A DNA stretch of 64,000 nt from the NCBI RefSeq assembly GCF_046119375.1, contig NW_027365966.1, positions 1 through 64,000 on the forward strand. The letters run 5' to 3'. Positions 1 to 64,000 of this stretch are shown here, one piece after another (within the stretch, counting starts at the first letter, position 1; each line of letters opens with the position of its first letter). Both the position numbers and the translations under genes were made by a program. This stretch comes from Phyllobates terribilis. Its lineage: Eukaryota. The notes under the pieces are model-generated. The model ran no database searches. It was not told the origin of the DNA and worked only from the letters and a program-made list of their open reading frames with translations.

Positions 1-1610
1 AGCAAACATCAATTCCTCAAAAATCCCTTGAACGTCTTCATTGTCAAAGGGGCATTTCTTTTGCCTCCTCTATTCAAGAGTAGGCTTTTTTGTTTTTTCA
101 TTAGCTCTTCCTCGATCATTGGCTCTAGAATGGCCTTCATTAGAGGGACTGGCTATTAGGCTTAATAAAAGTAGTCATAGTCTCGCCTTTTACTTGTGGT
201 TGTCGTCCCTCTTAATCTCATTCAATTGAGGACGACTTGAGATGGCCTTACGCCTAGCAAGCTAGCGCTCGACATTACATGCCTTCGATACTAAATCATC
301 GAAGGATGTTGGTTCTGCATTTCGAACATGCACTGCCAACTCAGGAACCGGATTGTTGGTGCACATTTGAACGCATGTTGGTTTACTTAACTTCTCGGGA
401 CATTGCAATCTCAAACTTCTCCACCTTGAAATGAAGGCATTTTCAAGGTCCGTGGTTGAAACCTTGGCTTTTGAGCTTACGAATTGGGCCAAGAATCCCC
501 TTTCAAGATCGCCCAAGTTCGGGTCGATTCAGATTGTAATTGTGTGTACCATGTGAATGTCGAACCTTTCAAAGACTGGACAAACTGCTTGATTAACAAT
601 TCATCACTTAATGCAGTCTCTCCACTTGCAGAATAAAAGTGAGAAAGATGCTCATTTGGAGAACCATGAATGCCATCAAATTTATCAAAACTCGGTCGTT
701 GGTATCCGGAGGAAAGGGGGCCGAATCAAAATGTGTAGGACATGGATTTCCGTATTCCAAAGTAGGTGGGTTTTGAGACATTTGAAACTCTTGAACTTCT
801 TGTGAGGTAATACTCGTGTTACTAGTTGCCACATCATCATTTATCATGGGATTGTTGCTCCTACTCTCGTTATTGTGATTGGACACGTGAGTCACGAGCG
901 ATGCTATTTGAGCATCTTTTTGGTTTTGCAACTCCCGTGGTTGATATTCAATGGTGCGAGTATCGTTGGTTAATACCGACATGCCTCATCTTGTAGGACA
1001 ATAGCGGTCTTTGACTTAGAAGTCACTGGTGGAAATTTCTCTTCTTGAAAAATAGTGTCGGGTTTCCATATAATCGGGAAACAAAAGTCTCTTATGCCAA
1101 ATATTTTCAGATCAACATAGGCGGAGGCGGAGAGGATGCTCGTGAGACCATGCCTGCATAAGAAGGGTCCTTAGCCTTTGACCTAGTAATTGCCCCCTCA
1201 TACTGATGGGACCCTACTGAATGTGAAGATGAACCCCCTGCTTTGAGAGAGTCTTTTTTATTGGTAGGCATCTGCTCAACTTTGTTAGCAAACTGATCTC
1301 CTTGAACTGTTTTAGACTTTTCAGTCTTGATTATTTTAATTTTAGAGGCCTTAAATGGAATCTCCTCAGCATAAGAAGTCATGTTGACATCTTCCACCCC
1401 TCCTATGTAAATAGAAATGGACCCTATGTAAATCTGGGTCGGGGTAATCATAGGAGGGACGATTATTGTTTCCCTTGGTGTAAAGAGTTCACTGGCCGCC
1501 TCACTTAGGGTCTTTTTTTTGCCAACTCCAGCATGGCAGAATTTGCCAAGCGACGAGATGACCCACCCTCTTTGACCTAGTCCTGTTGATTTTTTTGGCT
1601 TGGAGTTCAA
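1..1610 (-). mobile_element. Ty3/gypsy LTR retrotransposon remnant (gag region, degenerate; runs off the left edge)
   Basis: Minus-strand translation across frameshifts (~240-760) reads YQRPSFDKFDGIHGSPNEHLSHFYSASGETAL...KQFVQSLKGSTFTWYTQL...WGDLERGFLAQF...RWRSLRLQCPEKLS...PTSFDDLVSKA, a Retrotrans_gag-type capsid. No LTR or PBS recognised upstream. Confidence 0.8.
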
Positions 1611-1633
1611 ATGGATCGGGTGATTTATAGGCT

Positions 1634-1981
1634 CATCACCCTTCTTGTGTAAATGTATACTTTTCCCATAATTATGGAGTCATAGTATGAAAGTAATTAC
1701 TTTCAATACAACGCCGAGAAAGAGAAAAAAATCATTGGAGTAAATTGCTCGAAAGTAATTACTTTTGAGAATTCTACAGAATTTTCATATAATGTAGAGG
1801 CTTTTGAAAGTAATTACTTTCTAACCAAATACAAAGAAATCTTATTTAAATCAGGATGATTTTATTTACTATAAAAAACTTAAGGTAAAACATAATGGTC
1901 AAAATATGAAGGATATATCATGAAATCACCCTTAAAGGCTTAATCATATTTTTATAAAATCAAAATCAAACGAGGGTGATG
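1634..1981. mobile_element. Possible MITE (Tourist/PIF-like) carrying three copies of the palindrome GAAAGTAATTACTTTC
   Basis: Inverted ends CATCACCCT (1634-1642) and AGGGTGATG (1973-1981), the right one preceded by CAAACG. The 16-bp palindrome occurs at about 1689, 1751 (last base differs) and 1806. AT-rich interior; no TSD found. Confidence 0.45.
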
Positions 1982-4202
1982 TATAATAAACTGGCCCTGC
2001 CATCATCGCCTTGTAAGGAAGATGCAAGGGGAGATGCTCCATAGAGTCGGCAAAACTGGGCAGGAAAATACGTTCCAGCTTGCACAGTATTTTTGGGATT
2101 TCAAGATCTAGACGATGCATGTCCTATTCTGTCAGTGAGGTGGAAGTTAACTCCTTGAAGAAGATACTTGACTCCGCTAACGGCTCCCACACATCTTTCG
2201 GTAGAATCTCCAGAAGAGCGATTGGCAGAAGTCGTTGCATAAAAACATGGCAATCATGACTTTTGATCTCATGCATTTTCAGATTGTTAGGATCGACACA
2301 TCTGGACAATTTGGACACGTACCCGTCTGTAAACTTTATTTTCTGTATCCACTAAAGTAAGACTCTTTTTTAATCCCTATCCAATGCATACTTGGCCTTC
2401 GGAAACTTCTCAGTCGCCCTATCTTTAGCTAGCTCAGGCCGATCACGGATCTCATTCAGTTCTTCCCTGGATTTTTCATTGTCTTTTGTTTTCCCAAGGA
2501 CATTGAGCACAGTATTGAAAACATTATCAAACACGTCTTTCTCAATATGCATGACATCTAAATTATGTTGAATGACATTCGTACCCTAGTAAGGCAAATC
2601 CTTGAAGATGCTTTTCTTATTCCATCCATGTTTTTTAGACAATAAAGCATTATGATTTTCCGCCCCAGGTTCATATGCCTTCTTAAACCCCAAACGATCC
2701 AGCACATCTAACATTTCAGCTCCAGTTCGCACCTCCGTAAGCCTTTTTTGCTCTTGTTTGCCTTTAAGAAAATCAGTGACATTTTTTGCGAAATGAATGA
2801 CGCAGAGGCAAAAACTTTTGGGAGCAATCAAACCATGACTGTTTACCACTCTTGGGCAGCGTGGATGCATCTATCTCTTCCATGCAATAAGAGCAGACTT
2901 GTCTACCAGCAGTGCTCCATCCAGACAACATAAAATATGTGGGGAAATCATTAATTGTCCACATAAGAGTCGCTTTGAGCTGAAAATTTTGTCGTTTATG
3001 AACATCGTATGTTGTGACCCCACACTCACATAACTGGTTTAACTCTGCAATCAACGGTTGTAGAAATATATCCATTTGTTGCTTCGGATTTCTAGGACCC
3101 GAGACCAACATCGTCATAAACATATCATCCTTCATGTACATGCGTGGGGGGAGATTGTATGGTGTTAAGATGACCGGTCATGATGAATATTGCTGCCCGA
3201 AGATGCTGAATGGCTGAAACCCATCGAAGCATAAGCCTAATCTGATATTTCGTACTTCATCGGCAAAATCGGAATGCATCTCACTAAAACGTTTCCATGA
3301 CGGAGAGTCGGACGGGTGACACATCTTGTCACCAACCATGTGATGGTCTGCGTGCCACGTCATATGTTGGACAGTTGCTTTCGAAGCATACAATCTTTGT
3401 AGCTTGGAGTTATTGGAAAATAAAACATTTTCCGATACGAAACTCTAGCCTTGCTTCTTTTTTTATTTGCCTTGCGTCACTAGTTTCCACTGCGGTTGAC
3501 CACAAACTTTGCAATCCGTTCTATTTGTGTCTTCCTCCACCCAATAAATCATACAGTTTCGGATACAACAATCAATAGCCTCAACCGGCAACCCCAAAGC
3601 CTTAACCAACTTGTTTATGTTAGCAAAATCCGTTGGCATCTTGTTATCCTCCGGGAGCAGCTCTTGTATGAACACACACGTGTCGTCCATTAAACTTATT
3701 GAACTCTGATTACAACACTTGATATCCATCATGTTAGCAAATGTAAAAAACGGGGAGTGTCTGTTGTTACCAGACCATATTTCTTGTTCGACCACTCTCA
3801 TCATATCAAAAAATTATGAGATTCTGCATTCAGGGGCTCATCTTTCTGGAAGACTACTTCTTGATCGGCAGCATCATGTATCATTCTATGATTAGATGCG
3901 AACTCAACTCCCTCGACATCATTCTCCGGTACGGCATGTTGTTGTCCTCCAGGATTCAACGCGGTCCCCTCGCCATGAAAAAACCATACTTGGTAATCTT
4001 TTACAAACCCATTCTTCAAAATATGTAATTCTACATCATCAGTGTTGTGGTAGCTTTTATTTCTACAAGCATTCTTAGAACATGGGCATTTAATCTGCAC
4101 TCCACTCATACAAGCTGTATGACATCGGGCAAACTGGATAAACTCTTTCACTTTTTCGGGAAATCCTGGGGTTAACAACCCCCTCGTGAGTCTCTGATAC
4201 AT
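1982..4202 (-). pseudogene. CACTA Tnp2-family transposase (transposase-associated domain, Transposase_21, DUF4218), disrupted
   Basis: ORF pieces KCPCSK...CRN...VELHILKNGF...W..HGE; MTWHA...MCHPSDSPSWK...DFADEVRNIRLGL..DGFQPF; LWTINDFP-like MWTINDFPTY..LSGWST; MHIEKDVFDN; KSHDCHVFMQRLLP; LERIF..SF.DSMEHLP.HL at ~2000-2090. Several stops and frameshifts. Confidence 0.9.
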
Positions 4203-4399
4203 TCAACTACGGTCTTGATTCATCTTTGTAGCACGGTTAATTAGATGACAATTCACATCTAATCATCTTTATTATCTTAATTACACCTTCCCTAATTTAT
4301 TTTATTGTGTCACATGTGTAACATGTACACCGATAATCAGGATTAATCCTAATTCTCATTTTGATATTTTAAAAATATTAGAATATTAAATTCAGAAAT

Positions 4400-5200
4400 C
4401 ATATTTATTCCTAAATCCACAAAAAATTTAAAATCCATAAAAATTCTCAATCCATGATTATGTAGAAATTCTCTATATAATTCTAATTCCATGATTATAT
4501 CTATATAATCATAAATCCACAAGAATATAATAATTTTCAACATAAATCATATATATCTTTAAATTAACAAAAATTCTAATTTCATAAAAATCCTAAATTC
4601 ACAAAATTCCTAAATTCACAAAAATTCTAAATCCATAAAAGATCTATATTCTAAAAATCCTTAAAAAATAGTTTTAAAAACTCTATATAATTCCTAAAGA
4701 ATTATATATAATTCCCAAATAATCCTATATAATTCATTAAAAATCCTATATAATTCATAACTCTATATAATTCCTAAAACATTATATATAATTCCTAAAC
4801 AATCATATATAATTCATTAAAAAACCTACATAATTCATTAAAAATTCTATATAATTACTAAAAAATCCTATATAATTCCTAAACAATTCATAAAAAATCC
4901 TTTATAATTTCTAAAAATAAAAAATCATTTATAATTTCTAAAACATTCTATATAATTCTATAAAATTCCTTTATATAATTCTATATAATTCCTAAAAATA
5001 TTAAATAATTCCCTAAAAATTGTATATAATTCTATATAATTCATAGATAATTCTATATAATTTCTAAAAATTCTATATAATTCTAAAAATCCTATATAAT
5101 TCCTAAATAATTCTATATAAATCTATATAATTCATAAATAATTCTATATAATTCCTAAAAAAATCTTATATAATTCATAAAAAAAACTATATCGAAACAA
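4400..5200. repeat. Degenerate AT-rich short tandem repeat (AATTCTATAT / AATTCCTA units) in the CACTA 5' intron
   Basis: Many imperfect copies of ATAATTCTATAT / AATTCCTAAA visible throughout. Confidence 0.8.
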
Positions 5201-5887
5201 TTTATATAACAAATTTTTGAAAAAGATCACATAACAGGTGGTGAGGCGCCGCCGAAGGAAGAAGAGGAGCAAAGGTGGAGGTGCGCGGGGTGAATCGGTT
5301 GTTGGAGGGGCGGGGCGAATCCAGGCGGGGCGACTGTTGGGGCGAATCCGGGCACTGGTCTCCTCAAGCGCGGGCGAATCCGGCTGTTTCACGCGGGTGG
5401 GGCGGCTGCTGGGGCGGGAATTGAACGGAGACAGGCACGGTGGTCTCCTCAGGCACGGGCAAAGGGGAGGGAGAGAGGAGGACGAAAAGGAGGGAGAGAA
5501 GAGGAGGAAAAGGAAGGTTGGGAAGAGGAGAGGAAAAGGAGGTGTCCATTGCGGCAGAAATTTGGAAGCAAAAGCGAAATAGGCAACCTAAGATTAGCGA
5601 CGGAAATTCGTCGCTAATCAATCAGGTTTTGAGGTTTCTGACAATATGTGCGACGGATATGCATATCCGTCGCGAAATCCGTCGCCATTATGTTGGGTTA
5701 TGTTGCATTATGTTGCATTATGTTGCTTTGCACTGGACTAGAATGAAGACATAAGAATATAAACATTATAAGAGTATTTGACATTACATTTAGTATAATT
5801 ACGTATTGGAAATCTTACAATTGGTATTTAGTTTGTTAAACTATATAGATAGCACCAAACACGTATGAATCTAACAGCTCGACTACC

Positions 5888-8800
5888 ATGGGGGATCAAA
5901 TTTATGGACAATCATATGTTCCTGACTTATACGAAAGCCTAGATCAAATACAACTCCCAACTGTGTGCTGGGACGACCTACAACCTCAGGTGCCTTACTT
6001 GGACTACACTGATGTTCCACAGAAACTTGTAGATAACTCATCCAATTGGCCAATCCCCAAATTCAGTCTTGGCTTCACGGATGACGAAGATAGTCCCCCT
6101 AGGAAAAGTTTTCAGCCAAGCTACCCATGCCATAGTGTTCCAGATCCAGGTACATAATTGTGGGAATGGCCACCCCTTTACACTCTCCCGCAGTTCAAAA
6201 ACGTTGCTACGTCTGCAACTATCACATTAGTGAACTACAAGGAGTTCTTTGTCACAAATGAAGTTTTCGATAATAGAGATGAATTATCGCGTGGGCCAAG
6301 GGGGAAGCGAAGAGACTTAATTTCATGCTTGTCAACTACAAGGTAGAAAAAGGTTGTAAGGGAAGAAGGTCTATCACATGGTTAGCATGCCAGAGAAGAG
6401 GTAAAAGCACACCAACCAAATCCCCTAGTGAGAAAGTCAGATACAGAGTGAGACAATGTGATTGCCCATTCCTCATACAAGTATTTGAAGAGTCGCTGGA
6501 CCGATGGAATGTTGTTTTCCGCAAGGGAACCCACAACCACGTCATTAGCGACAACCTACATGGTAATGCATACGCTGGACGTCCCACTAAGGAAGAGTTG
6601 AACTGATGAAAGAGATGGACGAAGTTCATGTACAACCGAGGTATGTACTGGGAATGTTGTCGAACCCAGACAATGTGACAAGTATTAAGCAAATTTACAA
6701 CATCAGTCAGAAGTTAAAGAGAGAAGGAATGGAAGGACGAACCGTTGTGCAAGAGTTCTTCAAGAAGTGCAAGGAGAACGAATATTATGTGGAGTACACG
6801 TTCGATCTTGAAACAAACAAGATCAAGGACGTGTTCTTTGCAAGCCCGGTGGGATACGACTTCTAAGGGCATTTTCGTACGTTATTCTGCTAGAATCCAC
6901 GTACTCGACTAATGTGTAAGTCCATCTCCCCGAATTCATGTTTTGTATTATGTCAAATCAATTTATGTTGTTTTCAATTTCCTTTTTTTGTACAGGTACA
7001 ACAGTCCCTTCTTGGAGATTGTCGGTGTCACATCGACGTGGAAAAATTTCAACGTCGCCAAAGCATTCCTTGCCCACGAGGAAACCGAGAACTACGCATG
7101 GGCTATAGAGCAACTTGCAAAGTTGTTCTTGAAAGTGAAACAACAACCAACTTGTCTGGTGACAAATAGGGAGGCTGCGTTGATGAATCCAGTATACAGT
7201 ATGTTTCCAAACGCTAAATTCTTGCTTTGCAGGCTTCACGTGCAATGCAACATCAAGTTGTTTGCGAGGAAGCTCACCGACAAGGCCAGAGCGACTAGAG
7301 CGCAAATGCGTACAGGGACCTGTTCTATTGCACTACAGAATCGGACTACAATGCCAAGTACGAGAAACTGTTTAACCACTGGCGTGGCCTACCAAGGTTA
7401 TATTCTTATGCCTAAAAAACTTGGTTCAAACCTCACAAGGAGAAGCTTGTCGCTGCATGGACAGATGACGCATTCACCCTTGGGCAAAACACGACAAACC
7501 GATAAACATCAATTCACGTTTTCATTTACATACCGCAATGACATTCTAATCTCGAAACATCTTTTGTGAATGAAACATCATTGAAGGTGCGCATTCAGTG
7601 TCGAAGAAATACTTGTCTGGACCGAACGACAACTTGTCAACCATCTTTGCCGAGTACCATATGTTGCTGCGGAACCAAGCTCGGGAGATTAAGGGCATCT
7701 TGAATATGAGTTTAGAGACACGGTTCAAGCTCATAGATGGTGCTCACATATTCAACCTGTTGCACTACAGGGTTTCAGCACCAACTTTTAACCGTCTAAT
7801 GGACGAGTACAAGAACGGGCAATTTTCAAAGCCGAAACCATATTGTAGATGCACAAACATGACCAGGGACGGGCTCCCCTGTTACCACGTCATTGGAGCA
7901 TATGTGCACACAAGGCATGCCTTACCATTACAAGCAATTCATATATTTTGGATAACTCTATCCATTTCTGATGTTCTCGAGATCATTGATGACGAGAAGA
8001 TCAAGAGGAAGGTGAACAGATCTTTGATGGACGATTTTGCAGGAGAGGAGTTCGAAAAGTTTTCAGTGGATGATCAGCTGAAGGCTGTAAGAATATTAAA
8101 CAAGATAATGCATCCGGAAGAGACGAAGCTTGATGAGCCCGCAAACTTAAAGCACAAGGATAGACGGTTGGTGCATTGAACAAAAGACTATCGTGTGCAT
8201 GGGAGAGTTCAGATGTAGACAAGGACTAGACACCACCGAAGAATCATAAGAACAACACGAGGAGGACTAAAAATCCCAATGAACCCGGCCAGCTGTCAAA
8301 AGGGCCGAGACTACTTGTCAACAGAAAATATCACAAGGTGTGGCCTCGGTGTATGGGACAGTCGATCCAAGATTGGTACAAGATTGTCTCTGACGGAAAC
8401 TGTGGATATAGATCCATATCTCTTGACCTTGGTATGGACCAAGATTATTGGGGACATATAAGAGATGCTTGGGAGGTTCAAAGCAAGTTGATATTTTCAT
8501 CGATCACTCAGGAACAAATGATTGACAAGTTGAACAGGCAGTGGTCTTGGCCGACTACTCCGTCATGGAAGTGGTCTACTATTCCTGATATGAGCACGAT
8601 TGTTGCAACAACTTTCAATATAGTGTTGGTAATTCTCGGCGAAAACAATAGCAGCACTCACTTGCCGATACGTGCAACACCAAACCATGTGTCCGGTCAA
8701 CATATCCCAATTATATGTCTAGGCCACATACTACTTGAGCAACACTTGGTTTCAGTAAGTTTATTACATTCATAACAATTACAATTTTTAGAACTACGTT

Positions 8801-9029
8801 GTATTGTACTCGTAACAATTTTCCGATGTCCATTTCTATTACACAGGTTGTCATTCATCCCAACTCGCCCCTCCCTCCACTAAATGTATTTTGTGGAACT
8901 ATCATCACGAACCTTCAGCCAATGAAATGGTTGTGCCTTTACTTCCCCGGTTTGGAGCTTATGAGTTTGATGCGGCAGATAGACATATACAAGCTGGACG
9001 TCGTAGGAAACAACATAGTACTCATGTAG
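5888..9029 (+). pseudogene. MULE transposase with SWIM zinc finger and C-terminal OTU-like cysteine protease domain, disrupted
   Basis: GTHNH...LHGNAYAGRPTKEE; KIKDVFFASP; PFLEIVGVTST...ENYAWA...LVTNREAALMN...FP..K.LLC..HV (MULE domain); CRCT...GLPCYH (SWIM); IVSDGNCGYRSIS...W..IPDMS.IVA..FN (OTU-like). GT-AG intron ~6915-6995; multiple stops. Confidence 0.85.
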
Positions 9030-9176
9030 ATGTCGGTGACGATGGTGATGTTTGACCATGTAATATTAAGTTCTGTAGTGATTGTTTATGTTTGTTGTTG
9101 TCATTCCCCACATTATCTTGATTACATGGTATTCCTAGTGAATGAAGCCCATTACAACTAACACTCAAGAAAAACG

Positions 9177-12100
9177 CACTAGTATAGAAAATCATTTAGA
9201 CAACGGTTAAAATCAGGCACGGATAATGGTTTTTGAGTTGTTGTCTTGGAAAAGCGCGGTCTTTGTGAACACAACGGTTCAATTATTAACGGTTATCTTA
9301 GACAACGGTTAACAACAGTTGTGTAAAACAATTAAAATTAAAATTTTCTAAAAATCTGTATAACTATTGTCTTAACTCTTTTGACCGTTTTCTAATCTTT
9401 AGACCAGGGGTAAATTTTTATTTTCTAAGTTATTTTGTCCGTTGTCTTTGTTGTGGTCTTACAAACTAATAACAACGGTTAATTTGTCTAAGACAATTCT
9501 AATCTTTAAATTTTTTTAATTAATATTTATTTATAGAACATCTGTAAATTATTTAATTATAGAACATTGATACTAATCATTACAAAAACGCCACATATAT
9601 TGACGATATTTTATCATCATGGTGTAGTGCTGGGAGATTCTCTATCAATAGAGCTTATGAGGAGATCAAGAATCGGATTGAGGAAGTTCCATGGAGATGA
9701 GAGGTTTGGCCGGTTCATGGTACTCCCATACATAGCTTTATCCTTTGGTTGGATACTCTGGGGAGGCTATCCACATATGATCGTCTCTTATTCTTGAATG
9801 AGGACCATGGCTATAGATTTTGTGACGCTGGGCTTGAGACACATGATCGTCTTTTCTTTGAGTGTCCCTTCTCTGCTGGTATCTGGAGAGAGATTTGCTC
9901 GAGGTTTGGGATCCTGGTTGTGACGATTTGCATTGTTGATTCCCTCATGTGGTTACGGACTCTCTCGGCGGGTTCGAGATGCTGGCGTCGTGCGCGGGTT
10001 TATGCTCTTTCTGCTACAGTATATCACATCTGGCGAGCTAGGAATGAGTGGATTTTTTAGCGTATTAGGGTCCCGAACGCTATGATTACTCGTATGGTAT
10101 AGGTTCATGTCTTTCGACTCCTATATGCGCACTTTCCAGAGGAGGGTTTGAGATTATGAGGATGTTTGTTTTGTTTTTGGATTGTATGGTTGTTGTTTTT
10201 GCTTTGGTTTCATGACATTGACTTTTTGTTGTCCGGGTGTAGGGGTGCTCTTTTTCCTCTTCCTGGGTTTTTCCCACTAAGCTTGGTTTTTTCCAACATG
10301 GGATTTTAATGAGGCCCGGGGTTGCTTCTCGCCCTGCTCGTATAGTTGCGACCTTGTTTTGTTGTTGGTTTTGCCTTTTATCTTCCTTGGATTTTCACAG
10401 CTTGGAGGGGTTTCTCTCCCTTCATATGTGTTTGGTTCAGTTTTGCTTTGTATCTCTCTTCCCTTTATAAGGCTATACATCCGATTTTACCTCTGGCAAA
10501 AAAAAAAAAGTAAAAAATGTATTACAAAGTTATATGTAGAGAAGTCAACCAAGTTCCTGATGGATCAAGGTTCTAATCAATTTTAAAATTACAATCAACT
10601 TAAAAATAGATATGTTCATAGAAGATGTAGTGTTGACATCAAGCTAGCCAAGATAATCCAGTGAGAAAAAGAAATCACTATGACCTTAACACCAATATCA
10701 GCATTCAAGCTAAATTAGAAGAGAAAAAAATAGCTAAGAAAATCAGATTTCTGCAGCCAGATGAACTTCTCCATTTTCACACTTTAATCCCTAACAACCT
10801 ACATTCTCACTTGTAAACCAACAAAACATGTATTGAATTGTACCAAGAAAAGCTAAAAAAACTCACAAGAATAGATTTCAGACTTTTGGTAAAACAATTA
10901 ACTCAAAAGCATCCGACATGATGCTACATGACTTTCTGAAGAGTACAAACAGATCAATTCAGAAACATATATGCCAAAAAAATAAGTTAACTCAAGCTCA
11001 TTCATCATACGATTTCATGTTTCCATCTATCACACATAGTCACACCAGTCATACAATTGGTTGAACTATCAACAAAAGAGCTCAACTCTATTACCTTGTC
11101 AATAGGAGCATATATTATAGAATTTCAAAATAGAAGTATGATAGAAAAATTATGAAAAGTTCAATGAAGTTCAGGTTTCTTACAAAAATTCAGAAAAATA
11201 GAAGTATGACATCTTTCCAGTAAACTGAGAAGCAAAAGTTCTATATCAGTGAAGTTAGGGTTTCTTACAAAAATTCAGCAAAGTTCAGATTTTTTGATGT
11301 CATTGTTTACTGAACTTCCAAAAACAAGAAACTTATAAGTCATATTGTATTCCCCACCACTCACCAAGATAATAAGAAGAGAACTTAAAAGTCAGTTATC
11401 TTGAAACTTGCATAAACTCTTGTTAAGAATCTTATACCGCAAACAAATTCACCTAGACTTTGATAGACTTAGTTCTATAGCATTCTTATCCTACTATATT
11501 TTCTATGGCACTGAGGCAGTATTTCACTCTAATCAGGATCTTGACTTCTAAAATAATCATGACCACAACATGTTGCATCCACGTTTAGCACCTAATCTAC
11601 AATTGATGTTATTCTCAGATCATAAACTAATCCCCATCCCCAATTATTTAATAATTATCAATTTTATATAAGCATTAAGTGAATATGAAAATTTACAATT
11701 AGTTGACCTCATTGCAGATTGTATAGTCCAAATAATAACTATCCAATGCTAAAAAACTAACATGATAACAACTATAACTCTTTATGTTGCATCTCATATT
11801 TTACATATTGTATAGGTTTGTAATCTGATCAGTTGATTACCATCTTATGTTTTACTACATAATGTATATATTCAGAAGTTTCTCAGTTTTAAACGTTGAA
11901 AGATCACAATATTCAAAAGTACTAGAAGTAGAATGTCTAATTGGATCATATACAAACTTAATTGAACATCACAAACTCGGAAGAAAGTACCGGATGACAG
12001 ATCATAGACCTCAAGCACTTCACTGATTATGACTTTACTGTGTGATAATGCAGCTATCTGTTGCTTTTTCGTTAGGGATATTTCTTGATTATCAAAGGTG

Positions 12101-13646
12101 AATTCTATAACTCCCTATGTAATAAAATGAAACACAAATTTACAGTAGACAAGTATTTTGACATTTTGTTACTTAAGTTTATAAGTTAATTATTTAATCT
12201 GCACAAGTTATAACATTTAATAAAATTTACTGCGATACTGATTAAAAAATCTAGCTACGTTATAAAAAAAAACTAAATGGATTTTTATATAAGGAACATT
12301 ATTAGGATAATGCTTCTCAATGGATAATGCATCTCCTAATATAAAAAAAATCAAAGTGTATTAGAAGAACCTTATAAACCTCACAAATTCCGACTTTACG
12401 AAATTTAGCATATTCGGTCCTACAAACCTACAAAATCATAGAAACAATTAAAAAATCATATATTTCTTTACACCCAAAAGAAGCAGTAGAATTAAAATTG
12501 AACCTTGCAATATTTTTCACAAGGAAGACCCTTTAGTCAGGATTACACAAACTCAGCCCTTGCCCTGAAGGAGGATGTTCCTAGAAGTCAGAATAGGTTC
12601 TAGTGGATAAAATATGCAAAGTTATACTCTTGATGTCAAAACTGCTGATATAGGCTTTTCTTGTTACTAAGCAGCAATAAGCATAGAATGGCAAAAATAG
12701 GATAGTATTATGATATCACGTACATGAATGGATCACACTCTCACATCAAACCAATTATAATCACTAACGCGTGGAATCAGTCCTCTGCTCTAATTAACTG
12801 GACATTAAAGGAACTAACCACCCAGTCAAGACCAACAAAATCTAAACTTGAGCCATGGAACTTATAGAATTGTGAAACTGAAGCAAAAGTGAAACTTAAA
12901 CTAGTCGTTAGTGGGTAGTGAATTAGGTTTGCTTAAATTGAAATTGAAACAAACCTAAATTATAGTCAAATCATAAGATTGTTTGCTTACACTCAGTAGT
13001 GAAATTAAAACAAGTCATAAGATCTGAACTTAAAGTCAAATCCCTAGATTGGTTACTCAATGAATTTGTTTCAATTTAAACAAGAGAGGTCGTGAAATTC
13101 AAGCCGGATTGAAATTAAAACAAAAAGTAAAACAAGTAAGTAAAGAGCTAGGGAATTTACGATCAAGACAAATTGAAGCAGAACAATCTCTATTAGGGTC
13201 GATTTTCACCAGCGATTTTTCTAGGGTTCTAAAGCTAGAAGAAGACTTCAGGACTTTAACAATGGAGATCTTTTGTGAGCAAAAGAACTTCATGTTTTTT
13301 GGAGCGGCATGGTTTTGTGAATGGGAGGGAAGAATACCTAAGAGTATGGCTCTTGAAAGATTAAATAATTATTTTAAATAAACATTTCTGAATACTTTTA
13401 ACAACAACATTCATAAGAGATGTTGTCTTAATAGACAACGTTTATAAATGAACCGTTATTCGCGTTTCCAAAAACAAATCCAAGACAACGATTGTGTGTT
13501 TAATTGTTGTCTCTTGTTGTAAAAACATATCAAAGACAATGGTTGTTTAAATAACCGTTGTCCGTGTTTGTAATTCATAAATATACAACTATATTTTCTG
13601 AACCGTTTTCTATGTGGCGTATTCTATTAATCATTTTGTACTAGTG
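9177..13646 (-). mobile_element. Non-autonomous CACTA element (4.47 kb)
   Basis: Termini CACTAGTA (9177) and TACTAGTG (ends 13646). Subterminal AGACAACGGTT/AACCGTTGTC repeats at both ends. TSD ACG/AAG (one mismatch); removing the element and one TSD copy restores the flanking AAAACGAAGCCC repeat. Confidence 0.85.
9618..10509 (+). mobile_element. 5'-truncated L1-type LINE tail (zf-RVT C-terminus, GT-rich 3' UTR, poly-A) inside the CACTA
   Basis: RLSTYDRLLFL...C.AGLETHDRLFFECPFS..IW...Y.IWRARN; poly-A 10498-10509. Clearly homologous to the 3' part of the LINE at 31257-34388. Confidence 0.85.
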
Positions 13647-14005
13647 AAGAAGCCCATTATAACTCACACTCAAGCAAAACGAAGCCCAATATGGCAAATG
13701 GGCTAATAACTAAGCCCTACTTTGAAGAGTATCATCAATTTACCCTTTGATTCCAAAATGCAATTCATCCATATTGAAATGTAGCTATCATAGATGTGAC
13801 CTTACAATGCAGTGTTCCATCATGCTTTGCAGCTTAAGACCCGTGCATCTGTCTCCTCGAATCTTGAAAAAAATATATAGAATTGCATGTGAGTTGTACT
13901 CTTGCTGTAACCCATCTCTCCATCCAAATTCGGCTATAAATGCCCTGGCCGTGGAAGAGCAATCTCATCCCAAAATAACAATTCCCTTTCTCATTTTGTT
14001 GTGTG

Positions 14006-14600
14006 ATGAATATTGATAGGGTGTCTTTCAGGTATCATGATGGTACGGTTTACCACTGTTACTTCACTTTTAACAACAATGGGAGCAACATGCGTCCAAT
14101 ACCAACATGGACGACGTCAACCATTGCGGAGCAAGTCTATGGAGTTCCGCAAACTGAGGTAAACTTTAAATTTGTGTTAATTACTAAGAATATTTATAAA
14201 CTACATCACTAACAAGCCTTATTGTGTCACATGAACAATTTGCAACATATGACTTTAATCATCATCATGATGATACTCTGCTTGTTTACACTATGTACTA
14301 CATTTGAACAAATCCCGGGTGCACAGAGATGGACTAGGACATTATATCGGAATAGTTCAACTAGGCAACTAGAATAGGAGAAACCCCATGGGTATTGAGG
14401 TTAAGGTTTGACATGTTGAAACACATGTATGCTGATTAAACAAGGTTCTTAAGGGATTATCCTGGTCCACACGATCCTATTGTTGATGACGAATGGTGGT
14501 CAATAACTTGTCCCCCGGAATTTGAGAAATTCAGGGATCATCCAGTGCATTCCACCACGGTTGGGCTCCTAGCTCGCATCCCTACCAACTTTATCGGGTG
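14006..14600 (+). pseudogene. Unknown small spliced gene remnant inside the MULE
   Basis: TATAAAT at ~13936, then ATG 14006 with a 51-codon exon ending at a GT donor (14158/14159). A later exon-like open stretch reads LRDYPGPHDPIVDDEWWSITCPPEFEKFRDHPVHSTTVGLLARIPTNFIG*. No family recognised. Confidence 0.35.
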
Positions 14601-14885
14601 AACGTCACATTTGTCTACTACCGGGCGGATATTAGTATTATGTTGTTGAGTTGTGTTGTGTTGTATTTCATTTTTCTTTCATGTATCGTGTGTAACTTTA
14701 TGTAGTTTATGTTGGTTCTATGTATCGTTCAACGTTTTCTATGTCAGTGGTAATGTCGTATGTTATTTGTGATATGTTGCATGAGTTCTTAATGCAATGA
14801 TTCTATTAGTTCAAAAGACGAAAAACATGACAATTCCATAAGAAAGCTTACAAGTTACAAATTGAATAACTAAATATTTTGACAA

Positions 14886-17375
14886 TCACGGATAGTCATA
14901 TAGAGACATGTCTTGGATACTGTTATGAATGGCCTCCCACATGCCCCGAGGCGGGTACTCTGCTTCCTCGTAGTATGGCATAAGGTAACCCTTTACTCGT
15001 TTCATGCACTGAAAGAATATCGAAACACATTTTATGTCAGTGATGTATATTACTCGTTACAAATCATAAGACATTAAAGAATTTCTTACCATCCCAAGTT
15101 CCTCTGCGTAGGGGAATTATTTCCGGGTGGGTGCACTCCAAATACCATTCCATGTAGTCGTCGGTCACCTCGTACCCATTGATAGTCAGTGGACCCATAT
15201 CGTCAAGTGGTATCATGTGGAACTGTTGTGCATCCCACACCTATTGTGTGGTTATGTAGTCCACCTTGTAGCTTTGTATGTTCCTCGGCCGGATGGCTCT
15301 AGTGGGTGCAATTAAAGGTGCCAGAATCTTTTGGCCTATCCCGAACTGCCTCGACACTCGATCTGGCATGTACTGTTCGGTGACATCGTGAGCGAAGCCC
15401 AACACACCATGAAATAGCGATGGTGCGATGGCCTCCTCATCAAAGTCCAGAAGTCCGTAAGGCAGCCATTTAACCTAAATAGGAATATAAGTTTCAAAAT
15501 AACCCTACACTATAAAATAGACATCGGCATAAACAAAATTTTCTTAGTATACAACACGTACATTGGACTCTGTCATGGCATCAAGCTCAGTCCTGTAGTT
15601 TCTCCCATCACCCAACAAAGCATTCGGGCCCACATCATGGCTAAAGGTCGCCCACCTCCCCCACCGACTGTGTTGTGGCCTCAACGTCGAGAAGTACGCG
15701 TATATCCAGCTCTGCATATTATGTTTAAATCATTTCCATAGCTACGTTAAAGATAAATACAATATTTAATTAAGACACAATTACTTACCATGAAGAGTGT
15801 ATAGCACGCTGAAACCTGCTTACACCCAGCCCGGATGCCTTTCCCAGCTCCCGATACGTGGAAGCGAGTAGACCGGCACCCCATGCCCACTCTCCACCTC
15901 ATCCAAGTCCCAGAAAAAGACTATGTTGGACAGTGAAATCTTGTCCTGTGACCTATCCGGGAACAGGGTACTACAAAAAGATGGAGTAGATACCCCGTGG
16001 CCACTACATGAGGGGTGGCAGTTACGACTTGAAGGTTATTACATCTATCCTTCAATGTCATGTGAGAGACAACATATTCTCTCCCAGGCAGGCCCAAATA
16101 TGCCTTCACGTCGGCCATCTTCTTGCCAAGATCGATAGTCTTCCCCATTAGGTGTTGCTGCTCAGTGTCCCCCATCCCCTTGCCACGTATCGGGAGCTTC
16201 ATTTGTTGATAAACATCGTGCATGGTGATTGTCATCTCACCAAAAGGTAGGTGAAATGAATTCATCTCCGGCTGCCACCTCTCCACGAACGCCATGAACA
16301 GGTCCATATCCACGTGCTCATATATGAAGTCCGGGATATGAGCAAGTCCGACATCGAAAGCAACTATCGACATAGGCATCCCGAGGGCTGGGGTCCAAGC
16401 TCGCATAACCTTGTGCCGGAACTGAAAATTGCATGTGCGACTCTACAACATTAATTTAAATGTAGTGCGAGAACATCATATCGGAACTTAAAGACATTTC
16501 ATAAAACATATAACTTACCTTGCCCCGGTATATGTCGTATGCAACGTGGGCAGGGAACCCACCAAGCAACTCAGGGTTATTTGGGCTACCACTGACCCCT
16601 ATGGTCATGTAGGGATCCACGGTGATGGCCCTGCTACCCCCTTACTTACAACCCCCTTGACACCCTCTTCGTCTCGTGGGGCGTTCCACGGTCTTTGCCC
16701 CCTCCACTCACCCTACAAAACATATTTAATATTGAAACAACCATAATCTGATTTATTAAACCTAACTTATAATAATCAATATTGTGGTTTATTATACATA
16801 CATGCACATGAGGCTCTTCCTCAAATGCCTCTTCTTCCATAGGCCCCCCATACCCAAAGGTGGAATAATCGGCTTGATGGCGTTCATGGTCACCACCATA
16901 GTACGTTTGTGACCCACCGCCGTAATGGTAGTCTGACCCACCACCGTAATGGTATTCGGACCCATCGCCTTGGTGGTATTCGGACCCACAACCCATCTGT
17001 TGCTCACCGTAGTACCCCAACAACAACTGATGGGTTAGACGAAGCATCTCCCATGTACTCATCGCCCCCACACCCAAGACGGAATGTCGTGAGCTGGATT
17101 CCACCAGGTGCATAGGATAAGGGTACAGAGGGTCTTCTGATTGTCAAGGTCTCCCCTCACCTGAGACAGAATGTCTCGATGGCGTGTATGTGGCAGAGGC
17201 GGCGCTCGCTTCTGCCCCCGCTTCTTCTTCCGAGCAACTCTACTACCCAACTCCATTTCGGCTCTGGCTGCCTCCTCTGCATACAAATGCACAACCTCCT
17301 CATCATATCTGACGACATCCCTTTTATGGTGTCGTGCCGATCTGGACCCATAGCGCCTCCAACCTTCTTCGCCAT
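14886..17375 (-). pseudogene. Aminotransferase-like plant mobile domain (PMD; MAIN/MAIL-like) gene, spliced, disrupted
   Basis: GSPNNPELLGGFPAHVAYDIY.G | ...LFMAFVERWQPEMNSFHLPFGEMTITMHDV...LPI.G (PMD signature); later VAHDVTEQYMPDRVSRQFG. GT-AG introns (e.g. 16444-16517); in-frame stops. Confidence 0.85.
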
Positions 17376-18589
17376 CTTCTTGATACGGTCCTGCAGACAC
17401 AACATTACAATATAAATGACTTTTAAATAAACTAACCATACATTTACATCAATTAACTAAAAAACTTCATTACAATCAACCCAAAGTTGCAATTATCTTC
17501 ACAAACTGGTCGTGACGGGCATGACAAGCACACTCGTGACGAGTTACCTGCACAGTGCTCGTCACGTCATGACCCAAGGAGGCAGTGTAGTCCTGAATTT
17601 CAGAGGATATACTGCCTACCCAACCTCAAATGGCAGCCACATTCAACATTCAACATTCAACATTTAACATTCAAAACTGTTTTTCTACTAATTCAACACT
17701 CAAAACTACATAAATATTAAATCCAACTAGCAAACTCATTACTAAGATAATTTTCAACCTAAACCGTATTAAACCGCTTATATAACTAAAATCACCATAA
17801 ATATCAATAAATCAACTATAGAATGTAATTAAATCAAATTATTTTACCTAAATACCTACAAATTCTACAAAAAATTACAACAATTTATACAAAATACTTA
17901 TACAACCAAATATCTACTAAATCAATACTACAACTACAATCAACATAAATATCAACATTTTAACCATATAATGTAATTAAATCAAATTATTTAACCTAAA
18001 TACCTAAAAATTCTACCAAAACTTACAACAATTCATACAAAATTACTTATACAACCAAACATCTACTAAATCAATACTACAACTAAAATCTCCATATATA
18101 TATATATCAACATCTGAACCATAGAATGTAATTAAATCACATTATTTTAACTAATTAACTTCAATAACTACTAAATCTTCCAATAATCCAACCAAAAAAC
18201 TTACAGAACCAAATATCTTCTTAATCACTAAAACAATTCAAATCTTCCAAGATTTCAACAATAGAATGCATTTATATCACATTATTTTAACTAAATAGTT
18301 TCAATAACTACCAAATCATCCAACAATTATGCAAAACTAGTTATAAATCTAAATATTATCAAATGATATATATAAGCTAGAAAATCAGTAACTAACCTAT
18401 CGACTTCAATTAGGATGTTTAGGATCGAAGAACAACCAATCGAGAAGCCTAATAAGCCCCAGAATCATCTCAAACAATGCAAAAATGGCTTCGAATGGAA
18501 GTATATGCAGAGAGGAGGTTTGTGGAGGCGGAAGGAAAGAGATAAATGAGGGTTAGAGCCGGTTTTTGACTTTTATAACCCAAAAACCG

Positions 18590-18785
18590 CTCTTCGTCAC
18601 GAGTACGTTGGGGGTGCTCGTGACGAATGCCTTCTGGGGTGCTCGTGACGAGGAGCACTAAAAGACACGTTACGAACGCTTTAATTATGGTCGTGACTCG
18701 TGACGAGCATTTCTGTAGATGCTCGTGACGAACGTGAATGCGATAATTAATAAAGAAAATGCTGCGATAAATAACAACCACCTTT
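18590..18785. repeat. MULE right TIR / subterminal region with CTCGTGACGA motifs
   Basis: Repeated TCGTGACGA/TCGTCACGA. The end TGCGATAAATAACAA is also found at 23277-23291. Confidence 0.65.
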
Positions 18786-19121
18786 TACAAAATTTGTTTT
18801 TATAATTTCCTAAAGTATCAGAAGAATCTTTATCATTTATCAACATCAAACTAACCTCCTCTAGAAAAAGGCAAAAAAATTCTAAACCAACAGGGCCCAC
18901 ACCTCACTACTAATCTGCCAAAGGACTAAAACAAGGGGCTAACGGATAATCAACGGCCAAGATATGCACACGTCATCCCCAATAATAAGATGCGTTCTTC
19001 TTAAGAAAGACATCTACCAGTCAGTCGCCTAGCCAAGCTTCTATCTTTCAGTCTTTCCCCTCATCCATTCAACCAAATTTGATCGCCTCCCGGAGGAAAG
19101 TATAATCTAGAGAAGGCAAAG

Positions 19122-21699
19122 ATGATCCGCTATGGCGTAGGTACATGTTTGATTTTTCTCGCAATCTTCAGCTCGGTCGTCGATTGTCGCAAAATCGTTG
19201 ACGGCGCCGACGACCTTCTCAGGTTGCCTTCTGATCGGTCTCCTTTCCTCGACCGATTCTTTCCCCGCGGTGATGTCGGCGATGACGAAGATGTCGTCGG
19301 AACTAGATGGGCGGTTCTAATTGCTGGATCGAACGGTTATTGGAATTATAGGCACCAGGTGAGTAATTGTTGAAATCCCTCTTTTGTGCTCTTTCCCCCT
19401 CCGATGGTGGAACTGTAATAAATAATGGCGTAAGATGCATATGAGACATTGAAAAGGAGGGGGATGAGTGATGATGAAGAGTAAAGTTATGTATTTGCTT
19501 ATATTATCATCTGGATGGTATTAGCCTTTTATACAAGCATAATTTTTGTGTGTGTGTGCTTTTGTTCTCTTATCTGCTATGAAATTCATATGTTATATTT
19601 GGTCAACTTGCCATGTTAATATTTTCTTGTATACAGGCTGATGTCTGTCATGCTTATCAAGTACTAAAGAAGGGTGGTTTGAAAGATGAAAACATAGTAG
19701 TATTCATGTACGATGACATAGCTAATCACGAAGAGAACCCTCGACAAGGAGTCATCATCAACAGTCCTCATGGGCAAGATGTTTATGCTGGAGTACCTAA
19801 GGTGTTTGATCAGCTAAAAATTATTCAAGTTCTACACACTTTTTGTGTGCTAAACTAGTTATCAACTTATAAATGGCTGTTACCAGGATTACACTGGAGA
19901 AGATGTGACCGTAAATAATTTCTTGGCTGCAATACTTGGTAACAAGTCTGCTCTTACTGGAGGTAGCGGTAAGGTAGTTGATAGCGGCCCTAATGATCAT
20001 ATCTTCATCTATTACACGGACCATGGTGGTCCTGGAGTTCTTGGTTAGTTTTTGAATATAGAAATTCATTGTTCATGTCTAGATTGTATTCCGATATCAA
20101 ATATTAAGAGTTTTGTTTTCAGGGATGCCAACATATCCTTACCTTATGCTGATGATCTGGTTGACACCTTGAAGCAAAAACATGCTGCTGGCAGTTATAA
20201 GAGCTTGGTAAGCATGCTTATCACAGATTTGTCTAAGCTTTCATCATTAAATTCTAATCAGCTCATATTTTGTATCCCATGATAGGTCTTTATCTTGAAG
20301 CCTGTGAATCAGGAAGCCATCTTTTGAAGGTCTTCTTCCCGAAGGGCTAAATATATATGCCACTACTGCTTCAAATGCTGAAGAAAGCAGTTGGGAACTT
20401 ATTGCCCGGGCGAATATCCCAGTCCTCCTCCTGAGTTTGAAACTTGTTTAGGTGACCTCTACAGCGTTGCTTGGATGGAGGACAGGTATAAATCCAAAGA
20501 TATATTCTTAATTTCCTCATCTGTATAATGTATATAAGAAACTCTGCATAATTTGTTAATATCCTATCTTTTAAATGAACAGTGAGCAACATAATCTGCA
20601 ATCAGAAACTCTGCATCAACAGTATGAACTGGTATGTTTCATGTCTACTGATGCATTTCTAACCATTTGAGCTGCAATGTATTTCCATGGAAGTTCTCAG
20701 TTTGAATTTGAAGTTTCTGATACAAACCCAGAATATCTAATTTCATATTCCTAATTAGTTTGTTTGATTTCTCAGCCATTAGTCAGTCTAAGCCAGTTGT
20801 TGAAAGGGTCAATAGTCAGTTATTTACATTTAGAGCAACATCTGTGGGTTTATCAGTTTGTTATCAGATTTGTGAAGGAATTGAATATAGAAAATTGGAG
20901 ATTCTCCTGAATTTCCTAAATGTTAGATTCTCTGTGGGTTTATCAGGTTAAGAGGAGGACTTCAAGTGACAATTCAGCTTACGGCTCTCATGTAATGCAA
21001 TTTGGTGATATAGAGCTCAGCAAAGAAACACTGTTCTTGTACATGGGTACAGACCCTGCTAACGAAAAACTACACTTACATTGATGAGAAATTCATTAAG
21101 ACCAGATCATCACACGCCACTAACCAGCGTGATGCAGATCTTCTTCATTTCTGGGACAAGGTACTACGTTCTACATTCTCCTCTCATTCTGATTAATAAT
21201 ACCAAAATCAACTTATATTTCTTTTCCTTTTCCAGTTCCGAAAAGCGCCTGAAGGCTCATTGAGAAAGATTGAAGCACAAAAGCAAGTATTAGAAGCAAT
21301 GTCTCACAGAGTGCATATAGATGAAAATATTAAACTCGTAGCCAAGCTTCTCTTTGGTATTGAAAAGGGTCCAGAGGTGATTCACGCCGTACGCCCTTCA
21401 GGGCAACCCCTTGTTGATGACTGGAATTGCTTGAGACAGCTGGTAATGTAATTTTTTTATCATTAAACAGTAATTTTACCATAATTGAATGAAATTGTGA
21501 TCATTTTTTGATTCAGGTGAGGGCTTTTGAGACACATTGTGGTTCGCTTTCTCAATATGGGATGAAGCATATGCGGTCTATAGCTAATATGTGTAACGCA
21601 GGGATCGCAAAGGATCAAATGGCTGAAGCATCAGCTCAGGCTTGCCCTAGTATTCCTTCGGGCCCATGGAGCTCTCTTCACAAGGGCTTCATTGCTTAA
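19122..21699 (+). CDS. VPE: Vacuolar processing enzyme (legumain / asparaginyl endopeptidase, peptidase C13); 9 exons; several single-base homopolymer indels as assembled
   Basis: Exons 19122-19358, 19637-19801, 19887-20043, 20123-20207, 20286-20485, 20583-20631, 20947-21160, 21236-21442, 21517-21699, all GT-AG. Motifs [39 protein letters not shown] (catalytic His), LEACESGS (catalytic Cys), [18 protein letters not shown]. The literal sequence has frameshifts in exons 4, 5 and 7. Confidence 0.95.
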
Positions 21700-22353
21700 T
21701 CTGAATACCCAAACTTGGGTTCTGTTTGGATGTTGTTTGTATATATGGATCTGTTATAAATTTCTAACCTTTTGGATCTGAAGAATGCGGTGTAAGATGC
21801 CCAGAATGTATCATATTATCAAATGTAAAGCATTTGCCAATCACATTGAAACTTTACTGCCGTGTGTTATGTGTTGTGGATGGCAATATATATCAGTTGT
21901 AAAAACTTGTATGAGATTGAAGATGTTGCACCTTTTTTAATATTATTCTCGAATAGTAACACCAAAGTTAATATATTAAAATATATGTTCTTTAGTCGAG
22001 ATGTCAGATTCATTCATGACACATTCTTTGTTGTCGGTTAGTACATTATTTCCTTCAGTTTTGTTGGTATTCAATTTTGTCAAGATTGGAGCGTACATAG
22101 ATTGGGTTCTTGATTGAACTTAGATTCAAGTAGAAGAAACCAAAAACAGACAAAAATGTCCCAATATATATGTAACGTCATACTAATGTTTAAGGTGCAT
22201 TATGTCCACGCAATTGTTTGTACGCAATGCTTTCATTGTGTGAACCGGACAAATTCTCGGATTCTATTAATTGACAACAGTCCATGACCCCATGTTGTCC
22301 AATTAAGCCACCGAGAAATTTCCAAAATATCAGTGATAAATTTAATACGGGCC

Positions 22354-23290
22354 GGCTAAATATCGCATCAACTGTTTGCTATCCATCGCACAATGACGGG
22401 TCGTTTTTTTTTTCCGTTTTCAAGTAGAATGGAATTCGAACCCTCGCTTGGCTGAGAGTTCATTTCATGGTGGCACGTCACGAATGATCCAAGCATGGCT
22501 CGTGACGAGTGGCACCTCGTCGGCTCATCACGGATGAGTAGGGTGTCGTTCGTCACGGTGATACGAGCATGGCTCATGACGAGGCAAGCTGAAATGTGTT
22601 TGGAGGGGTTTTAGGCAAGCTGAGATGATAGCCGCTTGTCACGAGTGAGAAGAGGGCCACTCGTCACGAGTGAGACGAGGCAAGCTGAAATGTGTTTGGT
22701 TTAAAATGATTATTTATGCATTTTTTGATATTTTCTACGGGTCAACGCAGGAAATGCTGAAAACCTGCGTCCGGGATCAGAATTCTTATTATTATACCTT
22801 TCCCGATAGGGATTCACGCCACGGTCAAGAATCATGCTATGAGCTCTTGGCATCAGAGCAATTTAAGCTTGTCTCGGGCCTCAAAAGGGACTTTTAAGTT
22901 TCTCGTGTAATTTCGGGCTTTTTCTATTTTACCTAAATTTCATACTAGGATTTATATCAGTATTTAAAGACTTTCTATGATGTACCTGTCACTTATCTTT
23001 TACTCAATAATCAAATTCGAGGGTTTTCTCTCTTCTGGTGGATTCCAAGGTTGTTTAAACTCATTCGGCAGGATAAAAACATTATTTAAATGAATGAACC
23101 GGTTTGTATTGATAAACCAATGCAGCCTCGTCTCACTCGTGACGAGTGGCCCTCTTCTCACTCGTGACAAGCGGCTATCATCTCACTCGTGACGAATGAC
23201 CCACCTCTCACTTGTGACGAGCGACCCTCATCTCACTCGTGACGAACCGAGATGCGACGATTAGCAAAAAGCATTATGCGATAAATAACA
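22354..23290. mobile_element. Non-autonomous Mutator-like MITE with long TIRs rich in CTCGTGACGA
   Basis: Ends GGCTAAATATCGCA and TGCGATAAATAACA. ~22620-22682 is an essentially perfect inverted copy of ~23122-23184. TSD not recognised. Confidence 0.75.
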
Positions 23291-23579
23291 ATGACCATTT
23301 AATATTATCAGGTATACCACAGGTCCACAGTGCTTTCTCTTTTCCATTCTCATGAGTATCTACTAAACAATGCTTAAACGGATAGAAGAATTGAACAAGC
23401 ATTACCATTATGAAGAACTCAAAAAATTACACAAATGTAGATTTAGTGATAAATAATGAAGCTTTTACAAACAAACAAAGCACCTCAAAACCCTATGCAT
23501 CATACTATTAGCTGTATATGAATCTCCCAATCAAGAAGATAAATAAACCTACACCAAACAAGCCGCAAACCATCAAAAT

Positions 23580-26227
23580 TCATATCCGAAAAACCGTCGG
23601 AGCGAGCTCAAGAAGAGCCTCCAATGCATTTGGAGCGAACTTCCTAGCAAACAAGAAACAAGCCGCTCCAGGCTGATCATTATACACACAACTACTATCA
23701 CCAATAATCCTACCAAAAAACTCAGCACTGACATCATCCTTCCCATACGTGGCAGGGTGGGCCCCGCCCCTTGACCAGTCAACCCACGTCAGCGTCCTAT
23801 TGGCCAGAAGCTCAGGAGCTTCAATTGTAAGCATTGTTGGAAAGTAATGCTCATCCACATAGCAAGCATGAGGTTTACAATACTCCTCGAATTTCGGGTA
23901 GTACTTTTTGTCTTGGATGATGATGAAGGCGAGTTTTCGGTTAATCTCGAACCATTGAGAGCCCTTACGCCATTCGGTTAAGTTGACTTCGGGAGTCATG
24001 TTTGGGTGGTAACGTCCCCTGCCGTATACAGAAAGGTCGTCTATGGCGCCTATGAAGCTGTAACGCGATTTTGAGATGTAACGGTAAATTGAGCTGAAAT
24101 TGGCGAGCGGTATGCATGATTCGGAGAGGAGGATGAAGTATTCGTTGGCGATGTCGAGTAGTGCGTTTGCGAGTAGACGTCTTTCGGCGTCGCACATGCT
24201 CATTTTCCCCATTCTGATAGCTGTAATAGGAAAAGAAAGCAAGAAATGGTTATTTTTTAGTAGATAGTAGGATGCAGTGAATAAAAGAGCGCTGGGCGAC
24301 CCTAGGCGATGAGCCACCCTAGGCGTGCCTAGGGTCGCCCAGCCTTATTTCCTTCTGTAATCCTTGCTGTATTGATTTATTGAAATGTATAGTCGGATAA
24401 TGTTTCAAAAGTAAAACCAACAAAAAACTATGTCTTAAAGCATCAAAAACAATTAAAAAGCATAAAAATTTGGTCAATTCAAATCATAAAAAATAGTAGT
24501 GCGTAGTTTTATAGGGAAAAAATCAAAGATCTTACGAAAGAATCAAAGATATCACCAAAAAAGAAAATCGACTATCATCATTAAAATCAACAATATCATA
24601 TAATTTTTGGCATTTTTTTTAATTATGGAAAGAGTTGGCGCCTAGGAGCAACTAGGCGATGCCCTGGCTCAGGCGTGCCTAGGCGCGCCTAGGCGTCGCT
24701 TTTTTATTCACTGGGATCATGAATAGGACTACAGAATAAAAGTTTTTGATGCAGATGAAGTAATTTAGTTAATGGCAATTTGGAACTACAAAAACAGATG
24801 AAAATTTAGGATTTATTCCAATGATGGAGAATGAAGGATTGAAATTGAATTGATTTACACAGAAAGATGAACTTGCCAAGACAACATTGAACAGAATAGT
24901 GATTTATCAAGCATTTCCATTAAAATATACTTCGCATAATTTGGATATGAACAACTATATTCCTCTTCAATAACTATTCAGTTTCCGTTTAGGCCAATCC
25001 AGCTTTTTTGAATTAATTTTAGGCCAGCTGAATCTTGGTCAGAATTCTATGCTATAACTCCATTTAATAAAATATGTCATTAAGCAAGCCCTGGACTTTA
25101 TCAGTCTCATAAAACTTCAAGCATTTCGGCTAGAGATGCAGAGCTCATTTCTCTGCAGCACGACTCTAATCTGATTATGTAGTAGTCTAAATCTCCAAAT
25201 ATCTGCAGCAAGATAAATCAACTACGGAGACCCTAATATCGGAACAAAAAAAAACTAGATTGCTGCACAGTAATGATGAATTTACTTTGAGAAGTTGGAA
25301 GTGCTTCTTTGGTTCTAAGTAACTCTATTGTCTAGTTCACCTATAAGAGAATAAGCTGTTGCTTCTTTTGTTCTCAGAGCAATAACAGATTCAGCAAGCA
25401 ATTAGTCACCTATAAGAGAATAGTCATTCTCTCACTTTCTCCATTCAGATGCATAAAGAATACTTATTCCATAAAGCTATGAACTAGTTCATGTTATTTC
25501 TAATTACAGAGCCCGCTTCTTCCCTAAAGTTCAACTCAAGCATATCATATATGTTCTTGACAATAGATCTACTTGTAAAATTAGTCTTATTCACCACCTC
25601 AGTGACAGTAGGTGACTCATGGTGTAGAATTATATGGTAGTCATATAAAAAGCACATAAATGAGCTCAGATTGAAAGCAAAACATACCTGGCTTGGAATA
25701 TGTCTCTTGTAGAACACAGAAGAGGATGGGAACTCCTCATTATATGCAGGTAAAGAATGAATGTATATCGAGTAATGCTCTTCATTACCATTAAAGAATT
25801 TCTCCCACAAGGGTGCAAATGGCAATGGACCCTTAGTCAAGAACATGAAGGCAATTTTAGGAGTCCTCGCATAAGGATACTTTTTCATCCTAGGAGCAAA
25901 AGATGCCCTCCAGAAGAGCTCCTCATCACTCATCGAATGGTTCAGATTTGACGGTGGTTTGATCCATTGGTCTAATCTAGTGGGTTCAATAACATCACAT
26001 GGACGAAAACTTGGCCTAACTATAGGCACAATATTGGCAATCCCAAATTTTCTAACTGAAAACATACTAAAGAAGGAGATCACAAGACATGAACCTAAGA
26101 ACACAATAAGCAACAAAAGTAACCTCCATGGCAAAGCCCTAACGTGGCCAGCTCTCTGTAAATTGCCAGGATCTTTCCCTCCTTCCTCTAAAGAGGAATT
26201 AGACGATACCCTAATCTGCATCTTCAT
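23580..26227 (-). CDS. Core-2/I-branching beta-1,6-N-acetylglucosaminyltransferase-family protein (GT14-like/DUF266, BC10-type); 2 coding exons
   Basis: Exon 1 26227-25688 (N-terminal TM, MSDEELFWRAS, PKIAFMFLTKGPLP..PLWEKFF, YSIYIHS, RHIPSQ). Exon 2 24220-23580 (MCDAERRLLANALLD..NE.FILLSESCIPL, WRKGSQWFE, CYVDEHYFPT, TWVDWSRGGAHP, LFARKF). One base is missing at the start of exon 2 (GAATGGGGAAAATG). Confidence 0.93.
24275..24713. mobile_element. hAT-type MITE (CTAGGCG family) in the glycosyltransferase intron
   Basis: TIRs CAGTGAATAAAA / TTTTATTCACTG; subterminal CCTAGGCG repeats. No clean 8-bp TSD. Confidence 0.75.
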
Positions 26228-27235
26228 ATGTTTTAAATAGAGATTAAGTACAGATCTGAAAGAGTAATGCGGAATGAGAGATGACTTCGTTAATAGCAAC
26301 AGAGCAGCCCCAGCAAACGTAAACTTCGAATCAATTCCCAGTTCTGTTTGAAAGAGATTAATACAGAGCAATAGGCGCTTGTTTCTGTAAATTAATAACA
26401 GACAGAAATTCGGAAATACCTCATCTCCGTTTTAGAAAGGAATCCCAGCAATAAAGGGAGTCAATCCCCCTGGATTGAAGTTAAATAAATGAGCGAATTA
26501 AAGAGGAGGTTTCAAGTACAGAATCCTAGACAGGAAGGGTTGAAAAGAGAATCAATTAGGTTGGTAGGGTGAATCGTGAAGCCTAAGCAGAGATCGAATA
26601 TAGGAAGGAATCGTGAGATTAAGGAAACATCGAGATTTGGCTGAATTGAGTGTTTCTGGAGAGGGGGAAATGCACTTGAGCCACCATACTTTTGTGTTTC
26701 CAGGTCCGCTAACGGTTCTTCGCTGGACCAATCAGGAAACCCATTACATCAAACACTTAACAACTTGTACAGGTAATTCTTCCGCCTCTTTCTCCCATAA
26801 TACAGTTGTACGAGGTGTATAGGGATGGGAAAATCCGAAGAGGGTGATGCCATGTAAAGATTATGAACAATAATGAAATTTGTGAATAATAATATAATAA
26901 TAACTAGGTATATAGGCCTTGTTCAATAAATGAATTATAATGATATTTTATAATAAAGTTTGGTAAAATGAAATTATAGATACATTTTAGAATATAATAT
27001 GTGGGAATTTTTTCACATTTTATAAAGTATTTTAAATCTTATATAAAATTTAAAATACTATTATAGTGACATATATTGAGCAAACCATAATTTTACCGAC
27101 AGAGGTCATAATACGCCTTTCATCTTCTCTAAAACCATCTCTTTGTTTCCATGTGTAGTCCGCTAAGAAAAAGAAACGGTCGGATAATAGGTAGATGAAT
27201 CACTTCGATCACCTGATCCGTGATTATTTTGTCAC

Positions 27236-28270
27236 TTTTTTTTTTTGGGTCGAGAAAGAGCCGAAGCTCATGGAATTACGGAAACCCAAATTACACCCTA
27301 GCCAGTCGGGAGTACAACACTCCCCTGGCATCCGCACTAAGTAAATGAAGCACACAATCCGGAGGACTATCTAACAAAGAGACCCCTAGCGGAAAGCCGA
27401 AAGAAAGAGACGCAAGAGCATCAGCGACGCCGTTAGTCTCTCTAAACGAATGACGGAGTTGGATTTCCCAATCCCTACGAAGGAAGCTCGATGCCAGATT
27501 GACCAAGCTAAAGAGTGGATGGCACACGTCCACAGGTTTGCAAAGCAACGAGACCGCAACTTGCGAATCCGTATTAATGCAAACCCTCTTGTACCCACAA
27601 TCCCATGCAATTTGAAGACCCGAGATGATGCCCCAAAGCTCGGCCATGGGAACCGAACACGCACCAATAAAATGCACAAAGCCCTTAATCCATGAACCAT
27701 TCAAGTCCCTGAAAACTCCCGCTGCAGCCCCCAAACCATTCTGCACAGACCCGTCAGTATTGATACGGATCCAATCAACATGAGGTGCTTCCCACTTGAA
27801 CTGAATCTCGGACTTTGGTTGAGCTGAGAATTTGGCCTTGCAGCCCAACTTGTATAGAACTCTTCCTGCTGGGCCTTGATGAAGCTAGCTTTATTGCCCT
27901 GAAACCTGTCTCCTCTAAAAACCACATTATTTCTATTCTTCCAAATGAACCACAACGCACCGGCAAAGAAATCTCGCCAGTGACCACCAACTCCAAACCC
28001 CTCTGAAGCGGTGAGATTCCGACGAAGCCAGGAAGCTGATGAGTCTCGGAAGAAGTCCGCCGGAAGCCCCGGATTAAGCTCAATCCATAGCCCCTGAATT
28101 TCCCGGCAATCACGAAATAGATGGATCTCTGATTCCGCCGCCGATTGACATAAGCCACAAGTATCATCATCCGACATATGTCTCCTCTTCCTTTCAGAAT
28201 TTGTGAGGAGGCCTCCTTTGATCAAAGTCCAACAGAAAAGAATGCACCCAATTATTCGTCTAACCATTCC
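27236..28270 (-). mobile_element. 5'-truncated LINE fragment with zf-RVT and RNase H (RVT_3) domains
   Basis: FCW.LIKGGLLTN.ER.RRHM...C.LC...ES.IHLFRDC; WIRINTDGSV...AAGVFRD..GSWI.GF...AELWGI..GL..AW..GY...NTDSQ...H.FRETN.VADALA. Poly-T at 27236-27247 on + (poly-A of the element). Frameshift between the two ORFs. Confidence 0.88.
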
Positions 28271-28845
28271 AAGTAAGTAGTCATTATCTTGCTAAATAAA
28301 TAAAAAATCTAATTAATCCGTGATCAATAAAATTCTTTGTGTTTATATAATCAATTTTTTTTATTGATAAAGATTTACAAATGATGTGAAATTAGAATTT
28401 ATGTAGAATTTATAAATTGATCAAATTTACATCGGTTGAAATTAGTGGGTGAGGGGTGGCAGGGGAAGGGTGTGAGTCGGGTGACCTTTATCTATCACCC
28501 CACTCCTGAACTGTCACCCGTTCTTTTCGAATTTTCACCTAGAAAAACGGTTTAGACGGAGGACTGAGATGCATATGATTCTATTCTAGTTATAATGCAC
28601 AAGTACTTAAGAGTCTAGAGTGGTTGTTTGTGACTTGTGTGAATTGTGATTTTGCTTCGACTAAGCTTTTACTAGTCGTATTGAGAACTCATTCGGCATG
28701 TTTGATATTTCAGTATAATATAGTGTTGGGTAAACATTTACTTAATTATTAGAGTCCAAATCTAATTAAATGCTTTTCAAAGCAATAAGATTGGATACAT
28801 TTTGATAAAGCTAAGAATAAAACTCAGTCAAAGAAATAAAAAGTA

Positions 28846-29108
28846 CTCCCTTCATCCCTATATAACACACATTTTCCTTATCGGGCGTCCTAAAATATAA
28901 CACACATTTTCCATATTTGAAAATTAATTTTACACACTTTATCACTTCCCAACACACTTTCTCTTTTTCCAACACAATTTATCTCTTTTCAACATATTTT
29001 TACTCTCTCTTTCTTCTCTCTATATCTCTTCTACAATCATTACTCTTCACTTTTTCTTAAAAACCGAACTTAAACCCAAATGTGTTTATAATTTGGGGAC
29101 GGAGGGAG
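28846..29108. mobile_element. Stowaway (Tc1/mariner) MITE
   Basis: TA|CTCCCTTCATCCC ... GGGACGGAGGGAG|TA: typical Stowaway TIR and TA TSD; 263 bp. Confidence 0.92.
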
Positions 29109-29167
29109 TAGGTTCTTTCGACAAAAGAGGAGTCGTTGATAAGTACAATACATCACAGGTACTTGCA

Positions 29168-29336
29168 CACTACAATATCGTCCGCTATTCGTTTGTGGAT
29201 AATTTTTTCCATCCGCTATAGATCTACGGACGGATTTTTTCATTCATTACGAGATTGCGGAGGAAATAATCGTTCCGGAAAGCCATAATAGACGAAAAAA
29301 GTTGTTTGCAAAACCATAGTATACGAATCTGTAGTG
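29168..29336. mobile_element. Possible mini-CACTA deletion derivative (169 bp)
   Basis: Ends CACTACA / TGTAGTG; internal TCCGCTA / GCGGA motifs. Flanks GCA and TGG do not form a TSD. Confidence 0.45.
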
Positions 29337-29754
29337 TGGTTATCACTTTTTATAATGTGTATATCACTTGTGAAAAAGAGAAAAGAAATTTAGTTTCATC
29401 CATAAACCTTTGTGTATGAACTTCCCAGAATGATAGGAAGACACATCTACACAAGCGGATCAAAAAGCAACAGGCCGCTCAAACAATGTTCCGAGAGCCA
29501 AATTTATATGAACACGAAACAGACCATTTTTTCACATGATATGTTTCACAGAGCTTGTACCAACACTCATGATCATAGATCATCCATGTAACAGGGTTTT
29601 AGCAATCAGCTCATGTCATGGAATTAAAAAGCCAGTCAGCTTAAGAAATCCATAGTCTAATTCAAGTAGATACCAGATTACTTCCAAGTTCAAAGTTAAT
29701 CTGATTTATCTACCAGAAGAGGATCAGCAGAGATACATTTCTTTTGTGGAAGTT

Positions 29755-32700
29755 CTACTTGGTCACCTCAAAACAGGCACGCAGGTTGGATATCATGACT
29801 GGGCACTCACCCTTCTCATCATACTCAGAAAACTCGCCCGGAGATAAGTCCAGATTTTCGAATTTTGTCCCTGCCTCCTGAAAGGTTGATATAGGCAAAA
29901 CAGGAAGAAGATTAGAGCGGTCTGCACCAAACAAAGTAGATAGGGGCACCAAAAGAATATTGCTGAATTAATGTGATACTATGTACTCTCTTAAATAGCA
30001 GAGGAGTTTGAGCTGATTAGAGAATGACTTCTAAGTGCCATGAAAAATACCTACAACACATCAATTCACAAATGCCTTGAAATTTGCGATATATGCATGT
30101 CATGCGTTCGTCCAATACAACAATTAATGGGAAGGAAATTGCACACACTGTTTGCGAGGAGTGTCTATTATAAGTATTTACAATGTAAACCATATTGTCT
30201 GACATATCTAAGAAAATACTTTGTCAGTATTACAGGAGGCAAAATCTGATGTGGTCATGTCTGATAAGCAAACCTATGTGAGAGACTCTATTTACCCGAC
30301 ACAATGATTATTTTTTCCTATTTTAGCACAAACTTAAATATGCCTGGACCCTAGCTAAAACCAACTAGAATGATCAGTATCATCTGATCTGGAACTGAAA
30401 ACTATCCAATCATATTTTAAGCACCTTGGTATAGATCATATTTTCACATTTATATTGTCACTTTATACAACTTTTTTTGTTTCAGGGTGACATAATCACT
30501 TCTCAAATTCTATATCTATTGAAAGAACTATATGCAAGTAAATAAGTATATACTACCAACAAGACTTGGAACAGATCCATTGAAAAATGAACCAGTTCAT
30601 AAATGGTCCAAAGAGTGTTTAGACTAGCATGATAGAAACAAAATAAACCATGACTTTGCATCAAAACACTAACTTATATGACCTTGGATTGGATTAATGA
30701 ACCAGCCCGAAACTACTACATGCAATGTTCTAAAAAACGCTAGGCGGGTGCTAGGCGGTGAGGGGGGAACTAGCGCCTAGGCGGATCAATATCATAACAC
30801 TTATTTTTTATATTTTAATATAATTTCCTTATATGAAAAACTAAATCGAAATATATTGATTCATAATTTTCATAGTAATTCATGATTTAACTATGTAATT
30901 TTGATATAATCATATAATTTGCTCATTAATCATCCAAAATTCATATACTTTATAGTATTCGTCGTAAAGAAGATCTACAAGACCAGAAAAAGCAAAAATC
31001 ATATAGTTTTCAACACATGTTTCAACGTAAGTAATATTAAATAATTATTCATAAGTCATAGTTACAGTCGTAGGCTCTTAGTGGACGTTGGTCGTAGTAC
31101 GAGGGAGAGGGGAAGGGAGAGCCTAACGAGGGTGAGAGGCAGGACGAGAGGTGAGGTGAGGTGAGAGGCAGCCGGTGGGATGAGAGGTGACAACATGACG
31201 AGATGGAAGTGGGAGGTAGTAGGGACGACAAAGTTTTCAATTAAGAGGGATAGGGGCGGCAAGTGGCATCTATCCGACCACAAACCGGGTGTTGTTTCTT
31301 TGTGCAGGATCTCCGAGACGAAGCGTGCTTACTTCAAGTTCTTCAATATGTGGGCTGACCATCCGAGGTTCAAGGAGGTGGTGGAGGCTAATTGGGCGAC
31401 GTCCGAGAGGGGTACTTATCAATACCGCTTCTCCAAGTTGCTTCGCGGCCTCAAGTCCCCCCTCAAGCAGCTCAACAAGGCTGAGTTTAGCCATATCTCG
31501 AGTAGGGCTGCCGAGGCCAATGTTGGTCTCTCTCGAGCCCTCGAGGAGTGTCGGCTGGACCCGCTTTCGATGGAGGCCAAGCGTAGGTTGGAGGAGGCCA
31601 AGACCAAAGCTCAACGCCTGAATGAGGCCGAAGGGAGTTTTCTTAGACAATTAGCTAAGTCAAAACATGTTTTGTTTAGCGATATATGCTCTAAGTACTT
31701 CCATGCTCTTATGAAGGTGAACGGGCGCAAGCGTCACATTGCTTCTATCGAGAAGGCGGGTGGTGGTAGTACTACATCGACGGAGGAGGTGGCGGCTGAA
31801 TTTGTGGGCTTCTACAAGGGGTTGTTTGGTGCCAACGTGGAGGTCTCGTTGCCGTTGGCTAGCGAGCTTGCGCACGGTGCCTCGATCTCGGAGGCCGATG
31901 GCCTCTCCCTCACGTGTCCGGTGTCCAATGCTGAGATCAAAGAAGCGCTCTGGTCCATTGGGGATGACAAGGCCCCCGGGCCCGACGGGTTCTCGGCTAA
32001 GTTCTTCAAGGCCTCGTGGGAGACGACGGGTGCGGAGCTTTGCGCTGCGGTGAAGGAGTTCTTTAAGAACGGGAGGCTGCTCAAGCAATTTAACCATTCT
32101 GTCGTTTGTTTGGTTGCTAAAGTTGATGTGCCTGCTCGTGTTGAGCATTATAGGCCTATTTCGTGTTGTAACGTGGTTTATAAACTCATATCCAAGATCA
32201 TGACGCTTCGCCTTGCGAAGGTGCCTTGGTCCTATCATCGACCCTGCGCAAAGTGCTTTTGTGGAGGGCCGTTTGATGTCGGATAATATCATTTTGGTCC
32301 AGGAGCTCCTTAAGAGGTATGACGTTAAGAGGGACACCAAGCGGTGTTTCCTTAATGTTGACCTCGCCAAAGCATACGACACTGTATCTTAGGAGTTCAT
32401 TCGGTTCGCCCTTACCCACGTCGGTATTCCTCCTAGGTTTATTGAATGGGTGATGGAATGCGTTACCACGACCTCTTATTCTATCAAAGTTAATAAGTGT
32501 ATACATGGGTTTTTCGAGGGTAAGAGGGGCCTCCGTCAAGGAGACCCTCTTTCCCCTCTCCTTTTTGTGATTTGTATGGAGATTCTATCTCGGCATATCC
32601 GAAAGGAGACGAACCACCCTTCGTTTCACTTCCATCAGTTCTGTGACACTTTGAGGATTAGCCACCTGATGTTCGCTGATGACATTGTGCTTTTCTGCCG

Positions 32701-35700
32701 TGGAGATGCAGGGTCTGTAGGGATCCTCATGGGGTGTTTGGGCAGATTCAAGGAGATGTCCGGACTCAGCGTCAACGTCGGGAAGTCTTCTATCTATCTG
32801 GCGTCGGTGTCGGACCTGGAGCGTGCGGAGTTGACTGGTGCCACGGGGTTTAGTGCCGGCACTTTCCCCTTCCGGTACCTCGGGATCCCGATTAGCTCCT
32901 CCGGGCTCAAGGTGATTCAGTTCAAGCCGCTGCTCGACAAGATCAACTCCTACCTCAATGCGTGGGCGAAGAAGACCATCTCCTTCGCGGGTAGACGGGA
33001 GCTCATTGCGTCGGTCCTTCAGGGTAGCGCTGGATTTTGGTTCTTCCCTTACCTACTAGTGTTCGTCTATCCCTTGTATCTATCTGTAGAGGGTTTCTTT
33101 GGAGACACCCTCGGGTTAGTTGGGATAAGTTATGTGTACCTAGGAGGGAGGGGGGGCTGGGGCTTGGACTTTTGGACTTTGGTATTTGGAACAAGTGCTT
33201 CATGTTGAAGCACTTGTGGCATATTGTTGATAGGAGACCTAGTCTATGGGGTTAGATGGGTCCATCATCGCCATTTATCGGTGGTGGAACCCCTCGACTG
33301 GATTACTCATCACCGTGACATTCCCCTCGTTAAGGCTATGGTCCATGCTCGCGAAATGGTTTGTGGCCTTGAGGGGAGGGAGGTGAGTGTTCAGGATATC
33401 CTGGCAGAGTGGTGTGTGGAGGGCAAGTTTAGTGTGTCCAAAGCATATGACACCCTCCGCCCTAGGTTGCCTGTTGTGAGTTGGTCTAGGGAGGTATGGC
33501 CGGCGTTCCACATGCCCAAGCATGCTTTCATTCTTTGGCTTGCCACGCTTGGCAAGCTCTCGACCTATGATCGCCTCCACTTCCTTGATGTGGACCCTAC
33601 GTGCAGACTTTGTGGGACTACCCCCGAGAGTCACGTTCACCTGTTCTTCGAGTGCTCCTACTCCCGGACGATCTGGCGCGCGGTGTGCGAGAGATTCCAG
33701 ATTCCTCTCTCGGTGGACTCCATCTCTCAGGCGTTGCTTTGGCTCCGGCTCTATGCTAGGGAGGATGCGTGCCTCTCCAAGGCTCGTGTGTTCGCCTTCT
33801 CTGCTTCAGTGTACTTCGTGTGGCATGCTAGGAATGCCCGGATCTTCGACGACAACCGCATTCCTCCGGATGTGGTGACTCGGCTCATCATCGTGCATGT
33901 GTTCCGGCTTCTTCATAGCAAGTTCCCTTCTTCCTTGGTTGGGGCCTTGTAGGTGTTGCTTGCTCGCTTGCTGGCTCGTGTTCCTGGTTGTTCACCATTG
34001 TATGGGAGGTGTGCGTGCCTTCCCATGTTTGGTGTTTGTTTCCCTTGGTGACAAAGTATGGAAGACCTGCGTGTCTGTCCATGTTTGTCAGTTTTTCTTC
34101 TTGTTTTGTGCCGGTGCAGGGGTGCCCTTTTCCTCTATGATGGTTTTTCCCTTTGGGTTTTTCATCATGGAGGTTTTAATGAGGCCCGGGGTGCTTTGCC
34201 CTGCTCTTATAGCTGCACTTTTGGGTAGTCTTGGTTCTCTTGTTTGGTTTGGTGCATAGTATGGGGGGCCTTTGTGCCTTCCCATGTATGCCTTTCACTC
34301 TCTTGGTGTCTTGTCTGGATTGTGTTCCCTGTTTGTTTCCTCATTTTTGAGGCATACCTTATATGAATTAACCTTTAAAACCAAAAAAAAGAGGGATAGG
34401 GGTGAGAGGTGAGAGGCGAAGGCGTGGGACGAACGAGAGGATGTGATTGATTTTTAACTTTTAACCTAAATAAGAACACATACCCCTTTCACAAAAAGAA
34501 CGCATACCCCCACCTAGAAAAAAACGTAACGCCTAGACGGAGGATTTTTTTCTACCACCTAGAAAAAAAGGACTAGCTCCTAGTCAAAACGTTAGGGTGC
34601 CGACTAGCGTCTAGGCGGGCTTTTTAGAACACTGACTACATGCAAATCTGAAATGGCTCTAAGTTGTTTATGGTACAGTAAGATGAATCAAATGAGTCCA
34701 ACGTATATGACCTGCGAACTATGCAAGACAACTCTAATTAATATGACTGTAGCAGAGATCAATTTTAGCACTGAAACAACAGGATATTTATGTAGGTGTG
34801 CAGAAAAATAAGATGGGTTGATCCCACACAAACTCTACCGACATCCAAAGACATTACAAGCTCGAAGCCGTTATATTATAAACAAAAATGATTACTAAAG
34901 AATAACTTGACACAAGCGGAGCCACAGCATAGACAAACCACAGATCATTAGTGAGCTCAGAATAATTAATCTCACATAATACTGCCATCAAAGATGCAAT
35001 AACCATACAGTAATACAGAGTAAGAGGCCTTACAGATTCAGCTTTCCAACCATCGCCAAAAGCAAAGTCTATTGGTTCAAAGCCACGACAGTCAAATTGC
35101 ATCAAAGGAGCAAGTTTTCCGGATTCACACACTTCCAGAGTTAAGGGTTGACCTCGACCAGGAATCATGTTGATATTTCCCTCCCTGTCACAGAATTTGC
35201 ACTGAAACAATGGGAGAAGGAGTTACAAGCACACTCATTAGTACACGACTATTGCCTGCTAGCTAAAATCACATGCATCAGTCATAGACATTCTATTCTG
35301 TCTCACGGAGAAAGAATATATGTAAAGCCTCATAAGTATGCTGCATTAAAAAACTGGCCACAAGTTGTATAAAATACCAGAGGCTAATACCAAAATTTTC
35401 AGGGGTTTTCAGTACTTCAATGAATCTAATCAGGTTGTCAGGCTATGTCATACAAGAAGTGGATTCTTAGAGCTTAAGATAACTGACTGCTGACATATTT
35501 TTGTACCATAAGGTCACACCAGAAACATTGATTCTGCTGTTAATCACACCTGAATATGTGAATCATTTGATATAAAGAAGCAACTAAATCGCGCCAATAT
35601 CAAATGAACCGAAAGAGTAGATACATTGTAAACGTGCAACATTAACAAAGCACGTCAGTACTTCAGTGCAACTTTCAGTCTGCAATTAAGATATAAGGAA

Positions 35701-36168
35701 TGAAACATCACAATCTATCTGGAATGCAACATCATCAACTAGAAAGTCAGCAAAACTGCATACAATAGGCTAAAACCGCCGTCGCCGGCTTGAGAATTCA
35801 ACAGCGATAGCAAAGGAAGAGATCATCCAAACAGAGAGAGCCAAAGAGAGACAAGAAGACAACCTTCTGGACAAGATGAGCCGTACCCCTGCTCTTAGGA
35901 AGCGAAACAGTTTCGTTCAAGCATACACAAGTCTCCTTAGGAGTAACCTCTCCACAATTCTCACATCGGAGCTACCGAAAATACATAATCGATAAGCAAG
36001 AGTCTTGTGAAATAAGGGAGACAGAGAAACAAAAACCCTATCGTCACAGAGGGGGCGGGGAGAAACCTTGAAGTAGTAGACAAAGTTGGCGTCGTCACAG
36101 CCACCCTGAGGTTGAAGATTGGTGAGATTTTCGAGATCGGCGCCGATCATCAGCTTGTAGTTCACCAT
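29755..36168 (-). CDS. DUF866 / UPF0587 (CXXC-motif zinc-binding, CZIB/C1orf123-like) protein, 166 aa, 4 exons, intact
   Basis: Exons 36168-36067 (34 codons), 35971-35864 (36), 35201-35034 (56), 29877-29755 (41 incl. stop), all phase 0, GT-AG. Motifs LENLTNLQP, LRCENCGE, HLVQKCKFCDREG, FDCRGFEP.DF.FG.GW, GEFSEYDEKGECPV.ISNL. Confidence 0.93.
30723..34634. mobile_element. hAT-type MITE (CTAGGCG family) in DUF866 intron 3, split by a LINE
   Basis: TIRs CAATGTTCTAAAAA / TTTTTAGAACACTG; perfect 8-bp TSD ACTACATG (30715-30722, 34635-34642); CTAGGCG subterminal repeats. Confidence 0.92.
31257..34388 (+). mobile_element. 5'-truncated L1-type LINE (ORF2 RT and zf-RVT, frameshifted; GT-rich 3' UTR; A tail)
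   Basis: 14-bp TSD AAGAGGGATAGGGG (31243-31256, 34389-34402). Motifs KAPGPDGF, RPISCCNV.YK, RGLRQGDPLSP.LF, HLMFADD, FPFRYLG.P, SWDK.C.P..EGGLG, C.LC...ESH.HLFFEC. Confidence 0.95.
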
Positions 36169-36330
36169 CTCTCTCTCGTTCTCTCGTCTTCTCCGAGCTC
36201 GCTGGTAGCTCTCTGACTATCAGTGAAACTTTCAGAATCTGGTTCTCGGTCTCCGATAGTAGCGGATATTCGGGTCATGAAACGGGTCGGACATGGCCCT
36301 ATATTTCCTTTTTACGATAAGGTTAAAAAC

Positions 36331-36867
36331 TAGGGATGGCAACGGGCGGTTCGGGACGGGACTACTATTTCCGTCCCCATCTCTGTTTATAATTTCAATC
36401 CTATCCTCGTTTTCACTTCTGCCGGAGGCAATTTTTTTTTCATCCCCGTCCTTGTCCGGTCCCATTCCAATCGGGGATTCTCATTCCCCTTATCTTATTT
36501 GAATTTTCAATTTTATTTGTTATATGGGTATCTAAATATAAAAGAAACTAAAGTAAATAACAGATATTTTTAATTCGTAATCAATTAGTAATTAAATAAC
36601 CGACAAAACAAGACAATCAAATAAATTAAGACAAATGAAAAATCACGTCGAGATATGAAGTCTTATGAACTAGTCAACCCCCGTCGGGGATTCCCCAAGG
36701 GATCGGAGTCGGGACAGGGCGGGGACACCATTCCCCACCCCATCCCCATGCGGGGATTTTATGTTTCACCCATACCCGTCCCCATCCCCATTTAAAATCC
36801 CCATCCCCATCCCGTCACGGGTATTCCCCATGGGAAAGCGGGGATTCCCGTCCCATTGCCATCCCTA
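36331..36867. mobile_element. hAT-type MITE (TAGGGATGGCAA ends) in the DUF866 promoter region
   Basis: TIRs TAGGGATGGCAA / TTGCCATCCCTA; TSD GTTAAAAC on the right vs GTTAAAAAC on the left (one extra A); CCCCGTCCC/GGGGA motifs. Confidence 0.9.
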
Positions 36868-37983
36868 GTTAAAACGGATCATCATTCTAAATTAAAAAGA
36901 ATTTTCTAATTATTAAACATATAATCTACGAAAAAATTGAAGAAATATCGGGATGTTCGTAAGAGGACTCTTCCATATTTTTATATAGAGGCTTATCAGG
37001 TGAGGACGGTGCAAATTCGTCACAGCGGTTGATTCATTTTGATTAAAAAAGCAATTTAGACGTTGCGATACACGCTCACACCCCACCCCCATTCCCTATT
37101 TGTTTTTTCAGTTTCCTTCTTCCCACATACACCTTCTCATTCTCTCACAATTTTGTTGTTCTTCGTTTCACATCGTATAAAAAAAAGTTCGAAAACTAAC
37201 AAATTATTCCTAAAAGACATCAAACTTACTGGTTTCACAATTACTTGCACTTTTTCGGTTGATCAAAATGTTTTCAAGCCAAGGAGGAGACAAATCCCCT
37301 GTTCTAATTGTCAAAGTTGTTGAGAAATCAAACCCTAATCCTAGGTTTACTTTTCGTTCGTTTTTTCGGCATGCAATAGTGTTTTTCACTGAATCGTAAG
37401 TGATAAACATTATTGATGTTCTTCAACAAATATTTCGTTAGTGGATTTGCTATTGTTAAGCTCGATTTTGCTATTTAAACATGTAAAACCCACCGATACT
37501 AGATTTTGTTAATGTTGTTGTACACATGTAAAAATACTCTGTTGTTTGTTGATGTGAAATATTTTTGGAACCAGTTTATGCCAGAAAAAAGAAAGATGAA
37601 CATAAAAAAGTTATTTTCGCAGAAGACAAGGGCAAAGAACAACAAAGTAAAACAACTCTAGTTGTCTATAAAGCTTCGAAAGAACCAGATGGTGATAAAA
37701 ACTATATATATGTTGTGATTCATACTGTCAAGTTACGTGTATTTTTATTTTTAAATCTAAATCCCTTTTTGTTTTGAATTGTTTTCACTTGCTGAAGAAC
37801 AAAAAGCCTGAAGTCAAAAGTTGAAAAGAAATCAAAAGGTAAAAATTGAAGTGCATTCTGTTATCAGGTTGTAGTGCACTTCTCATTTAGGTTAAAGTGC
37901 ACTTCTCGTTAAGAAATTAACTTACAGAGTGTAGTTCTACTCTTCGCAATTGTAAACTTATATTCATGACATTAAGGTTCTGA

Positions 37984-38880
37984 TTTTAGCTCGAAGTACA
38001 CTCTGTTTAGAGTGTTCAGTGCACTTCTCGTTTATCTAGAAGTGCACTCCTCTATTAGAATAAAGTGCACTATCTATATTTTACATAGTGTGGTTCTACA
38101 CTTTAAGAAAATTGTAAAACTGATACTTCCTGGAATTGCACTTCTGTTTTTAGATCGAAGTGCATTCTGTTTAGAGGGTTTAGTGCACTTCTCGTTTTAT
38201 CTCAAAGTGCACTCTTGTCTTGGAAATGAAGTGCACTATCTATATTTTACCGTGTGGTTCTACACTTTAGAAATTGTAAAACTTATACTTCTTGACATTG
38301 CACTTCTATTTTTAGCTCGAAGTGCACTTCGTTTAGAGGGTTCAGTGCACTTCTCTTTTATCTTGAAGTGTACTCCTGTCTTAGAAATGAAGTGCACTAT
38401 CTATATTTTACAGAGTGTGGTTCTACACTTTACAAAATTATAAAACTTATACTTCCTAAAATTGGACTTCTGATTTTAGCTCGAAGTGCAATTGTTTAGA
38501 CAGTTCAGTGCACTTCTCGTTTATCTCGAAGTGCACTCCTCCCTCGGAATGAAGTGCACTATCTATATCTTACATAGTGTAGTTCTATACTTTAGATCGA
38601 AGTGCACTCCTGCCTTAGAGGGTTCAGTGCACTTCTCATTTATCATGAAGTGCACTCCTTCCTTAGAAAGAATTTCACTATCTATATCTTACAGAGTGTA
38701 GTTCTACACTCTATAATTTTAAACTTATACTTCCTCAAATTGCACTTCTGATTTAGCTTGAAGTGCACTTTGTTTATAGATTTCTGTGCCCTTCTCGTAT
38801 ACCTTGCAGTGCACTTCTCATTAATAAAAATGAAGTGCACCCTGTATATCTTATCATACTGCAATTCTACTCTTTATAAG
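37984..38880 (+). repeat. Tandem array of ~163-bp units rich in (A)GTGCAC(T)
   Basis: Unit starts TTTTAG(C/A)TCGAAGT(G/A)CA at ~37984, 38148, 38310, 38474, followed by truncated units at ~38591 and ~38750. Confidence 0.88.
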
Positions 38881-40932
38881 TTTAAAAATTATACTTCCTG
38901 ATGGTGTCCTTCTCATTTAACTCAAAGTGCCCTTTGTTTTTTTAGGTTGTAGTGCACTTCTCTTTTACTTGAAGTGCACTACTCATGAAAAAAATAGGTG
39001 CACTTTGTGTAACATACAAAGTGCAGTTCTACTCTTTATAACTTCAAAAAAATACAGTAAACTTCAATGAAAAAAAAGTTCAGCAAAATACACTTGTATA
39101 TTTTTTGTAAGTAACACTATTGTGCTATATATTTCTAATATTTTAATTATGTCTTTGTAGGAAAAGCGAAAAACCAAAGGACAGAGAGGCTACAAATTGC
39201 AGAATCACACAACATATACATTGATTTCGAACACAGTGTAGAGGAAAAGCCAGTTACAAAACAAAAGAGACGTGGGTCTATTAGCGTCCTTTGCTCCATG
39301 TTAAGGGGATTCAACGAAGCACAAAAACAAGTTGTTAGGAACATGGGGTTTGAACAACTCTTTTCTTGGAATATAGAGACATTGTCATATATGTTGTGTG
39401 ACTGACTTGTAGGTAAGTTTGATGCAGCAACTTGTTCATTAGGAATGGGAAATGGCCGGCTAGATATAACAATAAATGATGGCATCTACAACAGTATCTA
39501 GGACTGCCCAAAGATGACGTGAATTTCAAACTTTGAACTCAAACTCAAACAAAGTGAAAGCTTGGAAGTCCACTTTCCCCAATAGTAAATTTGTTCTTTA
39601 CTCTGATGTTGTAAGGAAACTTAATGAAAATGTTAATGTAGACAACTCTTTGCAATAGATCTTGTTATTTTTCTTTTATTCTATTATAATTGAGAAAACA
39701 GCCAATGACAATGTGTCATCGAAACTCATCAATTGGTTAGACAGGACACATGGTGATGATCTGACTAATTATAATTGGTGTCGTTTATGTTGATTGAGGC
39801 TATGTGAATTAAAAATTGACTATAGTGAAGAATCAAGGACTAGTAAAGAGAAGAGTCATGTCGAAGAAACTAAGATAAACTATCTAGATAAGTACACTTC
39901 AAAAAGATATGGCCTATGGGTTAAAAAAGTGCACTCTTTCTAACAGTAGAAGTGCACTTCGTTTTTTATATATGAAGTGCACGGAATTCATATTTAAGGA
40001 AAAAAAATTGGTTCTCAACTGCACAAATTTGGTTTATGATGTATTTTTTTTCACATTCATAGCAGGCCACTGGGGGAGAATCAAGGACTAGTAAAGAGAG
40101 GAGTCATGTCGAAGAAACTAATGTAAATTGTTTGGATAAGCACACTTGGAAAAGATTTGGGTTAAAAAAGTGCACTCTTTCTAACAGTAGAAAGTGCACT
40201 TCATTTTATATATTGTGTGCACTAAATTCATATCTACGAACTTATTTTTGGGTTCTCAACTGCACAAATTTGGTTGTCTTTTATGATGTTTTTTCCCTCA
40301 CTCGTAGCAGACCACTGGAGGAGGATCTTCTGCTAGTGTTTCAAAGAGGTTGGAGGGTAAAACTGATTCCGAAACGACGACCAGTGATAAGCCTTCTTCA
40401 CCAAAGAAGCCCCGAATTGAAGGTGACATGAATCCCTTGGAAACAAATAAAAAAATCAAAGAGAGCATAAATGTCGGTGTAAATGTTGGAAAGGTAATTA
40501 TTTACATATTTTGATTGTAAATTAATAGACTGTAAATGTATATTTGTAGTAGTGCATTACATATATGAATAATGTGCACCCCCTCACACAACGAAGTGCA
40601 CTAACTTTAAAGAAATTCAACTGCACTGCTAAATTTTTGATATAATACACTTCCACTGTCAAGACAAAAAAGTGCACTTCATGTATGAAAGAAATTGCAC
40701 TCTATATTACCATTGAAAATACACTCCCTTCTATTTTTATGAATTGCATACGATTCATTTAATTAAAGATTTTCTCTTGTTCTCAACTCCAACATTTTTA
40801 GGCTAAAAATGTATTGTTAATTTGTAATTCATAGCATATCTCTGATGAAGCGACAAGGATAGCAGGTGATAAACCTTCTTCACCAAAAAAGCGCAAAATT
40901 GGTGGAGACATCAATCTTCAGCAAAATAAATT

Positions 40933-41721
40933 TGTTGGTTATATGAACTAGCCTCTTAGTTCATACAACTAATAATGCCTTTGTTTTAATTATAACAAAA
41001 TATCCTTATATACTAATGTGTTCATTGAGTGAGATATTGCAGGAGAACCATAGACCTTCAAGTTAATTAGGTGATTTACGCATGGAAATCAACAAGCTTA
41101 AGTGTAGGAGCAAGAGCGAGTCTAGCAAGAAGGATAGCGCTTAATGCGCTTAACCAGGAGCAAGGGAACCAAACATCACAGGAGGGAATCGAGTAAGAAG
41201 AGTGAGGGAACCGAGCACTTAAAGGCTCAAGCATCATACCAGATGGACGCGCTCAAGGGAACCGAGTGCATTGAAGGGAACCAAGCGCGTATAAATAGAA
41301 AGATATCTTATAAGGCGCTATTAAGGAAAAGAATTTGATACGCGGGAACTACCAGATTCGAGATCTTGTTTGTTAGAGTGACTTCGTTATCTTAATCAGT
41401 TAGTTAAGATTTTATTTATTGTTTTAATCTAGCTTTTCGATAATTAGTTCCCGGTGATTATGCCATAGTATAAATAGTATAGATTATCTTTCAAAAAGTT
41501 GTTGTTGAAAGTGCTGAGAGTTAGTACATTTTGATTTAGGACTTAGGCAATAGTTAGGAGAGTTTAGGAAGAAACTAAGAATTGTGTTTTTGCCTAACAG
41601 TTGTAAGCCCTACAAGAAATCAAATCAATAATTGTTTTGGAATTCATTGTTTACTTGTTCCTAGCTTTATTTCCGCACAAAGTTGTAGTCTTTAGTTAAA
41701 GCTAAGGTTCCACGATCCACA
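40933..41721 (+). repeat. Sirevirus 5' LTR
   Basis: Starts TGTTGG and ends ...CCACA just before the PBS. Contains the hairpin TATGAACTA-gcctct-TAGTTCATA (40942-40965), repeated GGGAACC(G/A) motifs and TATAAATAG (~41469). The start position is inferred. Confidence 0.65.
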
Positions 41722-41723
41722 AT

Positions 41724-41735
41724 TGGTATCAGATC
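41724..41735 (+). promoter_or_regulatory. Primer binding site, tRNA-iMet type
   Basis: TGGTATCAGATC, 11/12 match to the canonical TGGTATCAGAGC, 2 nt after the LTR end. Confidence 0.85.
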
Positions 41736-41835
41736 ATGATCCAATTCAAATACGACAATGAAGAACTCAGAATTCAACCTCGGTATGTCCCTGAACAAGC
41801 CTCATCAACTTTGAGAAGGAGAACTAGATTGGTGG

Positions 41836-44800
41836 TTGGGAGTGCACACGATGTTCATTCAAACTCAAGACTACCAATGCTGGAAGATCATAGAGCTTGG
41901 AGACGAAGTGCTTCCAGAGTTAAAAGAAAGAAAGGATTGGCAACAGGAGTACTATGCCAAGATGGAGAAGAATTCAAAGGCTCGACAACTGATTCTGTGT
42001 GGACTCACTCGCACAGACATTGACAAGGTCATTGACATACAAATGGCCAAAGACATATGGGAAGCTATTATCTCCATACACAGAGGAAGCAAAGACCAGA
42101 AGGATACCAGAAAATTTACGCTTCAAAAGGAGTTTCAATCATTCAAACAACTTCCTGGTGAAAGTGTGTCAGCCTGCCAATCGCGCTTCACAATTTTGAT
42201 CAACAAATTAACTGCCTCTGGTGTGACGATTCCCCCTTCAGAGCAAACACTGGCAGTCATCTACGCTATGAGCGGTAAATTCGAGCTCACTCGAAGAATC
42301 GCCCTCATGTCTCCAGACTGCAAGAAGCTTCCGGTGGTTTATATGTTTGGCAAGTTCTTCGACAAAGAAAAAGCTGATTTGTTAAAGGGCTTACAAGTGA
42401 AAGAAGCCACTGGAACCGCGCTGAAGCTCACAAAGGTGCTTGAGAAGATGAAAAACAATGACGGCGAAGAGGATGAGGACGATGATACAGAAGTTGATCT
42501 CATGACAAAGATGGTCAAGAAGTGGTTCAAGAAGAGAGTTGAACCAGGAGAGTCATCATCTTCAGCTAAGCGTGATCTCAGGGAGTACACATGCTACAAT
42601 TGCCAGGAGAAAGGGCACCTTGATAAGACGTGCACCCATCCAAAGGTGGAAGCCACTGAAAAGAAGGCGCTTTTTGAGCATGAGGAGAAGAGGACGATGA
42701 AGCTGACCTTCACGAAGGATTCCAAGGCCAATGTCTCATGAACGATGCATAGGCCCTTTCCTGTGAGGTAAAACCACTTGACACCTTTCCTAATCGCCTA
42801 AACTTTCTTGAAAAGAAAGACCTTATTAATATGATTAAAGGGTTGTTTGAAGATACTGAAACTTTAGAGTCTCAAATTACTGAATATGAAGAGGAAGTCA
42901 TTGAATTACATAGCGAGTGTCTAGATCTGTCCACTAGGCTAGCTAATAAAGAAAAGGCCTTAGTAAAATCTAGGGAACTGAGCTTAACGACAAAATCTTG
43001 CAAGGACTACAATGGTAATCAATCTCAAGAGGGATCGTCAAAGAGCTGAGAGTCCAAAGTAGAAAGCGACTTAGGGCTTATACTTGCTAAGATCACCGAC
43101 TTAACTGAATCAATTAATAAGAACACGATGAACCAAACTGTCTTTGTGAGGTCTAGACCTGGATTAGGATATGACTCAGACATAGATTCTTCTAAGTGCT
43201 CGAGTGCTAATGAGAAGCTCATCAGAGAATTAAGTGAAAAAGCAGAGACCTTAGACAAGGCCCTTCAAATCTGTAGAAGCAAGAATGAATTCTTAGAGAA
43301 AAAGGTTAAGGCACTTGAATAACCATCAGGGGATAAAAATTACTGGTTTCAAAGGGAAAAGGCTCATAAGATGTATGTGAGCCAAGCCCAAGAGAATGCA
43401 GTAAACATATTAGACCCTAATCTTAAGGATAGAAAGTCCTTTAGACCTGGAAAGGGCAAGTATGGTTATGTTAAGTACAATGAATGGTGCAGATTTTGTG
43501 GTAAAAATTGTCACACTATACACTCTTGCAAGAAGAAGCAAGCGCTAAGTAACAAGCCATACAGGTCACCCACTCGCAATACACGTGAAGTGAGTAATCT
43601 GAATGATCCTTCTTACTTAGAGCAAGCCTCTTCACCTAAAGGCCAGAGGCTTGTTCGTAGCCCCTCTCCTAATGCTAACAAGAAATCTAATCCACCCAGA
43701 AAAGCTAACCTTTGACGGGTTTCGAAAGTTTGATTGCTTATTTGTAGGGAAACTTGAGCAGCGAGAACAAATGGTACATAGATAGTGGCTGCTCATGTCA
43801 TATGACCGGAGATAAGGAGAGACTACGAAGTTTTCAAGAATATGATGGTGGAAGCGTATCATTTGGTGACAAGAGAGCTAGAGAAATCACTGGACATGGA
43901 AAGGTACATCTCAATGACAAGATAGATATCCAGATGGTGAACTTTGTGCAGAGCCTTCGCTACAATCTCCTAAGCATCGCTCAACTCTGTGATGAGGGAC
44001 CAAATGAGGTGACTTTCAGTACTTCAAAGTGCTTTGTGAGAAGCGCTACTGAAGAAGTCATTTTAAGGGGAAAGCGAGTTAATAGCATGTATATTTTTGA
44101 CCCCAGCTACATCCCAAAGAGTCACCTTAGCCTTGCTACAATAGAAGATCAAACCGCATTGTGGCATCAACGTCTAGGGCATGTCAATCTACACCTCTTA
44201 CACAAGTTACATGCAAAGGAGCTAGTCTGAGGCTTAACTCTCATCAAGATAGAGAACATGACACACTGTGCTAATTGTGTCAAAGGCAAGCAAATCAGGA
44301 GCTCGTTCAAATCTAAGTCAGACATCACAACAAAGAAGCCCCTCGAGCTCCTTCACATGGACCTCTGTGGGCCAATGCGCATTCAAACCCTGGTTGAGCA
44401 CGTTATATCTTTGTGTCATCGACGACTATTCCAGGTTCACATGGACGTTATTCCTGCGCTCCAAGGATCAAGCCTTCTTTCTCTTTATCAAGCTAGTAAC
44501 CCTACTCGAGAACTCTCTATCCCTAAAGGTGCGCTCTATAAGATCAGGCCATGGAACTGAATTCGAGAATGGCAATATGTTGAGCTACTACATTGAAAGA
44601 GGAATAGCTCACAATTTCTCAGCCCCTAGAACTCCATAACAGAATGGAGTAGTTGAAAGAAAGAACAAGGCGTTAGTAGAGATGGCACGCACTATGCTAA
44701 GCGGAGTCTCCCCCTCACTTTGGGCTTAAGCAGTGAACACAGCGTGCTACATTACCAACATAGCCCTTCTACAACCTTCACTAGGCACGACTCCATACGA

Positions 44801-46760
44801 GCTGATCAAGGGATATCCTCCAAGCATCTCTCATTTCAAGGTTTTTGGATGCAAGTGCTATATACTGAACAATGGAAAAGACAACTTGGGCAAGTTCGAT
44901 GCACGAAATGATGAAGCCACCTTTCTTGGCTATGTCCCATCAAGTAAAGCATACATGGTGTTCAACCAGAGAACAAGAACTTTTGAGGAGAGCATACACG
45001 TGGTGTTTGGTGAAGGCACGTTCCGTTCTCCTCCGTCAAATACCTCTAATCCATTCCCAGAAGTTGCCCTCATATAAGCACCTTCAGAAAATGATCGAGC
45101 CCCTCCTCCTCAAGCCCAGAATCCACTCGCCCCTCCATATATAGCCTCATTTCTCTCAGGTCCTGACTCAGATAGTGATGGCGAAGGGCCTTCTCATTCA
45201 GACACTGTCCAGACCACAACACCTCCAACTAGAACCTTTCAACAAAGAGGTGCTCAGCCCCCAAGGAACATGCTCACTCATGTACACTCTGTAATTCACA
45301 CTCGCTCTTGCGTAGCTCAACTAGCACATCCAGAAGTGATCGCTGAAGCACTTGATGAAGCCGCTTCTTAGACTATCCTATATGCCTTTGACACTTTCGT
45401 CTCACTCACTGAGCCTAAGAACATCAAAGAGGCCATCCTTGATCCATATTGGGTGGCTTCCATGCAAGAAGAGATTCATGAGTTCGAGCGGAATCAAGTC
45501 TGGCGCCTAGTTCCTAAGCCCTCTAATCGCACGATCATAGACACTCACTGGTATTTTAAACAAGCTTGATGACTTAGGAGCCGTGGTAAGGAACAAAGCG
45601 CACCTAGTAGCTCAAGGGTACAACCAACAAGAGGGGATTGACTATAACGAGACCTATGCTTCAGTCGCTCGACTAGAGGCTATTCGTCTTTTGATAGCCT
45701 TTGCCTCACACAAGAACTTCAAGCTATTTCAAATGGATGTGAAGACGGTCTTCCTCATTGGTGTGCTCAATGAAGAAGTGTATGTGAAACAGCCCCCAGG
45801 CTTTGAGGACTCAAACCACCCTAAGCATGTGTATTTCCTGGACAAGGCAACGCTTGTATAGAATATCAAAAACGTAATGAGCAGTAAGTTCAACATGAGT
45901 ATGATTGGGGAACTCAATTTCTATCTCGGCCTTCAAGTAGTGAAAAAGGATGATGCATTCAAATCCATCAACAAAGTACTTAAGGGAGATCATCAAGAAG
46001 TTTGGGATGGAAAAATAGCAAGCCCCTTCACACTCTAATGTCCACAGGCACTAAGCTCGACGCTGACCTTCACGGCCCAAAGGAAAAACAAGATGCTCTT
46101 AGAGGTATGGTAGGATCTTTGATGTATCTAACCGCCTCTAGGCCTAATATTGTTTTTGTAGTGAGTCTATGTGCAAGATTTCAATTTGATCCAAGGGAGT
46201 CGCATGTAGCTATCATCAAGAGAATCTTTTCGCTACTTAAAAGGGACTGACAACTTGTGTTTATGGTACCCTAAGAACTGCGATTTTACCCTTTTTGGAT
46301 ACACAGATGCTGACAATGCAGATTATCTCATTGATCGAAAGAGCACCTCAGGTATGGATCAATTCCTAGGGCCTTGCCTTGTTTCTTGGGGCTCTTGCAA
46401 GCAATACTCAGTAGCCGTGTCCACCACCAAGGCAGAATACATAGTGGTTGATTCCTATTGCGCTAAACTCCTATGGCTCAAGCAACAACTCAAGGACTTT
46501 GGTATTTCAATGGGCTCGATTGAAATATGATGTGATAACACTAGCACGATCAATCTCTCAAAGAACCATGTGCATCATTCTCGAACTAAGCATATTGATG
46601 TGCGTCATCACTTCCTTCAAGACAATGTGGAGAAGAAGAACATAGAGCTCACCCATTGTAGGACTGAGGATCAAATAGCAGACATTTTCCACCAAGACCT
46701 TGAACAAGGAACCATTCATCAAACTCAGACTTCACTTGGGATTGATCCCCCTTCATTAAG
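41836..46760 (+). pseudogene. Copia gag-pol (gag, protease, GAG-pre-integrase, integrase, RT, RNase H), many stops and frameshifts, RT core deleted
   Basis: CYNCQEKGHLDKTC; CRFCGKNCHTIHSC; WYIDSGCSCHMTGD; LWHQRLGH; LELLHMDLCGP; DDYSRFTW; [21 protein letters not shown]; RKSTSG...SWGS.KQ.SVA.ST..AEY; HSRTKHIDVRHHF. Confidence 0.92.
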
Positions 46761-47750
46761 CATTCTCCCTCAATGTAAGCCTCTTCCCTCAGACTTATGT
46801 AAGATTGTTGATTCTTTTAAACTTGGAACTTAGGACTAATACATGCGTGAACTTAGCATGTACTCTTAAAAGGTATACGTCATTCGCATGCTCTGTGTGA
46901 TGCTAAATTATAAACGCTTGTTAGGCCCTTCTAGGATTGTACTGTTGCTTGCTAAAATTTGATTCTTATGCATGCTCTTCATTTTCAAGTCATGATATAT
47001 AAGCAGATGCTCACTTCTTAACCATATGATCCAAGCCCCTAGATACGATTCTTGCTTATGAGTCAGTCCTTAGCTAGATCTTGGTGTCACGTTCCATATC
47101 ACTAAATAAGCTCAACTGAAATATTCACCGAGATGACAAAGAGCCTACCCATAAATGCTTATCACTTGTTGTATTTAAAAGAGCTTCTATGTCCCTGTGT
47201 GTGATTAATTATGTGCTTAAGTGAGTTAAAACAATGCACCAAGTATGGGAACTGAGACACATCACTTAAAAATGATAGGGACCGAGTAGTATGAGAAACG
47301 ACAAGCGCAGATCAAGCGAATATAGACATGGGGACCAAGAATTCATGGGGACCGAGAAACCGAAAAAGGGGTGAAGCACAGAATAGAACATGAACTGAGC
47401 ATGGGGGACCGACGGAATCTTAGGGACCTGAGCCTCTCAACAGCCGCCTATTTTATAGGTAATCATCACTCGCCAATCCCAACGACCACTTGCTTTTGCG
47501 AAGATCAAGGCTTCGGATAATAACCGATTTAAAGTCGTTCGGATTCGACCGTTCAACACCCTCTGTATATACCTCTCGTCCCAGATTCAGACCTCCTTTA
47601 CCGCTTTCACACTATTCATCACTTACATAAATTCTCTCTCTCATCTCTCTCTCTCTCACACACACAAAGCCTACTCTCAATCTCTGCAATGACCAACCCT
47701 TGAACATTAGCGCATAACAATGGGCCGAGTACCTCAAGTACAAGACGTTC

Positions 47751-49327
47751 ATGGAAAACATCGCCACCGCCTCCTCAGCACCATCGTCCACCTCACAAGC
47801 ACCTACTCCAGTGACTGCATCCCTCAAATCCAACCCCCACAGTCTCGGAGAAACAGCCCACACCACCACATCGTCTTCACCTCCTCCTCCACCTACCACA
47901 AAAATCCCCTCACACCATACCTCATATGCACCAATGGAGGAAGACCCACAACCCAAAGAGCCCATCCACTCCATCTCCTCCACCACTCCAAAGGCCTCTT
48001 CTCCACCTCCACCGAACATACACCAACACCTCAATACACAAAGAATAAAACCCTCTAGCCCTCGCTCTTACCTCTCCAACTCTGACCCTCACACTCCCCG
48101 GCCTCTCCTACTCATCAAGTCTCACACAAAAGGCCTCTCGACACCACTCCCTCTTCCACCACTCATAAACGAGCCAAAGGGCTCCCATCCAAGGAGATCG
48201 TCACCACTGAAGCCGACTCCTCCTACAGTCTCCCTCCGGCGCACGGAAACTTCTCAACGAGGGTAGTTATCAAGCTGATCATCATCGTCCAAGGGTTTTG
48301 GAGCACCCTCAGCCCTACAGAGTTTGACGTTGCTGCCACAATCGTGTTACTCGAGCGGACACGCTGGTCCGAACTGTCGAGCCATTTTCCATGGACCTGG
48401 ATGAGATGCGTAAGTTCTACATCGCCCTCGTACCAATGCCCCCATCCCCAGGTCAGCCATACTCAGTAGCTCAGATCCCATGGGTGACGAGCCAAAGACG
48501 GTGAACATCAAGTTGGTCTCTAGGGTGCTCGATCTACTAACATGGGAAGGGTACGCCTCTCTCCCCAAGAAGGACCAGCCGCCGGTCAAGTCATAAACGA
48601 TCAAGCTCCTAGCGGGCAAGGTGAGGTTGAAGTAGATCAATACCAATATGCTCAGCTTCGGCATGAAACTGCTCCACTTCATCATGTTGCACAACATAAT
48701 ACCGAGATAGGAGAAGCGGGATACAATGACGATTGCAAATGCTTGCCTACTCAGGGAAGTGATCGAAGGTAGTATCATCGACACTCCGCACCTTATTATA
48801 TTGCACATGCTGACGGTAAAAATGAACAAGAATCATGCCCTTCTCTAACCCCACATCGTCAAGAAGATAATGATAGAGTTGGGGATCTACAAGCCTGTAA
48901 AGGAGACTGCTCTCGAGAGCATAATCACAAAAACTGGGCTGCTTAGGTTGGTGAAATACGTCAGTATGAAAGCACCTATCGAGAAGCTGAAATTAGGACC
49001 CACTCCCAGAGCTGAGCCCAAGCCTGACCCCAAACCCAAGCCTGACAGCATAGCCCCTCCAAAATCTGAACCCAGACCTTAGCGCATGAAGAGACCCTTG
49101 AAGGAGAAGAAGCCGCTTATGCCGTCAAAATGAGCCCTGAGGAGATTCAGCTCTGCACTTTAGAGGTTGTGCTTCAAACAAATAGGCACTTGTCAGGTCT
49201 GCGCATGATGACCGATTGGCACCTTCATCACATGAAGGCACTTATGATCGGGCCGCTCAAAGAGGGTTGTGAAGACAAGTATGAAGATGAGTCCATTAGG
49301 AAAATCCAGAGCACCTCAAAATTCTAA
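47751..49327 (+). pseudogene. Sirevirus env-like ORF, disrupted
   Basis: Lies between pol and the PPTs. Ser/Pro/Thr-rich N-terminus, then fragments such as ID.PHLIILHML...PHIVKKIM.ELG, and a C-terminal coiled-coil-like region. Confidence 0.65.
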
Positions 49328-49519
49328 CTGTATTTTTTGCTCTTTTTGTTTAATTAATGATAAGTATGCCTTGAATCACTTGCATGCTTGCTCTAGAACG
49401 TACTGAGATAGGGATTGACTTTCTATGTTTTCTTTTGCATCACATATTCATTCCTCTAGAAGGCATGCATGTACTACTCTTTATTTTTCCCTGTTTCATA
49501 TTAAGCACAACTTTTTACA

Positions 49520-49740
49520 TGATGTCAAAAGGGGGAATATTACAAGCATATGTGTTATTTAATTTAGGGGGAACTAATACCCATGGTAAGTTAAAGGGCG
49601 ATGAGTGCTACTCGTTCATTGGTTAAGGGGGGATGAAAGCAGTGCATTTTCAAGAGGGGGTGCTGAGATAACTGTCAAATTTACATCACAGGTTGTTAAC
49701 CATGGGATTACAAAGAAGGCAATGCATTTTCAAGAGGGGG
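49520..49740 (+). other. Multiple polypurine tracts (Sirevirus signature)
   Basis: GATGTCAAAAGGGGGAA (~49521), TTAGGGGGAA (~49564), TAAGGGGGGA (~49624), CAAGAGGGGG (49651 and 49731). Confidence 0.7.
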
Positions 49741-51181
49741 TGCTGAGATAACTCCTAAAAAACAAATTGATGATGATGACTTGAAGTGTGTGCCACAATT
49801 GTCTGCTTTCAAAAAATTATCTTTTAACGACAGGGCAATTGATGTTAAGAGTAGATTCACTGATAGGAGAGAGGAGTATTCTCATGGATTTATGATCCAC
49901 TTAAAGATGAAAGGTATGACTATAACTAAGAAGATATCAATTTTACTTGATTTATTTAATTATCTTTTGTTGTTTTAAAATATGCACCTCCACCCCAGTT
50001 AGAAGTGCATTTATAATACAACTTTATTGCATGATAAGTGCACTTCTAAAAATAGTGTTCGTGTGTACTTACATGTGGTTGGGGGAGCACACTTCTATAA
50101 TATTAACAGAGCACTCTATATTTCGCTGGATTTTCTATTTCCATTACACTTGTTTGTTTTTCTGTGTAAAATTGCAATGAACTGTTACATCATGTTGCAT
50201 GTTCACTTATATGGGATAAAGTAGTGCACTCCAATAAAAAAATATTTAAAGTGAACTTGAATGTACAATACATGTGCACCTTTTATTTTTTACTAAATTA
50301 TTTTACTATTATTTCAAACATGGAGAGGGTTTGCGACATCCAAGACCATCGTCTTGATCGGAAGGCATTTCAGACACTTGACATAAACACTTATGTAGTT
50401 GATGATATCTTAACTGTTTGTGCTAGGTTGATGAATAATAATGACTTTTTCAAGAGTGTTGATTCTCCATCAAATTTTTTTTGCCTAATATTACCCTCGG
50501 TGAGTGTTTTGTTTTTGTTTACTTTGTTTTACTTGGTATTTATTCTTTTGTTTCAATTTAATTTAAAATAGTGTTTTTTAAATTTCAGATTGTATCAATG
50601 TTTGAAAGAAATGCAAACGAGAATACAAGGAAGCAATGGTTTGTGGAAGGGATTCTAAATGAGATGTCCAATTGTCAGTGGTTGAAGCCAAATATAATAG
50701 AACTTGTACGATCTTTTTTATATTCAATTTTTTAATGTTTTAATAGATTTGAATGTTTTACACTACTAAAGTGTCTTATTCTTCTTCCTGTTTACAATTA
50801 ATGTTCCCGTGCTACATAGATATACACTACTCCATTGTAGAATTTATTGTAAAATTCTACAGAATTGATATTCTTGATAGTAATCATGATGGGACAATGA
50901 AGAAGTATGGGGATATATACCTTATGAGCTAATTAGTTTTTTTATGTTTTCTCTATATTTCAATTTTCTTTTACTAGTTTTTTTGCATATTTTAATGATA
51001 ATTAAAATATATTTTATTCAAATACACTGCTAAAATATATTATGGGAGTGCACTTGTAAAAAAATAAATAGCACTGCACCTCCATGCAGTCTCGGAGTGT
51101 ACTTTTTTAATAACTTAGTGCACATTATTTGCAAAAATAATGTGCACTAAGTTATTAAACAAAAACCATTGAGCTTTTTTA

Positions 51182-51650
51182 TTTTAGCTCGAAGTGCACT
51201 CTGTTCAGAGGGTTCAGTGCACTTCTCATTTATCTCAAAGTGCACTCCTCACTTAGAATGAAGTGTACTATCTATATTTTACAGAGTGTCTTCTACACTT
51301 TAGAAAATTGTAAAATTTATACTTCCTGAAATTACACTTCTGATTTTAGCTCGAAGTGCACTCTGTTTAGAGGGTTCAGTGCACTTCTCGTTTATCTCGA
51401 AGTGCACTCCTGCCTTAGAAATGAAGTGCACTATCTATATTTTACAGAGTGTGGTTCTGCACTTTACAAATGGTAAAACTTATACTTCCTGAAATTGGAC
51501 TTCTGATTTTAGCTCGAAATGCACTCTGTTTAGAGGGTTCAGTGCACTTCTCGTTTCTCTCAAAGTGCACTCCTATCTTAGAAATGAAGTGCACTATCTA
51601 CATTTTATAGAGTGTGGTTCTACACTTTAGCTCGAAGTGCACTCCTAAAT
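51182..51650 (+). repeat. Second array of the same ~163-bp GTGCAC-rich unit
   Basis: Unit starts at 51182, 51344 and 51507, then a truncated copy; same consensus as 37984-38880. Confidence 0.9.
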
Positions 51651-53126
51651 TAAATAGCAGTGCAATTGTAAATTAAAATAGCAGTGCACTTCCACGTAGT
51701 CTGAGAGTGCAATTTTTTAATAACTTAGTGCACATTCTTTTTTTTGGCAACACACTTAATTTTACTGCCGATGTTTGCTCAGATTCTATTAGATGCATGA
51801 AATTATTATATGTATTGATTAAATTTATTTTTTCAGAAAAAATGTTTATCCACTTTTTGGAAGTTCACAAATTATTTTCAAAAGCTGCATATATTGAACA
51901 AAGAGAACCTGAACGCCTGGCAATGCACTAGAGGAATTCAAGAAAAAAACGAGACTGTGGAATTTATGTAATGATGTATATGGAAACATACATGAGAAAC
52001 AGACTTTCTAGTTTCTTCACGGATCTCAATAAGAATAACAAGTCCGAGATGAACACAATTCGAGTGAAGTATACTTATGCTATTCTCAGATATATTGAAA
52101 ACAGACTTGTAGATCATGTGATATTATCGTCCAAAAGGCAAAGGAATATCGCATTTTCATGGAAGCAAAGGGTGAAAGAAGCTGAGGAATTTGCAAGAAA
52201 AGGAAACAATGAGGTAGGGCTTGAAAGACTGAGAAAGAAGATAAATGATCGACAAGAAGAAGACTAGGAAAGAATAGTTTGATTTCATTTGATGTTAGAC
52301 ATTTGACAAAAAAGTTACTGCATATGTAAATATAGTTAGTTTTTTATTGACATAGTTGTTTTGAATTACGTTGTTTTTGGGACTAAACTTGGTGTTTTAT
52401 ATAAAAGTAGGCCACTTCCTTAAAAGTGAAGTGCACACCATCTCATAATATAGTGCACTTACTTGTATTTATGAAAAGCACTACTACATGTGTAGTCGTG
52501 CACTTCATATTTTCTTGTGTTTTAAAACCCCAATTTATGATGTGTTTAAAAGCAAGAAGAGTCCTTTTGAAATACATTGTATATATATTTTTTTCGTTTC
52601 TGCATTTGTTGTATTTGAATAAAGGTTGCAACACATAAGTGGAATATTTGAATAAGAAACCACACTATCCAAATGTTTTACCAATCCAAAAAAAGGAATT
52701 AAAAATAAACAAACACTATACATATTAAAAAAGTACACTTGAAACGAATGGATAACAACATTCTGATGTAGGGTATTAAGAAGTGCACTCTATTCAATGT
52801 CATTAACCGTTAAATATTAAATATAAGTGAAGTTGTTCTATCTTTTGAATAGTTGACTTGAAAGGACACACATCTAATAGTAAACTCACAATACGGGTTT
52901 GGTAAATCAAGATCTTGGAAAATGGTCGTATTTACTTTATGGATATTTCCCATAACCATTCAGCTTTAAGCACATATGAAAAAACCGAGCCATAACTTTC
53001 ATTGAATAGCACATTTGACCACAAACTCATCAACTATATCCTTCTAATATAAATAACACAACTAACCACTTATCTACTAAGTCCATCTACTATCATTTCC
53101 ATAATTTGTTTTTTTTACCAAAAACC

Positions 53127-53600
53127 ATGTCTAAAAATGTAAGAGTGATTTGCTTGATTTCCACATATGCATGCACCGAAAATTCCAGTTTTGACCTCAG
53201 TTGTGAATGCTTTCAGTGCAAAAATAAGATCTTAGAATTGTCAAAAAATCCAACCAAAAACACTACAAAAAATACACTCCAGCCAAAAACACTCCTGGGG
53301 GCAGCAGAAGTCCCGGAATCATTAGTAATCAAAGATACTGCTGCAACTATTGAAGAAGCTGAAAACTACCCACATAACAGGGGAAAGGTTTCATCATTCC
53401 AAATATTTATGTGCATGTGTCCTTTCTCCAATTATTTCTATCTTTTTTCTGTGCATGTGTCTTTTAGTTTTTGTGCAGTTAGTTATGTTTTTGTGTCCAA
53501 ATATTTTCAGCTATGTAGTTGCCTCAAAGAAGGAAGTGGTCATGGAGGTTACTGACCAACTACCTCTTGAGGTTAAAAAAACAAATTTGTAGTGAGAATA
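53127..53600 (+). pseudogene. Accessory gene X1 of unknown function (paralogue of the B3 gene N-terminus)
   Basis: ATG 53127: MSKNVRVICLIST...CECFQCKNKILELSKNPTKNTT...AAEVPESL, aligning with 55902-56170. Followed by a GT-AG intron and a second exon (~53511) with no recognisable B3 domain. Confidence 0.55.
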
Positions 53601-55901
53601 TAAGCCTTATGGAGGACCCGTATGAGTATCAAAATATTATGGAGTAAACCACGATGACTACATGACCTGGGATCCCAGTATGATGATTTAGACTAGATAT
53701 ACTTGTGGTTATATGATGTGGCATGGTGCTTGAGAAACTGAGTTGTATTGTAGTTTAGTAGATATAGTTAGTTTAACTCTTATTTTGTGGTTTTAGATGG
53801 AACTGTAATGAATATGGTAAGATGTGCATCTAGCTATGTAAAAAATATGCATGTGTTTCAAATTATCACCTTGACATTTATGGGTAATCATATTTTGGCC
53901 TCGTCTTAAAAAGTGAAGTACACTTCATTGTCTTTGGGGAGTGCACCATCTCGTAGTGTAGTGCACTTCATTGTCTTTGGGGAGTGCACTACTATATGTG
54001 TAGTCGTGCACTTCATATTTGATTGAAAGGTGAGGTTCACTCCCTCACAAAAAAGATGCATTTCAACAAAATGGAAACAAGATGCATTTCGACAAAATGG
54101 AAACAAAGTACACCCCAGAGTGCACTATTTAGGTTATTGACAGTGCATAAAATAACATTATAAAACATAAAAATGTCATTAATTAAAAACTACATCTTAG
54201 TTTTTTTTGAAATACGTTGAAGTATGGTAAAGCCAATATTGTGGGAAGTTTCTAACATCCCACAGTAGTGCATACAAACTTTTCTCTTAAAGTGTCAGTT
54301 GCTTTAAACGAAACCTTTCATACCTTTTGTCAAACTGTTATTTAAGAAAACATTTTGTTAGCACAATACAAAACATAAAATAAAAAATTTTCACCGATAA
54401 TTAAAAAAGTCCACTATGATAGAAAAAACTATTAGATTAGATAAATCAGTAATAATATCCTCACAACAATCATTGAGTTCCATTGTTGGTCACTTTCATT
54501 GATTTCCCGTGTTTCGGGATTTAATGTTATATCACTCACAAGAAATTGTCAGGTGTTGAAATCTTCTTTCATGCGATTGTAGTGACTCCTTAGATAATAT
54601 TTACTAAAAAAATCTCAAATCGCGTGGTAAAAAGGTAGCCCTAAGAATATACCAATTCTTCTTACTATACTTTCCATAGCGCTCTTGATATGAAACACAA
54701 ATATTAAATAATGTCAAACCATCTTCTCGCATGAAAGGGGTCATCCTTCATAAAAATAGTATAAAAGAAGAAATTATTAATCATTCAAAGATGCAGTAAA
54801 TATAATAAAAAAATATAGAAAAATGGTCCATCCTCAATAGACTAGTAGTGCACTTATAAGTGCAAAGGTAGTGCACTTCTCAGTGCATAGGTAGTGCACT
54901 TCTCATATGACTGTTAGTTCACTTCTCATAGAACTGGTAGATCACTTCTCAGTACCCTGTTAGTAGTGCACTTAACACCGAACTGGTAGTTCACTTCTCA
55001 GTACACCGGTAGTGCACTACGTAGTGCACTCCAAAAAGAAACACTTGTTACTTTATTGTTATATTTATTTTATACTTAAAGTATCCTATCTTTTCTAAAA
55101 TTAGTACTACATGTTTGAAAACAAAAGTATAATTGATCGATACACATACCTCTTGAATTGAAAAAAAACTTTGTTTTTAATAGTAGAATGAAAGTTGAAT
55201 GAAAAGTATGTTGGTGTTTTTTTCTTAAAATGGATAGAACCCCCTTTTATAACGTGTTTAAAAGTAAGAAGAGTCGTTTGAAATTTACTATAAATGTATA
55301 TATGCTTTTTTGTTTCTGCATTTGTTTGTAACTGAACCAAAGCTGCAAACATATAAGTAGTATCATTGAATAAGAAACCACATTATTCAATATTTGACTA
55401 CTCAAAAAAGCATTAAAAATGAACTAAACGGTGTACTGTAGTGCACTTTGTTCAATGTTTCACTATGTATGGGTTAGGTAAACGAAAAAGGATAAGAGCA
55501 CTTCTGATTTATTAAGGAGTGCATTGTAGTGTTATATTTTTTCCAATAGTAGTTGACTTGAAAACACACTGAAGGGCACTTGTAACGAAAAAATAGAGAA
55601 AACACTTCTGATGTACTGTAAAAAAAAAAGCAATGCACTTTGTTCAATGTTTCACCATGTATGGGTTAGGTAAAATCAGATACTATTAGAATGGGCATAA
55701 TTTTTTTTTGTAGATTCCCCATAAACCAACCCTCCTTAACTATTTCAGCCTTATGTCAAATCTGAAACAGAGCCATAATTTTTCATTGAATACCACATTT
55801 GACCATAATTCATATACTATATCCTTCTAATATAAAAAACACAACTCACCCCTAGATATAATACATCAATTTACTATCATTTTTACTAAATCTACCAAAC
55901 C

Positions 55902-56537
55902 ATGTCAAAAAGAGTGATTTGCTTGAGTTCCACAGATGACTCCTCGAGTACTTACTACAACACTGATTCTAGTTCTAACCGTAGTTGTGAATACAATGAG
56001 TGCAAAAGTCAGATAGTGGAATTGATAAAAACTCCAACCAAAAACACTACAAATAAAACATTCCAAATAAAAATATTCCTGGAAGCAGCAGAACTCCCAG
56101 AATTATTAGTAATCAAGATACTGCTACAACTATCGAAAGAGCTGAAAACTACCCACATAAGAGGGAAAAAAGTTTCATAATTGTCATGCATAAATCCTCT
56201 GTTCAAGGAGATTGTTGTCTAGTAAGTTTTAATCTATTGTCTTGTTTTATACATAAGTAAAAAACTATTGAATATAGTATTGTTTTATTTTTAAGAAATA
56301 CCACACAAACATGCAGATAAGTACTTGAAAGACTTCAAAAACAATGAGATTGCCCTCTACAGTGGAAACAAATCTTGGGGTATAGTAGTCAAACACAATC
56401 AGGATACATACAGACTAGGGAAAGGGTGGAGGTCCTTTGTTCAAGATAATGAACTACGCGTGAATGATGTTTGTTTATTTCAGCTAATGACTATTGAATT
56501 TGGTGTTGTGTATGATGTGAAAATTTTCAGGGCTTAG
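55902..56537 (+). CDS. MULE-borne B3 DNA-binding-domain gene (2 exons; needs one single-A correction to be in frame)
   Basis: Exon 2 (56296-56537): IPHKHADKYL...EIALYSGNKSWGIVV...YRLGKGWRSFVQDNELRVNDVCLFQL...VKIFR, the REM/VRN1-type B3 pattern (IP..F/H...L...W.V...GW..FV.DN.L...DVC.F). Exon 1 runs from ATG 55902 to a donor at 56109 or ~56171. Confidence 0.7.
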
Positions 56538-57259
56538 TGGTTTGATTTGTTTGTTGTGATTCTCTAAGTTTGTGTTGTGGTGTTCTTATTTTAAGTTAGT
56601 ATGTCATTTGTTGTGCTTCCGAACTACTAATTTTATGGGTTAAGTATATGTTTTTTTACATAATTACACTAGTGTGCACCTTGAGTTGAATGAAAAGTGC
56701 ACTTTTACGCTGATGGGTGGTGCACTCCGCAATAAAAATGATAATTAGGAATGGAATTAATTGTAAAATAGTGTGCTCATCCGAGAAATGATAGTGCACT
56801 ATAAAAAATTAATACTTGAGAGAACTGTGAATTTTATATAGACAGTGCAAAATTCAAATAAAATGTTAGTGCATTACTCTTTGAAGACTAGTGCACTTAT
56901 CACATAAAATGGTAGTGCACTAAATCATTGATGGTAGTGCACTTCTCATGCATGATGGTGCACTTAATGGTGAAAAGTTAGTGAATTGTCCTTTTAATAC
57001 ACAAATAATGCACTTCTAAATGAAGAATGTTGCACTAACGAATATGAGTCAACTTATATGTTTTTACACAATCTTTAAAAAATAACTATGGTGTTGTGTT
57101 GTTCTTCATAAGCTAATATTCGAGTTTGGAAATATCAATACTTTCATTTCTTAACTAGAAATGTAAATGATGTTCTCTAACAAATATGAGTCAACCTTTT
57201 TTTAACATAATTAAACTATAAAAGATAACTATGGTGTTGTGTTGTTCTTCATAAGCTCC

Positions 57260-60045
57260 TTGTAGGTTCTGATGTTATGTCCTTTTTCTCAACATTTAGT
57301 GCACACTCTAACTTGTTTCTTCTCCTTCTTCATTGCTTCCTCTTTCCCACCAATATAACGCTGCCTAGACCCTTTGATTTGTGCTTGCTTCAAAGGATTT
57401 ATTGTTATTCCGGACGGAGCTTTTCCAACAAACCTCTCAAACCTTCTTTCACATGAACATGTGCTACCGGATGTTTTATTTTTTGCTTAAATAGGATAAT
57501 TTGTACTCTCTGATCACTCCCAACAAATAGGACATTCCATTAGTATTGTTCTCTACAACACTATTTAAAGTGTGAAATTCTGACACCAGTTGGAGCAAGA
57601 GCATCTTTCTCTCATCATTTGTGCACACTCTTCATATAAAGAACCATCTATTTCAATAATAGACTTCAACGTTACATCCTTGTCCATATCGGGTTGATGA
57701 ATTACTTGGTAGAGTGTCAATTCCCATACTCTTCATTACTACAAACATGTGCCGGCAAGGGAGACCAGTCTTTCTAGACTTGTTGCAAGAACATATTATA
57801 TCATTGTTAGAGAGCACAACTTTTATAAAATATATCATGTCCCTACTGCCTCTGATCTTGTACAAGTTAAACTCGTTATCCTTTGTTATATCATCAATCG
57901 AACAAGAGAAAATAAATGCGTAAATTTCAGTTTACAACTCCATGAAAATGCTTATAGTGTAAATTGATGCACAATGCTTCTCCATTTTCAACGGTGTCTT
58001 TATCACTGGGTTACATGTGGCTGAATAAAATATAAGTTTTTGTTGCGTGTGCCGCTGTGAATTGATCCCATTGTTGAACATATTCATAACCCTACTAGGT
58101 TCGATCCAGTACCTATAAAATTGTTGAAGAAACTATTTTGACTCTCTAACCTTGATTTTGTTCGAAGCAAGCCACCCATTTTCACATCGTTGAAAAATGA
58201 AGCTATCCAGTAATGTCTAAGGTCAAAAAGATTCTTGAACCATTGTTTGTCCTCCAAACCAACCTCTTTCATTATTGCTAACCATTCTCGCACAAATTGT
58301 TCTCTTGCCAACTCATCATTCCACACAACGTTGTTGAATTTCTTCCTGAAGTCATCATTGTTAGCTATATCTGCATCAACCTTATTTGGTACTTTCATCA
58401 TTATGTGCCACATACAGAAACTGTGAACGCAAGTTGTGAACACTCTTTCAACTACAACTTTGACAGCCGGATCTTGGTCTGTTAGAATGATGTTAGGTTC
58501 ATGTCCCATTGCCTTCTTGAAGTTTGAGAACAACCATGTATAAAAATCCTCATTCTCTTTTAACATCAAGCCTGCAACAAATGTGATTGATTTCTTGTGG
58601 TTGTCTACACCACTGAAAGGGACAAACACCATTTGGTAGTTGAAAAAAAAATTATATTTCTACTTTAGCTTGCTTCAACTATACTTACATTCACATATCA
58701 GTATCACTATCAAAAAAATTGCACTAAATCAGTAAGTTTTGAGTGCACTCCAATTACTTTTGAATGACATCAAGTGCACCTTATAGTAGTTAAAAATTAA
58801 ACCTCAATATACAGTGCACTTTCTATGTCATATGAGTGAACTTTCAAAAGCATTACAAGTGCACTGGCCTTAAAAGTTGAATTTCAAACTTCAGACGAGA
58901 GAGACATGAAGGTGTGCATGTAAAAAAATCTACAAGTTCTATATAAAAAAGTGCATTTTACAAAAACAATAGAGTGCACTACAAATAGGAAAGAAAGTGC
59001 ACTCCACCTAGAAAAAAAGCAGTGCACTACCCAATGATCAAAGAGTATACTGTACATGAATTAGAGGGTTCACTTGTTGAAATGTGCACTCTTTAACAAC
59101 TGTGAAGTACACATAGATAAGTAAACTTAGTGCATTCAGTATCAGATGACAGTGAAGTTCATTTATTTTACACTATTGTTTTTAGTTGAAATATTTTGAT
59201 ATTTTCCTTTTGTTTCCATTAAATATTGATAGATGCGTATTAGGATAGCTTAGCACATGTTTTGTTGTAAATTGAATCATTTGAAACCACATCTCCAAAG
59301 AAGTTGAACCTCTTTCTACTTATCGGTTCCGCCGAGAATAGAGAGCATAAATCATCATCACTGTCGGCTTCATAATCGAAATAAAACCCTCTGAAAATAT
59401 CTTGTTTTTTCTTGAATTTGTCTATTGTTATTGGGCGTCAGCTCCTTCAACATAGGCTTGTAATCCCCTTTTAAAATTCCTAAAATCAAGTATTGTTGCG
59501 CCAACATTGTTGTAGCTCCCTGCAAACTCTTTGTATAACTTGTAGCTCTTTGATACACCCACATTTGCATGAGTACAATTCGTGATAAAATCTTCACAGT
59601 ACGTGTCAGCATCAGTGAGGCGTAATTGAATCTTAGCTATGCATCCACATCTATTTATTATTCTTCTACGTTTGATTTTCTTATTCTTCCTATTCAATGT
59701 TATTCCTTTAAGTGTTGGTGTGCCTTGTGAGCTAGTAGTTGCACTGACTGACTCCTTATTTGAATTACTCATAGCACATGCCCTATTACAAACAATATAT
59801 TTCACATTAACAACACCATCTCTCAACTTCCTCATTGTACTGTGTCGTACTCCAAACTCACATGTATCGGCGTATTTTGTGTAGAATGTAGATGCATCTT
59901 ATATGATCTTAAAGATTTGTCCTATAAAAGGCACAAGTTCTGGTTCACAAGAAGGCTTGTAAAATCCTACTGTACTTGGAGATTCAATTGTTCTAGAGCT
60001 TTCACCAACTTCAGGAGAGACAAAATTTGTATCACAGTAATTCAA
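57260..60045 (-). pseudogene. FAR1/FHY3-type MULE transposase (FAR1 DNA-binding, MULE, SWIM, C-terminal CCHC), disrupted
   Basis: P.IGQ.F...A.TFY..YA...F.VR; YIVCNR...RCGC.AKI; MVFVPFSGVDNHKKSITF.AGL..KE...Y.WLF..F.KAMG..P..ILTDQD.A...V..VF...H.FCMWHIM.K; RT.SR.ESQN.FF; CSC.....G.PCRHMF; RVC...EKGHN.RT. Confidence 0.92.
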
Positions 60046-60079
60046 ATGTCAGTTGTACAATATATCTTATCAAAAATGA

Positions 60080-60900
60080 AGTGCACTTTCTAAGATCCTT
60101 AAGGTACACCATGAGTTGAAATGGAAAAGTGCACTTTCTCCGCTAACAGGTAGTCCACTCTAAAAAAAGAAATGATAAATAGAGATGCATTAATTGTAAA
60201 GTAGTGCACTACTCAGTTGAATGATAGTGCACTTGTCAGCTAAAACTAGTGCACAGTGCAATACGCAAAAATGGAATGACAATACACTTCTCATAAAAAA
60301 TTAGTGCATTACTAAGTTGAATGATAGTGCACTTATCAAATGAATGGTGGTCCACTTTTCATTAAAGAGAAGTGCAATACGCAAATGGAATGACAATACA
60401 CTCCTCATTAAAAAGATTTGTGCACTACTCAGTTGAATGATAGTGCACTTATCAAATGATTGATAATGCACTTTTCCATTTCAACTCAGAAGTGCAATTT
60501 CAGAAAGTATAAGTGCACTACTCAATTGAATGATAGTGCACTTGTCAGCTGAAACTAGTGCACTTCTCATTGAAAAGAGAAGTGCAATACACAAAAATGA
60601 AATGACAATACCCTTCTCATTAAAGATTAGTGCATTACTCAGTTGAATGATAGTGCACTTATCAAATGAATGGTAGTGCACTTTTCATTGAGGAGAGGTG
60701 CAATACGCAAATAGAATGACAGTACACTCCTCATTAAAAAGATTAGTGCACTACTCAGTTGAATGATAGTGGACTTATAAAATGAATGATAGTGCACTTT
60801 TCATTAAAGAGAAGTGCAATACGCAATGGAATGACAGTACACTCCTCATTAAAAGATTAGTACACTTCTCCGTGCAATGATAGTGCATTTCTCATTGAAG
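60080..60900. repeat. Irregular tandem array of GTTGAATGATAGTGCACT / AGTGCAATAC / ATTAGTGCA modules upstream of the transposase
   Basis: Repeated CTCAGTTGAATGATAGTGCACTT, GAAGTGCAATAC and GAATGACA(A/G)TACACT modules. Confidence 0.85.
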
Positions 60901-61599
60901 AGTAGTACACTATCATGAAGATAAAACAATTAGACTCGAAAGTGACAAAAGCAGAATGCAAAAATCAAATTGCAGTTACACACGAAACAAAATGTACATT
61001 TGTCTCATTGATGAGGACATTTAAAATGAGTAATGTTGTATAAATCGAAGAATTCATTGAATTGTAAAACGTTGTTTCAAAACAAGTAAAAAAAATGAAT
61101 TCATACTTGTGGATACCCTAGATTTCTCCGCAAAATGTCTTCTTCTACAAAAATATTTTGTTAAAAATGATGTTTATGAATACGCTTTTGTCTCTTGATA
61201 TCAATTCGACTTTGTCGTATTTTCAAAAAAAAATTCGATGTATGAAGCACTTGGAGATAGAAACAACATTTAGCGCGCAACTGAAAATAATGTATTGAAG
61301 ATGATGAATGAAACCACGCGCCTCGTGTTTGATTTTATTGATTATTTTCTCGGGTTTTAAATGGACTGTCTGATCAAAATGAATCTAAGAGCTATGATGA
61401 GTCCGCACATTCGCACAGTTGGGAGGGTCCTCACTGGAAACTTGTTCTTCTTATATAATATTTCCTAAACTTAAATATAGGGATAAAATTAAAAATTAAT
61501 TTAAGATTATCAAAATTTCAGACTTCTTAAATAAGTTGGATCCTCAAATTTTAGCATAATAGTAGGTAATAGTTTTATTTTTGATAATTATAGGCATAA

Positions 61600-62460
61600 T
61601 ATCTTAATGACGCGCATCTGGAACTCCCTTAAATAGTTTTATGTGCATTTTCGAAAATGACGTGCATCATTAATGACGCGCATTCTTAAATAGTTTTATT
61701 TTCGAAAACTATTTCATCCACAAAAGGGAGTTCCATTCTTAAATAGTTTTATCCACAAGTGGAACTCCCTTTTGTGCAAATATTTATGTGCATTTGTGCA
61801 AGGTTTCAAAGTATTTGTGCAAATCTTTTTTTTGACAAAGTTTTTATATAGTTTTGGCAAGGCTTTTCAAATAAAGTGCAAGATTTCTTTGCATTTATGC
61901 AAACTTTCTAAGCATTTGTGCAAAGTTTTTCTCCAAAATTTCCTAGAGTTTTGTGCAACTTTTTTGTGCAAAGTTTTCAGAAAAATGCATATTTTCTTTA
62001 TATTTGTGCAAAGTTTGCTTGCATTTGTACAAGAATTTTGTGTATTTTGTCACATCTTATGTACTCTTTGAATTTAATGTCTCACATCTATGAACTCTTT
62101 GAATTCAAATAAAGTGTTAACATATGATTCATCCGCATGACTCGAACAAATGGTTAATTAGTAACTAACAAATATATGGCTAATGTTTAATTTTAGAATG
62201 GGATTGAAAAGCAATCAATTGATTTTGTTGGAGATGAGGGGGCGGTGACAAAGAACGACAAAGTTGGAGTCGAAGTCGGGAAGCTAGGGCAGTGAAGGTG
62301 ACGGTGGCGATCGAGACAAAGTCGGGAAGCTAAAGAATCAAAGAGGAAGGAAAGGGGAAAAAAAAAGAAATAATCTGGAGCATTGGATTGTTTTTAATCT
62401 AACGATTCATGTTCTTTCTTATTTTACACTATACTGTCCATTCTCACTTGATATGTTTCC
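61600..62460. mobile_element. Probable remnant of another MULE-like non-autonomous element
   Basis: Short direct and inverted repeats (CTTAAATAGTTTTAT x3, GGAACTCCCTT / AAGGGAGTTCC), TTGTGCAA repeats, a GA-rich stretch and a TIR-like end (TTTTAATCTAACG...TTCTCACTTGAT). No partner end found. Confidence 0.35.
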
Positions 62461-62514
62461 TTATTTTAATTATATACACTATACAAAAATTTGTTATCTA
62501 GTTTGTCTATAAAG

Positions 62515-62640
62515 TAGGGATGGGCAAACGACCGTTAAACCGGACTGGAAATGACCGGACCAAACTAGGAGTATTACGATCTGGTCATTTCTGGTCCTTA
62601 TAAATGAAAAATCCCGAGCCAAACTTGATTGGACTAGGAT
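62515..62640. mobile_element. Left-end fragment of a hAT-type MITE
   Basis: TAGGGATGGGCAAA followed by ACCGG/CCGGAC motifs; no right end in the window. Confidence 0.45.
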
Positions 62641-62778
62641 TATATTAAAAAATAAAACATAATTTGTACTTGGTGTAGACTACATCTAAGAAGATAGTCA
62701 ATAATTAGTCTAATCAAACAAGAATATTGATAGCCTAATTTTTTTTTTACAAGTCATACAAAGGTCTCCTAGCCACTA

Positions 62779-64000
62779 TGATTAACCTAAATCATCACGT
62801 CAACTGATTGATAGGCAACGTCTTATATAGCGTAGCAAGTGGTCGTTAACATCATTTACGAGTGATTTGGAATGTTTATGACGTGTATTACCGTGATCCG
62901 GACCAAGTAAAGCAAAGACGTTAAACACAAGGATTATGGACATTCGAGGAGAAGATTTCCAAGGGTACTAAGCCGGAGATGCGCACACAGGGACGTGACC
63001 GCGCATGGCCGCAGAAGCATAGGCGCGAACATGCCTTGGCGCGCGCGACCGCTTCACCGGACGCGGGAAAAAGTTGATATCTCAGTCTAGGCGACCGCGC
63101 CCATGTCGGGCCGAGAAGCCTTAAAAACCCTAGTTTCACTTGGAGCTTTATGTTGGCTTTGGACTACTTTTAGATGAAGCTTTGGGCTAGGTTAATTAGG
63201 TTTAGCTCCTTTTGCTAGGTTAATAAATAGAGGAGCTTTTGTCTCCATCTAAACACAATTACATTTTCATAGTTTGTTCATTTCATATTTACGTAGTTTT
63301 CGCAATGAGTCAGGAGTAGTCCCATATACTTTGTCTGATTGACGGAAGCCCGTGAGTTGAACTAATTAGCTACAAATGAACAAGGATTAGGGCAACTAGG
63401 GGATATATAGACATTAGGAAAGAACCAGAATAGAGAAGTCTAGGATCATTTAATCAACTTGTTAGGTGGATTGTGCAAAGTGTTTTTCCCATATTTGTCT
63501 TCAATAAATCATTTGTTAGTTAGTTTATACAATCCCCCCCCCCCCCCCCGCCTTGGTTACTTTTAGAGTTGATTGAACCTAATATCATAATAATTGATCT
63601 CCCTTGATTCCTTGTGGGATTCGACCCCTACTTACTGCTTTACTTAGGTAGAGTAGTTTGAAAGGAATTTACTTTGATGCGGCGTAACGACCATTTTGGC
63701 CGCTGTCAAATTTGGCGCCGTTTCTGAGGAATCAAATTTCTTTTCTTGTGGTATTAATTTAATTGACTCCGGTGCTGACTAGTGTTTGGTCATCACCCTC
63801 CCTAGTAACCATTCACTTGTTGATCCTATTCCAGAGATTGAGGGGATTGTCAGGAGGACTAGAAGAGACAGAACAACGGAGACGATGAACGATCGGGATA
63901 ACCAGACCCCTGAGTAGGTGCAGACGAATCAACTATTGATGAATAAATTTTTAGAGGCCTATTCTCTGAACAACAATGGCGGAAACATGACACTGCGGGA
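62779..64000 (+). mobile_element. Athila-type Ty3/gypsy element: 5' LTR (~62779-63708), PBS and start of the internal region
   Basis: LTR ends ...GCTGTCA (63708), followed by TGGCGCCGTT (63713-63722). LTR has the 3' motif GATTCGACCC seen in this lineage. Gag-like MNKFLEAYSLNNNGGNMTLR at the window edge. LTR start is approximate. Confidence 0.75.
63713..63722 (+). promoter_or_regulatory. Primer binding site, Athila type (TGGCGCCGTT)
   Basis: Four nt after the LTR-terminal CA. Confidence 0.8.

Follow-up and report, generated by a model that had tools for sequence, protein, structure and literature searches.

The locus lies in a window of 64 kb (the whole stretch of DNA analyzed) and consists of a decayed copy of a multi-gene plant Mutator-like transposon (MULE), which occupies positions 36,988 to 61,447 and in which all 3 genes, encoding a transposase, a Ulp1 protease, and a B3 protein, are broken (Table 1). 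The borders proposed in an earlier note on this DNA were confirmed: the degenerate terminal inverted repeats (TIRs), ~60–75 bp in length, align significantly (local alignment score of 80 for the left end against the reverse-complemented right end; shuffled sequences, 41 ± 6.6, maximum 61), and the flanking 10-bp target site duplications (TSDs) agree at 9 of 10 positions. The FAR1-type transposase, the Ulp1 protease, and the B3 domain named in that note are equally real, with all of the domains scoring above their Pfam cut-offs. Single-base indels at 57479 and 57701 set the transposase of this copy apart from nearly all related contigs. Separately, the segment FINPRWTKDA of the transposase gene forms a loose end in related contigs. 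The nested Copia-type retrotransposon retains Retrotran_gag_2, Pol_BBD (beta-barrel), gag_pre-integrs, rve, and RVT_2 domains, and its polypurine tract region is present twice; an LTR pair and a 3′ LTR were sought in this insert, and neither was found.

Table 1. Features of the element and of its motif arrays, with positions in the window.
Feature	Positions	Strand	Details
Left TSD	36978..36987	.	TTTTTATATA; direct reading
Left degenerate TIR	36988..37045	+	contains GTGCAA motif variant
Array upstream of Ulp1 gene	37848..39010	+	23 GTGCAC
162-bp higher-order repeat in array upstream of Ulp1 gene	37922-38596		seven 23-bp sub-units
Ulp1 gene, N-terminal coding region	39139..39790	+	candidate DUF1985/PMD-like (VANC-type) domain; ORF pieces
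Array within Ulp1 gene	39829..40700	+	9 GTGCAC; has 248-bp repeat
Nested Copia-type retrotransposon, 3′-truncated	41060..49754	+	borders approximate
Copia primer-binding site (PBS)	41724-41735
Copia polypurine tract region, two occurrences	49635-49673, 49715-49753
Ulp1 gene, remainder	49755..52267	+	downstream of Copia insert
Array in intron interrupting C48 domain	51048..51740	+	16 GTGCAC
163-bp repeat in C48 intron	51181-51630		84–91% identity to left-end array
Peptidase_C48 domain	51932-52264	+	25.8 bits (cut-off 20.7); Cys part, DCGIYV
X1	53127..53400	+	truncated duplicate of B3 exon 1, ~49% amino-acid identity
Two arrays, X1 to B3 gene	53917..55030	+	53941-54120; 23-bp array 54833-55030
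B3 gene	55902..56537	+	exon 1 55902-56224, intron 56225-56294, exon 2 56295-56537
Pfam B3 domain (PF02362)	56295-56534	+	49 bits (cut-off 30.1), E = 6e-13; profile positions 18-88, exon 2
Array, B3 stop to transposase-gene 3′ end	56674..56965	+	8 GTGCAC
Transposase gene	57290..59898	-	Pfam FAR1, MULE, SWIM
SWIM domain	57656-57931	-	20.9 bits
MULE domain	58087-58659	-	69.7 bits
Array in transposase intron, MULE exon to FAR1 exon	58743..59090	+	8 GTGCAC
FAR1 domain	59431-59898	-	32.3 bits
Array upstream of transposase gene	60081..60900	+	15 GTGCAC; 116/210-bp repeats of 23-bp sub-units
Right degenerate TIR	61373..61447	-	contains GTGCGA and GTGCGG variants
Right TSD	61448..61457	.	TTCTTATATA; direct reading

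The non-coding DNA of the element is saturated with one motif that is rare elsewhere in the window, as previously claimed. The 8-letter palindrome AGTGCACT, which gives the most frequent 7-mer and 8-mer of the whole window, occurs 78 times, always between 37,873 and 60,791, and 102 of the 106 occurrences of GTGCAC fall within the element. When the MULE part is considered by compartment, its 11.2 kb of non-coding DNA hold 100 GTGCAC (8.9 per kb) and its 4.6 kb of exon-like DNA hold none, compared with a density of 0.10 per kb beyond the element borders; one-mismatch variants number 72 within the element versus 10 beyond it. The motifs are phased, with 43 of 101 intervals measuring 22–25 bp, a main peak at 23 bp, and extra peaks at ~46, 70, 93, and 116 bp, and the arrangement AGTGCACT-N15-AGTGCACT was found 20 times, against 0 in 100 dinucleotide-preserving shuffles. 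The same 8-mer is kept across five repeat-unit families (162, 248, 23/46, and 116/210 bp) with differing spacers, and the 162/163-bp unit is itself built of seven 23-bp sub-units. Within the 162-bp repeat, identity reaches 97% in the motif columns versus 87% in the remaining columns, which, together with the 8-mer common to differing units, we count as a probable sign of selection on the motif. The flanks show a moderate asymmetry, with yCT after the motif (30 versus 9). It is very improbable, in our judgment, that the arrays bind no protein and either arise as a by-product when tandem repeats turn over or serve as targets or sources of small RNAs: tandem repeats do expand and homogenize unaided and are common targets of RdDM (PMC10398659), but here the repeat units at eight separate sites are unrelated and have only the 8-mer and its spacing in common, exon-like DNA is wholly free of the motif, and a diverged family (see below) has kept the period while two bases of its motif differ.

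The targets of Arabidopsis VANC proteins are short, dense motifs arranged in tandem repeats, located in the introns of VANB and VANC and upstream of VANA (PMC5735166). The element resembles VANDAL21 and VANDAL6, with their VANC21 and VANC6 proteins (Fu 2013; Hosaka 2017, PMC5735166), in being a multi-gene MULE, in carrying a dense short family motif whose tandem repeats occur only in introns, intergenic DNA, and upstream DNA, and in that the motifs of related families lie about two bases apart with AGT at the start; among VANDALs, YAGTATTAY compares in this way with AGTTGTCC and AGTTGTAC, all with an AGT start (PMC5735166). Unlike in VANDAL21 and VANDAL6, the present element has a perfectly palindromic motif in a strict 23-bp register and an extra B3 gene, and no separate VANC gene was seen and no DUF287 was detected in the element. 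Furthermore, Arabidopsis VANDAL termini are non-TIR, whereas the present element has degenerate TIRs along with its FAR1-type transposase, and the designation "VANDAL-like" therefore stands for a shared logic, which the matching cis-architecture appears to support well, and not for membership.

A transposase that binds the arrays through its FAR1-type zinc-finger domain and thereby activates its own transcription or counters its own silencing would be one way to implement this logic. The AtMu1c transposase alone binds TIRs and hypomethylates and activates cognate copies, and it shares with En/Spm TnpA (bioRxiv 10.64898/2026.08.24.746577) the principle that would also apply here, namely an element-encoded protein acting on repeated sites of its own family in anti-silencing. 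Consistent with such a role, the TIRs carry one-base variants of GTGCAC (Table 1), and the two biggest arrays are subterminal. However, the AtMu1c and TnpA sites are terminal or subterminal, whereas in the present element the internal non-coding DNA is filled and the termini are motif-free, GTGCAC being absent from the outermost 886 bp of the left side and the outermost 655 bp of the right side. Half the motifs lie far in the interior, in introns and intergenic DNA, a pattern typical of VANC and not of terminal binding, and the left-end and right-end arrays are not in inverted orientation relative to each other. We thus consider it improbable that the transposase is the reader.

The Ulp1 gene contains a candidate reader of the VANC type. 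Its C48 domain lies on the same strand as, and downstream of, the N-terminal region and, judging from ORF translations, is probably split across exons at ~50.4 kb, ~50.8 kb (the His/Asp region), and the Cys-part exon. Two in-frame stops, at 39403-39405 and 39656-39658, and a shift of frame located between 39498 and 39518 disrupt the N-terminal region. Pfam and PDB searches with the separate fragments of this domain, split as it is by two stops and a frameshift, returned no match, and a language model-based protein atlas yielded no signal for two shorter fragments. For the 88-aa fragment (39139-39402), 36 of 100 atlas neighbors were named, exclusively as DUF1985 (21) or PMD (15), and a canonical candidate reader is therefore aboard the element. 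Arabidopsis VANC binds DNA via DUF1985. VANC proteins combine DUF1985 with DUF287 (PMC5735166) and are predicted to oligomerize via a coiled coil (PMC13547354), and a TAIR-style annotation includes the entry "Ulp1 protease family protein (DUF1985)" (PMC5821449). According to a review (PMC13317346), the Ulp1-carrying VANDAL genes, known as KIU, are VANC genes that have captured a Ulp1 domain and likewise act through family-specific motifs. The premise of the earlier note that the Ulp1 protein and VANC are separate, with B3 as the sole candidate reader, is not supported in that form. Compared with the KIU-type VANC-Ulp1 genes described there, the Ulp1 gene shares the position of the C48 domain, C-terminal in a MULE accessory gene, a candidate DUF1985-like region upstream, and motif arrays in non-coding DNA, but the element differs in having TIRs and a B3 gene, and its DUF1985 assignment comes from atlas neighbors without a profile match.

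With moderate confidence, we propose that the arrays are read by the DUF1985/PMD-like N-terminal part of the Ulp1 gene product, a KIU-type VANC-Ulp1 fusion, and that the element belongs to the anti-silencing kind. The phased AGTGCACT arrays in introns, in intergenic DNA, and upstream of both genes would be family-specific binding sites for an element-encoded protein; made by an active copy, this reader would bind every array-bearing copy, and the bound copies would stay unmethylated and transcribed. The likeliest reader, the N-terminal part of the Ulp1 gene product, would bind in oligomeric form, as would suit the palindromic site and the fixed 23-bp register, and the B3 gene is a long-standing extra passenger of the lineage, possibly encoding a second DNA-binding factor.

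Of the two further accessory genes previously listed, the B3 gene is real, whereas X1 represents B3 exon 1 in duplicated, truncated form and not a separate kind of gene. X1 is part of a tandem duplication with an offset of 2783 bp, and no second B3 exon is present downstream of it; in contigs of organism C, joints skip 2785-2928 bp, and hence, family copies without the X1 duplication exist. The first strand of the B3 domain (SFIIVMHKSSVQGDCCL) is encoded at the end of exon 1, likewise in relatives, and the exon structure is common to relatives L001, L004, and L009-L013. The gene falls into a separate clade whose small single-B3 genes have this two-exon structure in common. The closest solved structures are those of VRN1 (4i1k), NGA1 (5os9), TEM1 (7et6), and RAV1 (1wid), with E ~1e-5 to the profile, and the arm IP-x-x-HA-x-x-Y/F is common to the NGA1/RAV1/TEM1 class. 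The domain resembles plant REM and RAV/NGA B3 domains in fold and conserved arm motifs but differs in that its protein is small, has a single B3 domain and a low-complexity N-terminus, is encoded inside a transposon, and forms a clade of its own. Neither the reading frame nor the splice sites are intact in the window copy: exon 1 has a 1-bp deletion relative to its paralogue X1 (one A missing at 56115-56116), and the intron acceptor at 56293-56294 reads AA instead of the expected AG. No RNA run containing the B3 gene was found, and a literature search returned no paper in which a MULE is described as carrying B3 as an accessory gene. The gene does not fit a recently captured fragment of a host gene, as in Pack-MULEs: it is retained as a complete two-exon unit, its intron at an unchanged position, across the clade, and at least one of the lineages in this clade is likewise set in phased arrays.

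Related B3 genes reside in arrays of other motifs. In another plant, a family represented by five copies encodes a B3 domain 42–43% identical to that in the window and carries 4–6 TTCAC inside the B3 intron with an exact 22-bp period, as well as up to ~18 AGTTCACAA, two bases apart from AGTGCACT and again with a 22-bp period, directly past the B3 stop codon. In the relative L006 (B3 46% identical), the repeats are AGTGCAT/AATGCAC. Other MULE families of the genome to which the window belongs presumably have arrays of TGATGACA and CATGAACC. The position of the B3 gene amid arrays in the diverged family indicates that it is an old resident of such elements, and since both the B3 protein and the motif differ there, the two have diverged with the architecture retained. 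The identity of the reader does not follow from a B3-plus-array layout shared by two families.

The reading proposed in the earlier note, in which the B3 protein, either by itself or jointly with the Ulp1 protein, recognizes AGTGCACT as a transcription factor domain recruited for self-recognition or anti-silencing, is only partly supported. The B3 gene is real, encodes a confirmed sequence-specific DNA-binding fold, and co-occurs with arrays in two families; in addition, the B3 region and adjoining arrays have similar depth in related contigs, in which the transposase region is 5–10 times deeper. Conversely, a VANC-type candidate is already present in the same element, the B3 protein is small with no evident oligomerization part that would account for a 23-bp register, the window copy bears two lesions, the A is likewise absent from most related contigs aligned to the paralogous site (53331), and dN/dS among copies is ~1. 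The arrays occupy all of the non-coding DNA of such elements, and therefore, the position of the B3 gene among them is uninformative as to which protein binds. Overall, we regard B3 as an unlikely reader and as less parsimonious than the Ulp1 N-terminal candidate. That this small protein, long resident in a Ulp1-carrying MULE lineage of several plants, reads the arrays, as the main or an additional reader, and has co-evolved with the motif (AGTGCACT versus AGTTCACAA) is an idea that we advance with similar reserve.

To our knowledge, experimental demonstrations of sequence-specific anti-silencing by transposon proteins are confined to Arabidopsis VANDALs and the recent cases of the AtMu1 transposase and Spm TnpA. 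The present element extends a VANC-type cis-architecture beyond the Arabidopsis VANDALs, combining it with TIRs, a FAR1-type transposase, and a perfectly palindromic site in a strict 23-bp register. The occurrence of related B3 genes (42% identity) in another plant within 22-bp phased AGTTCACAA arrays appears to be new. With B3 genes in two families whose motifs lie two bases apart, the class of the array-reading protein and reader-site co-evolution could be tested directly, given three candidate proteins and two naturally occurring versions of the motif. Involvement of B3 would mean that a host transcription factor fold has joined the transposon-silencing arms race; otherwise, the element would be a further member of the VANC/KIU kind.

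The octamer AGTGCACT, a palindrome with the hexamer core GTGCAC, occurs 78 times in the 64-kb window, and all 78 copies lie within 37,873–60,791, inside the decayed Mutator-like transposon (MULE) studied here. The core follows the same distribution, with 102 of its 106 window occurrences inside the element and a density of 0.10 per kb beyond it. With the nested retrotransposon taken out and exon-like stretches marked beforehand, the MULE part comprises 11.2 kb of non-coding DNA carrying 100 GTGCAC (8.9 per kb) and 4.6 kb of exon-like sequence carrying none, which upholds the claim of the earlier note that the non-coding DNA is saturated with a motif rare in the rest of the window; variants with one mismatch number 72 within the element versus 10 outside. 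Pairs of AGTGCACT at a distance of exactly 23 bp were found 20 times (0 in 100 shuffles), 43 of 101 motif intervals measure 22–25 bp, and the remaining peaks fall at multiples of 23. There is little information beyond A-GTGCAC-T, apart from a weak yCT preference downstream (30 versus 9). The motif recurs in at least 5 unrelated repeat units (162/163, 248, 23/46, and 116/210 bp), and the 162-bp unit is composed of seven 23-bp sub-units, with a column identity of 97% in the motif versus 87% at the other positions. The conserved feature is the motif together with its register, rather than the repeats as such, and it is highly improbable that no protein reads these arrays.

The ends of the element align as degenerate terminal inverted repeats (TIRs; score of 80 versus 41 ± 6.6 for shuffles) and are flanked by a target site duplication (TSD; TTTTTATATA / TTCTTATATA). 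Pfam matches place the FAR1, MULE, and SWIM domains on the minus strand of the element and the Peptidase_C48 and B3 domains on its plus strand; the TIRs, TSD, FAR1-type transposase (−), Ulp1 protease (+), and B3 domain proposed earlier are thus all confirmed. The Ulp1 gene starts at ~39.1 kb, is interrupted by a Copia element, and continues from near 49.75 kb; its C48 domain is split by an intron that harbours one copy of the 163-bp array. The two halves were also considered as separate elements, which was rejected because the Ulp1 gene runs on across the inserted Copia element and because the 162-bp repeat found beyond it falls within that C48-domain intron. Neither an LTR pair nor a 3′ LTR was detectable for the Copia insert; MULE sequence resumes right after it, suggesting that a deletion removed the 3′ LTR. 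X1, previously taken for a further accessory gene, turned out to duplicate B3 exon 1 in truncated form, as part of a tandem duplication, and some related-species copies show the unduplicated form, with contigs joining 53269 to 56055.

Positions of features in the window
Feature	Position	Strand	Description
21-bp tandem array	4675–5176		~24 units, core CTATATAATTC; second MULE begins ~700 bp to its right
Second MULE	5888–18785		Without AGTGCACT-type array
Stretch of differing composition	32001–34000		52% G+C (window average 39%), AT skew −0.25
Element	36988–61447		Decayed MULE with nested Copia insert
One-base motif variant, left TIR	37008–37020		GTGCAA; 20–50 bp from tip
One-base motif variants, right TIR	61395–61415		GTGCGA and GTGCGG; 20–50 bp from tip
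Nested Copia element	41060–49754		gag, integrase, RT; PBS at 41724
Duplicated Copia polypurine-tract region	49635–49673 and 49715–49753		MULE sequence restarts directly after
Tandem duplication yielding X1 and B3 gene	52600–56170		Offset 2783 bp (2.78 kb)
X1	53127–53400		
B3 gene	55902–56537	+	
Repeat and ORF directly beyond right TSD	61694–62068		21-bp repeat (61877–61928) and ORF with repeated FVQ-type peptide pattern

The described copy of the element is dead. Its Ulp1 gene carries 2 in-frame stops and 1 frameshift in addition to the Copia insert, B3 lacks one A at 56115–56116 relative to X1 and has AA in place of the expected AG acceptor, and the transposase has single-base indels at 57479 and 57701 relative to nearly all related contigs. 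The 52.9–58.8 kb stretch is covered thousands of times by contigs of three species (at least 85% likeness), with the depth over the transposase part being 5–10 times that over the B3 part, which is about equal to that of the neighbouring arrays. The A missing from B3 is also absent in most contigs aligned at the paralogous site. The B3 gene was not found in any RNA run searched, and in the one RNA run compared with the analysed stretch (X10), nothing matched.

No close relative of the B3 exon turned up in a set of 5.8 billion proteins. An exhaustive HMMER scan of cluster representatives, in which no relative exceeded 49% identity, led to a small clade of ~80-residue open reading frames (ORFs), 41%–52% identical to B3 and clearly nearer to it than multi-B3 REM proteins. 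MULE, FAR1, and Ulp1 parts occur in none of the best 150 B3 matches. A metagenome scan that used the B3 alignment as query returned a single hit, L007, a bacterial false positive. The plant contigs of the B3 relatives, reached through protein look-ups, are all ≤1.5 kb and share the gene structure of the element's B3, namely, exon 1 ending in ...SF-I-x-x-M-K-K-x-F-V-E-G-D-C-R-L, a short intron, and exon 2 starting with V-I/V-P-F/Y-x-H. Five copies from two metagenome studies (L004, L011, L012, L013, and L014) represent a multi-copy plant family, the TTCACA family, with B3 42%–43% identical to that of the element. Both the intron and the 3′ flank of their B3 gene consist of (A)GTTCACAA(T) arrays phased at 22 bp, with 4–6 TTCAC at an exact 22-bp period in the intron and up to ~18 AGTTCACAA at 22–24 bp after the stop codon; the number of units varies from copy to copy, as in the VANDAL21 repeats. 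A diverged B3 gene is thus embedded in arrays phased in the same manner, and the motifs of the element and of the TTCACA family differ by two bases (AGTGCACT versus AGTTCACA). A third B3 lineage (L006) has AGTGCAT/AATGCAC repeats. TGCA-core repeats (GTGTATGCAGTT; AGTGCATAAATGCACATG) follow the B3 relatives at L005:701–1384 and L006:452–700, on contigs so short that phasing is not readable.

Because these diverged B3 relatives lie in like arrays, B3 appears to be a conserved, old resident of such elements, and we rejected its origin as a recent Pack-MULE fragment, given that the diverged genes keep their structure and sit in phased arrays. The dN/dS of ~1 among the five TTCACA-family copies is what neutrally decaying insertions would show and is uninformative on the active lineage.

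The first reading saw B3 as the only candidate reader of the motif because Ulp1 and VANC, the anti-silencing protein of Arabidopsis VANDAL elements, were treated as separate. This split did not hold, since the Ulp1-carrying VANDAL genes, known as KIU, are themselves VANC genes that have captured a Ulp1 domain, and they use family-specific motifs likewise (PMC13317346). The target motifs of VANC are short, dense, and tandemly repeated in introns and upstream regions, with a difference of ~2 bases between related families (PMC5735166), and the element shows the same cis-anatomy of motif arrays. VANC consists of DUF1985 and DUF287 (PMC5735166); DUF1985 has a PMD-C-like structure and is regarded as the portion that binds DNA (bioRxiv 10.1101/2024.09.27.615353; PMC13547354). 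For the region at 39139–39790, upstream of the element's C48 domain, the named nearest protein-atlas neighbours are only DUF1985 (21) and PMD (15). This DUF1985/PMD-like identity is a lead, short of proof: stops and the frameshift break the N-terminal domain into four pieces, Pfam profile and PDB searches of the separate pieces gave no match, two short pieces gave no signal in the protein atlas, and the N-terminal fragment had no match among the 5.8 billion proteins.

We consider a VANC-like domain of the Ulp1 gene the somewhat probable reader of the motif, and the B3 protein an unlikely one. Two further MULE families of the same genome presumably combine DUF1985-Ulp1 genes with their own arrays (TGATGACA; CATGAACC, phased at 22 bp), B3 being unmentioned for them; a VANC-type gene would thus be the common denominator of MULEs with phased family-specific arrays. 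VANC is predicted to oligomerise (PMC13547354), and a palindromic site in fixed register would suit an oligomeric binder of this kind. The transposase is a weaker candidate, and a rather improbable one: the AtMu1c transposase alone is capable of anti-silencing (bioRxiv 10.64898/2026.08.24.746577) and one-base motif variants are present in the TIRs, but the motif proper is absent from the termini, with no GTGCAC in the outer 886 bp (left) and 655 bp (right), and half of the sites lie deep within the element.

Elsewhere in the window, the 21-bp tandem array may be the second MULE's own phased array, and the repeat and ORF beyond the right TSD bear no relation to the element's motif.

By analogy, the element would work like a VANC/KIU system, yet it is no VANDAL, given its TIRs and its FAR1-type transposase; DUF287 was not found in it. 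New against the literature found are the conserved B3 accessory gene in the element, a perfect palindrome as the array motif, and the strict 22–23-bp register common to diverged families.
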